From IMG/VR virus record IMGVR_UViG_3300022856_000003: a stretch of 64,000 nucleotides of DNA. One strand, given 5' to 3'. A program made the position numbers and the translations under genes. Shown piece after piece: positions 1 through 64,000 of the stretch. Each line of letters starts with the position of its first letter. Positions within the stretch are counted from its first letter, which is position 1. The notes under the pieces were generated by a model, which saw only the letters and a list, made by a program, of their open reading frames with translations, was not told where the DNA came from and did not search any database. This DNA is from a virus.

Positions 1-137
1 GGTTCAGTACCCGGGTGAAGGTGTGAGGTTCTTCGGGCTCGAGGACCTAGCCAGCCGAGACTGGTGGAACGTCTCAGACCCGTCCTGATTGCGCTTCTGG
101 TTGTTCAGTGCTAGACTGTAGTCAGGAGATGCGCTGA

Positions 138-584
138 ATGTCATCAAAGCTGGAACGACTACGTCGTCTCAAAAAGCCGCAGAAATCTCCACAGGCGTTC
201 CCGATCGTCCGTAAGAAGTTCCCTGTTCCCGGTACCGACGGGCAGGGACCTCTACAGCCGGAACTTCTGTCTATCCAGCCCCTCTCCAAACCAGCAGCAC
301 TACTGGAGCTGTCTGAGAGCATCCAGAAGAAACGACGTGCGACCGGCAAGGTCATCGATGTGGATCTCTCTGAGTACGAGGGCAGACCTGATCAGAGATG
401 TGAGAACTGCCCTAACCAGGCTACTGCGTGGTTCCTGATCTACATGGACGACCAGGACATGGACTTCTTCTTCAACGATCAGCAGTACACAGGACCCCAC
501 CCGACTGCCTGTTGCACAGGTGCTTGTGCCAAAGAGTTCGGTGCCTGGGACGGAAGCAAGAAGGTTCGCGTCCGTCGCGTTTGA
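138..584 (+). CDS. Hypothetical protein with a gp23/MCP-like peptide (AFPIVRKKFP...ELLSIQPLSKP) and a Cys-rich C-terminal half
   Basis: AGGAG RBS at 125-129 and promoter at 89-117. CxxC and CCxxxC motifs in the C-terminal half. Confidence 0.7.
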   Translation: MSSKLERLRRLKKPQKSPQAFPIVRKKFPVPGTDGQGPLQPELLSIQPLSKPAALLELSESIQKKRRATGKVIDVDLSEYEGRPDQRCENCPNQATAWFLIYMDDQDMDFFFNDQQYTGPHPTACCTGACAKEFGAWDGSKKVRVRRV

Positions 585-1712
585 ACATTCAGCGAACCAG
601 TGTTACACTGTTCGCACAACGAAATCGATTTCGCCACGAGGTGTGGCTGAGAGGTTCTGGTGCCAGACCCCATTCAAGTACTTGCTGATCCCACCGACCC
701 GCACCGGATGACGGTCTCCGAGATGCTCGACATCATCCGCCAGGAAACGGCCGACGACCCGTCCTTCGTCGAGGAAGTGATTGAAGCGTCAAAGCAGTAC
801 GCGATCTACTGCAAGTGCGGCGGAATGCCCAACGAGGGTCGGAACAACCAGCCGTTCGACACCGAGGCCGAAGCTCAGTCCGAACTCGAGAAGATGCGCG
901 CCGTGTTCAACCCCCTGGGCTCAGGCTCCATCGCGTGCTCTCAGTGGGCTGGTGCGAAGGTCTTTCCGTACACCGGGGAGAAGTGGCGACCCGAACTCGC
1001 CGCCGCGGAAGAGGCTGAGTCCCGTGCTTAGCGTCAAAGGCTTCCGTGCAGGATGGGGCGGGTCCGCAGGCGGATCACTCTCCGGGTTCCAGCGTGTCGC
1101 CCGCTCACGAGGAGAACCGGAGCCGACCACTGTGACCGGTAAGAAGGGACAGGGTCGAGCTGACCGCCTCCGTGACTACACCGTTCACGTCGTCCGTACC
1201 TCAGACCAGGAGCGGCGGGAGATGACCATCGGACCTGGGTATCACTCGAAGAAGGTGTGGCAGCAGAAGCAGGAAGACGCTCAGAAGACGCTCATGCGTC
1301 AACTCGGTTGGAAGGGATGATCTTGGATATCGAAGCCGTCATGGTCTCCAGACTCATCGCGCACCTCGAGTCCATTCAAGGGACATTGACGGACGACGAG
1401 CAGGAGGAGGAAAACCTCGAACTGCTGGAACATCTCCAACATGTAGAGAGGCAAGCCGGATGAGTTCACCGCAGTTCGACATGGGCCACATGATGGGTCT
1501 GAATACCGGTCGAGATGAGGCTAGAACCCTTCTGACCGCCATAGCTCAGCCGACGATAGATCGCCTCGTCAAGGAGGCGAAGGACGGTGCGAGCGTACTC
1601 AAGGTGAACCGACTCGAATGGATGGTCGTCGCCTACAGCATGAGCCGTTCTCTCGAGCCGAGAGAACCAGAGCCGGGTGCCAACTTCTACGGAATCCCGC
1701 TGGAGATATCTG

Positions 1713-2645
1713 ATGATTGAAGCATTGCCACTGCCCGAAGGCTGGTACCAGGACGACGAGAAGAACAACCTCCCCGTCTACAAGTCGCTGAGCGGGACGA
1801 TCTTGCTCGCCCGACCCGATGGGACCTACGGATTCCGCCCGAAGGGTGTTCCGATGCGTATCGAGTGCCCCGGCGAGACGGCGCTTGAGATCATGACCAG
1901 GATCAACGCGAGCCTGCCCTTCGCTGGGCTCAAGTTCTACGTCGCCTCGGGTCTGACAAATCGAGTCCTGGCCAGGCGCATGATCCTACGACTCCAAGGC
2001 CAGGGTGCCCAGGTGACCTACGACTGGACCCAACATGGATCTGTCGCTACTGACGGGCCTGAACGCCTACAGGAGGTCGCTGACGCTGAGGTCCGGGGAG
2101 TGATGGAGGCTGACTTCGTCGTCATCGTCATGCCAGGTGGTCGAGGCACGCACACCGAACTCGGTGTGGCTCTCGGGACCGGGTCGAAGGTCTTCATGTG
2201 GCTTCCCAGCGACGACGCCCAAGACCATGAGAAGTGGCTCAACGACTTGGGAGTAGTCAAGTCGACAAGCGGCTACCCCTGCGTCTTTCACTACCACCCG
2301 CTCGTCGAGATCATCGCTGGAGAGAACGTAGGCCCCCTCATGTCCGCGATCGGTGAGTGGGCCGCTGAGGCTGACCGCTCGTCCGTCTGGCCAGTGGAAC
2401 TGTCGAAGCATCCTCGAGTGACCTTCCTCATCGGACCAGACGGACAGCGACCGTTCCCCTGGTACTGCGTGAAGACTCCGTCCTATCCCGGGTGGTTCGT
2501 CCAGACCAACCTTCCCCTCACTGATGTGGTCGAGTACGCCAAGAAGTCTCTCGCCCGTGACGTTGGCGCAGGCGTGACCCCTGACCGCGTCGGTGAACTC
2601 ATCAGCGGGACACACATGCACGTCATCCCGGTGTTCTATGTCTGA
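1713..2645 (+). CDS. Protein with a central nucleoside 2-deoxyribosyltransferase-like (NDT/DNPH1/MilB fold) domain
   Basis: KFYVASGL...VTYDWTQHG...EVRGVMEADFVVIVMPGGRGTHTELGVALG matches the family pattern, including the catalytic E in ELG. ATG at 1713 overlaps the upstream gene end. Confidence 0.7.
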   Translation: MIEALPLPEGWYQDDEKNNLPVYKSLSGTILLARPDGTYGFRPKGVPMRIECPGETALEIMTRINASLPFAGLKFYVASGLTNRVLARRMILRLQGQGAQVTYDWTQHGSVATDGPERLQEVADAEVRGVMEADFVVIVMPGGRGTHTELGVALGTGSKVFMWLPSDDAQDHEKWLNDLGVVKSTSGYPCVFHYHPLVEIIAGENVGPLMSAIGEWAAEADRSSVWPVELSKHPRVTFLIGPDGQRPFPWYCVKTPSYPGWFVQTNLPLTDVVEYAKKSLARDVGAGVTPDRVGELISGTHMHVIPVFYV

Positions 2646-5600
2646 GCCAGAAGAACGCAACGTCCAGATCAATCGACTCGACAAGAAGCTCAAGGCGTAT
2701 GGGTTCGCCACCTGGATGCACTGGGTTCCTGAGACGTTCACTATTCGATTGGCGATCCGCCTAAAGGAAAGCAGTGTCAGGATCGACGAAGCCCGCGTCC
2801 TCCATCTCACCGACGAGCAGATCGATGGATGGGCGGCGAATCTGGCTGTCGCCTTGTCGCCGCTTCGACTTCCAGCCCCGACGCTGGAAGGAGAAACGAA
2901 GCCATGACCCCAACCGTCTGGACAAATGGCCGTGAAGGTCAGCCCGAAGAAGATGTCGAGTTCATCTACCTCGCATACAAGTCTGGTGATAGGAGGAAGA
3001 CCCTCATCGTCGCCCCGGTCCATGATTCCCACCCAGACACCAGCGTCCTTTTGCGTTCCCTGATGCACTACGCAAAGGGGAAGGGTAATAAGTTCAAGTG
3101 GTGGTGGGCTCCCTTAGATTCCCCAACCCACCTCCCTGGTGAAGATCCACCGGAAGAAACATGACCCCCATCGAAACCATCGCAGCAGCTCTGATCGTCG
3201 TAGGACTTGACCCTGATCTGGAGATCTATGGCATCCAGCATCAACCAGGAGAAGGTCCTCCCTTCCTTGCCTACTGTGTGAACACACACGAACGGCGAGG
3301 AGAGACGCCCCGGCTCGCTGCCGACCTCTTCGCGGCTGAGCCCATCGTGTCGACGACCCCGTGGAAGGCATGGACCGACGATGATGATGCTCGTCATGGG
3401 TTCACGAGGAAGTGGAAGGGCGTCCGTATCCGTGTCATCCAGGGAGCTGTCTACGACGCCACCGAACCAGGCGACGAGGATCAGTTCGACTGGAACGTCC
3501 GCTACTACCTCCACGCCGACAGTGAGCTGACCCTGGCTCACAAGTTGGACCTGCCACGCATGACCATCGATCAGGTGCAGATGGGTGCCTCGTCCTTCGG
3601 TAACAAGGTCATCGTCGGAATCCAGAACCAACAGAAGAAGGCTCTCCGTTCTCGAGCTGAGAGCCAGATGGCTACGATGCGTGCCGCTGGACAAATGCCA
3701 GAAGGTGAGCACTAGATGGAGAGATTCATCTATCGAGTGCGTCGGGCGATATACAGGTTCGCGTTCGACTACATCAAGCCAGATCCACCCATCCTTCAGG
3801 TGAAGCCAGAGGTGGGCGATACCCGCTTCGCTGAGGCCAAGTTCACTGGCGAGTACAGGGGATCGGTGAAGATGCCGAAGAGGACGAAGCTCGTAGACAC
3901 CTCTGCATTTGCCTTGGTGATGGCGAGCAACTGGATGGTCCTCCGAGCTGAGGACCAGGGCATGAGCGGTGTCCTCTTGTCCGAGGCGTTCGAGTACACG
4001 ATCAAGTACGAGATCGACTACAGACCCATCAACCCTATGTCGACCGGGCTCCAGCCGATGGACCCCGCAGGCATCCGCCAACTCATCGTCAGTATGCTGG
4101 AAGCCGCCCAGGCTGAGCCCGATGTCGAAGAGGAGGAGAGTGAGCCTGCCACTGTGATCCAGCTCTTTGGAATCCCCGGAGGAAAGACAGATTTCCCTGA
4201 CCCACTCGACCCGATCGACCCTGACCCGCTCGACACTTGGCAGGAAGACAGACCATGAGCCGCACACCATCGATTCCTACGCTGACAACGATCGAGTGGG
4301 GCGAGTCCCCGCTCTCATTCAAGATGACCATCCAGAAGATGCCATTCGGGAAGAATCCGTGGCATTGGAAGGTGTGGTCCACCGCTGACGGTGAGGACAA
4401 GCTCTTGATCAAGCGGAAGGCCGCGACCGAAGACAAGGCTCTCGCTGAGGCTGAGGACTACGTCGAGAACGACTTGAGTGTCCGCATTCAGTTGGCGGCG
4501 AAGATGTCGGAGTTGAAGGCCACGGAGAAGATCGAGCAGATGCGATCCGTTGAGGCTGACCTCGCCGCCGCGAACTCACCCGTCTGATGATGAACGTCCG
4601 GTTCTGCATGGGCGACCAGATCGGCCCGCCGCCTCCTGGCGGCTACAAGCTGATGCTCAATTCATCGAAGAACTGGGTGCAGATCGACGTGTACGAGTGG
4701 TGGATGCTCAAAGGTCCTGTTCATCGAGCCAAGAGGGCCATTGAAGGTGCTGAGACGCTCGAGGAAGTTCGGATAGGGCTTGAGATGTCAGGTGCAGAGA
4801 AGTGGGAAGGGCCGATGCCATGAATGACGTGGAGAGCAGACGAAATCGATTGCGCGAGATTCTCGAAGCTCGTGGAGACCTCTCCTGTTTGGCTGTGGAC
4901 ACAGTTGACTCGATCATGGCCGACCTAGATGAGTTTCTAATCAGGGACGTGATTGTCCAGATGCACATCCCCACGTCGCAGCTAGGCCCCAGGATCGTCT
5001 GGTGGTTGCTCGTCATCGAGACTCAACTCGGAGGCAAGCCCATCGTCCGCAACCGCGTGGTGACTGGTGATCCGATCGCGGCCTATATCGAGTACTGCGA
5101 GACTCACAGGGGAGCACATTCACTTCGGAACACGGTGCAGCTCACCGAAGACCAGGCCGCGACCTGGAATGAGAAGTTCCCGCCGTCCGATTGATTGACC
5201 CAACGCTCGACCACTGTTACACTGTGGTCACCTGCTGATCCCCTTCAAGGTGAAGGACCTCTGATGCCACTACAGCGAGATACCGTTTCCAGACGCGACC
5301 AAATCGAAATGGCCGAAAAGGTTCGTCGATTCATCGAGACCGAGCTGGGCGTAGGCGATCCAGCGGTGGAAGCCAACGTGCTCACTATCGCTCTGACGAC
5401 ATGCTCTGACGATCTGCTCGAAGTTGAGGCGACATGCGGTCGCGGGTCTGACGACCATCGGCTTGCCTCTCAGATCAGTCAGAAGGTCAGTGCGCTCCCT
5501 CTCAGGGATGCGACCTGATGATCACGAAGCTCAAGACTCATTCGCTCGCACTCATCCTCGCTCTGCCATTCGGTGCAGCGGCGGTTCACGCTGTCGCTCA

Positions 5601-5982
5601 TGTAGGCGCGGCCCTGTTTGGTGTGCCCTGTCCGTGAGTGGTTCGCCCATAGTCTTTACGGACCCTTTTGAGTTCCGTGTCATCGTCGTGGTTGACCCTT
5701 TTTCTCACTGGCAGATCCCTATTGGTCTGATCTGGAGGTTCACGTCGAGTAAGCAGGTTTCCATCATCAAGGTGGATGCCCTTCCAACGACCTACCCGAA
5801 CGCAGGCGAAGTTCGATTCATTCGTTCTTGCAGAGACAACCTCAATTGGACATGCGGTTTCGACGAGAGGCCAAATTCTCTCGGTCCATATGTGATCGTC
5901 AAAGACAAGGTCGTCATTGACTCGTGGGCTGCTGATTCGCCCGAATCCTGGATGAAGAAGGCGGTATTCAAGGGGCTCGCCC

Positions 5983-6603
5983 ATGAGTGAACCAACCCAG
6001 ATCCTCGTTCCATGGTCAGGTGGAGCCGACTCGACTCTCGCGCTGATGCTCGCCCTGGCGAAGTATCCGAAGATCACTCGGGCCATGGTTGTCGATTGTA
6101 CGAACTTCCCGAGGAAGCAATTCAAGGGAGAGGCCAGAGCCAGGCTTCACGCACATGCCTTCCTGGTGTCGAAGTTCGAGCTACCGAAGCACTGGCTATT
6201 CACTGTGAAGCTCGATTACCCCGCGCTCGACATGGGTAGCTGGAGTGTTGGGCAGGCCGTTGCGCTTCATCAAGCCGCCTCGATGGCCGTGAAAGACGGT
6301 GGTGAGATCTGGTGGGGCAGCATCCGAAGCGATGACTTCTGGACCTACTACGACAGGTACGCGAACCTCCACACTGCCCTCAAGGGAGTGATGGACAAGG
6401 ATTACAAGAACTTCTTCCCTTTGATGCACAAGAAGAAGTTTGAGGTCCTCGACGACCTCAAAGCGTTCGGAGTCACCGAGAAGATGCGGTGGTCCTGTTC
6501 TCAGAACTCGACACGACCTTGTCAAAAGTGTGACTCCTGCATCACTGAGGCCCTTGCCCACGTTGAGCGAGACCTGACCCCGAAAGGTGGCGTGAAGCCA
6601 TGA
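5983..6603 (+). CDS. queC: QueC-like PP-loop ATPase (7-cyano-7-deazaguanine synthase family)
   Basis: N-terminal WSGGADST PP-loop and C-terminal SC-x7-CQKCDSC zinc motif. Confidence 0.75.
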   Translation: MSEPTQILVPWSGGADSTLALMLALAKYPKITRAMVVDCTNFPRKQFKGEARARLHAHAFLVSKFELPKHWLFTVKLDYPALDMGSWSVGQAVALHQAASMAVKDGGEIWWGSIRSDDFWTYYDRYANLHTALKGVMDKDYKNFFPLMHKKKFEVLDDLKAFGVTEKMRWSCSQNSTRPCQKCDSCITEALAHVERDLTPKGGVKP

Positions 6604-7535
6604 TCGAACACTCGATGACAGTCATAGGTCCAGATGCCCCACCATCCGACCATGAGTGGGAGATACTCGGCCACCGTCGCGCCCGACTCCACTCGTCACA
6701 GCAAGGCTATCCAGTCGACGCCTACAACGATGTCCCGTTCAAGGACATCCCAGGCATGGTCATGAGCACGAACGTCCTGTCCGTGATTCGCTGCATCGAG
6801 GCGGATCGAGACAAGGAGATCAGGACACACATCACTATCGTCCACGGTGATGACGACGACGACTGGGTGGCCGAGCTGATGGAATACTGGTCTGACCGCG
6901 ACCTCGACGCCGTCGATAAGTTCCTCTGCGGTCCTGACCAGGGCATGAGTTCCGCTGCTCTCATCGCTGCCGTTTGTGGAAGGGTCAGTCCTGAGAACAA
7001 GTTGAAGTACAACGGCTACCTGCGTCCTGAATCAGCTCGTCGCGTCCCGGTCGACGCCGACTCGTTCCGCCGATGTAGTCTGGCTCTCGCTGCCCTCAAG
7101 GAGTGTGGATTGCTCCTGGCAGACCTTCGCGATGTCCTGTCGTCCAGGTGGTCTCCCATCATCACCAGATGGGCAGAACTGGAGCTGTTACTTCGCGAGG
7201 ATAACGCCACAAGAATGAACGAGATCCTCGACGACCGCGACGGTACTCATGTCGTGATCGACACAGGTGAAGGAGCGGATGGCTGGACGGCTAGCGTCGA
7301 TCCCAAGGGCATGGCCGACATGCTCTCTGAGCAATTAGGATTCCCAGTCACCGCCGACATCATCATCAATGTGGCAGAACAAGAAGGACACACCGCTGTG
7401 GACTACCTCGCACACGTTGTTCCCTGTGCCTGCTGTAGCGAGAGATTCTGCAACATCCACCTCGAGCACTGGGCCGATTGCCCGTGTCCCGGACCACATG
7501 GAGACGACGATGGCCACGAAGCCGAAGACGCCTGA
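6600..7535 (+). CDS. Hypothetical phage protein (GMSS...PVDADSFRRC...W..I...W.EL pattern) with a C-terminal Cys/His cluster
   Basis: Long ORF with ATGA overlap. The motif pattern is one I recall from uncharacterised phage proteins. Confidence 0.55.
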   Translation: MIEHSMTVIGPDAPPSDHEWEILGHRRARLHSSQQGYPVDAYNDVPFKDIPGMVMSTNVLSVIRCIEADRDKEIRTHITIVHGDDDDDWVAELMEYWSDRDLDAVDKFLCGPDQGMSSAALIAAVCGRVSPENKLKYNGYLRPESARRVPVDADSFRRCSLALAALKECGLLLADLRDVLSSRWSPIITRWAELELLLREDNATRMNEILDDRDGTHVVIDTGEGADGWTASVDPKGMADMLSEQLGFPVTADIIINVAEQEGHTAVDYLAHVVPCACCSERFCNIHLEHWADCPCPGPHGDDDGHEAEDA

Positions 7536-7743
7536 CCTGCCTGCCTGCTGCATCCCCTCTGATGGGGCCAGTCGCGCCGAGATCCTCTACTGCGCCTACA
7601 ACGAGGGAGGACCCGCAGAGCGGGCTGGACTCGCGTGGAATGGTCTTCCGTGTCCGACGTGGGCCGACCTCGAACTGCGGGCTTCATCTGGTGATGATGG
7701 TGCGTTTGGCGTCGTCGACAAGTGGAACTACGTCGCTCTCAAG

Positions 7744-7776
7744 TAATCCACAGACCTATCCACAGCCTGTGGACAA
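7744..7776. promoter_or_regulatory. Three clustered DnaA-box-like 9-mers
   Basis: TAATCCACA 7744-7752, CTATCCACA 7756-7764 and TGTGGACAA 7768-7776 (= TTGTCCACA on the - strand). Each is one mismatch from TTATCCACA. Confidence 0.5.
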
Positions 7777-8042
7777 AGGAATCCGATGCTCAAAACTCAA
7801 GCTGCGATCTTCGACATGACCTACCGGACGTTCCGACAGTGAAGCTGCTCATCACCTTCAAGTTCGGCGACGACGACACGCTCCAGTGCTGGTTCGATGT
7901 GCGTAACCGCGAGCACGCCTTCAAGGCGCTCAAGCTCAAGCAGGACAACGGGAACATCATCCTGCACGCTGAACTGTGCAACGACGGGTCACCGATTGAC
8001 CCATTGGCAGACTTCACCGTCTGGAAAAGGAGGTAGAGCAAG

Positions 8043-8423
8043 ATGAAAGCCCGACTCAGTCTGTCGATCTCTGACGACGCCCACGATTCACTCCAAGGCA
8101 TGGCCAAGGAGTACGGCCTCAACCGATCACAGGCAGCGGAGCTGTGTATCAGTGCCTTCCTCCTTGACCGAGGTGGCCTGACACCCGATCAGACGAAACG
8201 ACTGGAGGGCATCGTCGAAGGCCACCTCCGAGGTCGACCGATGCCTCTTCGATCGGAGCAACCGCACAGGAAACTCGAGTGCGGCGTATCGAAGGTGATG
8301 TCGTCACCGACAACAGAAGCGCCTGACATGCATGAGATCACCTACTGGTGCCACGGAAGCTGCGGCCGTCACGGCCAGTGCATGTACCGAGGTATCAACC
8401 CGATGAAGGAAGCTGGCTGTTGA
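8043..8423 (+). CDS. Putative ribbon-helix-helix (CopG-like) DNA-binding protein
   Basis: MKARLSLSISDDAHDSLQGMAKEYGLNRSQAAELCI shows an alternating beta ribbon plus helix-G-x-N/S-R-S-helix. Confidence 0.6.
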   Translation: MKARLSLSISDDAHDSLQGMAKEYGLNRSQAAELCISAFLLDRGGLTPDQTKRLEGIVEGHLRGRPMPLRSEQPHRKLECGVSKVMSSPTTEAPDMHEITYWCHGSCGRHGQCMYRGINPMKEAGC

Positions 8424-8574
8424 CCGTCATCTGTCCTAAGTGCTCCCGGAGGGTGAAATCCCGTGTTCCTCGCGGAGGTGATGGGAGTGCTGTTGTGCCC
8501 GTATGGCACAAGTCGAACGGCGAACCATGCCTTGGGCGATTCCGTACCGTGCCCTGGGGCGACCTGGAGGATGA

Positions 8575-8880
8575 GTGACCGTCGACCACCTCTACATCCT
8601 CCAGATGGCCGTCACAGGCGACCTCAAGGTTGGTCGAAGCAAGAAGCCGTTCGCTCGCATGAAGCAGCTCCAGACAGGTGCGCCGCATCGTCTCAAGCTG
8701 CTGGTCGTAGCTCGCTACCAGGGTCACCGTGAATCTCGAGTTCACGACCGCATGGCGAAGTTCCGCCTAAGTGGAGGTAGTGAGTGGTTCAGCGTCGATG
8801 CGTTCGGCTCCATCCCCGACAACGTGGTGGAGCTGATGCCACCAGAAGTCATGGAAGACCCCGACTGGTGGAAGACGTGA
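8575..8880 (+). CDS. GIY-YIG nuclease, T5orf172/MUG113 family
   Basis: LYILQ...LKVGRSKKPFARMKQLQTGAP...ESRVH...SEWF. Confidence 0.8.
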   Translation: MTVDHLYILQMAVTGDLKVGRSKKPFARMKQLQTGAPHRLKLLVVARYQGHRESRVHDRMAKFRLSGGSEWFSVDAFGSIPDNVVELMPPEVMEDPDWWKT

Positions 8881-9372
8881 GCGAAACATTCCTCTTGTGC
8901 AAGAAATGGCGTGGCGCAATCAACGTCGCATCCATGCGTAGCTTCGGTAGCCGCGCCGAGCTTGAAACCCACCTCCGTTCAGACGGTCAGGCAGGGGGCT
9001 GGACCGAAAGATGGTTCCTCGTCTACAGGACATTCAGCGACAAGCCGCCAGAACGCCTGCTTGCGAAGGAGAAGAGAGAGATTGGGTTCGAGGTCTGACT
9101 CTGCACCATTGAGGCGAAACCCGCCCACACACACGTCCCTGATGCCCCCTCTGCGGCTCGGGACAGTTCTACGCACACTTACGACCCCTCGACCTTGAAG
9201 CTCTCTACGGGCCTCTGACGGGCTCCTGTGTCTATAGATGAACCGACAAGAGACCCTGGTGTTACCCTCAACGAAATCGATTTCGTCGGATCGACTCGGA
9301 TTGAATCCCTGAACAACTCAGATTAGAATAAGTATTAACAACGACGAACCACGAACCACATGGAGTTCACAC

Positions 9373-10239
9373 ATGCGACGACTGCTCATCGGCCTTCCTC
9401 TCTTGGCATCCCTGCTCTTCACAGGTTGCGATCTCGCCAGCGGATCGCTCGACGAACCGATTGGGCCTGATGCCTCCTACGTCGAGGATGACCCGAGCGC
9501 GGACAACGATGGTGACGGCTGGGCCGCTCGTTGGGACTGCGACGACGGCAACGAGGACATCAATCCAGACGCCTCCGACACGGTGGGCGATGGTGTCGAC
9601 CGCAACTGCGACGGCGTGGACGGCGTGGACTTCGACCTCGACGGTTGGGCTGGTGAACCCAGTGGCGGCCAGGACTGCAACGACGACGATCCGAACGTCA
9701 ACCCAGACGCCCTCGAGATTCCATATGACCAGATCGACAACAACTGCGACGGCGAAGATGCGAACGGCATCACGACCTGCGACTCGGTACCGACCCCCAC
9801 CGGCAACGACATCGGCGACGTGACCGAGGACTTCCTTCTACGAGACAGTCAGAACAACCCGATCATCCTCAGCGACTACTGCGGTATGGCCGTCGTCCTG
9901 GCCTCCGTCGCTCGATGGGAGCCGAACAGCCACGACCTCGCACCAGTGCTACAGGACTTCTACGAGGAGTACCGCGAACAGGGACTCATGGTCATCACGA
10001 TGGTCGGCGAAGGCGTCATGTTCGGCGGCGACTCTGCGACTCCCGACGACCTGGACTGGTGGACCAGCGAGTACGACATCACCCACCCTGTCGTGGGCGA
10101 CCCAGACTGGGAGATCTCTGACCGTTGGGAAGAGGATTTCTACCTCCCGTCCTTCATCCTCATCGCCCCGGGCATGCGGTTGGTGGCGAGGGACCTTCTG
10201 ACCGTGACCGAGGACGACATCCTCTCGATCCTCCCCTAA
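9373..10239 (+). CDS. Lipoprotein with MopE-related metal-binding repeats and a C-terminal redoxin (TlpA/AhpC-like) fold lacking CxxC
   Basis: Lipobox LLFTG-C. Two DCxDxxxxxNPxAxxxxxDxxDxNCDG repeats. DFLLRDSQNNPIILSDYCGMAVVL...ARWEPNS...LPSFILIAPGMRLV. Confidence 0.75.
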   Translation: MRRLLIGLPLLASLLFTGCDLASGSLDEPIGPDASYVEDDPSADNDGDGWAARWDCDDGNEDINPDASDTVGDGVDRNCDGVDGVDFDLDGWAGEPSGGQDCNDDDPNVNPDALEIPYDQIDNNCDGEDANGITTCDSVPTPTGNDIGDVTEDFLLRDSQNNPIILSDYCGMAVVLASVARWEPNSHDLAPVLQDFYEEYREQGLMVITMVGEGVMFGGDSATPDDLDWWTSEYDITHPVVGDPDWEISDRWEEDFYLPSFILIAPGMRLVARDLLTVTEDDILSILP

Positions 10240-10283
10240 GAAATCTACCCTCCCTGGTTGACATCCACAGCCAGGGAGGTAGA

Positions 10284-10815
10284 GTGTTCTCACTTCGAGG
10301 GGGAACACCCCAAAAGGTACCCGCAGCCGCAAGGCGAGACTGACGAAATCGATTTCACTTCGGTGAGAAAGACTAGAAGGAAGGTGCCAGGGAGGGAGCC
10401 CAGAGCGCCCCTTGAAGTAGTTGACCGACCCTCAAAGTCGCAGCCACCAGGAAGCCTTCGCGGGAATCCCAGGTGCTCGGAAGGGGAAGGGACAACAGCC
10501 CGAAGGCGAAAGCCGGAAGGTGCCGACCCTCCACTGGGAGCGCCGCAAGGCGATGTGGAACAGGCAGGACCAGCAAAGCTCTCGAGTTGAGCCATTCCGA
10601 CAACACCCTCGTCACCCGCTTCGGCAGGTCACGGGGGTGAAGTCGTTGTGCTTAACATCACCGACTGCTAGTATGTGCTTGCCAGCCAACAGCGGACAAG
10701 GCTTTGGCCCGTGAGTGCGCGTCCTGGGCGTGGGAGGGGAGACCCGCTTTACCACCGATGGATGCCTGCAAACCGGGGTGGGTAGCGAGTGGCTGACCAT
10801 GGCTGGCCTTGACCC
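10284..10815 (+). ncRNA. Candidate large structured non-coding RNA (~530 nt)
   Basis: Own promoter (10258-10285) and no credible ORF. Tetraloop hairpins: GCC-GCAA-GGC 10326, TCAC-TTCG-GTGA 10355, GGC-GAAA-GCC 10505, CGCC-GCAA-GGCG 10541, a long cUUCGg hairpin at 10604-10639, GGG-GAGA-CCC 10736. Confidence 0.65.
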
Positions 10816-12264
10816 TTGATCTTGCGTCTTTGATGCCGTTGTGCTATGTTCAACAGGTCGAGACGACCCATTGATACCTCGCAGGTGCGAGGACCGGGAG
10901 AAGCCATGGACCAAAATACCCTCATCCTGACAGCAACCGACGGCGAAGAGATTCGCCTCATGCCGAACAGCTCTGGCACGGAAGGCACACATGCCATCTG
11001 CGTCAACGGCTGGAACGAGGGGATTGAGCATTTCGACAAGCATGGGGACGGCAATACTGTCATCCCATGCTCACCCGATCGGATTGGAGCAATGTCACCC
11101 GCTGATGCCTACCAGGAGTTCTTCCGTCGCATGGACGAGGAGTCCATCGACATGATCGTCCACGGTATGAATGCGGGCTTCTACGAGATGGCACAGGTGG
11201 AGCTGGACTACGCACATCGACCCTACGTCCTCAAGGTCCTCGGTGAACAGATGGGATGGGTAGAGCCCAACCCTGGCAACCTGACCTACTCGGCGTTTCG
11301 TTCACTGCCGACGATCGTTGGTCCAGTGAGTGCTGCGGACATCAACGGTTGCCTCGACGTGGTGAACGGATGAGAGCCAAGACCGAAATCGCGTACCACG
11401 CTGAGGAGCAGCTCTCCGCAGCACTACAGCTTGTGGCAGCTCTCGTCCTCACCGACGAGGAAGTTGCCGAAACGGCTCCTGATGCACGTCCAGGGAACCT
11501 CGTAGGGTGGGCCGAGTCGACGCGCAAGGAGATGCTCGACGAGCACAACAGACCGAAGATCGTGGCGATGCTCAAGCGTCGCGGGTACTACACGAACACG
11601 CATATCGGGTTCCCGCTGGCCTCGTTGAGTTCGCCAGGCCCTCGCGCACTCGAGGACGGCCTCGAGAAGTGTAGAGCCATCTCTGATGCCATACGAGATG
11701 GATCTATCAACTATGACCTCGACACTGGGCCGAAGAGCATGACTGATCGCCTTGTCCATGACGGGATGCGACAGGCCGATGCTGAATGGATAGTCAGAGC
11801 CCATGGCACAACGATGTTCCTCCTGGCGTCGATGGATAGGGTGATGGGACGAACGAAGTGACCGATCCCGAACCAGAGCGCGAGTACACAAGGAAGGAAG
11901 ACTTCATCTTCGATTTCCTCCTGTGGGCACTGCCAGGCATCCCGTATTTCGACACCGAGAAGAACCCGTTGAAGCGAATCAACGGAGACCAATGTGACTA
12001 CCCTGTCGACGACATTGTCCACCCGGCTGACTGGCCCGTTTGCTACACCCTCCTCTACACGAAGAGAGACGGAGCCGGAGAGTGCTGGACAAGTGCCATG
12101 GGATTCTCTCGATGGCTGTGGTTCGCGAGGCTCTGGCAGAAGATGGCGCTAAGGCACTACACGACCGAGCTTCGCAAGGACCAGAGAAAGTGGAAGCGAC
12201 GCCTTCCTCCTACTGGCTACGGCTACTCCGTGACCATCGTGCCGACGGTGTGGGTGGACTAGAC

Positions 12265-15078
12265 ATGAGCAAGAAGAATCGATTTGGCCCGAAGGGCGAC
12301 TGGAACCGCAAGTTCCACCCTGGGAAGGTCAAGAAGGCTGATCTCGACGACGACCTCGGCATAATCTTCGACATGGCGGCTGAGATCCATGCACAGGACA
12401 AGTCGCTGTTCGGTGAACTGTTCGATCAGATCTCCTCGCAACCCTCCCTTGTGAAGAAGTCGGCCTCTGTGACATTCGTTCCTGCTGCACAGAAGTCGCC
12501 GCAAGAACTGTTGCTGTCAGGTGAGATCAATGACTTCAAGAACTCCATCGCCGCCGCTTTCAGTATTCCGAAGGAGTTCATCTTCGGAGCGGACGAAGAT
12601 CCACCAGTCGTCCTGTGTAAAGGATGCGACCCGACACTGCTACAGGCCGATGTGGAGTGGTGCGAGATCTGCTACGTGGCAGGGATCAACCCCTGCGGTG
12701 AGATCCCAATGGATGGCCCACCCACGGACGAAATCGATTTCGCGACTCTGACCCCAGAGGTCTTCGCAAAGATGACCTCGTCTCAGCGCGGATCCATGGT
12801 CGGGAAGATCATGAAAGCGGTGGGCAAGTACTCACTCAATGGGCTCGATGTTCCGAAGGAACTGCTTGATGCTGTACAGGCTATGGCTCTAGCCGCGACG
12901 ACCCATCTCGACGCCAGCCCTGAGAATGACGAGCTACAGAACAAGATCAAGATCCCCAAATACGACATCAAGTTCGTCAAGGACAAGCCAGGGGCAGGAC
13001 TCATTCCTTGCGGACCGGTGACGCCGACACCCATGCCCTACCCGAAGTCTGGGCTCTGGGGGAATCTGAGCGCTCACGACCTCATCAGTGTCCAGCCGAT
13101 GACGAACCCAGCCGGAGCTAAGTTCCACTTCGACTACAAGTACGCCGAGGACGCCGAGAGCGAGGGCGTGGTCGTCGAGGACGAGGGGCTCCTGCTCGCT
13201 TCTCTCGGGTATAGCGACGGAGACATCAAGAAGATCCTCGCCGACAAGGCTGAGGCGAAGAAGAAGGAGTGGCAAGACTCTCTCCCTGGCCTGTCCGACA
13301 TCAAGCTGACGAAGACAGAGGTCACGGTCCACCCTGACAAGAAGCTCAAAGCCAAATGGGGTGTCGAACCCGTTGAGGACTTCAACAGTCCCGACAGCAT
13401 TCAGTCTGAGGCTGACCTGATAGGTGAATGGCTAGAGGACACAGGCGTGACGCCGACAGTGCTACCCAACCCGACAGATTTCGATGAGGACACTCTCGCC
13501 GCGTTCGCTGAGGCCAAGCTCAACAAACAGAAGGTCGCCCTGCTGGTGAAGGACTGGAGAAAGGTCCACCCTGGTCAGTCATTGCCACCGTTCTGTAAGA
13601 AGCATTCCGACTACGGCGCGATGATGTTCGGTGAGATCCTTGTCCACTGCGACAATGGGAACGGAACCCTGACCCTAGTCACAGGTGTGGTTGTCCCACA
13701 CTCGAGCGAAGGTGTGCAGATCATCGTGGAGAAGTCTCTTGCCTCCTCTGGAGGTGTGGGATTGAGCGACATGGGAGAAGCACTAGCCGACGTGGTCAAT
13801 AGCTCCCTGGATCTGCCACCACTGAAAGCAATCGACTACTTCCTTGCTATAGGCGTCTCAGGCTCGGACGCCCCGACCTACCTCCCACAGGGCTGCTACA
13901 TCGGAGCTGGCACGAAGAACATCGTATGGGGAGTGCCAGGCTCTCAACACGCTGTGACTGTGGCTGCCATCCACGAGAACCACTTCACCCTAGTGACAGG
14001 CGTGAACGTCCCGATCAAGCCGCCAATAGGCCCGAAGCCGATCTTCATGGATGCAGACGGCCAGAAGCCGATCTTCGCGCCCTACATCCCAGTCGAGTCG
14101 ACCCCCACGCTCGAGCTGAAAACAGCCAACGCCAAGTACGCGAAAAAGACTCTCAACCCGGCGCACTACGGTGTGGTCCCTCTCTCGAAGGGAAAGACGC
14201 AGACCGCTGTCGCAGCGAAGATGACCATCAAGGGCGTAAGCCAATCGATGATCTTCTTCGACGCCCAGACCGGGACCGAGTACTACATCGACCCCGTAAC
14301 TGGAGATCTTCACGAGGTGACTCGAGTCGTGACCAACGAAGACACCCTGACCGTGACAGTCATACCCAACAGTAAGAGCACGTTCTTTCCGGTGTCTCCA
14401 CTAGATGTCAAGAACGGAACACTGCCCTTCTCTATCAAGATGGCGATGAAAGCCAAGGCTGTCCTAGAGGCCAAGATCGCGCAGGAGACTGAGGAGATGG
14501 CTGACTTCAAGGAGCTGATGGGTGCTCCCCTCAAGGACAAGACCTCGTCAACGGACCAGTACAGCCCGATTCCCAAGCCCATCGTCTACCGAAAGAAGCT
14601 CCTCGGCGTGACCGTGGAACACATCCAATCGGAGCTGCTACCAGATGGTGAGAGCTTCCAGTACTACAAGGACGTAGTGACCGGAGACCTCCACAAGATC
14701 GTGGAAGCATCGAGCGGATGGGCCACATCCAAGGACGATGCGAAGACGTGGGTAATCGTCGAGGAGAACCCGGAAGCCACAGCTCCACCGACACACCCAC
14801 TGCTGCATAAGCTGAACACGAAGAAGAAAGTCAACGGTGATGTAGCAAGCCTCGAGGCTGAGGAGCACGTAGACGAGAATGGCGACCTCACTGTGAAGTG
14901 GGCTCCCAAAGCCAAGATGGTCACCCACACCGCTTCCTTCAAGAACAATGAGAAGCCTGAGAACCCAGACGACTTCATGTACGCAATGGAACAAGCTCAA
15001 GCTGACCGCATTCAGGCGAAGCTCGACGCAACACCACCATGGGAACAAGCACTCGACCTACTACACGACATGGACTAG
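12265..15078 (+). CDS. Large (937 aa) mosaic protein containing colinear gp23-type major capsid fragments and a portal-like peptide
   Basis: Probable start MSKKNRF at 12265, just after the previous stop. Motifs: AHDLISVQPMTNPAG..F.FDYKY; KKLKAKWGVEPVEDFNSPDSIQSEADL; FAPYIPVESTP; KYAKKTLNPAHYG. Confidence 0.65.
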   Translation: MSKKNRFGPKGDWNRKFHPGKVKKADLDDDLGIIFDMAAEIHAQDKSLFGELFDQISSQPSLVKKSASVTFVPAAQKSPQELLLSGEINDFKNSIAAAFSIPKEFIFGADEDPPVVLCKGCDPTLLQADVEWCEICYVAGINPCGEIPMDGPPTDEIDFATLTPEVFAKMTSSQRGSMVGKIMKAVGKYSLNGLDVPKELLDAVQAMALAATTHLDASPENDELQNKIKIPKYDIKFVKDKPGAGLIPCGPVTPTPMPYPKSGLWGNLSAHDLISVQPMTNPAGAKFHFDYKYAEDAESEGVVVEDEGLLLASLGYSDGDIKKILADKAEAKKKEWQDSLPGLSDIKLTKTEVTVHPDKKLKAKWGVEPVEDFNSPDSIQSEADLIGEWLEDTGVTPTVLPNPTDFDEDTLAAFAEAKLNKQKVALLVKDWRKVHPGQSLPPFCKKHSDYGAMMFGEILVHCDNGNGTLTLVTGVVVPHSSEGVQIIVEKSLASSGGVGLSDMGEALADVVNSSLDLPPLKAIDYFLAIGVSGSDAPTYLPQGCYIGAGTKNIVWGVPGSQHAVTVAAIHENHFTLVTGVNVPIKPPIGPKPIFMDADGQKPIFAPYIPVESTPTLELKTANAKYAKKTLNPAHYGVVPLSKGKTQTAVAAKMTIKGVSQSMIFFDAQTGTEYYIDPVTGDLHEVTRVVTNEDTLTVTVIPNSKSTFFPVSPLDVKNGTLPFSIKMAMKAKAVLEAKIAQETEEMADFKELMGAPLKDKTSSTDQYSPIPKPIVYRKKLLGVTVEHIQSELLPDGESFQYYKDVVTGDLHKIVEASSGWATSKDDAKTWVIVEENPEATAPPTHPLLHKLNTKKKVNGDVASLEAEEHVDENGDLTVKWAPKAKMVTHTASFKNNEKPENPDDFMYAMEQAQADRIQAKLDATPPWEQALDLLHDMD

Positions 15079-15527
15079 CCGGTGAGTGATCACTACACCC
15101 AAGGCATGAACACCCAATAGCACTAGCACTCACACCAGTGAGTCCCCTAGTAGTGCAGTCCTTGTCCAGTCATAGTCTGACCACCACCACAGCTCCAGAT
15201 CTTGCACCATTAGACGTGGTGACCCACCCTCCCCCCCATAGGTGCCAGCCCTAGCTACGTCAGCCCTGGCTTTCAAGCCCTAGCTAACAGCCCTAGACAA
15301 TTGTTAAGGGCTAGCTTACTCCCGCCCTAGTGATTGACCTAGTTGTACGACAAGCGGAAACAGCACCATTTATGGGAAGACCCCCCTCCCCCCTATTTCG
15401 CAGCCCTTCCGGTCTGTTCAGGTAGCAGCGTCCGCACCAATGGCGTGCTACTCCCGCAGCCGGAAAGCGCCGTTCCCATCAGGTCTCTGATCAGCACCAA
15501 TTTATGGGAAGACCCCTCCCCACTCTG
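15079..15527. repeat. Non-coding region with iterated AGCCCTAG units and a ~30-bp direct repeat (origin- or packaging-site-like)
   Basis: AGCCCT(A/G)G at 15247, 15262, 15276 and 15289, AGGGCTAG at 15307, GCCCTAG at 15324. CAGCACCA(A)TTTATGGGAAGACCCC(CC)TCCCC at 15361 and 15492. Confidence 0.7.
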
Positions 15528-15562
15528 TTGACGTGCTCTGATTGTTCAGCTAGAATGATTGT

Positions 15563-15694
15563 GAGGCGAGGTGTTCCAGGCAGCAACATGACGGGCGGTT
15601 CGATTCCGCTGACCGAGGGCGAAAGCTCCATACCGGCCCGGTTTGGGTGGTTGATAGAGGTTCCGTAGTGTTGCTGCCTTGAGCGCCTTGCTCC
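15563..15694 (+). ncRNA. Candidate ~130-nt tRNA-mimic / Y-RNA (YrlA)-like RNA
   Basis: Directly follows promoter 15528-15556. 15566-15589 pairs with 15668-15691 (long stem with G-U pairs). Canonical T-arm GGCGG-TTCGATT-CCGCT at 15594-15610, followed by a closed stem with a GAAA hairpin. Confidence 0.5.
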
Positions 15695-16766
15695 TAAATC
15701 CAAATGTTCGACGAGGTGTCGTTCAGGAGTTCTAAATGTCCCGTATCCGAGTAGTTCACATCGTCAGTGCGAAGTTGGAATTGTCCTTGAACCTTGCCGA
15801 GGTCCAGGCCGTCATGGTGGGAGTTGGTGAGGTTCACGTTGCGGTGTTGAACGACACGCTCAAGTTGAAAGGCGTTTCGGTCCCTGACGAAGTCTTCCAG
15901 CCCTTCGTCAGCGCATGGCCCGGCGCGATCACGATCTCCGACGAGAACGGAGCTTGGAGTGGTGCCTTCCGTCGAGACGGACTGGTGTCTGTCGCCTCGA
16001 CACCGGGAAGTCGAGCGATCACGTTCACTTACGACGACGGCAACATGGTCCAATGGCACGTCGATGCTGATGAGTACTTCGCCGAGGTCTTCAAGAACGC
16101 CCAGCGCCAGTTCGCCGCCTGATGGCAAACAAGATCTCATCGACCTACGCCGAAGCAATGGCACTTTGGTCGCGCATATGGTCGGATTTTCCACTAGGTG
16201 TCGGTGGCCGTGCGATTCTCCTGCTACTCGCTATTTGTTATGCGGTATTGCTTTTGCGGTCTCTCCTATGAGTACTCGCGCCGCCCACGATCCTCGCGGT
16301 GAACCTGGGATCGCCTTCACAGGTGAAAACCGAGCCGTCGTTTGGTTCGACGATGATGGGCACACCGCTTGGATCAAGGACAGTCACACCGGGTCCATCA
16401 GGTCTCAGTGGCGCAAGAAGGGCGATTGGGCCGCATGTATTGAGCTTCCTGCGCCGACCGAAGACGAGTTCAGTCACGAGTGGGATACTGCAACGCCTCG
16501 CGACCCGACAGTCACGGCCCACTGCCCGTCGCGGTGCCGTGGTTGTTGGGTGTGCCGATGAGTCAAAAAGCCACGGTATGGCTCATCATGACCGGCTGCG
16601 TCCACGAGGGTTGGTCGACGCACAACGTGAAGTTCGACAAGGATGCTGCTCGAAGCAGCTACGAGAATCTGGCAGGCAAGGAACCGACGACTGACCGCCG
16701 ACTCGAAGGTTGGCAAGTACGCCATGGGATGAAGAGCCGTCTCGTTCATGAAGAGCAGGAGGATCG

Positions 16767-17342
16767 ATGAGATTTCTACGACTAGGTCTACTGATTGAGC
16801 GCATCGGCAAGCTGATGCAGAACCTCTCTGCGGACGAGAAGCTCGCCAACGCTCTGACCGCACAATCCGCCGACCACTGCACCGTGGGTGGTGAAGTCAC
16901 GACTCGAGGTTTCATCGTTGAGATGGGGATGCGCGGATGGACTCCCGAGTACGTCGGCGAGATGGTCCACTTCCGTCGCAACGGTTGGACCCCTGATGGT
17001 CACCCACTCGATAAGGTTCCGTACCTCGACGACAAGGGTCGGCCCGTGGTCCCACATGAGTGCTGCGGCTGCATCTGCCAGGTGTGTGTCGAGGGTCACA
17101 ACTCGTATGAAGACCTCGGGCACGACGCCCGATGTCTCGAGCACGCCGACCAGCGACGCCAGACGATCACGGCCGAAGTGTCACCGCCATACTGGATTGA
17201 AGCTCCGTGTTGCGGATGCATCTGTCAGGTCTGCCAGGCTGTCCATAGCGGAAACACGAGGATCCACTCGCCCAGGTGTGTGGACCACCGAGCGAAATCG
17301 ATTTCGCATGTCGACACACCCGCAACCTCCCTGGAGAAGTAG
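16767..17342 (+). CDS. Hypothetical protein with a duplicated CCGCICQVC...H...RC..H metal-binding unit
   Basis: HECCGCICQVCVEGH...HDARCLEH and APCCGCICQVCQAVH...HSPRCVDH. Confidence 0.6.
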   Translation: MRFLRLGLLIERIGKLMQNLSADEKLANALTAQSADHCTVGGEVTTRGFIVEMGMRGWTPEYVGEMVHFRRNGWTPDGHPLDKVPYLDDKGRPVVPHECCGCICQVCVEGHNSYEDLGHDARCLEHADQRRQTITAEVSPPYWIEAPCCGCICQVCQAVHSGNTRIHSPRCVDHRAKSISHVDTPATSLEK

Positions 17343-18915
17343 ATGTCCCCTCTCGACCCGCCCAGCCTGTCTTCCGCCGAAGTCCGACTCATCAGCCGAG
17401 TCCGTCGGCTCAAGAGGCTGATGGAACTCGATGCACCCACCGTCATCCAGACCTCGGAGTCTGGGCTCGTCAGCATCGCGGTGGCCAACTGTGTCGAGGC
17501 CCCATCGCCGGGTGCGTTTCGGCTGTCGACCTACGACGAGTCTCGAGACAACCTGGGCCTCGCCCCTGCCGGTCCCGCGGTGAAGCGCGGTGAGACGACC
17601 ATCACGATGGACGACCGGATGTTCGACTCGATGGTCGCCTGGAACTACCCGCTCGCCAAGTACGAGATCGTTCCCGACAACCTGATGAACAACGGGGACA
17701 CCTGGACGATGGATGTGGTGGCCAACACGGGTGACGACATCGTCGAGTTCGACCGGTGGCAAGAAGGCGAGAAGGTGATGGGGATCGGCATCTACCAGAT
17801 CTGCGCCGACCTCATCCGCATGGGCAAGATGCCTGCGGGCAAAGTCATCATCAACGCGAGCTGGTAGTCCGATGTACGGATGTGTTGACCTCTGTTTTGG
17901 TGTGAAGCTCTACGGCATGGACACGATGCGAGAGTCCTTCGACGTATCGAAGTGGAAAGACGCGATGATCGACATCGCGAAGTACGAGTTCGACGGAGTC
18001 GACACTCTCGAGACCGCTGAGTTCGGAAACCCTGACGAGTGGGACGACGACGGCATCAAGATGTTCGTCGAAAACTGGCTCGGTGAGTCTAACTACGTCG
18101 AGAGTCCCTACACGGGCTCCGGTACGCCGCCGATGTACATCGGCATCCAGATCGGTAGCTGGCCCTACTTCCATTCAGGAGGAGAAGACGGGTTCATCGC
18201 CGCTGCGCGGAATGACCGACCCCTGACCGACGAGGAGTCAGGTAGGTGGATGTCCAAAGTGCCCGCAGAGGTACGCGACATCCTCACCAGGCACGGACAC
18301 ATCCCAGGGTTCGTCTGGGGAGCCAGTACAAGCTGATGCTCGAACGACTCAAAGCCTACGCCGCCGACACGAAGCCGCTCCTGGAGCAGGTCATCGCCTT
18401 CCGCCAACAGACCCTTGGAGGGTGGAACGTCACCAACGGCTCTGTGCGAGTCTTCTTCAAGAAGGGTGACGTGAGTGTTATCTACAGCGAGCATGGGGTC
18501 GGATGGAGGCTCGAGTCTGTGCGGATGGTCGACGACGGACATGTTCTATGGCGGATGAATGGAGACACGTTGAAGGTGACTTCGACGAGAAGTTCCAGGG
18601 TCGTTCCGCTCGGGGATGGGTTCGTTCGGTCCTGGCGTGACTGTGACGAAGTGTTCTACGAGTGACCCGATTGCTTGACATGCCTGCGATGTTCAACTAG
18701 AATGTGGTTGGAACGAAATCGATTGCGCCGAAGGTCGGCGAGGAAGAATCCAGAATGATCAATCTCCACAACCTGTTCATCGCCCGTGACGGAATCGTAG
18801 CCGCTCTGGCCGAAGGTCTGTCTCCCGTGCAGGCTCTCAAGAAGGTCCGCGCGACGAAGGCTGGAAAGACCATCAGCGTGACGACCCTGATCCGCATGGC
18901 TCGGCGGCTCCAGGC

Positions 18916-19227
18916 ATGAACCCTTCCCCCTCAATCGCTGAGTCTGCCGTCTCAATGGCGTGCCTGTTCAAGGCCGTTGGCGACCGAGAGCTTTCAATCA
19001 CGAAGGCATCGGTCGCCACTGGTGGAACCAGCGCGATGGGAAAACCCTGGGCGAAACGCCATGTTGATCGGCTCGTCCGAGCAGGCATTCTGACCGTCCG
19101 TCAGAAGGGGAAGTGTCGCTGGGTTCGCCCCGCGAACCACGCCGAGTTCATGGAGTGGGCGAAGACGCAGGAGACGTATGAGTACACCGAGTCCATCGGC
19201 CAAAGCTGGGCGGAACACATCTCATGA
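18916..19227 (+). CDS. Putative winged-helix DNA-binding protein
   Basis: KPWAKRHVDRLVRAGILTVRQKGKCRWV resembles an ArsR-type recognition helix plus wing. Confidence 0.45.
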   Translation: MNPSPSIAESAVSMACLFKAVGDRELSITKASVATGGTSAMGKPWAKRHVDRLVRAGILTVRQKGKCRWVRPANHAEFMEWAKTQETYEYTESIGQSWAEHIS

Positions 19228-22200
19228 GCCGCCTCAAGACCATCGTGGAGATCGAGAAGATCCTCCGCGACCATGTGACCAACGGGGAAGTGGACGCCGA
19301 TGGCGATCCGAGGAACTATGGTCATCCGCTCCATGACAGTAAGGCCCGCTATGCGTGGCTCGTCGCTGCGGACGCCTTGAAGCCTCATCCGATCCCCGCT
19401 GCCATGCCGACCCGCGAGCGCATCAAGGAGCTGGAGGTCGTGTGGTGGCCTCTAACGATGGGGAAGACGAACAGGTCCGAGGATTGGACCGAGACCCTCC
19501 TAGCCGTTCTGACGGCAGAGGAGGCGGTCTGGGGCCTGCGTTTCGAGTCCTACCTCGATGTCTCAGGCTGGGACCGCTCCGATAGCGGTGACGTTGAGTA
19601 CTCGCTCAACGCTGGGAATAGCGACAAGCACGATGAGGATCCTGTCGTCAGCCTCGTCATCAAGCGCGACATCTCATCCTGGGAGTGGTTCGTTCATTCC
19701 GACTCCTCATGGGGCGAGAAAATCGCTCAAGGCACCGGAAACCTAGCCATCGAAGCCATCGTCGCGGGTCTCTGGGCCTTCCGAACCGCATGTGACGCAC
19801 GAGGAGTGGAGCTGTGACACCGGACGAATACTACGCCCACGTCAGCCCGCCGCGTAAAGCCTTATCGAAGCTACTTAGTGGCCTCGCGCAGATCGTACTC
19901 GATGCGGGCTCTGGCAATTCCGTAGGCTGGCGAGGCGCAGTCCGCGCCATCAACTCGCTGCCGATGCTGGCGGAAGAGATCGAGATTGCCGAGAATCCGC
20001 CGTACAGCTACGAGACGAAGACGCCATGGGAGATGGGTCAGCTCGGTTGGCAGGTAGAGAACACCGTCAACTTGCTCGGGTGGGGTAAGTCCACTGGATG
20101 CTCGATTCGCATCCGCCGTTGGGACTGGCATGGCGACCATGGTGATGCCCACTTCCTGGTGAACTACACGACAGAAGACGGGTACCAGGACGCCTACGAC
20201 CGATGCTGCCGTAAGGCGCTCCAGGCGTGGAAGGAGTATCGAAAGCCGGGATGCCCGCCCAATGGCATCGGCAAGGCATTGAAGCGAGACAAGCTCAAAG
20301 AGGGCATGCGCGACCGCCTCTTCGGCGACGACGACACGAAGGTCAACACCACCGTTGAGGTGCTGCTCGCGGAACTCGACAATGCGCTTGGCTTGCCGAT
20401 GTTCGCCAACGAAGAAGACCCAGTCGAGAACGCTCTCGACACGGTCCAGGAGGATTAGATGTCGATGAAGCTAAATCAGGAGCAGACGAACTTTCTCCTC
20501 AGCCTCCTGCATGACGAGTGGCAGAACGCGGACGAAGAAGATCTTGCCGACCTCGAGCTGATCGAGGCGACCGTGCGGGCTTCCATCGCAGAGGCTCATG
20601 GTCTCCCGTCCGACTCCGGTTCGCTTTGCATCCTCAACATCACGCCGTCGAAGGAGACCTAGATGGAACCGACCGCATCAGAAGTACTCGCTGACGTGAT
20701 AGCGAAGGCTGTAGTCAAGAAGATGAGAGGGACCTCCTCGGTCCTCTCCTCCATCCTTGCCTTCCTGCTGGTCGGATTGCCTATCGCATCCATCATCTAC
20801 GCCGCCGAGAAGTCGCAGAACAAGCCGTCCGACGAAGGTCCTTGGTCGCTCGTACAACCCGCTCAGCACATGAGCGACAATCAACAGATCCCCGCCATCT
20901 ACACGGCAGAGATCGACGGTCGACGCTGTCTCGTACTCATGGGAGTACTGGCCGATAGCCTCGACTGCGAGGAGAGAGACTGATGGGTAATATCGGCGGC
21001 CTGATGAGGCGAGGTGCCTTGTCCATCGACACTGTTCGACCAGTGGCTCGACAAGTCTGTCTGGACCTGTTCCCGACACTCATCAAGGTGGTCGATGCCG
21101 AACACGGTGTTCTCTTCGAGTGGGTCCACGAAGATGACCGCGCCGCCGCCTACCAGGGCGAAGCCTTCTGCTGGTACCAGTACAACCGCTCGAAGGTCGG
21201 TGGAAAGCCCATCCGATGGGGTGAGTTCGGCTGGTGGCTACGAGGCCGGATCGAGGCCCACACTGCCGACCGACTCAGCGGAGTCGTAAAGCACTGGGAC
21301 GAAGGTGTCGGTGAAACCTGGCTACCAGACCTCGAGAAGCACAAGACCCCCTGGGAATACCAGCGTGGGTACCTGAGCAACTCGACCTCGGTGTGGGCTG
21401 ACTGCGCGTTAGTTCTCGCTGCCTTCTCGGGATACAAGAAGTTGCCTGCGGGACTCGATCAGAAGTACATCGACGACTACCCCGAATGGGTCCAGATCGC
21501 CTCATGCCCCGCCCCAAAACAGCCGCCGATGTGGTGGAAGTTGCTCACGGGCAAGTTGAAGCCGAAGACCGAAGTCGACGAAGTACTCGACATCATTGGA
21601 GAAGACTGATGGCCACCGCCGAAGACCTGACCGAGACCGAACCGACCAGCCAGTGCGCCATTTGCAAGTCCACCGACGTTGAAGTGCGCCGATCCGACTG
21701 GTTCAAGGTCAACGGGAAGAAGGAATGCACCTACGGTGACCCTGACTCCTCGGACATCGAGTACCACTGCCAGGACTGCGATCACAACGAGATCGAGCCC
21801 TACGTCGCCAAGAAGGAGGCCACCGATGGCTGACCAGCCAGAGTGGATTGAGGTCAAGCTCATCCTCCGCTATCGACCCAGCGTTCTGACTCCTGGAGGA
21901 GAAAGTCGCAACGAGCCCTCCGACGAAGACGAGCTGATCGAGGAGATCGATCGGGCGATGAACTCCTCCCACTTCGGTGGTCAGATTGAGGTTCGCCGCG
22001 ACCCTCGTCACGACTGGACTCCCGGAATGCACGCACAACGCGCCCACTGGGACGCGATGACCTCGGGTGAGATTCCTCGACCCAAGTGCGTCCAGTGTGG
22101 CGAGACCGTTGAGGTTGAGCGCATCGTCTACGCGAGCCCGACTTGCTACGCATGCCTGCCACCACCACGGCTGACCAAAGAGAAGGAAGACAAATGAAGG

Positions 22201-22552
22201 ACTTCGTCGGAAGAGAGATTCAGCCACAGGACTTCCTCGTCAAAGGAGGCAAGGGAAACGGCGCAGGCGAGTACGGAATGATCCTTCACCGGGCACTCAC
22301 CCTCGCGGACGGTAGTGTTCGCACCGCCAGGCTCAGCATCAAGTACGACCACTCCACGGGGGTCTCGGTATCCACGGTCAGAATCAAGCAGACGACCATC
22401 TCAAATCTGAACACCGTCATGGTGGTGACCCCTCCCAAGCACGTAGTGGAGCTGTTCGAGCGAGCTGAGGCTAAGACCCTCACCGACGCCGACAAGGACA
22501 CCATCGGCAACTGGCTTCACGGGTCGTCGCACCAGAAGCCCTGGGGCTGACA

Positions 22553-22855
22553 ATGACCGTCGAACTGAGCAAAGAAGACTTCAACATGCTCATCGTCGGC
22601 GCAGTCCGCTACGCCATCGGACGACAGACCTACGTCGTCCAGGAGACAGTGGATCTGGTGCTACGACACAGAGATTCCATCACCAGGGGCCGCTGCCAGA
22701 TCATCGTGAGGTCCATCCGCGAGGAGGAGAAACGGAGCCGTCTAGGAGGAAGACCCGACACGTACCGGTGGACCCGTCTCGCCGAGGCACTCGAGCAGCC
22801 ACCAAGACCGTCGGACCCTGTCGAAGCCGCGCTGGATGACATCGCGTTCTCTTGA
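22553..22855 (+). CDS. Small hypothetical phage protein (AVRYAIGRQTY) with acidic C-terminal tail
   Basis: ORF in an operon. The motif is recalled from uncharacterised phage proteins. Confidence 0.55.
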   Translation: MTVELSKEDFNMLIVGAVRYAIGRQTYVVQETVDLVLRHRDSITRGRCQIIVRSIREEEKRSRLGGRPDTYRWTRLAEALEQPPRPSDPVEAALDDIAFS

Positions 22856-24208
22856 CAACGGTAACCACTTCGACTAGAGTAGAAATATGCCGCGTGAAAG
22901 CTCCAACGTCCGAATCGCCAACGCAATCAAGCTCCTGGACGACTTCGCCACCGAGGCGTCTTCCACTGATCAGGAGCCCGAGCAAGATGAGTGGTGGGAT
23001 CTCCTGTACGCCGTCCTCAAGGCGCTGAGAGGATGAGCTACCACGTCGAGGAACTCGAGAAGTTCAGCAAGGCCCGAAAGACCGATCAGGACGCTCGATT
23101 CCAGATGGGCCGTAAGTACCAGCTCCTCACGCCGCGAGTGCAGGAGGTCGTGGCGATCTGCCGTGGCATGACAGATCGTCCTCCGAGGGACACTCGGTTC
23201 AAGCTCTGGCGCGTCAAGAAGATGGGCTCCGTCATCGAGGTGCTTCACGAGAGATACTACGGAGAGGGGGTCTACGGTGTGTGCTCGCGTATCCAGTTCC
23301 CCGCCTCCTGGCTCGACATGCCAAGGGATGAGATCAAGGCTGAGATGACTCTCACGCAGCAGAAGATCACCGACTTCGATGACGGTCAGGAAGGCTACCC
23401 AGCCGTCCCAGGGCCTCCGCAACCAGATACCGACCCGGTCGAGGACTTCCTCGACGACCTGATGGAATAGACATGGTTGGACCAAAAGAGCGGTACTCGA
23501 AGCCCATCACGATCTGGTGAGCCGTGGTCGTAGGGTATGGCCCGAAAGGGACGTGCCCGACCGGCAGGTTGCCGGTATTCAGTGTCGAGACCGAAGAGGA
23601 AGCTGAGGCGTTGATCCAGCTCGCCTGTTCGACGAACTACGAAGGCGAGTACATCGCGAAGGAACTGGCGGAAGAGCAGACCATGGAGAACCTCCAGGCA
23701 TTCAGCGACCGACTTGCCGACATCCACGAGAGGTTCTTCGCTCCACGGTGCCCCGCGAAATCGATTTCACCGGATGAGTAGGACCTGCCAGAGGTGTGGC
23801 GACACAGATCCGCCGTCCATCAACACGGTCTGTCAGAACTGCGGGGCTCTCATCCGTGGAAACAGAGTCCGCAATTTTCGATACGTCGTGAGCCAGCAAG
23901 GGAGCCACTGGGTCGCCCGCGTGTTCTCCGGGTACAGAGGGGAAACCTTCGCCGCCCTGGGTGCGCTTACGATGGACAAGACTGACGTGGAGGATCTTCA
24001 CGAGATAGCCAACTACACGCCGTTCATTGAGGTCCAGTTCGCCATAGCTGCGGAGAGGCAACTTGTTAAGATCAGGTACGACAGGGCTGGCCCAAAGAAG
24101 TCCCCTGACTCTTCGATAGAGGCCGAACCTAGTCTCCTCGACATCATCCAGGACACGTAGGCGGCCCGTTGTGCTACTATGCGCTTGTTCAACCGATGTT
24201 GAGGTGAA

Positions 24209-24715
24209 ATGAGCACAGACCCACGACCATCCTGGCTACTCGACGCAAAGCTCAAGGTAGAGCTGGTGCCGCAGACATCCTGGGGCAACAACCTCCGATC
24301 CCTCCTGCGTCGAAAGGACTGGGATAACCTGCGCCGAGAGGCGTACATGAAGGCTGGTCACGTCTGCGAGATCTGCGGAGGCAAGGGTCGAAAGCACCCC
24401 GTCGAATGCCACGAGATCTGGGAGTACGACGACGATGCGAAGATCCAGAAGCTCACTGGGCTCATCGCTCTCTGTCCCGCGTGTCACCGCTGCAAGCACC
24501 CCGGTATGGCCGCAAGGATCGGCCTGATCGCCAACGTGTTCGCTCAGCTCGAGAAAGTGAATGGATGGACCTGGGACCAGGCCCGCGTGAGTCTCGAGCT
24601 TGCCTTTGAACTTCACCGACTCCGCTCGACCGTCCCCTGGACCGTCGACACGGACTGGCTCGGACTCGACGAGCAAGGTGTGACCTTGCTTCGCATGGGG
24701 ACTTCCGGTGAGTGA
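24209..24715 (+). CDS. HNH endonuclease family protein
   Basis: ELVPQTSWGNNLR...W...R...CEICGG...ECHEIWEYD...LIALCPACHRCKH. Confidence 0.75.
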   Translation: MSTDPRPSWLLDAKLKVELVPQTSWGNNLRSLLRRKDWDNLRREAYMKAGHVCEICGGKGRKHPVECHEIWEYDDDAKIQKLTGLIALCPACHRCKHPGMAARIGLIANVFAQLEKVNGWTWDQARVSLELAFELHRLRSTVPWTVDTDWLGLDEQGVTLLRMGTSGE

Positions 24716-25784
24716 TCGTTCCCAAGGCGAGTTCTGGGTCCACCGGAAGTACGCCGAACTCGTCAGCTACATGGTCGACTGCGGCGGATGCGAAGCCGAG
24801 AGCGAGGAGGAATGGCGTCTCCTGGTGTTCGAGCCCGCCTACGGCCAGTTACACGGGGATGCCAACGACGTAGAAGATACCACCGTTGTCCACATCACCC
24901 AGGGAGAGATGGCCGGAGGTGGCTACTCGGTCTCCGAGAGCATGGCTGGTCTAGGCATCCCGTTCCAGCACTACGGGAGCCGCCACTACATGTGGGCTGA
25001 GTACCGTAGTTGCTCTCTCGGCAAGCCAGGAGACTGGGGAAACTACGACTACGAGGGCGGGTACTGCCTGGAGTTCGGCAACGACTCAAAGCCTATCCCT
25101 AAGCATGTGGAGGTCATTGGGGCCTTTCATCACAGATGGCTCAAGATCGGACGCATCAACCTGGGGGCTTACCCCTATGTCCCGAAAGACGGCAGCGTGG
25201 GTGCGTGGTGGTTGAAGTACGTGGTTGAGAGGAAGGTCGAGGAGGCTGAGGCGGCTGAGAACAGTGTCGTCAAGGACATGTCGACTCAGATGGCTCAAGA
25301 GATCGACGCCGACATCATCAAGACGTTGAACGCTGGTTTCCAGAAAACAACGTCCGCGCTCGATGACGCGCAAGAGAAGCTCAAGCAGTTGAAGCTCAAG
25401 AAGGACCTCCTTGCATGGTCGGCGAAGAAGAAGGCCGCGAAGAAGAAGGCTAAGCTCGAGAAGCTCAAGGCGAAGAAGAAGCTCGTTGAGAAGGTCGTTG
25501 AGACGGCCATGGTCCAGAGCATGAAGAAGGACTTCAATATCGACTACTTCTGCGCTTCCTGTGAGGATCTCGGTTGCTTCCAGTGCGCGGAGAGTGAGCC
25601 TGAATCTTCCTGTACCGAATGCGACGGATCGGGTTGCTACGAATGTGAGGATGTCGTCGGGAAGTTCTTGCCGGATGCTGAGAACGGCACGGTCTGTAAG
25701 AAGCATGGCCTCTACGCCTGCTTTTCATGTGTTCCTGGCGCAGTCGAGCCTGATGTTCTGGACATCATCTACAACACGGACTGA
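24708..25784 (+). CDS. Mosaic hypothetical protein with a gp23-like helix, a Lys-rich coil and three Cys clusters
   Basis: ENSVVKDMSTQMAQEIDADIIKTL; KKKAAKKKAKLEKLKAKKK; CASCEDLGCFQC, CTECDGSGCYEC, CKKHGLYACFSC. Confidence 0.6.
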   Translation: MSDRSQGEFWVHRKYAELVSYMVDCGGCEAESEEEWRLLVFEPAYGQLHGDANDVEDTTVVHITQGEMAGGGYSVSESMAGLGIPFQHYGSRHYMWAEYRSCSLGKPGDWGNYDYEGGYCLEFGNDSKPIPKHVEVIGAFHHRWLKIGRINLGAYPYVPKDGSVGAWWLKYVVERKVEEAEAAENSVVKDMSTQMAQEIDADIIKTLNAGFQKTTSALDDAQEKLKQLKLKKDLLAWSAKKKAAKKKAKLEKLKAKKKLVEKVVETAMVQSMKKDFNIDYFCASCEDLGCFQCAESEPESSCTECDGSGCYECEDVVGKFLPDAENGTVCKKHGLYACFSCVPGAVEPDVLDIIYNTD

Positions 25785-26101
25785 AATCGATTTCGCAGGA
25801 CGCCGTCGCGTTGCTACGCGCGACCCGTTGTGATACTCTATCGATGTTCAAACGAATGCCCGTCAAGGTGACGGTGGAGGTGAACAGTGGCTTCTCGACG
25901 ATCTCAATGGAACAACGGAGCTAAGCGGTGCGTACAACGTCACCGTGGAGTTCAGACCCAATCAAACCTTGACGGTAAGAAGGCTCAAGAACGCCTTCAA
26001 GAGCGTCAAGTCCGTGCCGCTGCTCGTCGTGAAATCCGACGTGAGCGATGGTTTCAAGATCTCCTTGAGAGCTTCGAGCGTGAGAGCTTTGGACGACGCT
26101 G

Positions 26102-26533
26102 GTGAGTCAGGCCGACATTCTCAAGAAGCCCTGCCCAGGGTGCCCTTTCTCTCGAAAGACGGATCCGAAGTACCTCAAGTCTCGAGGCGAAGACGTGCGC
26201 CGATTCATCGGACAGTCCGTCGGCCCATTCTTGCTCCCGTGTCACACGTTCGCGGACAAGGAAGACTGGCCTCTCGACGTGGAGCGGCCACAGTGCGTGG
26301 GTGCTGCAATGCACCGAGACCTCATCGGCGTTGCGGACAGTCTCCCAGAACAGCTCACCAGAGCCACAGGTGACGCTGAGGAGGTCTTTGAGTCCTCTGC
26401 CGCGTACATGGCCTATCACGATGGCTGCACCGTCGAGGAGGCCGTAGAGAAGCTCGACAACTATCCTGTGAATCGTCTCTTCTACGACGAGATCGCTCGT
26501 TGTCATCGATCAGGACGAAAGGTGAAGGCATGA
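26102..26533 (+). CDS. DUF6283-like Cys-containing protein
   Basis: KPCPGCPF...PCHT...QCVGA pattern. Confidence 0.5.
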   Translation: MSQADILKKPCPGCPFSRKTDPKYLKSRGEDVRRFIGQSVGPFLLPCHTFADKEDWPLDVERPQCVGAAMHRDLIGVADSLPEQLTRATGDAEEVFESSAAYMAYHDGCTVEEAVEKLDNYPVNRLFYDEIARCHRSGRKVKA

Positions 26534-27628
26534 GCGTCAAGCTGTACGGAGGTCGCATCCGCAGGATGGGCATCACGAACATCCATGCGTGGCAGTTGAA
26601 TCTACAGAAGGCTGCTGACCAGATGACTCAGGCCGCGCGGTTGTTCGCGTATGACTTCGTCTTCAATCAGGCAGTACGTCGTGCAGACCTTCTCGCCTGC
26701 GGTATGCCGTTTCACGGCGAGTTCCCCTGTGCCCCTGACCAGGCTGCATTCCAAGACCCTGCGAATGCATTGAGTCCGTTCAGCGCGGCCTGCGAACTCT
26801 ACCAAAAGCGGGTCGAGAATCTAAAGAAGGGCACACGCGATCCCCTGACGGATCGCTCGATGGAGCTGTGTTGGCACATGCAGATCGACGGGAGCATCCT
26901 GGTCATCCTCTACGGCGAGCGAGATCAGAAAGCGATGGCCACGAAGCTCCTCGGTCTCGATGACTACCACTACCAGAACCAGTCTGATCCCTCGGAGGAC
27001 TGCTCCAAGCAGGAGTGGGCCGAGCGCGGGACAGCATGGTCGACCCTGTTGGACGGATGGAATGCGGCTCCCGCCGCGAGGATGTCCACCTTCCAACTGG
27101 CTCCCCCACCCGAGTTCCTCATCTGGTGGAAGGGTCACCACCCTGAGAACCTGACGTGCGACACGCTTCCCGAGCGACTCCACCAGCTCGCCACCGAGCG
27201 TATCCACCTCGAGCACCCACTCCCGAAGAAGGATGGAGAGACCATCGGCGATTTCGTCGGGAACATGGGTGCCCACATCACCGACATCAAGAGCAGGACG
27301 AAGCCGGGAGGTGATCTCCAGAACCGATGGCTCGAGATCCTCGTTGACTGCAACGAACGCATCCCGGCGGAACCCAGTCTGGAGTGGGTCAAGACGCGAC
27401 GTGCCGCACCCACGGTCGGACCTACGGCGCTCGATGCTGCTCTCGACGAGATTGAGAAGTCGAAGGACTCCTCATGATCGACCGGCTCCATCGCCTCCTG
27501 GGGCTCGCCGTGGTTACGCCCTATGTGGTCGCCTGCGTTCTGTTCGCAGGGGTCGGTGTATGGTTGCTGTCACGACCTGACTCGCACGCAATCACCGTGG
27601 CCTGGTTCAAGTGGTGGGGGTTCTGGAC

Positions 27629-27949
27629 ATGAACAAAATCGAGCATCTCTTGTCTTGTCTCGCGGAGGAATCCGCAGAGGTCGTCCAGGCGGCGATGAAG
27701 ATCCATCGCTTCGGACAGCACGATGGATACCCAGGTACCGACCGCACCAATATCGGTGATCTGGCACATGAACTCGACGACCTCGCCGGGGTAGTGTCCA
27801 TGCTCCGCGCCGAAGGAATTCTGCCGCCCGAGGACCACAACCGGGTGCAGGCAAAGGTGCTCAAGGTCGAGAGGTTCATGGAACACGCACGGAAGACTGG
27901 GGCTTTGGAATGCCACACAACGGACGTAACAGAACCGGAGACTGACTGA
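27629..27949 (+). CDS. MazG-like nucleotide pyrophosphohydrolase
   Basis: LAEESAEVVQAAMKIHRFG...LAHELDDL (EExxE...ExxD). Confidence 0.7.
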   Translation: MNKIEHLLSCLAEESAEVVQAAMKIHRFGQHDGYPGTDRTNIGDLAHELDDLAGVVSMLRAEGILPPEDHNRVQAKVLKVERFMEHARKTGALECHTTDVTEPETD

Positions 27950-28073
27950 TGGTGGAGCCCTACCTTACCGGTGACCCAGAGCCGATAGAGCGCGACTACA
28001 GGCTGATCGATACCGCACTACGTCTGTACGTGTGGGTGATCTGGCTGACAATTCTGTGGCTCGTGTTTTCGTG

Positions 28074-28643
28074 ATGAGGATCGGAATCATCGGGGCAAAA
28101 GGTCACGGCAAGGACTCAATCGCTGACATCCTGATCGACGAGAACGGCTTCCGAAAGGTCGCGTTCGCTGATCCCATGAAGGAGATGCTTCACGTTGGCC
28201 TTGGCATCTCTCGCAAGATTCTCTACGGGCCTGCCGACGTGAAGGAACGGGTTCTCCCGGAGTTCGGTGTGTCGCCGCGACACATGTTGGTGACCCTGGG
28301 GACCGAGTGGGGCCGAAGGCTCATTCATGAAGACCTATGGACCAACATCGCGATGCTCAGGACCCTCCCGCTCTATGAGCTTGAGCATGGTGTTCAGTCT
28401 TGGGTAGCTTCCGACGTGCGCTTTATCAACGAGGCAAAGGCTCTCGTAGAGGCTGGATTCGTCATGTTCAAGGTGGAGCGACCTGGATACGTCACGAAGA
28501 CGGGCGAGCACGCAGGGCATCAGTCGGAGACGGAGCTGAACGACATCGAGTACGACGTGTTGATCAGGAACGATTCCACACTGGAAGATCTGCACGAGAA
28601 GGCTAGGCGAATACTCAAGGCCATGCGACACGCCAACCCTTGA
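28074..28643 (+). CDS. Deoxynucleoside monophosphate kinase
   Basis: IGIIGAKGHGKD, FADPMKE, PRHMLVTLGTEWGR, DVRFINE, HQSE. Confidence 0.9.
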   Translation: MRIGIIGAKGHGKDSIADILIDENGFRKVAFADPMKEMLHVGLGISRKILYGPADVKERVLPEFGVSPRHMLVTLGTEWGRRLIHEDLWTNIAMLRTLPLYELEHGVQSWVASDVRFINEAKALVEAGFVMFKVERPGYVTKTGEHAGHQSETELNDIEYDVLIRNDSTLEDLHEKARRILKAMRHANP

Positions 28644-31600
28644 CTCGCTTTGATTGTTCAGCTACAGTAATTGCGTGACCTCGATCTCCCGCAAGGTGCG
28701 GGACTGGAGATATCGAATGCGCGACTTCTACGCTCGAATCATCAAGAATGCCGCCCGAACCAGCGAGACTCTCAAGTCGGCCCGAGCCTGCCCACAGGTC
28801 GAAGAGGCCGTGTGCTTCCTGAGCGAGTCCGAAGCTGCCGCGATGTTCGAGGAAGCTCGATGAGCGAGCGCAAAGAAGTTCGCATCCTCGGATCTAACAA
28901 GGTCACCCGTTTCAACATGCTGTTCGACGACGGGACAGACCGCCTCGAGTTTGGTACCCGCGCTGGCGGATACATCATCCGAGAGGACTCGATCGAGCGT
29001 GGTGAGACCATCGTTGATGGTTGGCTGACACTCGCGCAGATGGACCTCATCCGCGACAACTTCAAGGCCCTGGCAATGGGCACGATGACTGAGGCAGAAG
29101 CACTCGGCACGGTCGACGATGCTTCCTGAACCACTCAGAACGCTCCAGGATCAGAAGAGGTTCCACGAGGAGATCAAGCGCGCATATCGATGGCTCGATA
29201 TTGATGTGGACCCGAAGGCGGCATGCCTCTACTGGGCGATGGCCACGCTGATCGCGGCTGAACGAAATCGATTGCGCGAAGACTTCGGCTGGGACTTCCA
29301 GCTCCAAGGCGGCACAGCTTCATTCGTTCGCCTTGCTGACGAAGACGACGACGGGCATGAGGACACGCACAACGCCTTCTCCTACGTCTTCGAGGATAGC
29401 CAGGTCACTCGAACCGCTATCCGAGAAGGTCGGCTCCCAGAGATGCACGTCTGGGTCGCCTGTGCGGTCAACGGCGTCATCGTCGATGTGACCACTGGCT
29501 TTCAGCCCGCCCAGTGCCTTGCTCGCGGGAAGATGCCATGGACGGCTCCAAAGCCTCCACCGTTCGTCATGTTCGGTGTGGACGATCCGCCGTCCGGTCT
29601 CTTCTACGCACCCAGTAGACCCGGAACAATCCTGGCGCATGCCTTCGCAGAAGACGCGATGCGCGAGAGGAAGAATCGATGAGTCAAGTACCCATGTACG
29701 CCCACTGCCGAATCCCGAAGGACCTGACCCGTAAGCACTTCGATCTGATGATCGAAGCCTGCGGGAAGATCGATCCGCAGTTGTTCCCTGCGTTGCTTGA
29801 GATCGACCCGAACGGTGGCGACTGGCGAGGAGAACTCGGCGAGGACCATGCAGACGCCACTCTGCGTCGTCGCGACTCGGCTGGTGTCCTGTCGGCTGGA
29901 GACTCCGAGAAGATCAACAAGGAGATCGAGGGTCTCGAGCTTCTCGCGAAGCATCACTTCATCGAGAACACCCTCCGAGGAGCTGTGGACATCTTCATCG
30001 CTCCACGCCTCGACAAGAACCTGGAGCCGCCCGAGTTCACGGGAATCATGGACCCGCTCGACGACGACAAGTGGCTAATCCTCGTGACCGGTGGCATGTC
30101 GAGTGGAGGTCTTCCGAACGAGGACTATGCCTTGCTCTGCATGCTGGCTTTCAGCCACGTCACCCGCGTGGATCTCAAGGAGCTGCTGGCCGACGAGATC
30201 GTCACGGAGTTCGAGATCGGAAGCCCAGGTTGGGATATGGACGGCCTGCTCAACGATGAGGTGGCTCACATCTCGGGCTACGAGGGCGATGGAGTGAACG
30301 ACGAAGGGACGCGAGGCCAGGTGTTCTACCTACTCAACAATGGAGTCGATCGCGAGAAGATCGAGAAGCTCCTGAGCGGTACAGGCTGATGGAGCTGGAT
30401 TCCTTCGCCCCAGGCACCAGCTACGCATACGCCCTGGTGCGTGCGGCTTACCGAGGTAGCTATCCCGGGTCGAGGCTTTCTTGGAGGAAGCTGAATCCAG
30501 CTCTCATGTCCGCACTCAACTTCGCCATCGAACACCAGTTCAAGTTCAAGCTGGGCGAGATCGAGAGCATCTTCAAGAATTTCAACGGCGCATTCTGGTT
30601 CGGTGACCGCGAGTACATCTACACCCGGTCTTGTCGTGTCGGAAATGTGAGTGCAGCCAACTCATACGAGAACTGGGTAGGTAGGAAGCCCTTCCGATGG
30701 GACGGTGCCTCGGAACAAAGGCCATACGACCTGGGAGTGAACCGGCTATGCGTCGGTGCCTACTTCTACGTGGAAAACGAGGAATGGTGCGTGACCTCGT
30801 TCACCGATGATGGTCACAGTGTCAACGTCGTGCAGTACAAGGAGTGCCGGGCTGGCGAGCCTCGTATCAAGAAGGTGAGCCGTCGCTGGTCCATCCCACT
30901 GTCTTTACTCCGTGTGAAGCGGAAGGAAGCCAAGCGTGACGATGAGATCAAGAAGGCCCAAGATGCGATGGAGGTTTCATGAGTACACTCGAAGGCATGT
31001 TGAAGGCCGCGAGGAAGAAGTACCTCGCCAACATCAGTGCTCGATTCGACCTTGAGTTCGAGCGTCTCGAGTGCGTGACGCACGCTTTCAGGCAGCACAG
31101 TCAGAACTACATCGACTTTCAGACCGGCCCCCAGCTCGACATCACCGTGACCATCAGTCGGCCCGAGAGGTTCAGGCCAGGCTCGATCCGAATAGGGCTC
31201 ACAGCCACGGGAGCTGTGGAAACGTGGTGGAACAGCCGCGACGACTTGCCGCTAGTCCATGGGCGCTTGACGATGGAAGCACTTGACCCGATCGAGGTAG
31301 TCGAAGCGGTCCTGACTAAGGTCAGAATCGACCTGCACCATTGAGTGTTCCGAGGCGCATATCCGCGCTCTGTGCCGGTCCGTGATAGCCCTAGACCACA
31401 GCGACGCACACTCGCGCCCCTGAGAACTACAAAGTCTCTACGGGGCTCTACGAGCCTCTACGGAGGTCAGTGTTTTCGACCCGTTTCGTTGCGCTTGTCG
31501 ATGTTCAGTGCTATAGTCATCACATGTCCCACCCCTTATCTCCAGGAAGGTCCTGGATCGAGGTGCAGAGATGACGCCAGAAATTATTCCAGGTTGCTTC

Positions 31601-33220
31601 GTTCAGTCGACCCAGACTTCAAAGTCAAAGGGTCATCTGCCGATGGGCGTGGTAGGGAAGGTCATCAAGATGGCCAACTCGAGCTACGCCGAGAAGTGGT
31701 GGGTCCAGGACATGGACGGCACGAGCTACTGGCCGATGACGAAGTATCTGGCAGTTCTGGACGATCCTGGAGTGTGCTTCTCAACGCCCTGGGAAATCAG
31801 CCAGGGCGAGAGCGAGACGGGGCCTGGGAAGCGGCTCATCTTCACGATGAAGATCTGCTCCGTAAGTCGGTCCGGTGCGGCGGCGAAGGTTCGTATTTCC
31901 GGTATGAACGCATTCAAAGAGATCTGGCTTCCGGTAAGTCAGGTGCCTGCCCTTCAAATCACGGTTCGTGGTGCCACGGTCAATGCGTGGGTTCCAAACT
32001 GGCTCGTCGCGAAGAAGGGCATAGAGAAGTACGCCCAGCTCGCCCCGCCCACGGCACAGTCTGACGAAATCGATTTCATCGAGATGTCGAAAGCCCGTCC
32101 TGTGAAACCGACACTCAGGGAGTTCCTCGAGCCCTATCTTCATCCTGCACAGATGGTGATCACGACAGTGGACGTTGAGTCCTGCCTGGACTTCATGTGC
32201 GAGTAGATCACCCAGACAGACGAGACGCTCGGATCAGGAGACTCCAACTCCGCAATCCGATGATGAAGAAAAAGGACATGTTCTTTGAACGATCGCTCGG
32301 TCATTCCACTGAGATCATGAGGAATCTCCCAAGCGATCTGCCTCGCTGGATGGATGTCCGAATGGCTCTCGCATGGATGATTCTCTATGGCTACGACAAG
32401 CAGAACGATGACTCGAGGGAGCTGGAGGACCTGTTAGCTCAGAAGCTCCAAGAGCTATTGACAAAGCTCGAATGGCCGAATGCTGTTAGGGCTCGACTCA
32501 TAGATCACTTCTTCCAGTTCGATACCAGGCGGCAACGTCGTATGGGAGGTCGTGCCATTCCCATACGGCGGAAGAAGCGCGAGCCAACAGTCGAAGATGT
32601 CATCGGAGAGGCTTTGGACTTCCTGTGTCGGTAGTGCCAGAAGCGGTAGTAGTGCCGGAAGACCATTTCGACACTGTGGATTCACGCAGAGCCCGCGTGG
32701 AACGCATGAGGACCATCAAAAGGCTCAAAGAACGCGGTCACATAGTCATCCATCGTCAAGAGTTCCTCGGTCTTTCCGCGCGCTGCGCTGCTGGGATCTT
32801 GGCGTTCATCCCATCGAACCAAGAGGGTCTCACATCAGTCCGGTCCCTACTCACTGAGGTCATCCTCTATATCTACCTCTACCATCCCCAGGGGAACGAG
32901 ATGGAGCTGCTATACGAGCAACTCCTTCGCGAAGCCTTCGAGAAGTACGAGTGGAAGATGGACAACATCATCGAGACTAGGAGACGACTCCGACAGTTCA
33001 AAAGGACTATGCCCCCGAGGGGCCAACCTATGAAGATGAGCACGCCCGACGAGTTCGTCACTGTCGACGAGTTCATCACGGAAGTATTAGATGCGGTCCT
33101 GTTGGACTGATCTTTCGTCACCCTCTCGCTTGACAACGGCAACCGAACCGATATAATGGGTGTGCGGGACATCCACCGCATCCACCGATTCTCTGCAAGG
33201 TGCAGAGCAGGAGACCCGAA

Positions 33221-33571
33221 ATGCCTACTACGCCCATCAAGAAGCTCTCGATTGTCGCCAAGGTCCGTTCCACACGGAAGGCCAAGCGCATGGACACTCG
33301 ATTCACCGGCAAGATGGGCGTCAAGGGGATCAGTGGTGTCCACTACTACGAAATCACCGTCGTCGGCGGCCAAAGCGTTCCTGAGCGGATGGCATGCTCC
33401 TGCCCCGCACATCGCTTCGGCCGCGCGAAGATCGTTCAGCAGACGGGCATGTGCAAGCACATGCACAAGGTCATCCAGGAGCTTGCTGCCAACCCCGATG
33501 TCAGCCGAACCGAGAACGGCGATGTCATCGTCTACTCCCCCCAGACCATCCGCGCGCTGGCTACCCGATGA
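33221..33571 (+). CDS. SWIM zinc-finger protein
   Basis: YEIT...CSCPAHRF...CKH. Own TTGACA/TATAAT promoter. Confidence 0.7.
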   Translation: MPTTPIKKLSIVAKVRSTRKAKRMDTRFTGKMGVKGISGVHYYEITVVGGQSVPERMACSCPAHRFGRAKIVQQTGMCKHMHKVIQELAANPDVSRTENGDVIVYSPQTIRALATR

Positions 33572-36061
33572 ACCATCGTCGCCAGAACAAGCAGGACTAC
33601 CCGTACAACGACACGGCCCGCAAGGGCGTCGAGAAGGACGCCGCCAACAAGGAGCGTCGTCGTGAAGACCGCAGAGAGGAGCAGATCTGATGGGCACACC
33701 CTGTCGATGCGGAATGGGGACCACGGGTGGCTGTTGCTGTTCGGAACCCGGAACAGGACCGAGTCTTCAAATCGACCTCGACACTCTTCGGTACGCGACC
33801 CTGACGGGAGCGAAGCAGAACTCGCTCGCTCGCATCCTGGCCTGGACTCTCGACGGACTCAAAATGTCGCCCGGTGAGGTTCGACAGGCCATCAAGATGG
33901 CTGGAACGCTCGTGGGTCATCAGGAAGTCCTCAACTACGAGCATCCGCTACTCCACGACCCGGTGGTCTCCTGCGCGAGCAAGGAGCAACTCGAGATGCA
34001 CCTAGTGAACCGCTTCGACGGTACTCCGAACGCAGAGGGCGTCATCGCCCACAAGAGTGGCGTCATCGAAGGCGTGAGGATGCAAGTAGGAGCCAGGTCG
34101 GAAGAGTCGACCGGTCACGCAGTGAAGCGCGCGATGAGTGGTCGAAAGTGACCGAAGAACTCCTGAAAGAGTGGACGTTTCGCCTGAGCGAGCAACAGAT
34201 CGCGGACAAGGTGGCCAACGCATTCATCAACGACGGCAAGTTCCGTGGGGCGGTCATCAGCCGTATCCTCCGCGACCACAAGGACGAACTCGTTGGAGCT
34301 GTCAAGAAGGAGTACGAGGTCAACGGAAACCTCTGGAACAAGCAGATCCTCGACCATGGCGCTTCCCGCGCGAAGGCTGAAAAACTTCGCATTCATGCGC
34401 GTCTGAGCAACGCGGCTGACGCATTGATTTCGGATGCGGTAAAGAAGAGCCTCCCCATCTGGTTCTCGAACGACAAGATCGAGAACATGGTCGTGAAGAT
34501 CCTTCGTGGAGGGGTCCACAAAGCCTTCGCTCGCCGCGCTCGGGATTGGGTGGACAAGTGGAAGCCTGCTCTCGTAAAGGGACTCGACGACGACGAGGCC
34601 AGGTGGGAAGAACTCCGGCCCAGGATTCAACAAGTCATCGGCTCCCATGGGAACGCGATCTCAGTCGAGGAAGCCATTCTCATAGCTCTCGATCACGACT
34701 TCCCTGGCAAGTCTGCTTTGGCTATCGGCGAGAGCATCATTCGAGACCCACTCAAGAAGCTGGCGGATCTGGTGGCTGAGCCCTCTTTCCTCCCGCAGGA
34801 CATGGCAGATTGATAGTTCCCCACGCCTCTCTGAATCGAATGAGTCTGGATGGGATCCAGTCCGTCACTCGTCTGTATGAAGCCATCCAGCGGCACATTC
34901 TCACCGCAAAACCCGTGAGGAGCTTCTCTGGAATAGCGTTCACGGTGGAGGACTCAGACGCCGTCTTGGCGTACTTCGCTTTCCTCGGCTGGCATGTGGT
35001 CTTCCTCAAGTTGAACCACGATTCCACCGTTCACCTGGGCGTCAAACTGGAGCAGATGTGAAGCTGACTACCGACAAGATCAAGGAGGCGCTCGCCGCGC
35101 TCACTTCTGAGGACTTGGTCCACCTGGATCCGTTCGACGAAGCCTCGAACTACAACGGCACGCCCGCTTCCGATTGGAAGCGAGTCAAGAAGGTGAAGGA
35201 CGGCGCAGGACGTACCGTCCGCAGCTTCGTGATCGCGGGTGAGGACTACCCGGCGATCGTGGTGACAGACACGCGGGATGAGAAGATTCTGGGTATCTGG
35301 ACCGACTCGACAGGTCAGTTCATCGAAGACCCCGAGGATGTCGTAGCACTCAGGGATGAGGATCAGCCGTGGCGTCCTCCGACGAAGCCGAGCGACTACG
35401 TCTTCATCTTCGCTCCGACGGATACGGCCATTGGTCCTATGGTCTACGTCACGCCGAAGGGACTGTTCGACAGGGAGAAGATTGTCGTCGACCAGTCGTG
35501 GGCCAACGGGTTCTTGGAAGTGTGTGACGACGGGATGAACAGCCGCCCAATCCAAGGGCTCTACGAGGAGACGGAGTCGACCTACTCCTGGGACATGAAC
35601 GGCGAGATCGACGAAAGCTGGCTGGGCTTCAAGCCCACGGTCACCCTCCGCACCGAGCGCGACGTGCGACTCCACCTCTCGGCCATGGGTCTCGAGGAGC
35701 GGCAGCGGCCCAAGGTCTGGGGGCAGCACGATGAGTAGCAATCGAGTCGACCTCGTCGTCTACTTCAAGGTCGTGGGCGAGGTTGATCTGATGGAGCTGA
35801 TGGAGAAAGCCTACGAGGCCGACGACACATGGCCTTACTCACAAGAGGGTGAGGCCACAGAACCAGGGTGGTTTTCCATCACGCTGTCTTCTCTGACTCA
35901 CGACGGATTCGACTCCGAAGTGATCTCTGCTGATCCCCAGACCGAGTGGGAACTGGCCTCGTTCGAGTTCGCTGAGCACGGTGTGACTATCGAGCCGATC
36001 AAGAAGGTGGCGATGGTCCAGTGGTACGACGCCGCTGACCGACCCTTCCCGGAAGGTCTCT

Positions 36062-36622
36062 ATGAAGCCTGACCTGACCATCTGCCACTACTGCCAGCGA
36101 CCAGTCATCGTGGTGGTTCATGGCTCGACTGACTACCCGTACCCGTACCGTCGAGACTATGGCCCGAGGCTCTCATGCCCGCCCTGTGCGGCCCACGTCG
36201 GCTGTCACTTCAAGGACCCGACGAGGCCACTGGGCACAGTCGCGAATGCTGCCGACCGTGAGCTACGGAAGCGCGCTCACGAAGTTCTGGACCCTCTGTG
36301 GAATGGTCAGAGGAAGAAGAAGCTGACGCGAAAGAAGGTCTACGCCGAACTCGACAGGTCTCTCGGTCGCGAGATCCACATCTCCTGGAATCACGGGAAC
36401 GACCTCGAGCAGATCATTGCCGCCGCTCACCTCATGGCTGATGGAGCTGCGGTCATCGCGCCCGACGGTGTCGAATACTTCTGCCCAGCCTGCAAGACCT
36501 TGCGTCTGCATCTGGTAGGCCCACCGACCGAATGTCGGCAATGTGGGGCGACAGAGGGGCTCGTCACAGGGAAGCCTGGTACTCTGGACATCGAAGCACT
36601 CCGAGGTGGGGACAGTCCATGA
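36062..36622 (+). CDS. DUF3268-like zinc-finger protein
   Basis: CHYC...CPPCAAHVGCH...PLGTVANAADRELRKRAHEVLDPLW. Confidence 0.7.
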   Translation: MKPDLTICHYCQRPVIVVVHGSTDYPYPYRRDYGPRLSCPPCAAHVGCHFKDPTRPLGTVANAADRELRKRAHEVLDPLWNGQRKKKLTRKKVYAELDRSLGREIHISWNHGNDLEQIIAAAHLMADGAAVIAPDGVEYFCPACKTLRLHLVGPPTECRQCGATEGLVTGKPGTLDIEALRGGDSP

Positions 36623-37476
36623 AGTTGCCTGAGCAAGTCATTACGGTGATGAGAGAAGACCTCGTCAAGATCATCGATCCGCTGGACCCGTGCTGCGGTC
36701 TTCGCGCCGTGGTCGTCGAATTGTTCGCGGATGAGATGAAGGTCATCCTGATGGATGGCACAGGCGACGACGACGACGACGACCTCGTCCCCTACGAGCG
36801 CAAGCAGCTCCAGCGCCTCTTCGTCATCAAGCTCGAGTTCCCGAAGCTCATGGTCGACCGCAACGGCAAGAAGGCCATGATCGTCACCGACGAGTCTGGC
36901 GCTCTGAGGATCTCCACCAGAGACTTCGGGATGGAAGCTCTCGAGGGGATGATCCCGCTGTTCCGCGACACCGCTCCGAAGGACCCTCTCGGATGGCCGA
37001 AGCCCTACCACTTGCTGGCGTGGGCTCAGGCTGACGGGAACCTCGGGTTCGAGCCCAAACCCCTAGAAGATCAAGGCTGGTGAATGTCGTCCATCCACTA
37101 CCACGAGACGAAGAACCAGACGGAGCTGATGCGGCAAGTGCTCGCTCTCGTCAAGAACGACGTGGTCGTGATGATGGCCGACGACAGGGGTCAGTGGAAC
37201 GGAGAGAACAAGGACGAGCACATCAGCATAAAGGTGCGCCGCTACAAGACCGGCGAGTACAAGATCGGTCTCTACACCGCTGAGGGTCACACCTGGGTGA
37301 AGTGCTATGGCTGCACCGAAATGGGCAAGATCTGGCAGGAGATCGACACGGAGTGCCATCGGCAGAGGGAGGAGCTGCTCTCCCCTCGACTCATCAAGCT
37401 GATGAAGCGGGCTCTCATTTCGGGCTCTGCTCGCGTGGAATGACTAACCGCGCTACGGCGCACAACGGGAGAAACA

Positions 37477-38046
37477 ATGAAGAAGAACCGACTGATGATG
37501 AGCCTGGCCCTCCTGGCCCTCCTGGCAATCCCGACGCTGGCCCACGCGGGCGGCCCAGATGACCTGACCGAGTTCACGGATCCAGCGGGTGACACTCAGT
37601 TGATGATGGGGATCCCCAATGGCGAGTCCCCTGGGGATGTCATCGAGGGGCCGGGCGTCACCGAGATCCCCGAGAACCCGGCCTGCGCCGTGGACAACGG
37701 CTGGGGCAGTGGTCCCGGCATGACCCCGCCGTCGATTGGTACAGGCTGGATCGATGACCACTGCGACTGCCACCCGAAGTCGCATAGCGGCACGGCCACG
37801 TGGACCGAGTCCTGTACCACGTCAGGTGGATACGCGGGCACCCGTACCAACACCCGCGACTGGTTCCAAACGCGCTACAAGCGCGGGTGGGGATGCTCCA
37901 GCGCGGGCAAGTGCAACCCGGAGGCGGACCCGGCTACCTACGGCGTGACCGTCTATGGCGACTGCGGGGCAGAGTCGGCGGGGGAGGCAATCGCGCAGTG
38001 GGTCATCGACGTAAGTCAGATGATTGCGGACACCGTCGGCAACTGA
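37477..38046 (+). CDS. Secreted Cys-rich protein
   Basis: Sec-type signal MKKNRLMMSLALLALLAIPTLAHA and several Cys in the mature part. Confidence 0.65.
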   Translation: MKKNRLMMSLALLALLAIPTLAHAGGPDDLTEFTDPAGDTQLMMGIPNGESPGDVIEGPGVTEIPENPACAVDNGWGSGPGMTPPSIGTGWIDDHCDCHPKSHSGTATWTESCTTSGGYAGTRTNTRDWFQTRYKRGWGCSSAGKCNPEADPATYGVTVYGDCGAESAGEAIAQWVIDVSQMIADTVGN

Positions 38047-38063
38047 CGGGCAAAACAGGATGA

Positions 38064-38097
38064 AGCGCCTGCCCTTCGGGGTGGGCGCTCTTGCTTG
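38064..38097 (+). terminator. Intrinsic terminator-like hairpin
   Basis: AGCGCCTGCCC-TTCG-GGGTGGGCGCT followed by CTTGCTT, just after the stop of 37477..38046. Confidence 0.65.
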
Positions 38098-40852
38098 GGA
38101 GACCTTCTCTCGATTGACTTAACACCGAACCGATGCTATACTTCTGGCAGGGCGAGGTGCCCACCGGGAGGTCCCGAAGATGACTCAGTTGACCGAAATC
38201 TACATTCGACGAGCCCAGTACGCGCACATGAGCCGCCTCATGGGTTGCTTGTCGTCTCTCAACGGAGTGACGTTCCCGGTGAGCATCACCCAGGCGGAAA
38301 CCCTCTATGAGTGCAACGACGCCGAAGTAGAGATCAAGACTCCAGCGTGCTTCGTCCTGCTCTCGACAAGACAGGACTACGATCTGGACCACGTCGAGAC
38401 GATGGACACGACCCGTCTCGTCCGTCTCGTGAATATGCCCAATACACCCGGCTGGTGGCGCGTTCAGTGGCCTCCTGTCAAGTGATCGGAGACGACTCAA
38501 TCCTCGACCTGATACTCGAGGAGATGGCCGCTCAGGACGCAGCCGAGGACAAGGTCTTCGTGGACGCGACCAGGCTCTCACTCATCCATGTGCTCATGGC
38601 TCATCGCCTAAAGAAGGCGGATCGTGCTTCCAACTACAGGTGGAAGAAAGCCCAGAAGATCAAGAATGCTCGGAGGAAAGCTCGGCACGATCTACTTCAG
38701 TTTCACAGGGCAAATCTCCTTCGTGCGATGCAGAGTCCAGCTCAACGACTCGTCGATGTGTTGGCTGCTCGGCGTGACCAGATTCAGCGCGAAATCGATT
38801 TCGCCAAAAAGCTCAAGACCCCAAAAATCCTCCAGGTTCTCCTGATGGACCACAATGGGGTCATGGTCCCTATCCCTGGGTTCCTAGTGGATGCATCCGT
38901 CGACTACGGGCTCGACTCGCATTCTTTGAAGCTCCGCATTCGAGGAGTATCGACAGGTGCGAACTGGGAAAAGTGCCTGGACATGTTGGCTGGCAAATGA
39001 GCACAGACTTCGACGACATCCTTGATCTGGCACCAGCCCTCTACGCACGCATAGCGGAGCTGGAGGTAGAGAAGCTTGCGGAGATCAGAGCCAGGGTGTC
39101 CGCAGAGACGGAGATCAAGGCCGCTGACGAGGCCAACGCAAAGCTGACTCGGAAGGTCCTTGATCAAGCGGAAGCGTTTAGGCGCGAGGCATTCAGGTTG
39201 AATGCGGACAAGAAGTCCATCAAGGCTCGCCTGATGGTGCTGGAAGGGAAGAGGGAGTTGAAGAACTCCGTAAGAGATGAGTTCCTTGTCCACATGGATT
39301 GGGTCGATGAAGCTGCGTTCGTCTCCGTCCGAGCGTTTCAACAGAACTTGATCTCCACGCAGTTGGTTCCAGAGTCGATCCCGTCAGAAGCTATCCGGCT
39401 TCAAGTCCGCGCGACTCTCGACTCCTGGTTCAAGACAAAGGCACCCAGGCCGGGCGAGCCACCACTTTTGATCTCCTACGCACAGATCGCCGAGCGTGCA
39501 ATAGAAGACCGCAACACGACCACTGGGTACGAACATGTCGGCTACGACGATCCCGACGATCCCAATGACATCTGGTCGGATTACGACGAGTTCGGTAGAC
39601 GGACAATCCCTTTTTAGGACAGACCATGAGAAGAGCTAAGCAACCAACAGAAGCGACCGAGACCGACTACGACGGCGACTATGAGACCTCGTACAAGGCT
39701 CACTTCGACGCGAAGCGCGCTGCGTACAGGTCGGTAGGATTCGGGGAGCTTTTCCCGATGACCAACGACCAGATGAGGCGAGTCGTCGAGAAGAGCGAGA
39801 TGGGCTTCATGGTCCCGAAGGGCTACGGCACGCCGACGTTTCGTCTGTGTCAGCTCTGCGTCCAGGAACGTGGTCTGATCAGAGTCGAGGAGGGAACGGT
39901 CGTTTGGAAGTCCCAGCATCACGCAAAGTGGGAGTTGGATGGGATGGGAGACTTCATGGAAGTCACCGCTCGCAACGAACATGGAGACATGGGGATCTGG
40001 CATCTAGATCTCCCTACTCACCTCGATAACGACTGGGAGTAATCGACGCCCCTACGCTTGCGACCGTGCGACCGTTGATGTACAATGTGGTTGTTCAGCG
40101 AACCGATAACCATCGAGGTGATGGCATGACTAACGGACTCTCCCGACAGATTGCGCGACAAACAGCGCGAACCCTCGCCGCCCAGCGCGCAGCGACCATC
40201 TTCGCAGCGCAGCAGATGGCCGACATCGCTGACCTCGTCGAAATCGCCCGCTCCGAAGGACCCGAGTCCGCAATGCAGTTCGTCGACTCCGACGCTGACG
40301 CTGTGACATTCGGTGCGCTCGTTCAGCTCGCACTCGAAATCGGCACCCCGCTCATCGCGCTCGTCAATCCCGAGAAGGCCATCCGCGCCCGAATCCCCTG
40401 CATCACTCTCCGAGAGGATGGAACCCAGGGAGTCCGAATGGTCTTCAGCAACCGAGGTCGATACGGCGTCGTCTGCTTCAAAAACGGTGGCCACGTTGCC
40501 CACGTTGCCGAAATGACGACCGCCAACGCAGTGGACTGCCACAACGGAGCGAAGGAGATTCGCTACTACCGCAATCGCTTCGACGTAGTCGCGGTGACCG
40601 CGTGAGGCATCTCGCCGAGTACCTTCTCTGCCTCGCGGTGGGAGCTGGGATCATCATCCTGGCACTGGCCGCGATGCTCGAGCCCGATCCCATCTCGGAG
40701 CGCATTTCCCGTGACGCTAGTCAGGCAGCAGCAGTGCTGGACGATGCCGAGGCACTCAACGACTTCCGCCTCTGCATGGCGCACCAGCTACGCCAGTACG
40801 AGCCCACCGATGCCGAGTACGCAGCCGCTCAGACGTTCTGCGAGGTGACACA

Positions 40853-41908
40853 GTGAACATCCCCTCTGACCGCATCGAGTTCATCAAGCCGATGAAAGCG
40901 AAGCAGACCAATCGGTCGAAGAAGCAGCCTGACGGTACGACCTACCTCAAGGGCGCTGAGGAGATGATCGCCTGGGTTGGAACCATCGACCCGACGGAGT
41001 ACTGGGCCGAGATCAAGGAGAACGGCCAGAGGGTCCAGGTCCAGGACTACGGTTTCTGGACGACTAGGCCGACATGGGTTCCGAAGGATGACTACCCGCA
41101 TATCTGCTCCTACATCCCCCCAGGCTGTGTCTTCGACGGTGAGCTGATGCCGAACGACGGAGAGGGTCACGAGGTAGTCAGTCACTACCGGTCAAGCCAT
41201 CCTCAGAAGCTCAAGCTCGTCGTGTTCGATATCCTCTATGTCGGCGGCGTTTGCGTCATGGACGACCCGCTCGAGGTCCGTAGGAAGAAGCTCCAGGCGA
41301 TGCTCGATGCGGCCCCTACGCCGAACATCGAACTGGCGCACGTCTTCGAGGATGACTTCGCTCAGGCAATGAGAGATGCGCTGGCTCAGGGTCGCGAAGG
41401 CTTGATCATCAAGAACCGCTTCTCCAACTACAAGCCTGGCTCCCGCAGCAAGTGGCTCAAGTGCAAGGCCACAGAGACGGTCGACGTTGTCATCACCGAC
41501 TGCGACTCGAAGCCCACCGAGTGGAGGGTCCGCCCAGGCCACAAAGACACGCATGGTGTGGTCCTGCCCGAGGGACGCCACTCCGATCCCTGGATTGCAG
41601 GCTACGTGGGCCTCTCTTACGGCTTCTACGACGACAAGGGCCAACTGCGCCGCGTAGGGTCGCTCGGCGTCACAGGGACTCTCGAGGACATGCGGAAGCA
41701 CGTCGGACGAGTCGCCGAGGTGGACTCCTTCGGACCCCAGTTCCCGACCGGTGCCATCCAGCATCCGAGCTTCAAGCACTGGCGGGACGACAAGCACCCG
41801 ATCTCCTGTGTCTTCGCCTTTGACGAGGCTGACGGAGTGAACCTCAAGGCTCTACGCGACCTCCCCGAGTCCTTCGACCCGGTGGACATGATTCTGGGGA
41901 TGGACTGA
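40853..41908 (+). CDS. lig: ATP-dependent DNA ligase
   Basis: Nucleotidyltransferase motifs EIKENGQR (I), VFDGEL (III), VFDIL (IIIa), EGLIIK (IV), WLKCK (V), then an OB domain ending HPSFKHWRDDK. Confidence 0.9.
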   Translation: MNIPSDRIEFIKPMKAKQTNRSKKQPDGTTYLKGAEEMIAWVGTIDPTEYWAEIKENGQRVQVQDYGFWTTRPTWVPKDDYPHICSYIPPGCVFDGELMPNDGEGHEVVSHYRSSHPQKLKLVVFDILYVGGVCVMDDPLEVRRKKLQAMLDAAPTPNIELAHVFEDDFAQAMRDALAQGREGLIIKNRFSNYKPGSRSKWLKCKATETVDVVITDCDSKPTEWRVRPGHKDTHGVVLPEGRHSDPWIAGYVGLSYGFYDDKGQLRRVGSLGVTGTLEDMRKHVGRVAEVDSFGPQFPTGAIQHPSFKHWRDDKHPISCVFAFDEADGVNLKALRDLPESFDPVDMILGMD

Positions 41909-43461
41909 TGGGCAACACATACGGAGTACAGAAGGCGGGGCTCCAAGGGATCCACGTCTACGACGCGCTCAGGACGGCAGTCAACGAGAAGTGGCCGGGC
42001 GTATTCAGCATCGTCTACGACGGTCAAGCTGACACAGTAGCCCTCATCCTCGGCATGGACCTCAAGATGGTCTGGCACCCCTGGGGTGACGGTATCTGGG
42101 GTGGAAACTCCATCCGAGGATTCTTCGACTTCGGTGACTGGATGCTCCGGTTCATCGTCCACCGCGTGGCCGAGATCCTCGACGCCGACAAGTACGGCGA
42201 GGGATTCGAGGAGGTCGTGACCAACTCCGCGAGGTACCAGACCTTTGGCGAGTGGTTCCATCGGCTGGACTGTGCCGGTGTTGAACGCGACGTATTCCTC
42301 AAGAGTTTGAAGGACCGCATGGACTCAGGCCGCATGGACGACATGCCAGAGGCTCTGCTCGCAGACCTCAACACCGCATTCAAGGAGAAGTGATGCACTG
42401 GAACACCGCCGAAATCAAGAAGCTCATCGCCCAGCCGGGTGCCACCGTGACCCGAGCCCGTCAGGGAGGGGACTACGACACGACCAATCTGGTGGTGGTT
42501 CATCCTGACTGGCGGTACTTCGTCGTCGGCTTCCGTCCCGAGGAAAGCATCACCGCTGCCGAGCTGGATGACTGCGCCGACGTGGACGCCATCTCGGTAG
42601 GTGACGGTCAGGACAGTCGCGGCGGCTGCAACTCGTCCGACGAAGGAGCCATCCTGGCCCATGCTCGCATCGTCGCGGCCCTCCGTGGCGCTGGCTGGGA
42701 AACCATCGGCCACTACGACGAGATCTTCTAAGATGGCAGTCCGCACCCTTGAATATCGGTCACCCCAGGTGGAACGGGTGACCTTCCGAACAGTGCTTCC
42801 GCTCCGACACATGGACCGATCCTGTCGAGTCATTGCGGAGAACCACGGGCACGCCTGGAAGATCGTCGAGATCAAGCCGCAGGGTGCCGACCCCATCGAG
42901 ATGCATGAATCGTGGTGGGGTCAGCTCGGAGACGACATCGCCACCGCACTCGAACAGGCAGAAGAACGTGGGATGAAGTGATCGACTTCCCTAAGACGAA
43001 CCGGACATGTCTCCAGTGTGGTGGCATCTCCCACACTCAGTGGACTCCGGTCATCTGTCTTCGCTGCATGTCTCGGCTGGGCTGGGAGCCGCGCGAAGAA
43101 CCAGGCTTCCTCCTATTGCCTTCTGGCGACTCGATCCGAAGCACGCAGATTCAATGGGCGGTGATTGTCGTTGTGATCCTGATCATCCTTGCCTTGGTGT
43201 TCGGATGAAGGTCCTAGTCACCCTGTCGGATGGTTTCCGATTCACATCAGTTCTCTACGAAGAAGACGACGTTCACGGTCTCGGAGACGACGTGACGAAG
43301 TTCAATCTCAGCGACGCGGCGAGCAGCCTCAAGGATGACCTCACCGAACTCCTCGAGTTTGAGAGTGACGCGCTGTTGGGTCGAGACTTCATCGGTATTG
43401 AGATCATGCTCATCGAGCCCGTGCTGGACGATGCCCACACTGACCTGATCATGGTGGAAGT

Positions 43462-43827
43462 GTGATCTCGCTTCGAGCAGGCCAGAGAGACTGGTTCATG
43501 TACGTCGTGGTCACGGCGACAGGCACCCTCTACTGCGGTGTCTCTACGGACGTTCATGCCCGAGTTGCCACGCACAACAGAGGCAAGGGTGCGAAGTACC
43601 TCCAGGGCGTCCGACTCCCCTGCAAGCTCCTCGTCGCGTGGTGCTTCGCCGGGCCAGACGCTCATGGAAACGCCTTGCGCTGTGAATACTGGTTCAAGCA
43701 TCAGACGAGATCGCAGAAGAGGAGATTCATCCTGATGGAAGTGAACCTCCCGGAAGAGTTCAAGATCGCGTTCGGAGGTCAGGAGATCCCGAGAGAAGAG
43801 ATCCGAGCCCTGTTGCCTGCCTTTTGA
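43462..43827 (+). CDS. GIY-YIG nuclease, UPF0213/YhbQ type
   Basis: WFMYVV...GTLYCGVSTDVHARVATHNRGKGAKY...ALRCEYWFK. Confidence 0.85.
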   Translation: MISLRAGQRDWFMYVVVTATGTLYCGVSTDVHARVATHNRGKGAKYLQGVRLPCKLLVAWCFAGPDAHGNALRCEYWFKHQTRSQKRRFILMEVNLPEEFKIAFGGQEIPREEIRALLPAF

Positions 43828-43970
43828 CTGAGCCGAGGAGGTCCTCCCCCACACGTTGAATCGGAGGTCACTTACCTGTCGGGCTCTCAAGCACCCTCAT
43901 CCCTTTTCGGGGGTGGGGGTGTGCTCGTTGGCGTGCTACCTTCCTGGTTCAACGGCCCGTCGGAGCACAG

Positions 43971-44363
43971 ATGCGTCTCAAGACCAGAATCAGCCTGAGC
44001 CTCTCTTCGACCAGTGCCGAGGAGATGGATGTCGCAAACCAGGCTCCGTCGAGCTACGAGGTCACCGACGAACTCGGTGAGGGCTCTGCTCGCACCTACA
44101 AGGTGCTCACGGGAGTTGCTTCCCAGGCTGTGGATCTGGCCGGTCTGACTGCGGTCAACTACATCTACGTCCGAACGAACAAGGCGATCACGTTCCACAT
44201 CACGGACGCTGGTGGCACCTACGACATCCCGGTGGCAATCCCAGACGGGTTCGACTACGGGTATCTCTCGCTCAACACGACTGCCGTCACCGCACTGGCA
44301 GTGTCGAATGCAAGTGGGTCGACCGCTCGTCTGATGGTGGTTCTCGCTGGAGACCCGGAGTAG
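43971..44363 (+). CDS. Small beta-rich protein, possibly virion-associated
   Basis: Thr/Val/Ala-rich beta-strand pattern (VTALAVSNASGSTARLMVVLAG). Heads the cluster of leader-bearing small genes. Confidence 0.4.
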   Translation: MRLKTRISLSLSSTSAEEMDVANQAPSSYEVTDELGEGSARTYKVLTGVASQAVDLAGLTAVNYIYVRTNKAITFHITDAGGTYDIPVAIPDGFDYGYLSLNTTAVTALAVSNASGSTARLMVVLAGDPE

Positions 44364-44365
44364 TC

Positions 44366-44593
44366 GTGACCTCAGAGTTTGAGGACATTCTCGCTGGCGC
44401 AGTCGGTGGTACACGAAATCGATTTCGCGATGTGAAGTCCCCACTCCCTGGTGGCGAAGTCCAGGAAATCGGGATGCTTTTCATCAACCGCGCGCTCGAC
44501 GCAAGGCTCTCGCGGATAGCCAATGATCGTGGTACAAATGTGTCCCAGGTCCTCACAGCAGCCCTCGACTTGCTCGAGTTGGAGCCGAAGTAA
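44366..44593 (+). CDS. Putative ribbon-helix-helix DNA-binding protein
   Basis: IGMLFINRALDARLSRIANDRGTNVSQVLTAALDLL. Confidence 0.55.
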   Translation: MTSEFEDILAGAVGGTRNRFRDVKSPLPGGEVQEIGMLFINRALDARLSRIANDRGTNVSQVLTAALDLLELEPK

Positions 44594-45054
44594 TGAGTCA
44601 CATCGCAGCAGATCTACGCTCTCTTACCGAGGTCGAGTTCACCACCACGGCTCCCATCGTTGAAGACGACGCCCCAGTCGATGAGCCTGGTGAGGCAAGT
44701 GAACTGAACGAGGACGCTCCCGAGGTCATTGGACCGCCCCCGCGCCCCGCCGCTGAGGACGGAGGCCAGCTCCTGGAGTGCTACGACACCGTCATGGCGT
44801 CTTCCGGCCACTACCACGACCGCACGCTCGAAGAGAAGCTCCGAGAAGCCTGTGGGACGCTCAGGTACGCCATCAGCGAAGAGGCCGAGAAGGGCCTGGG
44901 CGACGATGGCCGAACCCGCCGCAAGATCAACGAGGACGAGGACTACCCCTGGGCTGCGGTCGAGAAGATGCTCACCAAGCGCATCCATCCGAACCTGTTC
45001 AAGTCCCTCGTCGCGGAGGCCCGAGGCGTTCTCGAGGCTTACTACGAGTAGGCC

Positions 45055-47317
45055 ATGAAGTCCTTCATCACAGAACTGTCTGAGCCCACCGTCTCGGACC
45101 TCGACGAGGGCGGCTTCGGCTCCTCGCTCAAGGACGCGAAGAAGGCGGTCGACTCTTTGAAGTCGTCGTCGCACAACATCGTCAAGATGGGCACGGTGGG
45201 ATTGCCGAAGACGAAGTTCGCTCTGAACGACGGGACCACTGCTTACGTCTTCGAGCTGGTCAGTATCCAGTAGGAGTAGATGTGAAGAATCTGATCAAAG
45301 AACTGTCCGAAGATCCCGAAGAGACCGACGATCTCGAGGAGGCATCCGGCTCCTACGAGGGTGAGGGGATCCAGTTTACCGACAAGGAGGCTCGTGCCTT
45401 CCGTCTCGGAGTGGACCTCGGAAGGTTGTCTGGCCAGAAGAAGCTCAGACGTGTTGATTTCGAGATCAACAGCGACAACTTCGCGTTCGTGAGTTTCAAG
45501 GCGAAGAAGAAGGTCGGTGCTCACATCCTGATGTACCTCCGTGGATGGTGGAAGGTCACCTACCACTTCGACACCGAGAGTTTCGAGTCGAAGTGAAGCG
45601 CCTCATCGCCCATCTCGCAGAGTCCGCATCGGAACCTGGGATCGTCTGGTTCGCAGCGAACGAGTGGCCGAAGACATCTTCGCTCGCCACTGGCTCAAAG
45701 GCCGCTGAGAGGTACCCGTTGGTTCCCTTCGCGACCGTCTTCAAGAGTGGTGATCATCCGGGTGCGAACTTCAAGAGGAAGGACCTCCCAGGGAAGTTCG
45801 TCGTGAAGAAGGGTCGAGACCACTTCCTGATCGACTCGGGCGACAAGGACTACGGCAAGCGAGTCGCGAAGTTGCCGAAGTTCAAACCTGTGGCGCGCTT
45901 CCAGTGAAATCGCTCATCGACGACCTCCGCGAGATGACCCTCGCCGGGAACGTCGCCACCGTGGCAGTCCCATTGGGAGCCGTCCTCCGACGCCCATGGC
46001 CTGACATGTGGAAGAAGCGAAAGAAGCGCAAGAAGACTGAGTCCCTCGACGAGTCAGCGTCCGTCTGGAAGCAGATGGTCGACATCGATTCCAAGCTCGA
46101 CAGCGAAGCGCAGAACTGGAATCACAACCTCGCCGCTGTCTTCAAGCTCTATGAGAAGTTCGCATCGAGGCCAGCGAAGCTCGCAATAATTCTGGCCAAG
46201 TTCGACGCCCCGCACTGGCTGTCGACTGCGAAGGCGAAGCACGGCTTGGAACAGGTTCGCCTGCACGACAAGGCGCTGGCCAAAAGCATCATCCGTGAGA
46301 TCCGTCGCTGGGATGGCATGAAGGACGCGACATGAAGGCACTGATCAAAGATCTGGACGAGGTTGCTGTCCCACCGAAAGCCCGGAGGGTGGAGGTTACG
46401 ATGGCAATCGAGGGGAAGACTCTGATCATCGAGACCCCTGCTGGAACGATGGAGGTCCTCAACTTCAAGAAGTCGGCGATCGGTGAGGAACCAGCGCGGT
46501 TCAATGGTCACGTACCGAAGACCTGGATGAAGTCGTGAAGGCACTGATCAAGGCACTCAAGGGTCGTGACGCAGAATCCATCCGAGTGGTGGTACGCGCT
46601 GAACTCGAGGTTTCAGGGTTCGTTACCGTCGAGGACGGGAAGATCAAGGCGTTCGTCGGTCCTGACAAGAAAGAGATCGAGTCACAGATGCGTGATGGTC
46701 TCGTGAAGGTCCAGTCCCTCATCGGAGCATCTAGGCGCGATGTTCTCGCTGGGGCAAAGAAATCGGGACTGGTATAGTCCGGATGTAGCCCGCGACGGTG
46801 CGGGCCAGGAGGTTCCATGAAGTACCGCTGTTGCAACTGTTCCCACATCGACACCAATGGCTCGAAGTGCTCGAAGTGCGGGTCCAACTCGCTCGAGACC
46901 CTCTCGCCCGCCAACCAGCCCACTGCTGAGAGCGCACCCCAGGGTGGTCCACAGCTTCTCTGCGAAGTGCCCGACGATCGAAAGCCCGTAGGCAACCAGA
47001 TCAACGGGTGAAATCGATTTCGCGGAGAAGACATGAAGGCATTGATCCAGTCGATCGACGAAAGCAAGTCGGTACCGCTCAAGGTCCTACGCGCACTCTC
47101 GTCGGGTGTGTTCGGTAACGCGAAGTCGTCGATCCTGTATTGGGCCGATGGTGGCGTCTACAAGATCACGTCTAGTGGCGAGGTCTCGTTCGATAAGAAG
47201 AAGATCGGGAAAGTGGACAGCCGTGACGATCTCCTGCTCGCTCTGTCTTCCGGTCGAGGAGGCTCGTACAAGGTCGGGTCGAAGACCGTGAAGTTCGGAG
47301 CTTCGTCGAAGAAATGA
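45055..47317 (+). CDS. Cluster of small putative internal head proteins with 10-aa N-terminal capsid-targeting leaders
   Basis: 45055 MKSFITELSE; 45282 MKNLIKELSE; 45593 MKRLIAHLAE; 45904 MKSLIDDLRE; 46332 MKALIKDLDE; 46535 MKALIKALKG; 47033 MKALIQSIDE. Confidence 0.75.
46817..47011 (+). CDS. Small zinc-ribbon protein
   Basis: MKYRCCNCSH...KCSKCGS. AGGAGG RBS. Confidence 0.6.
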   Translation: MKYRCCNCSHIDTNGSKCSKCGSNSLETLSPANQPTAESAPQGGPQLLCEVPDDRKPVGNQING

Positions 47318-48150
47318 GCCATCCCGACTTCGAAAAGACCCCATTTGCCAGCAAGAAGTTCTCAGCGTTCTTCCTTGCGGAGATCTCCTGGAAGGTCCTT
47401 CTGGGTATCGCCATCGCTGGGTCTATCAAAATCCTGCTCGACGGAGGGACCATCCCGATCTGGTTGCTCTGGGTGGAGCTGGCCATGGTCTTCGTCTCAG
47501 GGTTCGTCGAGGTCACCTTCATTGGCAAGCAGGCTGATCTGGACAAGTTCGTCCGACTCGCCGCTCTAGGCTTCAAGGGTCCTACCGGCAAGACACCGAC
47601 CCCACCGGAGACTCCTGACGATGTCTGATGAACCAGCCGTGAAGATCTCAAGCAAGTACATGAGCGCAGGCATCGCAGCCATCGGCCTCATTGCGCTCGC
47701 CGCCGCTGGTTTGGTCACCATCACGACGCCAGGCGAACAGGAGTGCAAGGACAAGGTGTCTGACCTTCGCGTCGACATGGCGACGGCCACGGCTGAAGTC
47801 AAGTATCTGACCGAGGTGAAGGACACATGCAAGGCGGCTCTCGAGTCCATCACAAGAGGTTCCAAATGAAGAAGATCACTATCACCATCATCGCCTTGTG
47901 GATCGGCCTGTTCGTCGGAGTGTCGATCAACGGCGCAGACGCGCACGACCCCGCTGCGTGCCCGCCTGTGGTTCCGTGCGAGTGTCCCGAGCCTGTGCCG
48001 TGCCTTCTGGTCGGAATGGCCGACGATGATGACAGTGCGGAAGAGCTTCTGATGTTCGACATTGGCCCACCCTTGGTGGAGAAGACGGACGAGGTGAAGA
48101 AGGCTCTCGACGCCATCAAGGACTATGAGCGACAGCGCAAGATGAGGTGA
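47314..48150 (+). CDS. Three small membrane or secreted proteins (47314..47628 two TM, holin-like; 47621..47869; 47866..48150)
   Basis: Hydrophobic segments in each ORF. Genes overlap. Confidence 0.5.
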
Positions 48151-48569
48151 CTCATAACTTGCACTCTCAAGTCGTATCGCTTATGATGTTCATGAACCGA
48201 AACGATTACCTCGAAGGTCGAGGGAGAGAGCATCATGACTCACAGCTACCGACAGTACGACAGGACCTTTCAGTGCTCTGACCGCATGTGCGGAGCAGAC
48301 GATTGCTCTGTCTGCCGCCCAGGCTGCAACGGCGAACAGGAGACTGTACGCGACCTCTCCGATGCTGGTTTCGACTTCCACCCCGAAGACCAGTGGTGGA
48401 GCAAGGTAGTTGAGTTCCGCGTATGCACCGCTCGCCGCGATCACACGAAGCGCGACATCAAGAAGGGTGACCGCTACTCGCGATGGACCACTCGATTCGT
48501 CGAGGATGAGACGGGCCATTCCAGTCACTCCAACGTCTACCGAATCCTCGCCCGCGCCCAGGTGGCAGC

Positions 48570-49094
48570 GTGACCCATAAAGCCGTGCCTCAACGGGTCA
48601 TGGGCGACCAGGGTCCGTTCAACGTCCAGGTGCTTGAGAACACGACCAGTAGGTACGCCTTCTGGATGTGTTGGGTAGAACGCAAAGGGAGCGTTTGGTT
48701 CGCCTGCTGGCGCTTCGGGAAGATTGGCACCAGCGGAAGGTCAGGCGGGTCCAAACACCATGGGTCCTATGCTGCCCTGGCCGCTGCGGAGGCGAAGTAC
48801 CAGAAGAAGAGGCTCAAGGGTGACTACGTCGCTGTGTGGAACGGTGGTCCTCCTGTTCACCCCTCTCAGCCGTCGAAGCCGAAGAAGAGCAAGGTCGCGA
48901 TGCCCCTACTGATGGGGAAGCAGGAAGCGGTCCCCCTAATCCATGGCTACACGTCGAGTCAGTGGAAGAACGTCGAGTCGACCGGGAACTCGAAGATCAT
49001 GGAGGGGAAGTTCACTGGCGCTGCATTCCCCGCCCCGCCCGTCCCGGATGTGACTCCAGATGACCTACTAGACCTCATACAGTTCATGGACTGA
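48570..49094 (+). CDS. WGR-domain protein
   Basis: RYAFW...WRFGKIGTSGR...AEAKYQKKRLKGDY. Confidence 0.65.
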   Translation: MTHKAVPQRVMGDQGPFNVQVLENTTSRYAFWMCWVERKGSVWFACWRFGKIGTSGRSGGSKHHGSYAALAAAEAKYQKKRLKGDYVAVWNGGPPVHPSQPSKPKKSKVAMPLLMGKQEAVPLIHGYTSSQWKNVESTGNSKIMEGKFTGAAFPAPPVPDVTPDDLLDLIQFMD

Positions 49095-50545
49095 TGTCGA
49101 ACAAGCAGAACAACAGTCCACAGTACGTGGATGCGAACGACTACAGCTACTCCTCCTCCTACGGGGATGGTCACGCCCGTATGAAGGAACAGGAAGTCCT
49201 CACGTCAGAGCAGGTCTTTATGTCCGCGTCAGCCGGATGGCCGAAGTCGTCGAAGTCGTCCACAGCGATGGATCTTGTCGAGTTCCAGGCGAAGCTGGAG
49301 TCTGTACGTCTGGCTCTGATGGAGTCGGATGAAGCGGCTTCGTCTGACAATCCGGATCCTCTCCTGATGACGCTTCGCGCTGCGCTTATGGCTCAGGCTG
49401 AGTTGATGACCCACATTGGTAACCAAGCCAGGGGTCTACAGAACCGTATCTCGACCATGGTGAAGGCCAAGAAGGCAAAAGACACCCTTGAGTCTGACAT
49501 CGCGAACAAGATCCTCATGGCTGACATCGCGAAGCTCAAAAGGGAGAACGGTCATCTTTCGGTTCAGATCAAGGGCGATTCGTTAGCGAAGGAGCGTGTC
49601 GCTAAAGAACAGAAAGCTCTGAGGCTCAACCTCTCTGTGCAGGTCAATGCTTTGAAAACCTGCGATTTGACGATCCAAAGGCTCGAGCTAGAGAACGACC
49701 TCTACGTCACCACGCTTGAGCGCATCGAGAAGTACGATCCTGATTGGAGACGGAAGATCTTCCCAGATGAGAACTTGGCGACCAGCTCTGGGCATAGCTC
49801 CAGCGACGACGGGATCGACCTCATCCTCGAGATTGTGGGGTTGGACGGATGAGCCCCGAAGACGAGCTGAGAACCAAGTACGAGGGTGCCTTCCTTGAGT
49901 TCAATGACGGAGAAGTCAGGGTCTTCTGTAGATCACCCATCGACATGGCCAGGACGCTTCTACAGCTTGCCGCTGATGAACCCGACGAGTCTGTGGTCGT
50001 CTACGGTGCCCATACCGCTGACATCGAGGCTGAGGACCCAGAAAAGGATGCTCTCCTGATGAAGGTCCTTGAAGACCCAACTGTCCAACTCGCCATGGCC
50101 ATGCTGGGCGGGGAAGTCATCGACGTTTGGCAGTCCGATCCGTCGTGAAGTACTACGGCCAAGTGGTAAGCGAAGCACTTCTGGCCGACCCTCCACGGAT
50201 ACGTGGATACCTCGACGGTGACATGCTCCGACGGCTCATCAGGTACGAGGGTCGACGTGGCTCCAGGAAGTTCCTGTTCGACATCATCGGATGGGTGGAT
50301 TTCAGAGATCTCATCAAGAGGAAGGACCTCGTCGCCCTTGCTCCAGCACTGGTGGAGCCGCCTCTCACGGTCAATGCCATCAAGGGACGACGGAACGTGC
50401 CATGCCCACACTGTGGGCTCGAACAGCTCGGAGTTCAGTTCTGGACACACTACAACCTCTTTCACGCGAGGCGTGTAAACTGGTTGAACCGAGAAGACTG
50501 GTCCAAGATGGGGCTAGGCGAATACCAGACCCCACCGGAGCAACG

Positions 50546-50974
50546 ATGATCGACCACACCCTTGTCTTCGGCATAGTCGCCGTCATTGGCCTTCTCATTG
50601 TAGGAGGCGTGCTCTACGCCATCCCAGTCACTCGCCCTTATGCAAGGAAGTTCTGGTGGATTCTGGCCATCGCGATCCTGTTCGCCATCGGGCTCATCGT
50701 CCTGCGAAAGCGACCAGGCAACTGGACGACGCTCCAGAAGTACAAGGACGACGCCGAAGGCGACCACATCCTCCGCGACTCGATGGGTGGATTCGATGAG
50801 TTGATCGACCATGCAAAAGAGAAGTCGGTCCTCGCTGATGCAGAACTCGCCGCGACCCGCATGAAGGCAGAGAAGGACCGCACGGTCTACGTCGCGAAGC
50901 TGGATGTCGTGAAGGAGATCGACGACTCCATCGTTCGGCGCAAGGCACTCATCCGGTTGGTGGAGGGCGCATGA
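50546..50974 (+). CDS. Membrane-anchored coiled-coil protein
   Basis: Two N-terminal hydrophobic segments followed by a charged helix. Confidence 0.5.
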   Translation: MIDHTLVFGIVAVIGLLIVGGVLYAIPVTRPYARKFWWILAIAILFAIGLIVLRKRPGNWTTLQKYKDDAEGDHILRDSMGGFDELIDHAKEKSVLADAELAATRMKAEKDRTVYVAKLDVVKEIDDSIVRRKALIRLVEGA

Positions 50975-51519
50975 CGACTCGGCGACACGCTTTGAAGCTG
51001 AGTGCCGCTTTCGCGGCAGCAGCCATGCTCGGACCGAAATCGATTTCGTCTCAGGTGGTGACACCGGACGTTCACGACGAAAAGTGGATCCGCGACACGC
51101 TCACGGACATAGCCCGTTCGTTTAACGGCAGATCAGGTGAACGAGCAGCAGGAATCCTAATAGGAGCCATGATGCGTCTTCGCCGCTTGTGGCCGTGGCA
51201 CGACTGGACTTGTATCTACGATGAGGCTCGTGACGTGGCTCTCGTGGACACTCCAGACGGTGTGATCGAGGTCAAGACCTTCATCCAGACATTCGACCGG
51301 CACTTCTGCTTTCACGGTCTGGATGCTGCTGCTGAGTTGTGTTCCTGCATAGCGATGAAGTCCTGGTACCAGTGGCGCATGGAGCTTCTCGGCGAGACCC
51401 TCGAGCAATGTGCTGATGAGTGGGCAAAGCAGGAGCTTCGCGTCCATCCACACTGGGGTCAGGGTGAGCGCAACTGGGCCGCTATCCAGAGAGAACTCGA
51501 CTTCAAGGGCTGGTCATGA
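50971..51519 (+). CDS. Hypothetical protein with a twin-arginine-like leader
   Basis: MTTRRHALKLSAAFAAAAMLGP. Confidence 0.45.
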   Translation: MTTRRHALKLSAAFAAAAMLGPKSISSQVVTPDVHDEKWIRDTLTDIARSFNGRSGERAAGILIGAMMRLRRLWPWHDWTCIYDEARDVALVDTPDGVIEVKTFIQTFDRHFCFHGLDAAAELCSCIAMKSWYQWRMELLGETLEQCADEWAKQELRVHPHWGQGERNWAAIQRELDFKGWS

Positions 51520-51950
51520 ACAAGCTCCTGTTCCTTCTGCTTCTCCTCCCCGGTACAGCATTCGCCCAGACAACCTTTGCTCCGGTCCCGGCTGACGTGG
51601 AGGTAGATGGAGTCTTCCTGTCGGGCATCCTGGTAGACGAAGGGACGTTCGCCGAGCTGGGTCGACTCCGCGTTGAGTCGAGGACGTTCAAGTTCGAGAT
51701 CGAAGGGCTCGAGGCGAGGCAAGCAGCCCTGGCTGGCATCTGGGAGATGACCGAGACCGCTCTCCGTGCCCGTCACGAAGAAGACATGACCGCGATGCAG
51801 ACCCACTACTCAGCCAGGCTCGAAGACGCCTACAAGCGGAACTTCCGCGAGAAACATGGTGTCGAGATCGGCCTGGGTCTTGGTGTCGTAGGGACCATCC
51901 TCGGTGTTCTTGTGACCGGGTACGCCCTGGGTCAGATCGACTCGCTGTGA
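51516..51950 (+). CDS. Exported protein with a C-terminal TM anchor
   Basis: Signal MNKLLFLLLLLPGTAFA and C-terminal IGLGLGVVGTILGVLVTGYAL. Confidence 0.6.
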   Translation: MNKLLFLLLLLPGTAFAQTTFAPVPADVEVDGVFLSGILVDEGTFAELGRLRVESRTFKFEIEGLEARQAALAGIWEMTETALRARHEEDMTAMQTHYSARLEDAYKRNFREKHGVEIGLGLGVVGTILGVLVTGYALGQIDSL

Positions 51951-52810
51951 AGCCGCTCTACCCCTCGGGCGAGATCACAACCTGCCCTGGTGAAAGCCGG
52001 GGTGACTGGAGTGATCATGAACCACAAGAGAAAAAGACCAAAGAACCGACGTGGCGGATGCCTTCTGTGTAAGCCGCACAAAGCCAATGGTTGCAAGCAC
52101 GGGAACCCGACTAGACAAGAAGCAAAAGCTCGCGCTAGCGAGGCTCAGCAGATTCGCGAAATCGATTTCGCATCCCTTGATTGAGATAGCGACCGCTGAT
52201 ACACTCTCGATGTTCAAACACTCCCCAAACCGCGCAAGGTGCGCGAGGAGAATCGATGAAGACCCTTACGGATACCGAACGTCTCGCCCTTCACACCCTC
52301 GGCAAGGGAAACAAGGGACTCAAAGAGAGTCGCGACGGTGTCGTCCCAGGCCAGTACACGGTGGACTTCACGGTTCACGTCACTGGTGATTTGACCATTG
52401 CGCCGGATACGACGGTTGCCCCGACTGTGACCCTACCGGCGAAGGAGATGGTCGCCAGGCTCCTCAAGATGATGGGTCACACTCGTTCCAGCGGGATCAA
52501 GCTGTTGGGTGCCATGGCAGAAGAGATCGACGGTCTGACCGCTGGTGCGAAAAAGACGCTGATGGCAGAGTCGGGCTTCAACGAGGCGACCAACATCATC
52601 AAGGCCCAGACCGTCGCGGTCATGGGGAAGACTCCTCGTCGTGGTTCCGTCAAGGGAGCCTTGAGCTACGAAGTCACTGATGCAGCGCCGACGGTCATCG
52701 TCGAGCAGCTCGAGGCAGAAGTTCGCAATATCCCCGCTCAAGACGATGTCTCGGGTGCGGTGGATGACATCCTCAACATGGACGATTAGTCCAGCCCTCA
52801 CCGGAGTCTC

Positions 52811-53119
52811 ATGACCATTTCGTTTCGACCCTTCTCTCACAACGTCCTAGTCCTTCGCTCGCAGGCCGAAGACAAGACCCATAGCGGTCTGTTCATCCCG
52901 GAGGACGCAGCCGAGGCACAGCGCCCGTTCCAGGGAGAGGTCATCGCCGTCGGTGCCGACCTCGATGGCAAGGTCAATGTCGGAGAGATCGTCGCCTACG
53001 GGAAGTACTCCGGTACGCCTCTGCTCCTGGGAGATGCGGCCAAGCCTGTCGAGCACGTCGTTCTCACCTGGACGGATCTCTTGGGAGCCGTGGAAGGGAT
53101 TGAACCCGATGCCTCGTAG
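52811..53119 (+). CDS. groES: Co-chaperonin GroES (Cpn10)
   Basis: FRPFSHNVLV...KTHSGLFIP...QGEVIAVG...VNVGEIVAYGKYSGT...DLLGAVE. Confidence 0.9.
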   Translation: MTISFRPFSHNVLVLRSQAEDKTHSGLFIPEDAAEAQRPFQGEVIAVGADLDGKVNVGEIVAYGKYSGTPLLLGDAAKPVEHVVLTWTDLLGAVEGIEPDAS

Positions 53120-53728
53120 CATCCCGATCAGTCGACCTCTCATCGCGGCCATCGTCGCCGCCGTGATCATCGGAATCACGGGAGGTGGCATTGCTGGCTG
53201 GGTCGTAGGACAGAGCAGACCACTGATGCTGAGCTGGACGATCTTCATCTACCTCGCCACGGGCTGGATGATGAAGGATTTGTGGGACTCGTGGAAGACG
53301 ATGAAGGCTCTCAAAGCGGCTGAAAACGACAGCACCATTGAGTCGATCTAGTACGTCAACGACGCTCTGTGCGACCCTCTCCTGGCTCAGGACCTAGTAC
53401 CCTTCGACCTACGCCTTGAAGACCTAAAAGCTCTCCTGTGGCCTGTCACACTGCTCCACTGGTGTGTAGCGTGACAGGCCAAACCTTGCACCATTGAGTG
53501 TTTCAGACGGTGTATCCACAGGCTTCGCGGTCCCCTCAAGGCTCAGTCCAGCGGACCCTTGCGACCACGCTCTAGGCATAGTCCAAAGTCTTAAACGGGC
53601 GCACACGGCCTGCTATCAAACGGTCGAATCGACACCCGACCTCTTGACAACTGCGAACCATCATTATATGATGAGTTCCAGGACGAAAAACCCCACCGTG
53701 CTCAACGGTACTCTCGGAGGTCGAGAAT

Positions 53729-54139
53729 ATGAGCCGCATCCAAATGACCCGCGCAGCAGTAGAAACCCTCATTCGCGAGAGCGACAACGCAGCGATGCGT
53801 GCGGTCTGCGCGATCTACCGTCAGCAGACGCTCGACGAGAAGATGGCCAAAGACACGAAGCACGACAACGATCGTGGCTTCTCCCAGGCTCATGCGAAGA
53901 TCGGAACCGAACTCGCAACCTGGATGACCGAGGGGAACAAGGACGGCGTGATGCGTCGTCGCACGGCAGGGAAGTTTCCCAGCCAGTGGACCCACGCTGG
54001 GACCAACCCTCGTACCGGAAAGAACATCTGGAAGAAGAACACCAGCGCCTACGCTGGTCGCCCTCGGCTCGTCGTTTGCCGAGAGTTGGCTCTTCACTAC
54101 GCCGGACAGATCACCCAAATCGCCAACGGCACCCTGTAA
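53729..54139 (+). CDS. Hypothetical large-phage protein (RA..AIY..QT.DE....T...N..GF pattern)
   Basis: Strong promoter 53644-53672 and GGAGG RBS. The motif is recalled from uncharacterised jumbo-phage proteins. Confidence 0.55.
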   Translation: MSRIQMTRAAVETLIRESDNAAMRAVCAIYRQQTLDEKMAKDTKHDNDRGFSQAHAKIGTELATWMTEGNKDGVMRRRTAGKFPSQWTHAGTNPRTGKNIWKKNTSAYAGRPRLVVCRELALHYAGQITQIANGTL

Positions 54140-55408
54140 GGTGTTGAGGAGGCAGAGCGCATGACAGACAGCCACGACAAAGTCGACCTCGACATCGAAG
54201 ACATGCTCCAACCGGAGATTGCGATCTCCATCGAGGAGAAGATCGCGCAATGTCGAGGGATCCCTGCGGTTCGCAAGATCGTCCAGGCCCACATCAAGAA
54301 GACGGTCATCGGACCACTCCAGGCAGCGATGAAGATGAATGGCATCATCGTCGAGCAACCTGAGCAGCGTCGTCTCTTCGCCGAGACAGTGTTCGCGTCC
54401 GTCTCGTTCACGCTCACTACGGGAGCTGAGGCGACGATCAGGTTGCTGGCGATGCTCAGCACTCGAGGAGGCCACCCGGCCACTGCCGAGGGATGCGAGC
54501 ACCAGTACTGCCCGCATCATCGCGGTCTACATCCGGTACTTCACATGAAGGCCATCCAGGACAAGAAGCCCATTGGCGTAATGTCCGACATTCTGGCCGA
54601 GAACGGCATGGACCCCAGCATGATGCTCGCCTTCAATGGCCCCAAGGCGGAAGCATGAGCAGCGTCTCAGCAGCGTCCCTTCTCGACGACGAACCCTCGG
54701 TGCAGGTGAAGCGGGTCGTCAAGATCGCTCCTTGCGGTGGCTGTGGGAACTTCCTCCTCCGCGACAAGATGTGGGCGATGAACACGAAGATCTACAGCCC
54801 GGATGACAAGGCGGAAACCGTCATCCGCGTTCGGGTCTGCGAGACTTGCGCCACTGGCGAGATTGATGATCTCCGAGAGATCGAGTGGGACAACGCATCC
54901 ATGCGAGTCCTCAAGGACGACGAGTCCCTCGAAGAGATCAACAAGGCTCTGGACAACGTGATCGAGGGATGAAATCGATTTCGCAGGAGGTCTGCGTGGA
55001 CAAGGACGAGAGCTACTTGAAAGACTTCAATCCGCTCACTGCGGAAGGCCCACCATGCCCACGATGTGGAGCTGAGTGCGAGTTGAAGCCAAGGGCTCGT
55101 GGGATTCGAGCGTCGTTTGTCTGGAAGTGCCCAAAGAAACCCACCGAACATGGTGTGATGCGGCTCTCTCAAGGCAAGGACATCCTTGAACGCCTCAGAC
55201 ATCAGCATGCCGACAGAGTCGCGGCTGAGAACGAAGTGATGATTCAGGAGTTCGACCAGGACGACATGGGCGCTATCGGCGAGATTCTCGCTGAACTCTG
55301 AATATTCGATCCCCGTTTACTTGACCTGACGAACGCCAACCGATACAATCCTAGTGCGTCGCGACATTGAGTCCGACGCCGCCCAAGGTGGGCATTCAAG
55401 GTGAATAC

Positions 55409-57094
55409 ATGACGACCAAGTCTCCTACTCCTACCTCTCCTGCCATCGACGACATTCGGGTTGGAATCGCAGCGCGATTCCCCTGCATGTGGCTCGAGAC
55501 GCACGAGGAACGTCGCGCTCTCGCCGAACTCGGTGACATGTGCGAAACCATGAACCTCAAGCTCTTCGTTTGGTCGATCAGTAGCGGCATCCGTCGTCGT
55601 CTGACCGGTGCCGAACGAGCGACGAACAAGAACTCCTCCCAGTACGAGTCGATCGCTCCAGAGGCAGGACCGGATGAGCTGATCGAGGCCGTTCTGGCAC
55701 AGCCGAAGGGTTCCGACGGTTCCGACGTTCGCGCTCTCTACGTCCTTGCGGAGATCGACGAGCTGATCAACGAGGATGTTGTCCTTCGTCGTAAGTTCCG
55801 CGAGTTCATCGAAGACGCGCGAGCCCGCCAGGGTCGTCACGTCCTGGTGATGACTCCGCGAACCAACAACATCCCGACGAGTCTCGACCGCACGGTCACT
55901 CAGGTGACTTTGCCGGTTCCTACCCGTGACCAGCACGCTCAGCGAATCGACCGGTTCGTGACCCAGTTCAAGGGCCGAAAGAAGGGCGACAAGCTCGTCA
56001 ACCTGTCCGCGAAGCAGCGCGAGCGCCTGATCAACGCGGCCACGGGCCTCACCCGTGACGGTCTCGACCGAGCCGTCTCCGTCGCTCTGACCGAGTTCAA
56101 GTGCCTCGACGAGCGCGCCATCGAAACGGTCGCCAAGGAGAAGCGTCAGCTCGTGGACGGCACCGGGTTCCTCCAGTACACGGAACCCGCCGAGACGCTC
56201 GACGATGTCGGTGGTCAGGATCTCTTCAAGGCATGGCTCCAGCAGCGCATGAAGGCTTTCGGACCCGAGGCCCGCGCCTACGGACTTCCCGAGCCGAAGG
56301 GTGTGCTCGTCACGGGTCCTCCCGGCGTCGGCAAGAGCCTGGGAGCGAAGGCGGCAAGTGCGACCTGGGGTCGACCTCTTCTTCGTCTCGACATCGGCGC
56401 GCTGATGGGCGGCATCGTCGGGGAATCCGAAGGGAACACCCGGCAGGCCATCGAACTCATCGAAGCGATGGCACCCTGCGTCCTCTGGATTGACGAGATC
56501 GAGAAGGGCCTCTCGGGGATGGCATCCTCCGGCTCCACCGATGGCGGAACCACGGCGCGCGTCTTCCAGACCCTCCTGACGTGGCTCAACGAGAAGACCT
56601 CCTCGGTGTTCGTCTTCGCCACGGCGAACGACCCGACGAGCCTCCCGCCCGAGCTTCTTCGAAAGGGCCGTCTCGACGAGATCTTCGCGGTGACGCTTCC
56701 CAGTCACGTTGAGCGTGTCGAAGTCCTCGAGATTCACATCAACCGGCGCAAGCGCAACCCGAAGGACTTCGACCTTGAGTTGCTCGCGGCCAACACAAAG
56801 GGCTTCTCCGGTGCCGAACTGGAACAGGGCGTCATCGACGCAATGTTCGCGGCCTTCGCTGATGACGGTGCGGTCCTCTCGACCAAGTACGTCCTCGACG
56901 CAGTCCAGGCGACGAAGCCGATGTCCGAGACGATGGCCGAGCGCATCGAAGCGATGGCACTCTGGGCCGAGACCCGCGCTCGCCCTTGCTCCAGCCTGAC
57001 GGGACAAGAGCCGGTCATCCAGTCCGCGCCGACGACTCCCGCCGAGCAGAAGCAGGCCGCGTCTGACGACATCCTGGACATCCTGACCGACTGA
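55409..57094 (+). CDS. AAA+ ATPase, Ycf46-like
   Basis: Walker A GPPGVGKS, Walker B VLWIDEIEK, FATANDPTSLPPELLRKGRLDEIF, GFSGAELEQ, and a degenerate N-terminal AAA domain (THEERRAL). Confidence 0.9.
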   Translation: MTTKSPTPTSPAIDDIRVGIAARFPCMWLETHEERRALAELGDMCETMNLKLFVWSISSGIRRRLTGAERATNKNSSQYESIAPEAGPDELIEAVLAQPKGSDGSDVRALYVLAEIDELINEDVVLRRKFREFIEDARARQGRHVLVMTPRTNNIPTSLDRTVTQVTLPVPTRDQHAQRIDRFVTQFKGRKKGDKLVNLSAKQRERLINAATGLTRDGLDRAVSVALTEFKCLDERAIETVAKEKRQLVDGTGFLQYTEPAETLDDVGGQDLFKAWLQQRMKAFGPEARAYGLPEPKGVLVTGPPGVGKSLGAKAASATWGRPLLRLDIGALMGGIVGESEGNTRQAIELIEAMAPCVLWIDEIEKGLSGMASSGSTDGGTTARVFQTLLTWLNEKTSSVFVFATANDPTSLPPELLRKGRLDEIFAVTLPSHVERVEVLEIHINRRKRNPKDFDLELLAANTKGFSGAELEQGVIDAMFAAFADDGAVLSTKYVLDAVQATKPMSETMAERIEAMALWAETRARPCSSLTGQEPVIQSAPTTPAEQKQAASDDILDILTD

Positions 57095-57180
57095 GCAAAG
57101 ACACATCGCAGCGGTCGAGGGTTGAACATCTTCGACCGCTGCGATAGGATGTCACTAGGAAACGAACTAACCCGCAAACG

Positions 57181-57783
57181 ATGGAGGTCAAGGTGACCCA
57201 GGGTGACGACAAGATTGCAATCTTCGGGAAGATCGTCGAATCTTCTGTTGACGGCCCCGGAACCCGCGCGGTGATTCACTTCGCAGGCTGTTCCATCGGG
57301 TGCCCCGGATGTTTCAACCCTCTGACCCATGATGCGACCGCGCCAGGCGTCTGGTACGGCTCCGCGAAATCGATTGCGCGGAGGATGCTCGCGGTATCCG
57401 ATTCCGTGACCATCTCCGGTGGCGAGCCCACCGACCAGCTCGAGTCCCTGTTCGACCTCTGCGTGGAGCTGAGGGCAGAAGGCTGCAACGACATCGTCCT
57501 GTTCACGGGCAAGAAGGTGTCTGTCCATGAGAGGAAGCCTCTCTGGAACAAGCTCATCAGAGATTGTCTTGTGGATGTCGTAGTCGACGGACCCTTCAAG
57601 CAAGGGAACCTCGCCATCATCGGGCTCCGTGGCTCCGACAATCAGGAAGTCATCCCGATCACCGAGCGGTGGACCGTGGCCGACTTCAACGAGCGGGAAG
57701 TCGAAATCACGCTCGACTTCTCCAGCGGTGGCCTGCTAATCACGGGCTTCCCTGACCAGGAACTTCTCGACCTGCTGGCGTGA
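57181..57783 (+). CDS. NrdG-like radical SAM / 4Fe-4S protein
   Basis: VDGPGTRAVIHFAGCSIGCPGCFN (CxxxCxxC), TISGGEP, DVVVDGPF, LRGSDNQ. Confidence 0.85.
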   Translation: MEVKVTQGDDKIAIFGKIVESSVDGPGTRAVIHFAGCSIGCPGCFNPLTHDATAPGVWYGSAKSIARRMLAVSDSVTISGGEPTDQLESLFDLCVELRAEGCNDIVLFTGKKVSVHERKPLWNKLIRDCLVDVVVDGPFKQGNLAIIGLRGSDNQEVIPITERWTVADFNEREVEITLDFSSGGLLITGFPDQELLDLLA

Positions 57784-57856
57784 CATTCCGTCACTCAGTG
57801 TTATACTGACGAAGGAAACCGCTCCAACGGTTACCACCGAAACCACCGAGGCAAAA

Positions 57857-58054
57857 ATGCGACAAGAAGTAGAAATCATCATCGACCCGCTCTCTGGCGA
57901 GATGTCCTCGAAAGTCGTCACAGGACCGGGCGGCGCACTCTGCGAAACGATGCTCGAGCAGCTCTTCGACCAGAAGCCCTCGGGCACGAAGAAGTTGCCT
58001 GAGTACTACCAGAAGCGCGTCACCGTCGGCAAGACCAAGCAGAAGCGCGGATAG
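57857..58054 (+). CDS. DUF2997-like protein
   Basis: EVEIIIDPLSGEM..KVVTGPGGALCETM...KLPEYYQ, in its usual neighbourhood. Confidence 0.7.
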   Translation: MRQEVEIIIDPLSGEMSSKVVTGPGGALCETMLEQLFDQKPSGTKKLPEYYQKRVTVGKTKQKRG

Positions 58055-58120
58055 CGACCCTTCAAACCCTCCTCGGAGCGGGCAAGGTGCCTGCGAAGAT
58101 CGAACCCCCGGAGCCCGACA

Positions 58121-58597
58121 ATGAGTGCCTACGCCGAATACAACAGTGTCCAATTCAAAGACCTCCCTTGCCTGATTGAGGCGCTCCAGAAGTGCCGCAA
58201 CCGGAAGGGGATCCCCTGGACCCTGTACAATCTCGTCATCAGCGAGAACAACGACATCGATCTCTACGGCTACGAGGGGAAGAACCGATCGACCGCCAGC
58301 GGCCAGAACCGTTCGCCCAAGTGCTCGATCGCCATCGCGGGAGCGGGACGCCCCGGGTGTTTGAACGCAGTCGGCTCGTCCTCCAACGACCTCGGCTTCA
58401 CCCGAGACGCCGACGGGAACCTCGCCCCGGTCATCAGCAGCTACGACTCGACGGCCTACGACGAGTGCTGGATGAACGAGTTGAAGGCGACCTACCTCGA
58501 AGTCCTCGTCAACAAGAACGCGAAGAAGAACGGCTACAAGGTCAAGAAGACCGAAGTCGACGGCAAGGTCAAGCTGACCATGACCCGCTGGCGCTAG
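58121..58597 (+). CDS. DUF1257 / Ycf35-like protein
   Basis: MSAY....VQFKDLPCLIEALQK...LYGYEG...SNDLGF...ISSYD...LKATY...AKKNGYKV. Confidence 0.75.
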   Translation: MSAYAEYNSVQFKDLPCLIEALQKCRNRKGIPWTLYNLVISENNDIDLYGYEGKNRSTASGQNRSPKCSIAIAGAGRPGCLNAVGSSSNDLGFTRDADGNLAPVISSYDSTAYDECWMNELKATYLEVLVNKNAKKNGYKVKKTEVDGKVKLTMTRWR

Positions 58598-58653
58598 CTG
58601 CAACGATTTCTAGCAGGGCGCGACCCGCCCCCCCTACGTCCTGCCAGACGGTG

Positions 58654-58685
58654 AAGCCCTGCCCTAATTTTGGGGTAGGGTTTTT
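58654..58685 (+). terminator. Intrinsic terminator
   Basis: AAGCCCTGCCCT-AATTTT-GGGGTAGGGTTT followed by TT, after the DUF1257 gene. Confidence 0.7.
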
Positions 58686-59314
58686 CCCGTTGGGAGACAA
58701 GATGACACCGCTCGAAGAAGAGGCTCTCCGCGAGCAAGTCAAGGTTCCCGACCGATTCGCCATCAAGGACGCGGACGGCTTCTGGACGTTCCTTTCGGAG
58801 CTGGATGATGCGCGGTTCATTGTCGAGTACAGCCCAGTCTTTCGAGTGCAGGGAGACATACGACTGGTCATAGGACCCTGGGGCATTCGGGACCGTCTTC
58901 CACTGGAATCACCAGTCGACGATCTCAGCAGGGTCTTGCTGGCTGTCACATCGGCTCCTCTTGAGCCCTCACAAGCCCGCTACGTGGCTGCGCTAATTTC
59001 CTCACACTCTGTGACCCTTCTGACAGTCGAAGGCGCTCTCGAGCCATCTGAGTGGCCTCTTGAGAACGTCCTCTACGAGATCTGTCACCTGGGTCAACGC
59101 TCTGGCCTCATGGGCTCTGTTGAGAGGTACAGCGAGGACAGTGTCTTCCGCCTCGACACAGGCGACGAGACGCCACTGGAAGATCTGGCTCACATGCTCT
59201 GGCCAGCGGGTGGTCAGTTCGACCCCATCGCTTGACAACTGCCGACCGCACCGATATAGTAACTGTGAGGGCGAGATGCCCTCAGATGTCGTCCAAGGTG
59301 GACGAGGAGACTAG

Positions 59315-60919
59315 ATGGCACTCATCCGACTAGGCATTCACAAAGACTACGTCCCTAGCTGGGGAATCTGGGAAGGGGTCCGTGACCTCGTTCAGAACGC
59401 ACTCGACGAAGACGACAAGGGCAACGCTCTGTCCGTCCATGAGTATCCGAAGACCAACCGGATCAGCCTCATCAACGATGGTTCAATCCTTCCGCTAGAA
59501 GCCCTGCTCATCGGCTTCTCAACGAAGGCCAACGACACTCAGTCTCGTGGTCAGTACGGAGAGGGCCTCAAGCTCGCAATGCTGGCTCTCATCCGCGAAG
59601 GAGTGGGAGTCGTCATTCGTTCTGGCGGAACGACTTTTAAGCCGATCATCGCCATGGATCCGCAGCTCAACTGCGAGACCCTCTGCATCAAGACATCGAA
59701 GACCAAGGACCTTGGTATCACCGATGTGATGCTCGAGAACATGAGCACCGCTGGCTGGGCCGAGTGCAAGAAGCGATTCACGCGCTGGGCAGGATTCACC
59801 GACACGGTGGAAACCGCTGGAGGAACCCTCATCCGCGACGACGCGGCCAAGGGGATGGTCTTCGTCAAAGGCATCTACGTCTGTACCCTGGAAGGGTTGA
59901 AGTTCGGCTACGACCTCAAGCATTGCGACTTGGACCGTGACCGCTCCATCCCGATGCAGTGGGAGCTGGAGTTCCAGACCAGCAAGATTGTCGAAGCCGC
60001 GATGCTGGCTGACAAGGTCACTCCTGATGAAGCCATCGAGTTGTTCACGGGAGGAAATGTCGAGTCCCGCAAGTTCGGCTCCTCGTTCTCTATCGCTCCT
60101 GGCTCCTCTGCTCTGGAGAAGGCCATCCTCGAAAAGCACCCTGATGTGGATGCCTTCGAGTTTGAGGGAGACGATCTCAAAGCTCCCGAAGATCTCAAGG
60201 TCGTCAGGCTCCCTGCCGCCATGCGAGGCCCGCTGGCTGATCGTCTGACTTCTGTCAAGTCGGTCATGAGCGCACGTAGCGGAATGCCGACCGCGATATT
60301 CACCAGGAAGCAGTTGTCAGAAACCGAGACGAGGAACCTCCTCCTCCTCGAGATGTTCACGCTGTCAAAGGACGACAAGATCCTCCCGGTAGAGATGAAG
60401 GACCCTGTTTCTACCCTCCCAGGTGATGACGAGATCGCCCAGGTGGTTGTTTGTCGTCGACTCCTCCGTACCGATGACGGTCTGGTCAGGGTGATGCAGG
60501 GCCTCATGGAATACGGAGTCGCCTCCGAGGACGAAGTATTCGCCACATTGCTCAAGGTTCGCAGTGGACATGATGCAATTGATGCAGAGGCGGCTGAACT
60601 CCGAGCCAGCATCGAGCGTGAGAAGATCGCGTGGGACGATAAGCGTCGGCAAAATGTTCGCGAGGCAGTAGCCCACATCCAGCGTCGCGAAGAGACAGCC
60701 CGACAGGAAATCGCTGACAAGGAATCTGACTACCTGCTCGAAGCGGATCGGTTCTTGACGAAGGCGAAGAAGCGCGGCGAGGAAATTCTCGCGGATTCCA
60801 TCGTCCAGGCCGCTGACTTTGAAGTCGAAGCAATGGACAAGCTCAAGGCGAAGCTCCTTGAGAGTGTCGTAACCGAGAGCGATGTCGACGACATCCTTGC
60901 CAACCTGGGGAATATGTGA
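59315..60919 (+). CDS. GHKL (HATPase_c/MORC-like) ATPase with a C-terminal coiled coil
   Basis: YVPSWGIWEGVRDLVQNALDE (N box), NDGS (G1), GFSTK...GQYGEGLK (G2). Confidence 0.8.
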   Translation: MALIRLGIHKDYVPSWGIWEGVRDLVQNALDEDDKGNALSVHEYPKTNRISLINDGSILPLEALLIGFSTKANDTQSRGQYGEGLKLAMLALIREGVGVVIRSGGTTFKPIIAMDPQLNCETLCIKTSKTKDLGITDVMLENMSTAGWAECKKRFTRWAGFTDTVETAGGTLIRDDAAKGMVFVKGIYVCTLEGLKFGYDLKHCDLDRDRSIPMQWELEFQTSKIVEAAMLADKVTPDEAIELFTGGNVESRKFGSSFSIAPGSSALEKAILEKHPDVDAFEFEGDDLKAPEDLKVVRLPAAMRGPLADRLTSVKSVMSARSGMPTAIFTRKQLSETETRNLLLLEMFTLSKDDKILPVEMKDPVSTLPGDDEIAQVVVCRRLLRTDDGLVRVMQGLMEYGVASEDEVFATLLKVRSGHDAIDAEAAELRASIEREKIAWDDKRRQNVREAVAHIQRREETARQEIADKESDYLLEADRFLTKAKKRGEEILADSIVQAADFEVEAMDKLKAKLLESVVTESDVDDILANLGNM

Positions 60920-62336
60920 TGGCGGAAGTCACCCGCTACTACGACGTGATGGATCTGCCCGACGAGATCTACAACGCTCTCAACGTCATGGGCCACTATC
61001 TCAGTGGGGAAGGCGTGTCGAGCGGTCTCATCAAGGTTGTGGATAGCGATGTTCCGGCCTTCGTCGAGAACGGCATCTGGTTCATCGACATGCGGTGGGC
61101 CATCCAGGCGTCCAAAGGAGCGACAGCCATGGTCCTGACCATCTGTCTCGGAGCGATGTCCAGGGATCAGTTCGAGGTTGAGGCACACAAGGTCTTCGAC
61201 CGCACGCTCAAAGCGCAGCTCTCTCTAGCCAATGATCTCGTGAAGTTGCAGGAAGTCACGGACAACCGGGTCAAGCGCATCAAAGACCAGGCCATGCGCG
61301 ACCTCAAGAGCTACCTGCTCGACAATGTCGTAGTGACACAGGACGACGTGGACACGGCCCTAGACGACATCTTGAGGACGTTCTAATGACCGACCTCGAC
61401 GAAGCAATCGAAGTGGTGGCGAACCTAGCCAATCGGACCCACACACCGACCATCGCTGACGGCATACGCATCGGTGCTCATGCTGTCCGAAGGGCGCTGG
61501 AGGAGGTGTTCGAGAAGAAAGTGGTGCTAAATATCGGAGGTGATAGCCCTGCTGATGAGATGTTCGGGACGAGACGCGAAGGGCTCGAGAACCTTGCAGC
61601 CACCCTTGCCGACAAGGACCGTGATTCTCCCATCCCACACAGCGAAATCGATTTCGCCAGTCTCAAGTTCGAGGACAAAACTCACCTCGACGATGACGAG
61701 AGTAGGACGCTCACTCAGATGGCCTTCTTCATCTGGGGAGACCATTGGCACGGCTCGAATACCTCATGGCTCCAGATCGCTGATCTGCCGCGCAAGGGGT
61801 TCGCCATCTACGCCACCGAGGCTGGTCGACCTCTGGTCGTCATCGACCCGCGATGGCTGACTCCTGGTTCGTTCACTGGCGATGGTCCTGGCGCACGGCA
61901 GTTCACTGCCATCCTCCTGGCTCTACCCAGTGCGAACGCCAAGCACATCCTCAATCTGTCTCTCGAGCGTTTGTTCGGCTTTGCATCCTCGGTGAACCGC
62001 AAGGAGAGTGAGTACAAGGGCGAACTCGACAAGGAGTACGCCAGGAAGGAACTCGATCTCGCCTCCGGGTTCGCTGACAAGGTAGAGCAGGCCCATGCCA
62101 CAGCACTCGAACGCACATTGAAGGCTGAGAGGAACTCGATCAACCGTTGCTTGGTCGCTGAATCGGAATGCAACGAGAAGGTCCTTCTGGCCGAAGCGGA
62201 GGTCCGAGATATGAAGATCTGGTGCGAGACGGTTCGTGAGCGTGCCTCGGCAGATGCGCGGCAAATCCTCGAAGATCAAGTCGTCCTCGAACGCGACATC
62301 GACTCTGTACTCGAGTCCATCATGGAGACCCTGTGA
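60916..62336 (+). CDS. Two hypothetical proteins (60916..61386, 61386..62336) sharing a coiled-coil + VVxxxD[VI]D tail with the GHKL ATPase
   Basis: LLESVVTESDVDDIL / LLDNVVVTQDDVDTALDDIL / ILEDQVVLERDIDSVLESI. Confidence 0.6.
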
Positions 62337-62959
62337 TCCAAATCGATCAGATACTCCCGCCCGTAGCCAGAACCATCGAGTGGGCTTTCAAGATCAGGAC
62401 GGACAAAGAGGTCCAGATCGCGGGTGTCACTCGGTTGGCGATGAGGGATCTGGTTCGAGCTGTCGCCCCTGGACTCGGGAAGCTCCTGCTCTCGCACATG
62501 AATGGCGAATGGCTCCACCTCAACCCGCCACCATGGACCCCGTTCGAGGAGGTGGTTATGCCGCCTCTCGACCCGGCCGTCCTGGCGAAGTACCCGGAGT
62601 ACGCCGACCTCCGAAGAGAGGAAACCGTTTACCTCAACTCCAGGTATCAGGTGAACGCCCGCGAGGTGGGCGGCGGGATGACTCACCTGTCCATCAAGAG
62701 GGTCGGCAAGGAACCACACATCGACTGGCGAGACATGCAGCGCATCAAGACGGAATTGACCTCTGCAACCCGAGAAGGGATGGAGCTGTATCCCGCCGAG
62801 AGTCGCGTCGTGGACACCGCGAACCAGTACCACATCTGGGTTCTACCCGAGGGAGCCCCATTGGGCTTCGGTCTGGGTCAGGAGAGGATCATCATGAACA
62901 ATGCCGACCTCGAAGCGACACCAGCAGGAGGGGGCATTCAGCGCCCCTTTGAAACCTGA
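62333..62959 (+). CDS. Conserved phage protein (HLSIKR...DWRDMQRIKxEL...ELYPAESRVVDTANQYHIW)
   Basis: Distinctive motif string recalled from uncharacterised phage proteins. Confidence 0.6.
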   Translation: MIQIDQILPPVARTIEWAFKIRTDKEVQIAGVTRLAMRDLVRAVAPGLGKLLLSHMNGEWLHLNPPPWTPFEEVVMPPLDPAVLAKYPEYADLRREETVYLNSRYQVNAREVGGGMTHLSIKRVGKEPHIDWRDMQRIKTELTSATREGMELYPAESRVVDTANQYHIWVLPEGAPLGFGLGQERIIMNNADLEATPAGGGIQRPFET

Positions 62960-63735
62960 GATGGAAAGAAGCCTCACAGTGAATCTGTCCTTCTCCCCAC
63001 AGGAAATCCTGGATGCACTCCGACAGGCATACCCGGATGAGAACATTCCCGATCACGCCTCCATCAAGGTTGGTCGAGGTAGTCGCCCGTCCGATAAGAA
63101 GAAGACGATTGTCGGCGAGACTGAATCAAAGCGAGCCATCTATGCGTCATTGGACTGCAAGGTCCATTGGGACAAGCGATGAGGAAGCTAGGCCGCTGGT
63201 ATCACAGCAACGGTGGAGTTGACCCCGATCAGTGCGGCGTGACAGTCAGTTGGCGTCGTCAACCAGGCCATTCAGGTCTCGGGTTTGGGAACCGAAAAGG
63301 CTGGCCTCAGCGATCAGGCCGCAACGCCTTCGCCCCCGTGCTGGCCACTCCGCTCCACGGCTCCATTGGAATCATGAGCCCAGACTGGGTGGACGCTGAC
63401 GGTGGACATCCGATGAGTCCCCCGAGCGACTACTACGACTTCGGACATCCCGAGTTGAAGTGGCAGTCCGAGATGCGCTCCGCTCCCGATGGCGCGGTCG
63501 AAGCATTCTGCAACGAAGCTGACCGTCTGGCTGTTGAAGCTGGATGGACACTCACCGAGGAGGAGTAGAGATGAGCACGAGAACGACCATCACCGCAGAG
63601 GTCCAAGCGGTCCTCGAAGCTGGAACCATCACTGACGGCGTTCGCCAAAGGTTGACCAACGGGACTGGTCTCGCGAAATCGATTGCGCTAGAGTGAGGCC
63701 ACAGGGACGGTCCCTGTCCATAAGCAAGAGGCGAT

Positions 63736-64000
63736 ATGAAGCTCTACGTCCCCCCAGAGAACAAGGCCGGTTCCGGTCGACTCCGTGACCCCATCCCCAC
63801 CATGCGAGCCACCAGCCCCGCGCTGGAAGCTCACTTCGGGAAGTTCTACGCTGCACTCGACAAGGGCTTCGTCCGACTCGAGGACTACATGGGTACCGAG
63901 GAGCTGATCGTCCGCGCCGCCCGCGTCTCCTACGCGATGGACACGAAGAAGCACGTCTACGACTACAAGGGGTTCAATGGGACCGCTGCCGAGTGCAACG
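63736..64000 (+). CDS. thyX: FAD-dependent thymidylate synthase, N-terminal part (runs off the window)
   Basis: My translation from ATG 63736: ...LDKGFVRLEDYMGTEELIVRAARVSY..., the ThyX N-terminal signature. Not in the ORF track because it has no stop in the window. Confidence 0.85.
   Translation, partial: MKLYVPPENKAGSGRLRDPIPTMRATSPALEAHFGKFYAALDKGFVRLEDYMGTEELIVRAARVSYAMDTKKHVYDYKGFNGTAAECN

Follow-up and report, generated by a model that had tools for sequence, protein, structure and literature searches.

A dispersed 14-bp palindrome in a tailed phage genome and its candidate reader, a protein with a predicted ParB/KorB-type DNA-binding domain

The viral DNA analyzed here (64,000 nucleotides, hereafter the window) carries the 14-bp palindrome CGAAATCGATTTCG in 20 copies with no more than one mismatch and in none with 2 mismatches; the initial annotation had claimed at least 20 dispersed copies, 9 of them perfect, and our recount returned 20 at the same coordinates. 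Alongside the 9 perfect copies there are 5 that end in TTGCG, 3 that start with TGA and 3 that end in TTTCA. Four sites are intergenic, namely, the perfect copy at 620–633, which starts 19 bp after the start of an extended −10-like element, an operator-like position; the perfect copy at 9272–9285, 88 bp before the ORF at 9373; a TTTCA variant at 10344–10357; and the site at 18714–18727, which, with the context read by eye, lies over the expected transcription start, just 3′ of a promoter-like TTGACA-17-TAGAAT element. Within genes, the palindrome is read as EIDF in the 998-aa ORF (12729–12742, perfect), the ORF ending at 32206 (32065–32078), ORF 38482–39000 (38790–38803, perfect) and ORF 61386–62336 (61643–61656, perfect); as RNRLR in ORFs 4820–5194 (4841–4854, a TTGCG variant) and 29119–29682 (29263–29276); as RNRFR in ORF 44366–44593 (44414–44427, perfect); and as KSIS near the end of ORF 16767–17342 (17293–17306, perfect) and in ORF 50971–51519 (51035–51048, perfect), the last of these being a gene called by database. 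A further copy lies in a radical-SAM (Fer4_12) gene (57365–57378). The 3 TGA variants coincide with stop codons: the first three bases of the site at 25782–25795 are the TGA stop of ORF 24708–25784, and a promoter-like element follows; the site at 47009–47022 covers the TGA stop of ORF 46817–47011; and that at 54970–54983 covers an ATGA stop/start overlap, with a site also present in the homologous gene of the relative L131. Weakly supported short genes hold the sites at 23756–23769 (a TTTCA variant), 52157–52170 (perfect, just 5′ of a −35/−10-like element) and 63674–63687 (in a 41-codon ORF upstream of the ThyX gene). The reading frames listed earlier (EIDF, RNR[FL], KSI[SA]) agree with this survey, with refinements at the stops and the weak short genes. 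The 998-aa ORF itself, which has a weak Gp23 match, yielded no relatives.

Dinucleotide shuffles of the window contained 0.02 sites on average and never more than 1, against 20 in the real sequence. The gaps between the sites range from 1072 to 6725 bp, with a mean of 3319, and their coefficient of variation is 0.47 vs 0.96 under random placement (p = 0.0002), so that the even spacing originally noted withstands a check for under-dispersion. The TTGC-type variants share one orientation within the window, and a single reversed copy lies downstream of it. The window belongs to a tailed phage whose genome spans at least 144 kb; proteins identical to those it encodes are present in ENA, JGI and Logan assemblies, the JGI samples being, we presume, from Ace Lake, Antarctica. 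A walk downstream of the window added 36 kb of the same phage, encoding a DnaC-like loader, DnaB, primase, RecA, resolvases, a DNA-modification cluster, a ParB_N protein, terminase and a T4-type portal, and containing 10 further sites, which brings the count to 30 in 99.8 kb with the regularity unchanged. The recurrence of the 14-bp palindrome at roughly 3-kb intervals along the phage genome is real. About 5 of the 30 sites overlap sigma70-like promoter elements (620, 18714, 25782, 52157 and one downstream of the window), and extended −10 elements occur at 3 of the 30 vs 0.19 expected, for a pattern chosen post hoc. No cultured phage matched the window at the DNA level, an exact-motif scan of viral contigs returned mostly single chance matches, and none of the matches listed in a genome contig scan was a usable prophage or host.

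Synonymous codon resampling, applied to the 12 sites wholly inside genes called by the codon model, produced 0.23 sites on average and no more than 2 in 1000 runs, and all 12 peptide positions able to encode the site do so, where 0.24 would be expected from codon usage. Given these two results and the placement of other sites over stop codons and between genes, the signal is selected on DNA, and the earlier proposal of a DNA-level signal is thus upheld by a codon-preserving shuffle. In the radical-SAM gene, the codon position of the site is constant in two distant relatives, while the peptide varies among KSIA, QSIA and KLIA, that is, the site is kept as the amino acids change. Such selection would suffice to alter the codons and even the residues of conserved enzymes.

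Two syntenic phages with about 45% protein identity contain the same site family, with the consensus YGMAAYCGRTTKCR. Wider relatives were gathered via the ParB_N gene, and palindromes were called de novo in each genome. This check of relatives recovered the site family, made up of 14-bp and sometimes 13-bp palindromes, in about 30 related phages with genomes of 60–200 kb and GC content of 40–63%, including the cultured phages DLP5, L338C and RcZahn. The genome-specific 14-bp palindromes have a common layout and different arms: CGCAAG in G003/G005, TGCAAT in G047/G056, TGAAAT in G043, TCCAAT in G052/G057, CGAATT in G059, GGATCG in G040 and CGACCA or CGTCCA in G027/G033/G023, with CGACCA in a 13-bp form in G026. 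Even spacing is present in G046, G047 and G063 and absent in G003, G005, G026, G033 and G043, and the relatives differ more than tenfold in site density. Three genomes (G002, G007 and G010) were set aside as a different system, with a full-length KorB-like ParB and 13-bp odd palindromes. The full texts searched contained no description of the motif strings, of the cultured-phage palindromes or of this pairing of protein and site, subscription papers being outside the scope of that search.

The initial annotation had envisaged a dimeric protein acting with parS-like logic, and a candidate with these properties is encoded outside the window, whereas the RHH proteins (8043, 44366) and the wHTH protein (18916) that it had put forward as binders have no tblastn homologue in the other site-bearing genomes examined. 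The candidate, P0148 (311 aa; L174:17942–18877), lies about 24 kb past the window end and is encoded by the last gene of a replication-recombination module of primase, RecA, resolvase and RuvC genes. It has no Pfam match; its family, which corresponds to PHROG 17202, without an annotated function, comprises 3027 clusters at 50% identity (E up to 1e-10) and is present in every site-bearing genome with enough sequence for the search, including L131. In the predicted model (pLDDT 86.7), the top structural matches of residues 19–145 are the DNA-binding domains (DBDs) of Spo0J, Caulobacter ParB and KorB, with a Foldseek probability of 0.99 but an E value of 0.08 (6s6h, 1vz0) and VIA Z scores of 8.2 (Spo0J), 8.2 (ParB DBD) and 7.6 (KorB DBD, 1r71), the comparison with Spo0J giving an rmsd of 3.2 over 107 residues. 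For helical domains, these scores are moderate. Residues ~157–205 weakly match an RHH-type dimer region, and residues 268–311 weakly match a SAP-like fold. The DBD begins at residue ~19, a CTPase domain is absent, and no fusion to ParB_N was found among the best 146 family representatives listed.

Four cultured phages, RcZahn (Rhodobacter), DLP5 (Stenotrophomonas), Vibrio phage 1 and L338C (Rhizobium), encode a P0148-family protein at the same place of the module, with R78/Y82 helices in all four, and contain TGCAA-N4-TTGCA-type sites, with 9, 31, 3 (degenerate) and 52 exact matches, respectively, compared with 0 in the control. The family members of DLP5 and L338C are gp67 (ATS92308.1) and gp74 (AHC30491.1), respectively. 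A site precedes the P0148-family gene by 88, 78 and 98 bp in RcZahn, DLP5 and L338C, respectively, and lies shortly upstream of it in G047 and G063; in the window's phage the nearest one is 271 bp upstream, and a site immediately before the gene is missing from the large CC-arm clade and from the G003 group. In G042, G045, G048 and G051, which encode a P0148-family protein, no dispersed palindrome was detected. DLP5 persists in the phagemid state (PMC5834331), and the cultured carriers DLP5, L338C and RcZahn make the pairing of protein and site testable at the bench.

Covariation between the protein and its putative sites points in the same direction. Every genome with G at position 2 of its site has Arg or Lys as residue 78, in the predicted recognition helix; this residue is Thr or Ser in G052/G057, where position 2 is C, and Ser in G060, where that position is G or A. 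Across 24 genomes, this is the sole exact fit to position-2 G among 235 columns, and none like it was found in the ParB_N or small-terminase proteins. A base other than G at position 2 arose only twice, in the sisters G052/G057 and in G060, so the independent events are few. In most cases, residue 82 is Arg where the arms are CC and one of Tyr, Asn, Ala or His where they are AA. The prediction that Arg82 genomes have CC-arm sites was fixed before testing, with a first, too loose pattern tightened, and in the blind test CC-arm sites were found in G028, G039, G024, G054, G035 and G036; sites were weak or absent in five of the ten blind-test genomes, all five of them fragments, and the prediction failed for G030, which has His82 yet CC arms. 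Further exceptions at residue 82 are G025 (Val, CC arms) and G064 (Tyr, non-AA arms). Given these failed or weak cases, the exceptions and the carriers devoid of sites, the apparent residue-base code of the recognition helix is a partial one. The arm classes are separated equally well by other columns, and the CC arms possibly represent one clade. For comparison, the specificities of ParB and Noc can be interchanged through a few such residues, located within the recognition helix and beyond it (PMC7383237).

Judging from these sequence comparisons, P0148 is very likely the protein that reads the palindromes. The broader account, that the palindromes are putative sites of P0148 and that this protein acts as a KorB-like anchor, which represses some promoters and organizes the chromosome, seems to us moderately probable. 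A P0148 dimer would bind each palindrome, with each monomer engaging one half-site via its recognition helix and Arg78 contacting the G at site position 2, so that dimers would sit at 30–50 fixed anchors along the phage chromosome. At the sites that overlap sigma70-like promoters (about one in six) and upstream of the protein's own gene, binding would result in repression. At the intragenic, evenly spaced majority, bridging or coating would organize the phage chromosome inside the cell, in its replicating or plasmid-like form, in the manner of KorB on RK2, minus the CTP-driven sliding. The location of the remaining sites within genes or at gene ends and their even spacing suit a structural role, and we infer, by analogy, an organizing role for P0148 on the phage chromosome.

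Several known systems invite comparison. Mycobacteriophage stoperators are asymmetric, oriented with transcription and read by the immunity repressor, whereas the repeat of Cluster O phages is a 17-bp dyad for which we know of no reader; like the sites described here, both represent one short site in many copies genome-wide, often within genes. Of the analogies to parS and stoperators originally drawn, the parS- or KorB-operator-like logic stands, and the stoperator asymmetry does not, the sites being palindromes of which only the minor TTGC variants show an orientation bias. Set against the number and classes of KorB operators (OB) on RK2, the phage sites, at 14 bp, are 2–4 times more numerous, and no ParA was found. 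KorB resembles P0148 in its ParB-type DBD, in the palindromic sites dispersed replicon-wide, some at promoters and some distant, and in self-regulation, but contains an N-terminal CTPase, forms a sliding clamp and has as partners the ParA homologue IncC and KorA, whereas the phage protein lacks the CTPase domain (PMC11790492). ParT of the Streptomyces plasmid SCP2, compared here by description, is likewise a ParB-like binder of a palindromic site without a CTPase domain but works with a cognate ParA on clustered 18-bp parS, unlike the 14-bp phage sites, which are found genome-wide, mostly within genes, with no ParA (PMC12260392). The ParB-parS and Noc-NBS pairs share with P0148 the DBD fold and the few specificity residues, as suggested for residue 78, and Noc sites are dispersed as well; both proteins, however, are CTPases with 16-bp sites (PMC7383237).

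P0148 lies outside both ParABS and ParATS, with no CTPase in the binder and no ParA. Of the features of ParABS, the predicted model contains the ParB-type HTH DBD, and a CTPase in the same polypeptide and a ParA are lacking: PF13614 exceeded the cut-off in none of 14 relatives, most of them complete or nearly so, and the search of the window's own genome covered 100 kb of at least 144 kb. If true, our account would describe the ParB DNA-binding domain at work without CTP and without ParA. For palindromes scattered through phage genomes, a reader has usually not been identified; the present case links a large, unnamed family of proteins to a family of sites, which could provide a natural library for HTH specificity evolving together with dozens of sites.

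An alternative to this account, with the same reader but another function, is that the DBD protein, P0148, loads the separate ParB_N protein at the sites, and the resulting two-gene sliding clamp carries hypermodification or packaging enzymes, an arrangement that we consider improbable. The ParB_N protein (L175:14453–15238, 261 aa) consists of ParB_N and a dimerization domain and retains the GxxRxxA motif and the ParB N-domain fold; the two proteins hold complementary halves of ParB; the neighboring genes encode WbqC, methyltransferase, PIG-L and terminase, and clamp loading would fit the even spacing. In 31 of 55 loci, mostly of one clade plus G052, no more than 500 bp separate the end of the DBD gene from its ParB_N neighbor, and this adjacency keeps the two-protein clamp alive, at low odds; in the small phages, however, the two genes are tens of kb apart. 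The ParB_N family has no conserved recognition helix, and ParB_N is out as the site reader because it is carried by the complete genomes G055, G058 and G065, which lack the DBD protein and contain 0, 0 and 1 YGMAA-type sites, respectively, and because L338C, with 52 sites and the DBD protein, lacks the full-length ParB_N-CTD family and shows matches only to N-domain ParB; in Vibrio phage 1, there were no ParB matches. These genomes weigh against the two-protein clamp as well. A profile comparison of the C-terminal domains of the ParB_N and DBD proteins detected no similarity, and the predicted complex of the two scored 0.00, which carries no weight either way. Phage ParBs with an NBD and a CTD but no DBD, the layout of the ParB_N protein studied here, which is likewise encoded in a DNA-modification and terminase cluster, activate DNA-modifying enzymes (thymine dioxygenases), but the CTP-binding residues are dispensable in that system, no DNA site or DBD partner is described for it, and no dioxygenase was identified in our phage (PMC13229309). 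If true, the two-protein clamp would explain how phage ParBs devoid of a DBD are targeted to DNA, a step missing so far, or else would amount to phagemid maintenance without ParA.

Our preferred reading, with P0148 as the reader, also has to be weighed against other readers, which we regard as quite unlikely: a MerR-like HTH protein conserved in the replication module, or else a LacI/LexA-like regulator or a nucleoid protein of the host, titrated or used by the phage. The sites have a 5-4-5 layout similar to that of LacI-family operators and of the LexA box of Gram-positive bacteria, 22 genomes retain the MerR-like gene, and some carriers of the DBD protein lack sites. The near-identity of the arms across phages of four host genera (Rhodobacter, Stenotrophomonas, Rhizobium and Vibrio), however, argues against a host reader, and the arms change with the phage lineage; a search of G060 (96% complete, 34 sites) found no MerR-like protein; and among five genomes, of which two contain sites, none had a phage-encoded LacI HTH (PF00356) above the cut-off. 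Equally doubtful is a role in packaging or DNA entry, whereby the DBD protein or a virion protein would condense or pull the genome at intervals or shield it against host nucleases: the spacing is even across structural and early genes alike, and the SAP-like tail suggests additional non-specific DNA binding, but the P0148-family gene belongs to the replication module rather than the virion module, palindromes carry no direction, and the tenfold and greater variation in site density among the relatives sits poorly with such a role. Finally, the self-mark for a methylase or nuclease centered on ATCGAT, which the initial annotation had entertained on account of the palindromic 6-bp center, is most improbable even in a phage that encodes DNA-modification genes, given that methylase targets are far commoner than 14-bp words, that neither ATCGAT (28 vs 36 expected) nor GATC or TCGA is enriched outside the sites, and that the center is CG, TA, YR, TG or degenerate among the relatives, whereas the arms persist.

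In one lineage of the compared phages (G026, G028, G024 and G025), the dispersed site is 13 bp long, its centre being one base shorter, and its arms are the same as those of the lineage's relatives with 14-bp sites, implying that the geometry of the dimer has changed. Palindromes of other kinds were found elsewhere among the compared genomes. Five other large phages (G002, G007, G010, G011 and G014; loci L135, L139, L143, L144, L147 and L171-L173) have odd palindromes scattered through their genomes that follow the pattern TACG(C/G)CGTA, and in three of these phages, G002, G007 and G010, there are genes for full-length KorB-like ParB proteins. G003 and G005 (L149-L168) contain a second palindrome, GAAAACTCTWAGAGTTTTC, present in 18 and about 10 copies, respectively, and partly clustered in its distribution. 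The gene for the putative site reader, with its predicted ParB/Spo0J/KorB-type DNA-binding domain, is interrupted by an intein-like insertion in G046, and G047 encodes two paralogues, the second of which is shorter.

A further dispersed element consists of hairpins whose stems vary around a constant RAGGT loop, found across window positions 638-59295 (for example, at 5247, 18731, 25865, 28693, 48214, 52236 and 59295) and also in L131, a relative with the same site family, where nine AGG-loop hairpins were counted. In the 99.8 kb available for the window's phage, 22 of these hairpins lie on the plus strand versus one on the minus strand, mostly immediately 5′ of a ribosome-binding site, and in 4 cases the palindrome is directly adjacent. 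Possibly, the hairpins serve as an RNA-binding or processing signal.

There are signs of DNA hypermodification, namely, nucleoside deoxyribosyltransferase-like, QueC-like and dNMP kinase genes (window 1677-2645, 5983-6603 and 28032-28643) and, in the downstream DNA, a WbqC, methyltransferase and PIG-L cluster adjoining the terminase (L175:11149-14453). Another cluster, comprising an AAA ATPase, a radical-SAM protein, a small ORF and DUF1257 (window 55409-58597), is retained in L130 and L131 and resembles the bacterial Ycf46/Ycf35 cluster.

The 998-aa protein (window 12082-15078), for which no full-length relatives were found in viral contigs or cultured phages, shows no more than a short stretch resembling the Gp23 major capsid protein and is probably not itself the capsid protein. 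Finally, unrelated window proteins end in a similar acidic C-terminal tag, x-A/L-L-D-x-I/L, with 15 regex matches among the window ORFs, about 10 of them clear (starts 12082, 19814, 20983, 22553, 23033, 23972, 24708, 48600, 54655 and 60919).

Follow-up and report, generated by a model that had tools for sequence, protein, structure and literature searches.

Large folded RNAs with no known job are rare and often carried by phages; examples are GOLLD, ROOL, OLE and the "twin-box" RNA. tRNA genes are often found adjacent to GOLLD and ROOL. Other comparable systems are the promoter-driven, untranslated primer transcripts exemplified by ColE1 RNA II and T4 oriF/oriG, and the antitermination sites nut boxB and put of phages lambda and HK022, which are 15-70 nt in size.

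The locus described here lies in an uncultured phage of ~144 kb, one part of which constitutes the window (the whole 64-kb stretch of DNA that was analysed). Nearly all genes of the window are carried on the + strand, and in this otherwise densely coded genome a gap of 666 nt, between positions 10240 and 10905, is free of genes. The gap and its surroundings are arranged as follows.

8575-8880: gene for a T5orf172/MUG113-type nuclease
9373-10239: gene for a 288-aa protein upstream of the gap (stop codon 10237-10239), with MopE metal-binding repeats, an AhpC/TSA domain and a lipoprotein-like signal
10292-10820, + strand: candidate untranslated structured RNA, with its best-defined core at 10322-10710
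10906: ATG of the gene for a 155-aa protein downstream of the gap, first in its operon, with the SD site GGGAG at 10896-10900

Both genes flanking the gap are complete, the AhpC-like gene having its own stop and the 155-aa gene its own SD and ATG. The latter opens a translationally coupled operon for proteins of 155, 163, 134 and 937 aa; the 937-aa protein has a weak match to major capsid proteins. Residues 82-131 of the 155-aa protein match 11 separate stretches in a 5,123-aa protein, so that its C-terminal part is also a repeat module of giant proteins. On the other side, the lipoprotein accessory gene has its own promoter at 9301. A likely 73-aa gene at 8877-9098, present in some public gene calls, has a GTG start codon overlapping the T5orf172 nuclease stop (GTGA); because of it, the truly gene-free part preceding the lipoprotein gene is only ~270 nt long. 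Nothing real was found by Rfam at E ≤ 10 over 8400-9500.

The locus shares with GOLLD and ROOL that it is phage-borne, several hundred nucleotides long, devoid of ORFs and provided with many hairpins capped by stable tetraloops. Unlike these two RNAs, which are widespread, it has neither relatives that could be found nor a terminator of its own, and its window holds no tRNA gene. An earlier note, made from the sequence alone, had considered membership in a GOLLD- or ROOL-like class. This proposal was not borne out, as the covariance models of GOLLD (RF01998) and ROOL (RF03087) gave no match even at E ≤ 10, and both were rejected. Scanning the whole window with cmscan and Rfam 15 at the gathering score yielded 0 matches; the scan of positions 10150-10950 at E ≤ 10 with permissive filters returned only two chance miRNA matches, falling on a palindrome at 10244-10283 ("mir-2300", on both strands). 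With Rfam 15 thus empty, GOLLD, ROOL, RNase P, tmRNA, introns and Csr/Rsm RNAs all went undetected. ARAGORN reported no tRNA and no tmRNA in the window, so that the absence of an RNase P or tmRNA signature noticed earlier is upheld by Rfam and, for tmRNA, by ARAGORN as well. RNase P RNA, 6S, SRP RNA and known ribozymes were dismissed for want of an Rfam match, and a group I or group II intron on the same ground and because the flanking genes are complete, with no split host gene.

The "twin-box" RNA provides a further comparison. The locus is like it in being a gene-free segment of ~0.4-0.5 kb in a large phage, with words that occur exactly twice and a small nuclease gene nearby. It differs in that the nuclease is of the T5orf172/MUG113 type and is located 1.4 kb upstream, with two genes in between. 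The catalogued Polynucleobacter-1 motif (RF01718) has the core CRGGGA-YGGAAR ... RYCACUAYCC ... GGAYG, as given in the Stockholm alignment of its authors (Weinberg et al. 2010, PMC2864571). The RF01718 model had no match in 10150-10950 at E ≤ 10, and the local string nearest to the core, CAGGGAGGGAGC at 10388, departs from the consensus. A scan of viral contigs with a pattern based on this core identified at least 120 loci; among those listed, 96 had full flanks and 75 the complete core. The 75 core-complete loci were aligned with MAFFT and converted into a 709-position nhmmer profile, which had no match in the window (--max, E ≤ 100). With both the RF01718 model and the 709-position profile negative, the Polynucleobacter-1/"twin-box" RNA of T4-like phages was rejected as a candidate. 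Short words do occur twice in the locus (GCCGCAAGGCGA and GGAAGGTGCC); equating them with the "twin-box" boxes would need family membership. Most of the at least 120 viral contigs in that scan, made with the pattern GGGAYGGAAR-N18-40-CACTAYCC, have the Polynucleobacter-1 core together with conserved blocks several hundred nucleotides downstream. These blocks include GGTACCGGA..ACCGCC and a GCCC.....GGGC hairpin, an arrangement in keeping with a longer phage RNA of which the catalogued motif makes up only the first third.

The stretch from 10240 to 10905 is non-coding. Between 10261 and 10860, none of the six frames has a codon-usage score above background (zero), and the ORFs of the stretch match no Pfam or PHROG family; both results agree with the initial remark that no ORF here has the codon style of the phage. 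Public gene calls leave the gap empty in five cases out of six, the remaining one placing ORFs of 80 and 62 aa on the − strand. One could still imagine that one or more small proteins encoded in the stretch were overlooked by ordinary gene finders, since ORFs of 80-143 aa are present on both strands and the gene caller of one assembly did predict two such ORFs. However, long ORFs arise at random in DNA of 61% G+C, and no promoter-like site was found on the − strand across the window. Set beside the codon-usage scores, the predominantly empty gene calls and the lack of similarity to Pfam and PHROG families, these points make a protein-coding role extremely unlikely.

The signals recognized in and around the gap, and the promoter class to which one of them belongs, are listed below.

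10244-10283, + strand: imperfect 13-bp palindrome just after the stop of the 288-aa gene, lacking a U-run, with the promoter −35 box in its loop
10258-10285, + strand: predicted sigma-70-type promoter TTGACA-16-TAGAGT (10/12 matches), predicted to start transcription near A10292
10345-10356, no strand: copy of the genome-wide 12-bp palindrome GAAATCGATTTC, ~53 nt past the predicted start
10822-10850, + strand: weak promoter-like site TTGCGT-17-TATGTT (8/12 matches), below the scan threshold
10877-10892, + strand: leader hairpin CCUCGC-AGGU-GCGAGG, preceding the SD and the ATG of the 155-aa gene
5195, 10258, 15528, 18675, 22852, 28640, 33130, 38114, 53644, 55321 and 59232, + strand: sites of the form TTGACN-N16-18-TANNNT

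The promoter at 10258-10285 points into the stretch, as had been proposed, and transcription would begin near position 10292. Scanning the window for TTGACN-N16-18-TANNNT returned 11 sites on the + strand and 0 on the − strand, a bias that provides strong evidence for this promoter class being real. At nine of the 11 sites, a gene start is found within 20-60 nt, in many cases after a small AAGGU-loop hairpin; the exceptions, with no gene start nearby, are the sites at 10258 and 15528. The promoters at 15528, 18675 and 28640 (family D9) have a longer conserved spacer, GATTGTTCAGCTA, in common. The "next promoter" that the earlier note placed at 10822 was not confirmed, since its 8/12 matches fall under the threshold of the promoter scan. 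The distance from this site to the leader hairpin is the same as that seen at other early promoters.

The leader hairpin itself is a variant of the N5-AAGGU-N5' early-leader hairpins of this phage. Those with AAGGU loops (at 5247, 25865, 28693, 33197, 52236, 55385, 55398 and 59295) combine variable stems of 4-6 bp with a fixed loop and a C-G closure, and are located 10-20 nt ahead of an early-gene SD, just downstream of sigma-70-type promoters. At the opposite end of the gap, the palindrome at 10244-10283 looks like a terminator or a stabiliser hairpin, and as RNA it would form a 3' hairpin on the message of the upstream gene; windows that include it have folding z-scores of −2.9 and −2.5. No intrinsic terminator was found on the + strand between 10292 and 10905. 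The only canonical ones on this strand in the 64 kb are at 38065-38088, where a UUCG-capped hairpin stands just upstream of the promoter at 38114, and at 58655-58682. The T4-type late promoter TATAAATA is absent from the 64-kb window.

A palindrome copy was correctly placed inside the stretch, at 10345-10356. It is one of 15 copies of GAAATCGATTTC in the 64 kb (against 0 expected), the full set being at 621, 9273, 10345, 12730, 17294, 23757, 25783, 32066, 38791, 44415, 47010, 51036, 52158, 54971 and 61644. The sequence is often extended as CGAAATCGATTTCG. Copies occur in coding and non-coding DNA, in every reading frame and in differing contexts, often near promoters. GAAATCGATTTC is probably a site acting at the DNA level, either for a DNA-binding protein or as a modification or restriction motif. 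The idea that it codes for a C-terminal "EIDF" tag, left by a decayed gene end, was discarded because copies are found in all frames and contexts.

The stretch is rich in tetraloop hairpins on the + strand. The GNRA- and cUUCGg-capped elements noticed earlier are present within the interval originally given.

10326-10335, + strand: GCAA hairpin GCC-GCAA-GGC
10353-10368, + strand: cUUCGg hairpin UUUCAC-UUCG-GUGAGA, 6 bp, which forms in the fold of 10292-10371
10476-10485, + strand: GGAA hairpin CUC-GGAA-GGG
10505-10514, + strand: GAAA hairpin GGC-GAAA-GCC
10512-10521, + strand: GGAA hairpin GCC-GGAA-GGU, overlapping the preceding GAAA hairpin, so that only one of the two can form
10541-10552, + strand: GCAA hairpin CGCC-GCAA-GGCG
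10618-10625, + strand: cUUCGg cap GC-UUCG-GC, at the top of a long hairpin
10736-10745, + strand: GAGA hairpin GGG-GAGA-CCC

Counting every GNRA or cUUCGg loop with at least three closing pairs, the 532-nt stretch (10284-10815) has 7 hairpins on the + strand versus 1 on the − strand. The window averages 1.0 hairpins per 532 nt, and the stretch ranks first among ~2,540 sliding windows taken over the two strands. In dinucleotide shuffles the count is 1.28 ± 1.1, with 0 of 1000 reaching 7. Stems are mostly 3 bp long; when at least 4 bp are demanded, only 2 hairpins remain, a number that is not significant (86 of 1000 shuffles). As a positive control, 75 genuine large phage RNAs were scored in the same manner, giving a mean of 1.8 in the sense orientation and 0.7 in antisense, with a maximum of 4. 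The higher sense mean indicates that the statistic behaves as expected for real RNAs, and the count of the stretch lies above those of all 75 controls. Counted with stems of at least 3 bp, the tetraloop excess on the + strand is beyond chance. CG-N-AAGG is found 4 times in the stretch, against 0.26 expected. The linkers are purine-rich, as the first inspection had suggested, the purine fraction being 0.61 in 10292-10560 as compared to a window mean of 0.52 (standard deviation 0.02).

Several words are repeated within the stretch. The 12-mer GCCGCAAGGCGA, which forms a GCAA-capped hairpin, occurs at 10326-10337 and 10542-10553; the 10-mer GGAAGGTGCC at 10379-10388 and 10515-10524; and the 9-mer CCGACCCTC at 10425 and 10523. 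A direct repeat of at least 12 nt was seen in 28 of 2000 shuffles, and the four repeated 10-mers of the stretch compare with 0.26 in shuffles (p ~0.005). GGAAGGU and ACCCUCC together form a single small hairpin in the second copy; separated by 38 nt in the first, they could close one of the predicted domains (domain A, below). This arrangement hints at an old internal duplication within the stretch.

Folding energy over the whole 532 nt is unremarkable (z −0.56 on the + strand and +0.57 on the − strand, with 34 of 100 shuffles as stable as the + strand). The core at 10322-10710 gives z-scores of −1.45 on the + strand and −0.30 on the − strand, and its ensemble diversity is tighter on the + strand (z −0.96 versus +0.67). 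Three domains are predicted in this region.

10372-10418, + strand: domain A, a 47-nt hairpin that includes the first GGAAGGTGCC; pair probabilities 0.90-0.97
10447-10558, + strand: domain B, multibranched; pair probabilities 0.83-0.94
10563-10683, + strand: domain C, an imperfect long hairpin of 121 nt with the GC-UUCG-GC cap; pair probabilities 0.75-1.00

The z-scores of these domains are biased, as the boundaries were picked from the fold itself: −2.25 on the + strand and −0.42 on the − strand for domain A, −1.97 and −1.53 for domain B, −3.89 and −3.63 for domain C (0 of 200 shuffles as stable as the latter). Domain B has CCA/UGG, GCCUU/AAGGC, GCGG/CCGC and UCCCAG/CUGGGA as its closing helices and contains the GGAA and GAAA hairpins, the second GGAAGGTGCC and the second GCCGCAAGGCGA; in its predicted fold, the closing helix competes with the second GCAA hairpin. 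Domain C, whose mean positional entropy is 0.12, may be a DNA-level palindrome, because it is equally stable on the − strand; it could also be a processing site of the RNase III type. In the partition function, the first 80 nt and the final 130 nt lack a well-defined structure.

Relatives of the locus were sought at the level of both the DNA and the flanking proteins. All 18 runs containing the stretch are labelled as salt lake metagenomes, with none recorded as RNA. Over 10240-10905 there is 100% identity among six public contigs, and contigs from four further runs, which cover the stretch in part, show no variant there. The gene for the 937-aa protein was read on nine contigs, the longest on record being 144,042 bp and the longest fetched 144,017 bp (ERZ27315639); further contigs with this gene include JGI 3300005915, 3300023231 and SRR7529089. 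The stretch had no match by blastn, in distant mode, in 50,697 phage records, and its only paralogs inside the window are the 12-bp palindrome and the internal repeats. The pattern GGAAGGTGCC-N-GCCGCAAGGC(G) gave 0 matches in viral contigs and at least 119 in metagenome contigs; since neither nhmmer nor blastn extended the similarity of any of the latter, we consider them to be chance matches. Searches with the flanking proteins found no syntenic relatives. The 937-aa and 155-aa proteins retrieved only themselves from 5.8 billion proteins in a word-indexed search, and nothing from viral contigs or GenBank phages. A full HMMER search with the 155-aa protein produced 21 remote relatives, in unrelated contexts and with no upstream gap. 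Homologs of the T5orf172 nuclease are in densely packed contexts, with no adjacent gene-free stretch and no Rfam match. For the AAA ATPase, homologs were found in 39 viral contigs, and their full-length identity does not exceed 38%; an nhmmer search of these contigs with the stretch as query gave no match, and none of them has the palindrome or the hairpin hallmarks. In GenBank phages, the 534-aa protein has no relative above 30% identity; like the homologs of the nuclease and of the ATPase, its relatives belong to distant phages in which the stretch is missing. The lipoprotein gene, considered as an indicator of the host, returned only matches to its repeat motifs.

The main rival to an RNA-level interpretation is that the stretch represents a functionless spacer, that is, DNA at the junction between an inserted accessory cassette (the T5orf172 nuclease gene, the small ORF and the AhpC/MopE lipoprotein gene) and the capsid-like operon. 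It would have originated from a decayed gene or from imported DNA, and its hairpins and promoter-like site would have no role. The region does have the look of a plasticity zone, given the homing-endonuclease-type gene at 8575-8880 and the lipoprotein gene with its promoter at 9301. The overall folding energy, which is not significant, and the mostly short stems are in line with such a spacer, and the position of the −35 box within a terminator-like palindrome speaks against the RNA reading. On the other hand, it is rare for a phage to retain 0.6 kb of DNA that serves no purpose, residual protein similarity is absent in all frames, and the promoter belongs to a family found strictly on the + strand. 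Decayed coding DNA would not be expected to have a strand-specific excess of tetraloops, let alone the largest in 64 kb. On balance we regard the spacer as unlikely, though a serious contender. We judge it improbable that the stretch works as a DNA-level element, either as an R-loop replication origin primed by a purine-rich transcript or as an array of protein-binding sites made up of the repeats and GAAATCGATTTC. The combination of a promoter with ~0.5 kb of terminator-less transcript that is untranslated, structured and purine-rich would be reminiscent of ColE1 RNA II and T4 oriF/oriG. The purine fraction of 0.61 in the ~270 nt after the promoter is accompanied by an AT skew of 0.43 on the non-template strand, and the internal repeats of 9-12 bp, the copy of the genome-wide palindrome at 10345 and the similar stability of domain C on both strands would all fit a function in DNA. 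However, the repeats are only paired and irregularly spaced (65-216 bp), unlike iterons; the GC skew of the stretch is merely 0.08-0.10; and the cumulative GC-skew minimum of the window is near 15-16 kb, 5 kb from the stretch, which sets it apart from the ColE1 and T4 primers. The 7 to 1 asymmetry of the tetraloops likewise favours RNA.

Very unlikely, in our estimation, is a decoy ("sponge") RNA that would titrate a putative reader of the (A/G)AGGU-loop hairpins found before ~20 early genes. The resemblance to CsrB, CsrC and RsmX/Y/Z would lie in the promoter-driven, untranslated character of the stretch, in its many short hairpins and purine-rich GGA/AAGG words, and in the matching set of leader hairpins carried by the mRNAs of this phage, whose AAGGU-loop family would provide the targets. 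AAGG occurs 10 times against 2.5 expected, GGAA 8 times against 2.3 and GGA 17 times against 10.7, and GGAAGGUGCC is present twice. Yet, in contrast to the Csr/Rsm sponges, the loop word of the regulon is neither enriched nor found in loops of the stretch: [AG]AGGU occurs 3 times versus 1.8 expected, a count that 27% of windows reach, and the C...G pair that closes the leader hairpins is missing from every copy. Nearly every AAGG has its GG in predicted base pairs, and the C(GNAA)G-G tetraloop hairpins explain the AAGG excess. CsrB, CsrC and RsmX/Y/Z gave no Rfam match either.

Altogether, the absence of genes, the promoter with no ORF nearby to serve, the strand-specific tetraloop excess, the repeats and the better, tighter fold on the + strand point to an element acting as + strand RNA. 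The interpretation that we favour, and to which we attach slightly less than an even chance, is a structured, untranslated RNA driven by an early promoter, which would be either a stand-alone molecule or the long, perhaps processed, leader of the downstream operon. Within this interpretation, we divide the likelihood about equally between a stand-alone or processed RNA and a cis-acting leader. What had been proposed as a possible new large ncRNA stands as far as the non-coding character, the promoter and the strand-specific tetraloops are concerned, and falls as far as membership in a catalogued class is concerned; a place among the large structured ncRNAs is plausible, though unproven. In the proposed course of events, transcription would take place early in infection from the promoter at 10258-10285. 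In the RNA, a 5' part that is loosely folded and bears two tetraloop hairpins would precede the better-defined domains A, B and C. As no terminator is found between 10292 and 10905, though canonical ones exist elsewhere, the transcript probably continues into the operon for the 155-, 163-, 134- and 937-aa capsid-like proteins. For the same reason, the stretch may be a long leader and not a separate gene. With such read-through, the folded part would either serve as a long structured leader or be freed from the transcript through cleavage at the long hairpin. The many C(GNAA)G caps and the purine-rich joints suggest an RNA made compact by tertiary contacts, or else a platform for a binding protein.

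More tentatively, and as a possibility that we consider doubtful on its own, the structured untranslated RNA would be a stand-alone molecule of ~400-530 nt, made early by an orphan salt-lake phage lineage and belonging to a class without known relatives. Such a molecule could be a compact, tetraloop-stitched particle, or could offer a protein-binding platform around the two identical GCAA hairpins. The presence of promoter-proximal GNRA-type hairpins, two of them identical, ahead of a long operon is also a feature of lambda nut boxB and HK022 put. Unlike these short elements, the stretch covers 400-500 nt, and neither a boxA-like partner nor an N-like protein was identified.

If the structured RNA is real, even a phage lineage that stands isolated, and of whose proteins hardly any can be recognised, would be investing 0.5 kb of its genome in a folded RNA. 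It would also provide a promoter-driven non-coding unit against which the leader-hairpin regulon of the same genome could be compared. Each new large folded RNA represents a chance of a new RNA function.

Follow-up and report, generated by a model that had tools for sequence, protein, structure and literature searches.

A C-terminal peptide tag on unrelated proteins of an uncultured phage, probably docking on one common partner and tied to a Ycf46-type AAA+ module

What could lead two dozen unrelated proteins of a single phage to end in variants of the same short acidic peptide, and which partner would read it? We addressed this question in a window of 64,000 nt from an uncultured phage of ~144 kb, for which a codon-model gene call yielded 124 genes, all on the + strand. 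A sequence-only reading of this window had listed 24 such tails by stop coordinate and tail sequence, and all of these entries are correct and lie on the + strand. The exact pattern then proposed fits 13 of the 24 listed tails (0.16 expected), the other 11 falling outside it as written. Of the listed tails, 21 fit a core of the form [LVI]-D-x-[ILVM]-x(1-7)-stop, as does one small gene ending at 44593, and the genes ending at 49852, 55301 and 62336 carry looser variants in which LE or GE replaces LD. For the 39-aa gene ending at 44593, the match is probably a native helix. A lipoprotein with a tag-like end (gene ending at 10239) was left out of the set because it is a thioredoxin-fold exported protein.

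Overall, the core was detected on 22 of the 124 window proteins, where internal pseudo-termini predict 2.3 (p ~2e-15). About one gene in six in the window carries the tag. When the last 20 residues were shuffled 5,000 times with their composition preserved, core matches averaged 4.8 and reached at most 14, and a scan of gapped three-residue patterns that was blind to the earlier motif placed hydrophobic-D-x-hydrophobic at the top (25 vs 3.8, p 6e-14). The two control sets displayed no excess, with observed-to-expected ratios of 0.95 for 2,152 proteins of other viral loci and 0.66 for 549 proteins of metagenome loci; the enrichment over shuffled tails and other-phage proteins, set beforehand as a check, is thus present. 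The core is written in varying synonymous codons, roughly in proportion to their usage across the genome, indicating that the tag is not a DNA repeat and bearing out the earlier claim that the DNA is unrepeated and selection acts on the peptide. In about half of the cases a gap of >20 bases follows the tagged gene; together with the codon variation, this means that a ribosome-binding site does not explain the tag. An origin by chance, composition or overlapping genes might be argued from the acidity of the tails and from the few that finish in ED or MD at gene overlaps, yet such origins are refuted by the shuffles, the codon variation, the gaps, and the conservation of the tag between relatives at 30–70% identity, and we assign them next to no probability. 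The tag is a genuine feature and is under selection at the peptide level. Separately, local copying of 3' ends, hinted at by three DPVE tags and two EP tags lying side by side, was not supported overall, as similarity between tags is no higher for neighbours than for distant pairs (p 0.5).

The consensus reads roughly phi-[ED]-x-[AC/phi]-L-D-x-phi-phi, with LD located 5–11 residues before the protein end and an unconserved final residue. Hydrophobic positions fall at -4, -1, 0, +3 and +4, the hydrophobic moment reaches 0.46 for an angle of 100 degrees vs 0.20 for 170 degrees, and the net charge of the last 15 residues is -3.9 for tagged vs -0.6 for untagged proteins. This profile suggests that the tag forms a short acidic amphipathic helix and does not act as a free-carboxylate motif. 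Tagged proteins have a median size of 200 aa, compared to 112 aa for untagged ones. The Pro-rich linker previously noted before the tag does correspond to an enrichment, but only a modest one (8.1% vs 5.0%).

Pfam and PHROGs searches left most tagged proteins without a name. From the 5' side, these include, all on the + strand, a 155-aa protein with no assigned function (10906..11373), a 937-aa mosaic protein with a capsid (gp23-like) fragment (12265..15078), for which a homologue search returned none of similar length, proteins of 214 aa (19814..20458) and 208 aa (20983..21609), and proteins of 100 aa (22553..22855) and 145 aa (23033..23470) in which the tag follows a Pro-rich linker. They are followed by a 62-aa protein (23972..24160), a 358-aa mosaic protein with a Lys-rich coil and Cys clusters (24708..25784), a 315-aa protein with the core 11 residues from its end (26530..27477), a 187-aa protein (31643..32206), and a 124-aa protein (32260..32634) that is a weak paralogue of a tagged 134-aa one (32706..33110). 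Near the 3' side lies another tagged 155-aa protein (60919..61386), and two coiled-coil proteins, of 252 aa (49094..49852) and 316 aa (61386..62336), carry the looser variant. A 172-aa protein (38482..39000) combines the C-terminal tag with a tag-like N-terminal segment; as an observation in its own right, and suggestive only, an N-terminal version of the tag was detected on 5 genes vs 1.9 expected.

The location of these genes bears on one possible role of the tag, i.e., as a virion-loading or encapsulation signal, in the way that encapsulin and microcompartment cargo use terminal targeting peptides after flexible linkers. We regard this role as very unlikely: the tagged genes are located with early-type genes, some of them encode proteins of 534–937 aa, and a separate, T4-CTS-like N-terminal leader (M-K-x-L-I-x-x-L-x-E) marks other, untagged genes at 45055-47317 with no overlap with the tagged set. 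In the closest structural relative, moreover, none of 31 head/tail-region genes is tagged.

Beyond the window, several public metagenomes contain contigs, up to 144 kb long, that encode identical proteins. A genome walk outward via identical contigs covered ~101 of the ~144 kb, including the replication module, and the remaining ~42 kb correspond by synteny to the head-tail region. The phage is myovirus-like and has a portal of T4 type as well as a contractile tail tube; no close cultured phage was found, the portal identity being at most 32%. A MopE/AhpC lipoprotein resembles Myxococcota proteins, which weakly hints at a host in Myxococcota. Three further tagged genes were identified outside the window, coding for proteins of 211, 245, and 340 aa, the last of which looks by eye like a PD-(D/E)XK nuclease, with no Pfam match. 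Across the ~101 kb, untagged genes include those for ThyX, KhpA-like, DnaC, DnaB, primase-like, SF2 helicase, RecA and ParB proteins, a glycosylation operon, terminase, portal, and an SSB-like protein of 334 aa that ends in DDEDIPF (host/bacterial type). The proposal that a large part of the early proteome is tagged holds for accessory and repair-type proteins, but not for replication, recombination, packaging, and sampled structural proteins.

These data also bear on the nature of the reader. Among the single hubs that had been suggested, a sliding clamp and an SSB partner lack support here: neither a DNA polymerase nor a sliding clamp was found among the genes searched in ~101 of ~144 kb (replication module included), and the phage SSB ends in DDEDIPF and not in the tag. 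No shell protein was seen in ~101 kb. A clamp-binding motif would have plausible clients in the ligase, the nuclease-like protein, the GHKL protein, and the WGR protein, and three of the tags read L/I-D-F (genes ending at 32206 and 32634, and the 211-aa gene outside the window). The T4 gp45 clamp-binding motif, LDFLF, found on gp43 and DNA ligase, is helical (PMC6212786). However, F follows LD in only 3 of 27 tags. In addition, DnaB and DnaC together with the host-type SSB tail suggest the use of host Pol III, for which the consensus of the clamp motif is QLxLF. The host motif adopts an extended form (PMC6212786), and, with no clamp or polymerase in the genes searched, we consider clamp binding an improbable function for the tag.

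Relatives of the tagged region were found by protein-level look-ups, while scans of IMG/VR, metagenomes and GTDB with single proteins did not find close ones. In the four syntenic relatives (L049, L050, L055, and L056), the tag is present on orthologues (13 of 111 vs 4.1 expected). It is kept on the orthologues of the 211-aa protein, of a 177-aa protein (52256..52789), and of most GHKL (59315..60919) and most 245-aa proteins; a WGR-domain protein (48600..49094, weak Pfam match) has a tagged orthologue in L050. In several families, the tag lies on an extension. For the ATP-dependent DNA ligase (40853..41908), it is found on 26 extra residues missing from the L056 orthologue, and for a 90-aa Cys-rich protein (54700..54972) on 18 residues missing from both the L050 and L055 orthologues. 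The 177-aa protein belongs to a widespread unnamed family in which ~10 of the 15 closest homologues carry a tag-like extension (5 by the strict pattern), whereas in ~135 more distant ones the sequence stops at the domain boundary or shortly past it and has no tag. Similarly, the tag is present on the 340-aa protein and on its 64% homologue but not on four 40–45% homologues, and tag-like tails are found on homologues P0003-P0011 of the GHKL (MPN635-like) ATPase and are absent from most of P0012-P0026. These alignments, suggested earlier as a check, show tails that are clade-restricted and not ordinary domain parts in unrelated homologues. The impression that the tag is appended was right for the ligase, 90-aa, 177-aa, and nuclease-like families, but not for the radical SAM (NrdG-like) protein (57181..57783), whose tail is the native terminal helix of its family and is tag-like only here and in L049. 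By these comparisons, the tag is clade-restricted and often appended.

A complete 198-kb genome of the same phage family served as an outgroup; it encodes the portal (44%), terminase, SSB, DnaB, RecA, GHKL, and the 177-aa family. In this complete genome, the tag is not enriched (3 matches vs 7.4 expected), and the Ycf46 ATPase, DUF1257, and DUF2997-like gene are all missing. No copy was found there either of a dispersed palindrome, G[AC]AATCGATT[TG]C, which occurs about once per 3.3 kb in the phage and is found in all four tagged relatives. The reader could hence be a DNA-binding protein on this palindrome that tethers tagged proteins along the phage chromosome with a SlmA/Noc/MatP-like logic, and several tagged proteins do act on DNA. 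Still, this co-occurrence represents a single phylogenetic event, and nothing ties the peptide to a palindrome-binding protein, so that we give such tethering little credence. Since the tag, the module, and the palindrome were gained on the same branch in our sample (one clade vs one outgroup), genomics alone cannot separate the candidate readers.

We next consider the module itself, i.e., a Ycf46-like ATPase located beside DUF1257 and a small DUF2997-like gene, with AAA and DUF1257 identified by Pfam. The ATPase (55487..57094, 535 aa) is a tagged Ycf46-type AAA+ protein for which the structural model (pLDDT 92) matches p97, Rix7, and Drg1 over both of its domains, with an alpha/beta N-domain and no coiled coil. 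Confidence falls to 48–64 over residues 511–535, i.e., over the flexible tail that carries the tag. All five clade genomes keep the tag on the ATPase (4/4 relatives) although the linker before it is unalignable. Directly upstream, a 101-aa gene (54996..55301) carries a looser tag, and the same-position gene is tagged in 3/3 relatives (L050, L055, and L056). Two neighbors, both candidate readers, are untagged in all five clade genomes: a 65-aa DUF2997-like protein (57857..58054), assigned by position and by alignment with small genes beside other Ycf46 ATPases, with no Pfam match, and a DUF1257 (Ycf35-like) protein (58121..58597), just under the Pfam cut-off, with a basic C-terminal part. A further untagged protein of 177 aa (58702..59235) is kept in all four relatives and missing from the outgroup. 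The C-terminal 35 residues of DUF1257 have a charge of +7 to +11 in the clade vs -6 to +7 elsewhere, and both DUF1257 and the DUF2997-like protein are more basic in the clade than in most other modules. A basic DUF1257 C-terminus would fit an acidic ligand, a weak hint that comes from one lineage.

Across 149 ATPase homologues, what follows the linker is a short motif particular to each lineage (R-x-phi-D-phi in 27, others elsewhere), and the core pattern was found on only 1 of about 145 non-clade homologues. The helical acidic tail of the clade differs in character from the more common tail of the family, a point against reading the tag as the tail of this module. The window ATPase tail matches 13 of 123 window tails, compared to a mean of 2.2 and a maximum of 8 for 134 foreign ATPase tails. 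We then evaluated tail sharing at 92 foreign Ycf46 loci, leaving out the clade: neighbors match the tail of their own ATPase 35 times, vs 14.3 for foreign ATPase tails and 19.1 when a random gene of the same locus is used as query to control for composition and paralogy (p 0.0025), a modest effect of less than twofold over this control. Seven of the 35 matches involve the gene directly upstream of the ATPase, which is the position tagged in the window clade. Matching tails of ATPases and partners come in basic (TRKIAKAA on both) and acidic (F-x-D-phi-D-phi) spellings, some foreign pairs lack matching tails, and the partners belong to several families, one of them ParB-like. No homologues of the foreign partner families were found in the clade sequence examined. 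Proteins near Ycf46 ATPases in unrelated genomes tend to end in the tail of their own ATPase.

This tail sharing, in other spellings, is left unexplained if the tag docks instead on a host hub outside the module (a Clp/Lon adaptor site, RNA polymerase, a response-regulator face as with CheZ, or a polar scaffold), with the ATPase being one more client. Acidic amphipathic LD helices do serve CheZ and FliM, whose CheY-binding peptide binds phosphorylated receiver domains, as well as Pup, and the phage mimics a host motif elsewhere, in its SSB end. As to the host itself, there is only the weak hint toward Myxococcota, and overall we see a host hub as unlikely.

Taken together, a peptide-level, lineage-specific, and often appended tag fits one common partner, in line with the single hub of the sequence-only reading, and the protease/unfoldase adaptor it had listed is the nearest option to the Ycf46-type AAA+ module favored by the comparative data. 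The tag is probably an address label sending unrelated proteins to one common partner, and probably a hub-docking short motif tied to this uncharacterised p97-like module. We see about equal grounds to accept and to doubt that it is the clade's spelling of the docking tail of the Ycf46 module (ATPase, radical SAM, DUF2997-like, DUF1257), spread to ~25 clients. A single binding groove would then read all these tails. Its most likely site would be the pair formed by the untagged DUF1257 and DUF2997-like proteins, with the ATPase ring as the alternative, and ~25 phage proteins of accessory and DNA-repair type would thereby be recruited to a p97-like remodelling machine. The tagged proteins may be clients, or adaptors delivering their own targets; recruitment would take place after infection and not in the virion, and clients might be unfolded, degraded, activated, or merely co-located. 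More tentatively, and with considerable doubt, Ycf46/DUF1257/DUF2997 could represent an undescribed bacterial p97-like remodelling machine with a genetically encoded, lineage-recodable address tag. The clade would have expanded this tag to ~1/6 of its accessory proteins, some being modular adaptors that would bring in host or phage targets through a variable target-binding body and dock by a constant tail; viral F-box/BC-box adaptors of eukaryotes offer an analogy for such a design.

In the literature searched, which covered few subscription papers, no description of the tag or of the Ycf46 mechanism was found. While docking motifs on a handful of phage proteins are known, we found none described on at least 25 unrelated proteins and gained stepwise in one clade. 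If the tag is indeed a Ycf46-module tail, it would provide a direct handle on the substrates and mechanism of an ATPase family that is widespread in cyanobacteria, plastids, many bacteria, and phages. It would also place two dozen proteins without assigned function in a single pathway open to testing, and it points to a 10-residue targeting peptide that could be portable.

Several known systems resemble the tag in part. In T4, gp33 and gp55 also carry the gp45 clamp-binding motif, so that a short, helical, LD-centered, often C-terminal motif is likewise found on unrelated phage proteins including the ligase; there are, however, four or five T4 clients vs about 27 tags here, and the tags do not follow LDFL[FY]. 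The T4-type capsid-targeting sequence differs in being an N-terminal leader of ~10 residues ending in Glu. T4 gp32-type SSBs have an acidic tail ending in DDLL, which shares a phi-D-D-L-L core with the tag, and similar acidic tails were found on two or three proteins per locus in loci L005, L010, and L034. Unlike in these or in bacterial SSBs, the phage SSB is itself untagged, and many non-SSB proteins are tagged.

Among AAA+ systems, the HbYX tails of PAN/Rpt/Cdc48 and the GQYL of mycobacterial Mpa are C-terminal docking tails (PMC8755798). As in these, the C-terminus of a p97-like AAA+ ATPase here consists of a short conserved motif preceded by a flexible linker. In contrast to them, the tag is predicted to be a helix 5–11 residues from an unconserved end and is common to ~25 non-ATPase proteins; Tyr is absent from the penultimate position of the tags, which therefore lack a terminal hydrophobic-Tyr-X, and neither a 20S particle nor any other peptidase partner is known for the window ATPase. 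The core of Pup, DDLLDEI, resembles the tag, and in the Pup–Mpa system of Actinobacteria an acidic amphipathic helix also marks many unrelated proteins for an AAA+ unfoldase. Pup and UBact conjugation uses a small modifier with a GGE or GGQ end and a PafA/Dop ligase. Pup is a ~30-residue helix that is bound by the N-terminal coiled coils of Mpa and ligated after translation (PMC8755798), whereas the tag is encoded in cis, spans ~10 residues, and has variable ends, none of them GG[EQ], and the modelled ATPase has no coiled coil. Finally, cyanobacterial Ycf46 (Slr0374/Synpcc7942_0417), a KaiC-interacting ATPase in a stress-induced operon with DUF1257, represents the same ATPase family with the same partner genes, although the description consulted includes neither a substrate tag nor a phage role (PMC13683863). 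While failing a defining feature of each, the tag thus appears, by analogy, to work like clamp motifs, AAA+ docking tails, and the Pup helix.

The phage SSB-like protein (16615-17619 of L199, the locus outside the window that holds this gene and that for DnaB) ends in a bacterial SSB-type C-terminal tail, DDEDIPF, and its counterpart in the complete outgroup ends in DDDDIPY. The phage DnaB (L199, 11304-12608) carries a conserved acidic-aromatic C-terminal tail, and both tails probably mimic host SSB docking. A Ycf46-type ATPase is also encoded in a phage family unrelated to this one (L005, L010, and L034), where long acidic tails with DDLL/DALL end both an SSB-like protein and the product of the gene following the ATPase.

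Among the tagged products, two mosaic proteins (12265-15078 and 24708-25784) hold fragments of the major capsid protein, with a 44-residue match at 41–45% to the capsid proteins of relatives; these are possible decoys against capsid-sensing defences.

A palindrome, G[AC]AATCGATT[TG]C, occurs at 20 sites spread over positions 621-63675 of the window, both within and between genes; over 92 kb in all, 28 cores were counted. It is also present in L049, L050, L055, L056, L210, L212, and L214, and is kept in all tagged relatives, while no copy was found in the complete outgroup. Its centre, AA-N-CG-N-TT, resembles a LacI-family operator.

Elsewhere in the window, a 650-base non-coding gap with C-runs (15079-15735) contains a repeated segment starting with AGCACCA and ending with GGGAAGACCCC, and may represent an origin or RNA element. 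The phage also encodes an untagged Cpn10 co-chaperonin (52811-53119). A lipoprotein (9373-10239) combines MopE-type repeats with an AhpC/TSA domain, and its similarity to Myxococcota proteins provides the sole clue to the host.

Tag-like segments were also detected at N-termini (window 38482 and 62979; L041, 14672; L205, 10591), in 5 genes against 1.9 expected, which suggests that the motif may function at either terminus. A second conserved terminal motif besides the tag is the invariant terminal WGLD of a clade-specific protein of 166–196 aa (L041, 16239-16739, with orthologues in L049, L050, and L055). Finally, seven small window genes (45055-47317), none of which carries the C-terminal tag, share an N-terminal leader, M/V-K-x-L-I-x-x-L-x-E; related leaders occur in L050 and L055 and, differently spelled, in G003, within its head region (L241), and the leader of the seven genes resembles the capsid-targeting leader of T4.

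What the first reader, a model, noticed from the sequence alone, without database searches (positions are those of the whole stretch)
12265..15078. 937-aa protein built around colinear scraps of T4-type major capsid protein plus a portal-like peptide
Seen and compared from memory with gp23-family consensus: 13057-13143 NLSAHDLISVQPMTNPAGAKFHFDYKY (cf. NLIA.D...VQPM..PTG..F.L...Y); 13300-13419 IKLTKTEVTVHPDKKLKAKWGVEPVEDFNSPDSIQSEADL (cf. I....VTAK.RKLKA.WT.E.AQDL.A.H..DAEAEL); 14071-14178 FAPYIPVESTP...KYAKKTLNPAHYG (cf. YAPYIPL..TP...RYAKK.....FYG). These are in the correct order but separated by long unrelated inserts, and core segments are missing. 12535-12588 FKNSIAAAFSIPKEFIFG resembles the gp20-type portal segment F..KL..AL.IPK.YL. 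The gene is outside any structural operon and carries the C-terminal tag. Established: host defences sense capsid and portal proteins (Lit via the gp23 Gol peptide that spans the VQPM segment, CapRel via capsid, Avs via portal/terminase). Inference: a multi-epitope decoy or sponge for pattern-recognition immunity, an assembly poison against competing phages, or an exapted MCP paralog.
Basis: partly seen in the sequence, partly recalled or inferred. Interest (0 to 1): 0.85.

Follow-up and report, generated by a model that had tools for sequence, protein, structure and literature searches.

The report
Early-expressed, heavily remodelled capsid-protein derivative
An uncultured 144-kb phage carries, among its early genes and about 51 kb from its head genes, an intact 937-residue protein whose centre keeps only three short conserved blocks of the phage's own coat protein; it is clearly derived from a coat protein but almost certainly not a normal shell subunit, and its job is unknown.

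Summary
The ORF at 12265-15078 is intact. Three colinear stretches (aa 263-300, 340-396, 590-648) each match Gp23-type major capsid proteins (MCPs) on their own (hhalign E 2e-13, 8e-6, 2e-9). Joined, they align along a whole MCP (E 1e-12). Everything else scores at noise level: both extensions, the 46-aa and roughly 200-aa segments between the blocks, and the "portal-like" peptide (E 2.7 by BLASTP, 0.019 by profile).

The phage's real MCP (P0030) sits beside a gp21-type protease about 51 kb away and is no closer to P0001 than other phages' MCPs are. P0001 lacks three MCP features:
- the insertion domain;
- the A-domain signature (5 of 23 conserved positions kept, against 15 of 25 in the N-arm);
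- the propeptide cleavage motif.

AlphaFold2 with the MCP family as alignment gave pLDDT 46.6 for P0001, against 73.6 for the true MCP run as a control.

P0001 is the last gene of a translationally coupled four-gene operon behind one of nine sigma70-type promoters confined to the early block. It carries the acidic-hydrophobic C-terminal tail found on 19 of 82 plus-strand ORFs.

Best reading: an exapted MCP derivative that keeps the P-domain/N-arm core and has a non-shell role. A decoy role is not excluded but nothing supports it. This scan has noted similar capsid-derived accessory genes on other phage DNA.

The parts
10258..10285 (+). sigma70-type promoter (TTGACA-N16-TAGAGT) upstream of the four-gene operon that ends with P0001
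   Evidence: one of nine such sites in the window, all on the + strand and none on the - strand. None occurs in about 45 kb of replication, portal or MCP DNA.
10906..12262 (+). three upstream orphan genes (155, 163 and 134 aa), translationally coupled to each other and to P0001 (4-nt overlaps; stop TAG two bases before the P0001 ATG)
   Evidence: No Pfam family at E<=0.1. No MCP signal.
12265..15078 (+). P0001 coding sequence, 937 aa
   Evidence: GC3 is 0.72, against a genome value of 0.70 +/- 0.07.
12265..12771 (+). orphan N-terminal extension (aa 1-169), with a CxxC-x11-CxxC zinc-ribbon-like cluster at aa 118-136 (12616-12672)
   Evidence: no family, no MCP signal.
12772..13050 (+). helical region (aa 170-262) lying where an MCP propeptide would be, ending in a Pro-rich linker; no LxE protease site
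   Evidence: Included in the joined hhalign alignment. It is the best-scoring part of the AF2 model (pLDDT 61-72) and has a weak Atlas feature hit to N-terminal Gp23 fragments (0.76). It has no stand-alone signal. The first [LIVM]xE motif is at aa 303.
13051..13164 (+). anchor 1 (aa 263-300): MCP N-arm / SVQPM block, equivalent to the T4 gp23 Gol region
   Evidence: hhalign Prob 98, E 2.2e-13 to MCP 81-115. Also.
13165..13281 (+). short acidic/Lys-rich segment replacing the roughly 120-aa E-loop insertion domain of true MCPs
   Evidence: 14 of 27 conserved columns are gaps; E 0.91
13282..13452 (+). anchor 2 (aa 340-396): KLKAxW strand and start of the spine helix
   Evidence: hhalign Prob 83.5, E 8.4e-6 to MCP 237-283. 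Also.
13453..14031 (+). roughly 195-aa segment in the position of the A-domain, with no detectable MCP similarity
   Evidence: E 0.13, off register. 5 of 23 conserved A-domain positions are kept. The AF2 model has low confidence here.
14032..14208 (+). anchor 3 (aa 590-648): C-terminal P-domain strands (APYxP ... YAKK ... YG), equivalent to the very C-terminus of true MCPs
   Evidence: hhalign Prob 96.3, E 2e-9 to MCP 433-491. Default hhalign gives Prob 95.6, E 1e-8.
14209..15033 (+). orphan C-terminal extension (aa 649-923), with an internal duplication of about 55 aa (approximately aa 660-714 and 788-846; 14239-14403 and 14623-14802)
   Evidence: Smith-Waterman z = 9.1, 0 of 300 shuffles. 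No family.
15034..15075 (+). C-terminal acidic-hydrophobic tail (..ALDLLHDMD) shared with many early proteins of this phage
   Evidence: Conservation is at peptide level, with varied Leu codons.

Best explanation
P0001 is an intact, early-class gene for a chimeric protein whose centre descends from this phage lineage's own Gp23-type (HK97-fold) major capsid protein (MCP).

Only three elements have been kept under constraint:
- the end of the N-arm with the SVQPM strand;
- the KLKAxW strand with the start of the spine helix;
- the C-terminal strands.
In known HK97-fold structures these pack together as the P-domain core. The insertion domain is deleted, the A-domain signature and the propeptide cleavage motif are gone, and orphan domains have been added at both ends, followed by a tail shared with about 20 other early proteins.

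Inference: P0001 cannot build capsomers, because A-domain contacts make the capsomer centre. It is therefore not a shell subunit. It is a soluble look-alike of the periphery of a free MCP subunit.

The mechanism I consider most likely is heterotypic binding to MCP-type subunits or to a factor that handles free MCP. That would modulate or block head assembly, either of co-infecting relatives early in infection or of the phage's own heads. The C-terminal tail would dock the protein to a hub or time its turnover.

What is shown: homology, architecture, losses, and gene class. What is inferred: the P-domain unit, the absence of polymerisation, the binding partner, and the role of the tail.
For: Homology:
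- Three stand-alone significant blocks.
- Joined colinear alignment of P0001 170-647 to MCP 7-491, Prob 97.8, E 1.1e-12.
- In 1.8 billion representatives, the only hits are MCPs of the same clade.

Differential retention of MCP-conserved positions:
- N-arm 15/25;
- C-terminal block 13/29;
- KLKAxW strand plus spine helix 6/23, with 5 more similar;
- A-domain 5/23;
- propeptide 2/11;
- insertion region 14 of 27 columns gapped.

Other points:
- There is no LxE site before aa 303, whereas the true MCP has LNE at the propeptide junction.
- The true MCP P0030 sits beside a Peptidase_S77 fusion in a head module about 51 kb away.
- P0001 is no closer to P0030 than to foreign MCPs.
- Early class: the operon lies behind the sigma70-type promoter at 10258, and such promoters are confined to the early block.
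- The tail is shared with 19 of 82 plus-strand ORFs, among them the AAA ATPase; the DNA ligase ends in a looser variant.
- AF2 with the MCP family as alignment does not give a confident HK97 fold (pLDDT 46.6, pTM 0.35; Foldseek best E 0.56). The same procedure folds the true MCP (73.6 / 0.59; T4 and P1 capsid hits at E 1e-21 to 1e-16).
- The ORF is intact and its GC3 is typical of the genome.
Against: - There is no direct evidence of expression, localisation or binding.
- The protein has no relatives and the population is clonal, so selection cannot be measured.
- The three blocks are also the slowest-evolving parts of the Gp23 family. [quoted passage not shown] Part of the uneven retention is therefore expected in any old paralog.
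- The order of predicted helices and strands after the spine helix parallels the true MCP, so a complete but very diverged HK97 fold is not excluded. The AF2 failure may only reflect the lack of a P0001-specific alignment.
- Early transcription does not exclude packaging into heads.
- A self-made assembly blocker would have to spare the phage's own heads.
Confidence: 0.4

Rival explanations
1. Minor virion protein. P0001 is a specialised capsid subunit, such as a vertex or special-site protein analogous to T4 gp24, or a protein carried into the prohead through its MCP-like parts. Its extensions would form surface or internal decorations.
For: It is an MCP homologue along the whole MCP length. 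T4 gp24 is likewise a distant paralog of gp23; the family profile hits gp24 only weakly (E 9e-8). No gp24-like gene follows the MCP: the next gene shows no MCP signal. The order of secondary-structure elements parallels the MCP. Notes from other genomes suggest that capsid propeptide pieces can act as tickets into the head (leads only).
Against: It lies about 51 kb from the head module, in an operon behind an early-type promoter. It has no protease site and no capsid-targeting leader. The A-domain signature needed for capsomer contacts is lost. AF2 does not support a canonical fold, while the control does fold. It shares its tail with enzymes such as the AAA ATPase, which are not virion parts; the ligase has a looser form of the tail.
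Confidence: 0.15
2. Immune decoy or sponge. P0001 would display the conserved MCP surface (the Gol-equivalent N-arm and the P-domain) early in infection, to occupy host sensors of capsid protein (Lit/EF-Tu-type, CapRel-type, STAND/Avs-type) without activating them.
For: The best-kept block is the equivalent of the Gol region that Lit senses through EF-Tu. P0001 belongs to the early class. A second small early protein (ORF 138-584) carries another copy of the same N-arm motif (E 1e-4, best of 107 ORFs).
Against: The portal 'epitope' is at chance level, so 'multi-epitope' is unsupported. Known capsid sensors are activated by binding their ligand, so a look-alike made early would risk triggering them sooner (established mechanism of Lit and CapRel; PMC3014915, PMC9712102). 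The literature searches found no precedent. The host and its defences are unknown.
Confidence: 0.12
3. Generic domain reuse. The MCP-derived sheet survives only as a structural scaffold, and the protein's activity lies in the orphan N-terminal (zinc-ribbon) and C-terminal (duplicated module) parts. Nothing capsid-related remains in its function.
For: About 800 of the 937 residues have no MCP signal. The added domains include a genuine internal duplication. The three blocks are what any fading paralog would keep longest (PMC3014915).
Against: Anchor 1 keeps 15 of 25 family-conserved positions, with E 2e-13 over 35 residues. That is a tighter constraint than a mere scaffold would need. Two other genes of the same phage show marginal MCP-piece resemblances, which hints at reuse for a capsid-related reason.
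Confidence: 0.2
4. Decaying duplicate with no function, or chance similarity.
For: It is a singleton with no relatives, and AF2 confidence is low.
Against: It is a 937-codon open frame with genome-typical GC3 and is translationally coupled in an operon. The same gene recurs on contigs from several metagenome samples. The homology statistics exclude chance.
Confidence: 0.05

Closest known systems
T4 gp23 major capsid protein family (Pfam PF07068; PDB 5VF3, 7VS5, 6UZC)
   Same: Three conserved blocks in the right order: the N-arm/SVQPM block (equivalent to the Gol region), the KLKAxW strand with the spine-helix start, and the C-terminal APYxP...YAKK strands. Clade-specific residues are shared with this phage's own MCP lineage.
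   Different: It scores below the Pfam gathering threshold. It has no insertion domain, no A-domain signature, no propeptide cleavage site and no confident HK97 model. It is twice the size because of orphan extensions, belongs to the early gene class, and lies about 51 kb from the head module.
T4 gp24 head vertex protein (paralog of gp23; PDB 1YUE)
   Same: A second, distantly related copy of the MCP within one phage genome.
   Different: gp24 is a complete HK97 fold of MCP-like size. It is encoded next to gp23, expressed late, processed by gp21 and built into vertices. None of these holds or could be shown for P0001.
Satellite capsid-redirecting proteins, e.g. Ccm of capsid-forming PICIs (an MCP-like fold) and SaPI CpmB
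   Same: Coat-like or coat-binding proteins that act by heterotypic contact with a phage's MCP to alter assembly. This is the mechanism I propose as most likely.
   Different: Those proteins are encoded by satellites and act on a helper phage. P0001 is encoded by the phage itself, is far larger, and no binding has been shown.
Gol peptide of T4 gp23 with Lit protease and EF-Tu (PMC3014915)
   Same: P0001's best-conserved block is the positional equivalent of the Gol region.
   Different: Gol acts as part of nascent gp23 and triggers abortive infection. Whether the P0001 block binds EF-Tu or any sensor is untested.
Sliding-clamp-binding C-terminal tails (T4 gp43/gp55/gp33 'hydrophobic and acidic C-termini', PMC2988020; bacterial beta-clamp motif QL(S/D)LF, PMC9690074)
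   Same: P0001's tail (..Q-A-LDLL-HDMD) and the tails of about 20 other early proteins are short, C-terminal and acidic-hydrophobic. They follow a linker and share an LD-hydrophobic-hydrophobic core.
   Different: I found no phage clamp or DNA polymerase in the parts of the genome I read. The number of tagged proteins is far larger than in any known clamp interactome of a phage.

Membership tests
Gp23 major capsid protein family (PF07068) | Score at or above the Pfam gathering threshold, with coverage of most of the profile | tested here: not met
   23.1 bits against a cut-off of 24.4. Only profile positions 18-49 of 376 are matched.
Gp23 major capsid protein family (PF07068) | Colinear homology along the whole MCP | tested here: inconclusive
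   The joined hhalign alignment spans MCP 7-491 (Prob 97.8, E 1e-12). Only three blocks, about 135 aa in total, carry signal on their own.
Gp23 major capsid protein family (PF07068) | HK97 fold with A-domain and P-domain | tested here: inconclusive
   AF2 gives pLDDT 46.6 and pTM 0.35, and the best Foldseek E is 0.56. The control MCP gives 73.6 / 0.59 and capsid hits at E 1e-21.
Gp23 major capsid protein family (PF07068) | N-terminal propeptide removed by the gp21-type protease at an LxE site | tested here: not met
   There is no [LIVM]xE motif before aa 303. The true MCP has LNE at the junction.
Gp23 major capsid protein family (PF07068) | Encoded in the head module beside the protease/scaffold genes | tested here: not met
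   The true MCP lies beside Peptidase_S77. P0001 lies in an early operon about 51 kb away.
T4 gp24-type vertex protein | MCP-sized complete paralog adjacent to the MCP gene that forms pentamers | tested here: not met
   Its size is 937 aa and its location is remote. The gene after the MCP has no MCP signal either. Pentamer formation cannot be tested with these tools.
T4-type portal (PF07230) | Significant match to the portal profile | tested here: not met
   No hit at E<=10. BLASTP against the phage's own portal gives E 2.7. hhalign against a portal alignment gives Prob 2.5%, E 0.019.
T4-type capsid-targeted internal proteins | N-terminal 10-residue targeting leader ending in LxE | tested here: not met
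   The N-terminus is MSKKNRFGPK and no LxE motif is nearby.
Encapsulin-like shell with C-terminally tagged cargo | Complete HK97 shell protein, with the targeting peptides on the cargo rather than on the shell | tested here: not met
   The fold was not confirmed, and P0001 itself carries the tail.
Clamp-binding proteins | C-terminal motif that binds the hydrophobic cleft of a sliding clamp | not testable with these tools
Anti-defence decoy or sponge | Binds an immune sensor or its signal and blocks activation | not testable with these tools
   The host and its defence systems are unknown.

The most novel reading that the evidence does not exclude
P0001, together with the small N-arm-bearing protein at 138-584, is an early-made, non-polymerising mimic of free capsid protein. 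It would neutralise a host factor that recognises the conserved N-arm/P-domain surface of T4-type MCPs, such as a Lit/EF-Tu-like or CapRel/STAND-like capsid sensor. That would make it the first capsid-mimic anti-defence protein. Its clamp-binding-like tail would place it on a hub shared by about 20 early proteins.
Probability: 0.12. Interest if true: 0.85.

Novelty: new variant of a known kind. Interest (0 to 1): 0.5.

Why it matters
Phage genomes rarely keep paralogs of their coat protein, and the textbook case (T4 gp24) is still a shell subunit. P0001 is a coat-protein derivative that has lost what is needed to build capsomers and has kept the P-domain/N-arm core. It has gained new domains and moved into the early programme.

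Earlier notes of this scan describe comparable capsid-derived accessory genes in several other large uncultured phages. If the class is real, it points to an unstudied use of capsid-protein pieces: control of assembly, competition between phages, or interference with capsid-sensing immunity. P0001 gives a concrete construct to test, namely aa 255-650 with and without the extensions and the tail.

Tried and rejected
Searches for relatives and families:
- GenBank phages, by protein and by DNA: no match.
- IMG/VR: no relative.
- Word-indexed protein search: only P0001 itself.
- PDB sequence search: nothing at E<=10.
- NCBIfam: nothing.
- Pfam on the separate N- and C-terminal parts and on the operon partners: nothing.
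- ESM Atlas: its own model is poor (pLDDT 0.38). The C-terminal part gave no usable hit. The N-terminal part gave only a weak lead to Gp23 fragments.

Genome and regulation:
- No whole genome is held for this window.
- Rfam on 10200-15800: nothing.
- The T4 late promoter TATAAATA is absent from the window, and no late motif was evident upstream of the MCP.
- dN/dS is impossible, because all five fetched contigs are identical.

Ideas considered and rejected:
- A recent duplication of the phage's own MCP. P0001 is no closer to P0030 than to foreign MCPs.
- An encapsulin-like shell. P0001 itself carries the tail and its fold is unconfirmed.
- The tail as a DNA-level motif. The codons vary.
Full report
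**1. The object.** The frame at 12265-15078 (+) is open for 937 codons. Its ATG follows the stop of the upstream gene by two bases, and the three upstream genes overlap one another by four bases, so the four genes form a translationally coupled operon. The identical protein is encoded on nine metagenome contigs from several samples, the longest about 144 kb. The gene and its flanks are identical at nucleotide level in all five contigs fetched. The gene is therefore real and circulating, but selection cannot be measured. GC3 is 0.72, typical of the genome (0.70 +/- 0.07).

**2. Is the capsid resemblance real?** Yes.
- Pfam Gp23 hits aa 267-298 (E 5.6e-5, 23.1 bits, just below the 24.4 cut-off), and phrog_138 'major head protein' gives E 1.3e-4.
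- An exhaustive phmmer search of 1.8 billion cluster representatives found, apart from the query, only three proteins. All are bona fide Gp23 MCPs (Pfam E 1e-69 to 1e-74), each matched in three stretches.
- BLASTP shows the same three colinear HSPs against each of them and against this phage's own MCP.
- Against a 20-sequence MCP alignment, default hhalign reports the C-terminal block alone at Prob 95.6, E 1e-8. With a permissive MAC threshold the three blocks join into one alignment of P0001 170-647 to MCP 7-491 (Prob 97.8, E 1.1e-12).
- Tested separately, aa 263-300, 340-396 and 590-648 give E 2.2e-13, 8.4e-6 and 2e-9. The N-extension, aa 165-262, 299-344, 395-592 and the C-extension give E 0.02-0.9, no better than shuffles or off register.

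**3. The phage's true MCP and genome context.** Among relatives of the best hit, P0030 (492 aa) lies on a contig of the same length as P0001's longest. It sits directly after a 718-aa Peptidase_S77 (gp21-type) fusion protein. Walking the contig from the window's end gave, in order: ThyX, an IstB-like loader, a DnaB-type helicase, MazG, an amidase, a 334-aa protein ending in an SSB-like acidic tip, a ResIII helicase, a RecA-type recombinase, ParB_N, a 670-aa protein (probably the terminase), and a Portal_T4 portal. From the window offsets in earlier notes, the window is record 64001-128000 of a 144,042-bp record and the head module lies at about 21-25 kb. P0001 is thus about 51 kb from the MCP. 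The gene after the MCP shows no MCP signal, so no gp24-like paralog is adjacent. P0030 is at most 35% identical to the MCP of any isolated phage, so this is a deep uncultured Gp23-type clade. P0001 is no closer to P0030 (38.5, 35.8 and 32.7 bits) than to foreign MCPs of the clade. It does share clade-specific residues, and its only significant hits in the whole library belong to that clade. It is therefore an old or fast-evolving derivative of this lineage's MCP stock, not a recent copy.

**4. What was kept and what was lost.** In a 41-sequence alignment I counted the columns conserved in at least 90% of the 40 MCPs. P0001 keeps:
- 15 of 25 in the N-arm/SVQPM block;
- 13 of 29 in the C-terminal block;
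- 6 of 23 (plus 5 similar) in the KLKAxW strand and spine helix;
- 5 of 23 in the A-domain;
- 2 of 11 in the propeptide;
- 8 of 27 in the insertion/E-loop region, where 14 columns are gaps, so the roughly 120-aa insertion domain is deleted.

There is no [LIVM]xE motif before aa 303, whereas the true MCP has LNE at the propeptide junction. There is no capsid-targeting leader.

From established knowledge of the HK97 fold, the three retained blocks supply the strands and the helix start that pack together as the P-domain core. The A-domain makes the contacts at the centre of the capsomer. The control model's secondary structure places strands 100-110, 236-254, 439-451, 463-473 and 479-485 and the helix start at 258-298 inside the three blocks. 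My inference is that P0001 keeps a P-domain-like unit but not what is needed to form capsomers.

**5. Structure prediction.** AF2 on aa 165-650 with the MCP family as alignment gave mean pLDDT 46.6 and pTM 0.35. Foldseek found nothing at E<=0.001. The top-ranked rows are T4, SU10 and P1 capsid proteins, but at E 0.56-2.5 and TM 0.15-0.19, and the model was driven by the alignment, so this is not independent evidence. As a control, the true MCP with a 20-sequence alignment gave pLDDT 73.6 and pTM 0.59, and hit P1 and T4 capsid proteins at E 1e-21 to 1e-16. The procedure can therefore fold a real MCP of this clade, but it does not support a canonical HK97 fold for P0001. After the spine helix, the order of predicted elements in P0001 (helix, strands, long helix, strand, helix, then six strands) parallels the MCP, so a complete but very diverged fold is not excluded. 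The ESM Atlas's own model of the whole protein is poor (pLDDT 0.38).

**6. The rest of the protein.** The N-terminal 169 residues contain a CxxC-x11-CxxC cluster. The C-terminal extension contains a genuine duplication of about 55 residues (z = 9.1). No family was found for either part. Atlas features for aa 1-263 point weakly (0.76, a lead only) to N-terminal Gp23 fragments, which is consistent with the hhalign extension into the propeptide region.

**7. The portal-like peptide.** The phage's own portal became available. Against a 20-sequence portal alignment, hhalign gives P0001 86-162 to portal 343-434 with Prob 2.5% and E 0.019, and the best of 20 shuffles was 0.041. That is marginal at most, and I treat it as unsupported.

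**8. Expression class.** Nine sites of the form TTGA(C/A)N-N15-18-TA(G/T)(A/G)(A/G)T occur in the window, all on the + strand and none on the - strand. None occurs in about 45 kb of replication, terminase, portal, protease or MCP DNA. P0001's operon lies downstream of the site at 10258, and the next site (15528) follows P0001. P0001 thus belongs to the host-sigma70-type, presumably early, class, unlike the true MCP.

**9. The tail.** P0001 ends in an acidic-hydrophobic motif with the core A-L-D-L-L, four residues before the stop. The pattern [LIVMA][LIVM][DE]x[LIVMF] in the last 16 residues occurs in 19 of 82 plus-strand ORFs, against 3.6% of interior windows and 0 of 39 minus-strand ORFs. Leu codons vary, so the conservation is at peptide level. 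Carriers include an AAA ATPase; the ATP-dependent DNA ligase ends in a looser variant that the strict pattern does not count. The tail resembles two known elements: the 'hydrophobic and acidic C-termini' that tether T4 gp43, gp55 and gp33 to the sliding clamp through a variable linker (PMC2988020), and the bacterial beta-clamp motif QL(S/D)LF 'at their C-terminus' (PMC9690074). I saw no phage clamp or polymerase in the parts of the genome I read.

**10. Interpretation.** What is shown: a coat-protein derivative, its architecture, its losses, its gene class and the shared tail. What is inferred: the function.

I commit to a non-polymerising look-alike of the periphery of a free MCP subunit that acts by heterotypic contact with MCP-type subunits or with an MCP-handling factor, as an assembly modulator or blocker. 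The tail would serve for docking or turnover (confidence 0.4).

The rivals are a minor virion protein (0.15), an immune decoy (0.12), generic domain reuse (0.2), and a relic or chance similarity (0.05).

The decoy idea is weakened in three ways. The portal leg is lost. Lit and CapRel are switched on by their ligand (PMC3014915, PMC9712102). I found no precedent in the literature. It gains a little from a second N-arm-like fragment in the 148-aa ORF at 138-584 (E 1e-4, best of 107 ORFs, about 0.01 after correction).

**11. Relation to earlier notes of this scan.** Notes on other genomes describe stand-alone A-domain genes, a capsid piece fused to a zinc-ribbon protein, three 'spare' diverged MCP genes 29 kb from the head operon, propeptide look-alikes, and T4 gene 61.1. 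They are unchecked leads. They do suggest that P0001 is one more instance, the largest and most remodelled so far, of a recurring and undescribed class of capsid-derived accessory genes in large T4-type phages.

Noticed in passing
window 10906-62336 (stop codons of about 19 plus-strand genes): An acidic-hydrophobic C-terminal tail (core [LIVMA][LIVM][DE]x[LIVMF], usually 3-5 residues before the stop) occurs on 19 of 82 plus-strand ORFs, against 3.6% of interior windows. Codons vary. Carriers include an AAA ATPase; the DNA ligase ends in a looser variant. It resembles clamp-binding tails of T4 gp43/gp55/gp33 and the beta-clamp motif QL(S/D)LF.
   Followed up: partly
window 138-584 (+): A 148-aa protein, encoded just after a tail-tube-like gene, has an N-terminal part (aa 2-62) that aligns to MCP 49-109 (the FPxxRRxFP ... 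SxQP N-arm motif with a 7-aa insertion). hhalign gives E 1e-4, the best of 107 window ORFs. The fragment is fused to a Cys-rich domain. It is a second, independent MCP N-arm fragment.
   Followed up: partly
window 24708-25784 (+), aa 182-219: A spine-helix-like stretch in a 358-aa tagged protein (hhalign E 4.6e-4, Prob 33; Pfam Gp23 E 0.09). This is marginal and could be coiled-coil-like chance. ORFs 50971-51519 and 45904-46335 score E 1e-3 and 2e-3.
   Followed up: partly
window 15079-15735: The 657-bp gap after P0001 holds several features. An exact 16-mer occurs twice (15369 and 15501) and nowhere else in the window. GCCCTAG-type repeats lie at about 15250-15335. A sigma70-type promoter lies at 15528-15556. 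A 179-nt transcript leader (15557-15735) folds at -79.4 kcal/mol (z -4.55, 0 of 200 shuffles). There is no Rfam match and no tRNA.
   Followed up: partly
window 9301, 10258, 15528, 18675, 22852, 33130, 53644, 57122, 59232: Nine sigma70-type promoter matches, all on the + strand and none on the - strand. They are absent from about 45 kb of replication and head-module DNA, and they delimit an early gene block.
   Followed up: partly
window 10286-10905: A roughly 620-nt gap lies between the promoter at 10258 and the first gene of the P0001 operon. It is rich in GAAGG/GGAAGG repeats. Gene callers place small minus-strand ORFs there in some contigs but not in identical copies.
   Followed up: no
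L011:15958-16962 and L011-L013 generally: A 334-aa protein ends in an SSB-like acidic tip (..DDEDIPF). The phage has a DnaB-type helicase with an IstB-like loader, RecA, a ResIII helicase and ThyX. No DNA polymerase or sliding clamp was seen between the window's end and the portal, so the phage may rely on the host replisome.
   Followed up: partly
window about 52811-53119 (L009:479-787): A phage-encoded Cpn10 (GroES-like) gene. T4's gp31 co-chaperonin is needed to fold gp23, which may be relevant to how MCP-like proteins are handled here.
   Followed up: no
L006:105-2261: A 718-aa fusion of a gp21-type prohead protease (Peptidase_S77) with a long C-terminal part, directly upstream of the true MCP. 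In T4 the protease and the scaffold are separate genes.
   Followed up: no
L001-L005 against window 10865-15728: There are zero nucleotide differences over about 4.9 kb among contigs from five different metagenome samples, indicating a clonal phage population.
   Followed up: yes

Follow-up and report, generated by a model that had tools for sequence, protein, structure and literature searches.

The window analysed here, a 64 kb stretch of viral DNA, contains an array of eight genes that share a short N-terminal leader and little else. As judged from sequence comparisons, this array is probably an internal-protein (Ip-type) cassette of an uncultured T4-type phage. We infer docking, cleavage, packaging and injection of the array proteins, as follows. 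The short N-terminal amphipathic helix of each protein would dock the nascent chain on the scaffolding core of the assembling prohead. After closure of the shell, a gp21-type prohead protease would cut behind the [LI]-x-E, which occupies residues 8-10 or, in the long class, 11-13; some members would be cut once more, after a second L-x-E a few residues on. The freed proteins, small and mostly basic, would then remain with the DNA in the head and accompany it into the host. This is the known principle of T4 cargo loading in what is probably a new example, and the gain probably lies in breadth and in candidate proteins, with no new mechanism.

A common leader on unrelated proteins

Seven tandem ORFs on the plus strand (45055-47317) open with M-K-x-[LF]-I-x-x-[LI]-x-E, one of them with G in place of E, and an eighth, at 44593, has a 13-residue variant of the leader. 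The original prediction had quoted these eight N-termini, and all of them were confirmed: the canonical form fits exactly in 6/8 proteins (g1-g5 and g7), g6 has G at residue 10, and g0 belongs to the longer class, ending in L-T-E. The canonical leader thus has Lys at residue 2, hydrophobic residues at 4, 5 and 8, and Glu at 10. When both strands of the 64 kb were scanned, the strict pattern gave seven matches, all within 45055-47317 and none elsewhere. A leave-one-out position matrix, with the ~2,750 other candidate starts of the window as background, scored the leader starts at 7.9-23.3 bits, compared to a maximum of 5.2 bits for the other starts. The seven canonical leaders and the one variant are packed into 2.7 kb.

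All members lie on the plus strand. The first, g0 (44593-45051), encodes an acidic protein of 152 aa (mature pI 4.4) with seven more [LI]-x-E sites besides that of the leader. It is followed by g1 (45055-45273; 72 aa), which has an ATG start, a canonical 10-residue leader and a second L-D-E at residues 16-18; its P1' residue is Pro, which after Glu may hinder cutting. In g2 (45282-45596; 104 aa, canonical leader, GTG start) the stretch behind the leader is an acidic linker, and residues 18-20 form a second site, L-E-E|A. Both g3 (45593-45907; 104 aa) and g4 (45904-46335; 143 aa) encode basic orphans of pI 10.1 with canonical leaders, and their GTG starts overlap the stops of g2 and g3, respectively. 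For g3 we took the GTG at 45593 as the start, rather than the longer ATG ORF from 45545; among 5.8 billion proteins we found no homologue of g3 except itself, and the public call there has the same 104-aa start. In the g4 protein, L-D-E|S at residues 48-50 comes after a run of Lys and Arg, and the single-sequence AlphaFold2 model of this protein is all-helical at low confidence (pLDDT 46). Next come g5 (46332-46538; 68 aa, basic, pI 9.7, canonical leader), whose ATG overlaps the g4 stop, and g6 (46535-46777; 80 aa, basic, pI 9.2), whose GTG overlaps the g5 stop. The array is then broken by a leaderless ORF (46817-47011, plus strand; 64 aa, Cys-rich with CxxC...CxxC), which is outside the leader set; a GC hairpin (46788-46805) and an AGGAGG ribosome site lie upstream of it. 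The last member, g7 (47033-47317; 94 aa, basic, pI 10.1), has an ATG start and a canonical leader with I at residue 8.

Four members (g2, g3, g4 and g6) therefore start with GTG, stop and start codons overlap (GTGA or ATGA) at four junctions of the array, and public gene calls agree on the starts of g2, g3 and g4. The array is set among non-structural genes in one translationally coupled operon. Neither the T4 late-promoter consensus nor the sigma-70 consensus was found near it.

Behind the leaders, the proteins had been described as unrelated and mostly Lys-rich, and this description holds. Pairwise BLAST of the mature parts detected no similarity in any pair, the full lengths range from 68 to 152 aa, Lys content is 10-15% in g1-g7, and the mature pI is 9.2-10.1 in 5/8 proteins. 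Searches of g0-g7 returned no Pfam family, no PHROG family and no sequence homology to T-even Ip1, Ip2 or Ip3. Homology to these proteins does not define the class, since the T-even Ips lack homology even among themselves (PMC12373910). A protein atlas searched for leads on cargo function gave sub-threshold matches only and no lead for g4; the array DNA had no match in GenBank phages. By analogy only with T4 Ip1-3, the cargo might have a counter-defence role, for example against modification-dependent restriction.

At the DNA level, likeness among the genes ends with the 30 bases of the leader. Nucleotide identity across the leaders is 0.66 at codon positions 1 and 2 and 0.42 at position 3, falls sharply right after codon 10, and is at background (0.29-0.31) in the flanks. 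Within the leaders there is synonymous variation at Leu, Lys and Glu codons, Leu being encoded by CTG, CTC or TTG (TTC giving Phe) and Glu by GAG or GAA. Because the first two codon positions are conserved more than the third and the likeness is limited to these 30 bases, the leader is under selection at the peptide level.

Second L-x-E sites had also been noted in several members. They are present in g1, g2 and g4, but mostly at chance level: the mature parts contain seven [LI]-x-E sites versus 3.9 expected from shuffles, a chance frequency, and their density is 1.18 per 100 residues versus 1.05 in other ORFs. We also looked for, and did not see, a depletion of [LI]-x-E within the mature parts. 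In the sole distant homologue of g2, P0004 (44% identity), the leader and the second junction, L-x-E|A-S-G, are both retained, and the linker between them is four residues shorter than in g2. As far as these sequences tell, g2's is the only second site with independent support.

T4-type relatives carrying the same leaders

One protein encoded in the window derives from Gp23: it aligns with the capsid protein of the IMG/VR contig G002 in three collinear blocks (E values of 7e-7 to 4e-4) and matches Pfam Gp23 at 7e-5, which places the phage in the T4-type lineage. This Gp23-like paralogue had no match in GenBank phages or PDB sequences. Other genes of the window gave distant relatives at most. 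Its ligase had none in IMG/VR, two short, distant contigs in metagenomes and only distant ones in cultured phages. Its AAA ATPase was found at 55 IMG/VR loci, all of which lacked both synteny and arrays, and its matches in cultured phages were at ~31% identity. An exact 42-mer taken from the window had no match in the viral, metagenome and genome collections searched.

G002 and a second IMG/VR contig, G001, come from uncultured, GC-rich T4-type phages and encode both a Peptidase_S77 (the gp21-type protease; 66 bits in G002) and Gp23 (~1e-63). For both contigs we verified that the protease and the Gp23 capsid protein are encoded, the window phage having been read over its 64 kb only. The strict leader occurs at six ATG starts in G001 and eleven in G002, and at none in other frames; being found through the motif, the two contigs are not an unbiased sample. 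The 13-residue class of g0, M-x-x-[LI]-x-x-x-L-R-x-L-x-E, is present at four ATG starts in G001/G002 and again at none in other frames. The leader proteins of these contigs are mutually unrelated, 9/13 are basic, and their genes are set in arrays; a Pfam search with ten of them returned nothing. In the head module of G002, short leaders ending in L-x-E open three proteins, namely the protease, the capsid protein and the one that follows the portal. One further regex match, beside the protease, was rejected as an internal GTG inside a longer ORF.

The arrays of G001/G002 resemble that of the window in having 10- and 13-residue leader classes, a last position that is E and occasionally G (the E-to-G variant occurs three times in G002), and unrelated, mostly basic bodies encoded in tandem. 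Among N-termini with the hydrophobic prefix, Glu occupies residue 10 in 6/7 cases in the window, 10/18 in G002 and 6/9 in G001. They differ from the window in position 2, mostly Arg, and in position 5, where Leu is as frequent as Ile. The P1' residue is mixed in the window leaders (P, D, S, M, V, S), in contrast to the Ala or Gly of T4 and G002 (and mostly of G001/G002 together). The window has one protein in common with G001/G002 and no common cargo, and phages of 59% and of 68-70% GC alike retain the leader as an amino-acid sequence.

The mixed P1' residues, the missing Glu of g6 and the lack of a late-promoter consensus speak against the T4-style reading. The motif alone is not diagnostic, as N-termini of this shape occur singly on many unrelated phage proteins in other IMG/VR contigs; such single cases were rejected. 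Taken with the peptide-level selection, with P0004, and with G001 and G002, which have the leaders together with the protease and Gp23, the T4-style cassette of capsid targeting sequence (CTS) leaders stands as the best-supported reading of the array.

Comparison with known head-internal proteins

In T4, residues 4 and 7 of the CTS direct targeting and residues 8 and 10 direct processing, which follows the cleavage rule L/I-x-E; Asp at residue 10 stops processing but not targeting (PMC9026906). The 10-residue CTS of T-even Ips is removed by the gp21 prohead protease, and the ip loci are polymorphic (Mullaney and Black 1996 and Repoila et al. 1994, as cited in PMC3012670, PMC9026906 and PMC12373910). 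The bodies of the T-even Ips are unrelated, small and mostly basic (PMC3012670, PMC12373910), and each of the three T4 Ips specifically inhibits Type IV restriction enzymes (PMC12373910). In the T4 genome (NC_000866), the leaders of ipII and ipIII have 10 residues ending in I-A-E, that of ipI has 19 residues ending in I-T-E, and the ip genes lie outside the head module.

The window array shares with T4 the 10-residue leader with its M-K start, hydrophobic face and [LI]-x-E at residues 8-10, and also a longer class (19 residues in Ip1, 13 in g0). In Ip2, as in some window members, a second L-x-E comes soon after the first, and in both phages clustered genes outside the head module encode small, mostly basic proteins with unrelated mature parts. 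There are also differences. The leader hydrophobics are at 4, 5 and 8 in the window versus 4, 7 and 8 in T4, and eight genes form one translationally coupled array, compared to one or two per T4 locus. Host and DNA modification differ as well, the window carrying a QueC-type gene and T4 having glucosyl-hmC, and the window cassette is a predicted one.

Two other systems are related in principle. In phiKZ, 201phi2-1 and SPN3US, N-terminal propeptides load many head-internal proteins (inner-body and ejection proteins), and a diverged gp21 homologue cuts after Glu; there, however, the motif is [S/A/G]-x-E, the propeptides are long, with no fixed 10-residue leader, and the cargo is large (PMC9026906, PMC5694885, PMC10052503). 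The Dar proteins of phage P1 are likewise anti-restriction proteins that travel in the capsid and are delivered together with the DNA, but they are incorporated through an ordered protein-protein hierarchy with no common short cleavable leader, and P1 is not T4-type (PMC9024508, PMC12810830).

Alternative readings and the address of the leader

In the strongest competing reading, the leader helix would dock on a different common partner (for example a chaperone, an unfoldase, or a hub of host or phage origin) and would be the N-terminal counterpart of the acidic C-terminal tag that many other proteins of this phage carry, in which case the array proteins would be cytoplasmic, unpackaged and uncut. 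In its favour, the leader resembles the C-terminal tails of many ORFs here in being short, amphipathic, acidic and helical; an AAA+ ATPase is encoded in the window, the neighbours of the array in its coupled operon are non-structural genes, and leader cleavage is so far predicted. However, docking by a helix calls for neither a set distance from Met-1 nor an [LI]-x-E that closes the leader almost invariably at residue 10 or 13. Also, g2 and P0004 keep a second L-x-E|A junction across a variable linker, which is a better fit to a cleavage site. Moreover, proteins of the G002 head module open in the same format, and the location outside the head module is shared with the ip genes of T4. We consider this alternative unlikely.

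A second alternative is that the genes are fast-diverging paralogues born of tandem duplication, their common start being a family remnant, for instance an oligomerisation helix, with no role as an address. The genes do lie in tandem and in one orientation, the leader DNA of g5 and g6 is near-identical, and both of these proteins look beta-rich behind the leader. Yet no pair retains similarity past residue 10, lengths vary from 68 to 152 aa, identity is at background straight after codon 10, and the leader is carried by 13 more mutually unrelated proteins in G002, which together make common descent of the genes very improbable. Finally, overlapping stop and start codons, together with weak Shine-Dalgarno sequences at a number of the GTG starts, hint at re-initiation, and T4-type genomes shuffle genes via short repeats (PMC2839356), but that the 30 conserved bases act as nucleic acid (a translation initiation or coupling element, or the border of a recombination cassette) with the peptide incidental is hardly credible, given that third codon positions are conserved least, that Leu and Glu are each encoded by several codons, that the sequence upstream of the leaders is unrelated, and that the amino-acid leader persists across the range of GC content noted above.

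The internal-protein reading of the array had been coupled to the idea of two separate addressing codes, on the ground that no array protein carries the C-terminal tag. This is true of g1-g7, the tail of g0 being borderline, but the exclusivity is not significant: 0/7 compares with roughly 24/106 tagged ORFs (p ~0.17, a rough estimate that rests on the listed ORF tails and on an earlier reader's count of ~24 tagged proteins), and the two codes depend on that exclusivity. In its fullest form, the phage would run two orthogonal address codes, a cleavable N-terminal leader for a large, partly enzymatic head cargo and an acidic C-terminal helix sending ~30 other proteins to another hub, with the uncleavable G-10 variants, which recur in G002, as a deliberate core-anchored subclass. 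We regard this as a tentative and rather doubtful extension; if true, it would make distant T4-type phages natural systems for programmable protein delivery, on a scale far above that of T4.

If the leader works as it does in T4, a simple sequence rule would mark the proteins that this and other distant T4-type phages inject with their DNA. Since injected proteins act first in infection, and the T4 trio inhibits Type IV enzymes (PMC12373910), this rule would yield a list of orphans for counter-defence screening. The T4 cargo-loading mechanism would then extend to lineages that have diverged widely, each using a leader dialect of its own, and such dialects would be relevant to the engineering of phage capsids into protein carriers.

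Leader array and its surroundings

The original prediction had placed eight leader-type N-termini at 44593-47317, and all were recovered as written, on the + strand ORFs g0 (44593-45051), g1 (45055-45273), g2 (45282-45596), g3 (45593-45907), g4 (45904-46335), g5 (46332-46538), g6 (46535-46777) and g7 (47033-47317). Six of the eight open with an exact M-K-x-[LF]-I-x-x-[LI]-x-E; residue 10 of g6 is Gly, and g0 carries a 13-residue leader ending in L-T-E. Matches to the strict leader pattern numbered seven, all inside a 2.3-kb stretch, with none elsewhere in the window on either strand. Scored with a leave-one-out matrix, the leaders reached 7.9-23.3 bits, whereas none of about 2,750 other candidate starts exceeded 5.2 bits, and the starts of g2, g3 and g4 are identical in the public gene calls retrieved by our homology searches. 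GTG serves as start codon in four array members. Because stop and start codons overlap as ATGA or GTGA at four junctions, the array and the two preceding genes (43971-44593) read as one translationally coupled operon. No T4 late-promoter or sigma-70 consensus site marks the array.

The array is interrupted by a leaderless Cys-rich ORF (46817-47011). Located 3' of g6 is a GC-rich hairpin (46788-46805; 6-bp stem, 6-nt loop, no T-run), followed by an AGGAGG ribosome site serving the Cys-rich ORF, and together the three look like an inserted, independently translated gene. Two copies of a palindrome with core GAAATCGATTTC, about 2.6 kb apart, flank the array: a perfect 14-mer at 44414-44427, within gene 44366-44593, and a copy at 47009-47022, in which T replaces the first C, in the interval that separates g7 from the Cys-rich ORF. 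Upstream of the array, at a distance of 0.8 kb, is a GIY-YIG nuclease gene (43462-43827; Pfam, 2e-7), which may encode a homing-type endonuclease promoting local gene exchange, on the model of the seg genes, which adjoin variable loci in T4.

Putative processing sites and cargo, and selection on the leader

Run in full over 1.84 billion representatives, an HMMER search with g2 yielded a single real relative, P0004, encoded on a 582-bp ENA contig. P0004 is 44% identical to g2 and opens with a leader of the same format; the junction D-L-x-E followed by A-S-G is kept, and between the two sites P0004 has an acidic linker four residues shorter than that of g2. These paired, conserved L-x-E sites around a disposable linker bear on the possibility that the leader is a docking helix with no role in packaging. 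Processing fits the g2/P0004 pair better than simple docking does; a docking helix, to which the atypical residues following Glu in the window leaders lend some weight, is regarded as unlikely.

The mature parts were claimed to be unrelated, and indeed no similar pair exists among them. None matched Pfam or PHROGs, g3 and g4 found only themselves among 5.8 billion proteins, and a protein atlas returned nothing exceeding noise. Five of the eight have a basic pI of 9.2-10.1, and that of g0 is acidic; the mature parts showed no depletion of [LI]-x-E. A single-sequence AlphaFold2 model of g4 was unusable (pLDDT 46). That the leaders are what is left of a common ancestor after decay of the paralogues fits poorly, and we consider it quite improbable.

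Between pairs of array members, identity is 0.29 over the 30 bases preceding the leaders and 0.31 over the 30 that follow; inside the leader, codon positions 1 and 2 reach 0.66 and position 3 reaches 0.42, and the codons of the conserved Lys, Leu and Glu vary synonymously. Selection therefore acts on the ten leader residues, and not on repeated DNA or an RNA element; an element at the nucleic-acid level fits poorly and is scarcely credible.

An acidic amphipathic tail, [DE]-x-h-L-D-h-h, ends many unrelated + strand proteins in the ORF tables of the window, for example those with stops at 15078, 21609, 24160, 25784, 41908, 49094, 52789, 57094, 60919 and 61386. The prediction that no array member carries this C-terminal tag holds for g1-g7, all of which lack it, but the tail of g0 is borderline. 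The accompanying idea of two address codes finds no statistical support (tagged, 0/7 versus about 24/106 ORFs; estimated p ~0.17).

Leaders in other T4-type phages

The phage itself is placed in the T4-type lineage by sequence comparison, because a Gp23-like protein of the window (12265-15078; 937-1012 aa), with weak Pfam and PHROGs matches to Gp23, the T4 major capsid protein, shares three collinear blocks (E 7e-7, 4e-6 and 4e-4) with a bona fide Gp23-type capsid protein of another contig. The long ends of the 937-aa protein are unrelated to that capsid protein, and it is, on these alignments, a remodelled extra capsid-protein copy. No head-assembly genes were found within the 64-kb window. 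The window has a GC content of 59% and no tRNAs, and virtually every convincing ORF is read from its + strand; an ATP-dependent DNA ligase, a QueC-type enzyme, an AAA ATPase and a dNMP kinase are among the recognisable genes, as is the GIY-YIG nuclease.

IMG/VR was scanned with degenerate leader patterns. The matches were mostly single, unrelated N-termini, so the motif cannot be diagnostic by itself. Two contigs that stood out, G001 and G002 (161 and 168.5 kb, GC 68-70%), were fetched whole; it was the motif that led to them, the two are mutually related, and they have only one protein in common with the window. Both encode a Peptidase_S77 (gp21 family) and a Gp23 capsid protein (~1e-63). The strict leader occurs at six start codons in G001 and 11 in G002, all ATG in high-GC3 coding frames, and never in the other five frames; each contig also has two leaders of the 13-residue class of g0. 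In most cases residue 10 after the hydrophobic prefix is Glu, with Gly second, as in g6. The 13 G002 leader proteins, in arrays at ~42.7-49.1, 103-107 and 142.4-143.4 kb, are unrelated to each other and to the window set; nine are basic, and Ala or Gly mostly follows Glu. In the G002 head module, short leaders ending in L-x-E are found on the protein after the portal, on the protease and on the capsid protein; the capsid protein also has an L-S-E, presumably at the position at which T4 gp23 is cut.

In G001, the Peptidase_S77 match (25559-27229, minus strand) falls into two parts (profile 11-96 and 102-184) separated by ~1.18 kb inside a single 947-aa open frame; the protease domain thus holds an insertion of ~390 residues, and in the G002 orthologue it is continuous. 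A 173-aa G002 ORF (44695-44174, minus strand) opens in leader-like fashion and contains another, complete leader (start codon 44428); it is either two genes read as one or a protein of two modules that would be processed internally.

Relation to T4 internal proteins

A cleavable capsid-targeting leader is the best reading of the array and a probable one: the distance from Met-1 is fixed, Glu is near-invariant, selection acts on the peptide, a second site is conserved, and both leader classes recur, on unrelated cargo, in T4-type phages that encode the protease. For packaging, the first 10 residues of IPIII are enough; targeting depends on residues 4 and 7 and processing on 8 and 10, Asp-10 blocks cutting and not targeting, and gp21 cleaves after L/I-x-E (PMC9026906). 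In NC_000866, ipII and ipIII have identical first 10 residues ending in I-A-E, ipI has a 19-residue leader ending in I-T-E, and ipII has a second L-E nine residues past the first. T4 and window leaders are alike in length, M-K start, [LI]-x-E ending and an equivalent three-residue hydrophobic face.

The T-even internal proteins are diverse, with the leader their only common part (PMC3012670); at least 10 have been recognised through this signal sequence, and Ip1, Ip2 and Ip3 each block a different GmrSD Type IV restriction enzyme (PMC12373910). The QueC-type (5983-6603) and nucleoside 2-deoxyribosyltransferase-like (1677-2645) genes of the window suggest modified DNA bases, which would lay the phage open to modification-dependent restriction enzymes, the kind that T4 internal proteins counter. 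The principle of a cargo-loading leader is already established for T-even phages; compared with these, the window array has its own leader dialect and is a larger coupled array, and its value lies in breadth and in supplying orphan proteins as candidate injected effectors.
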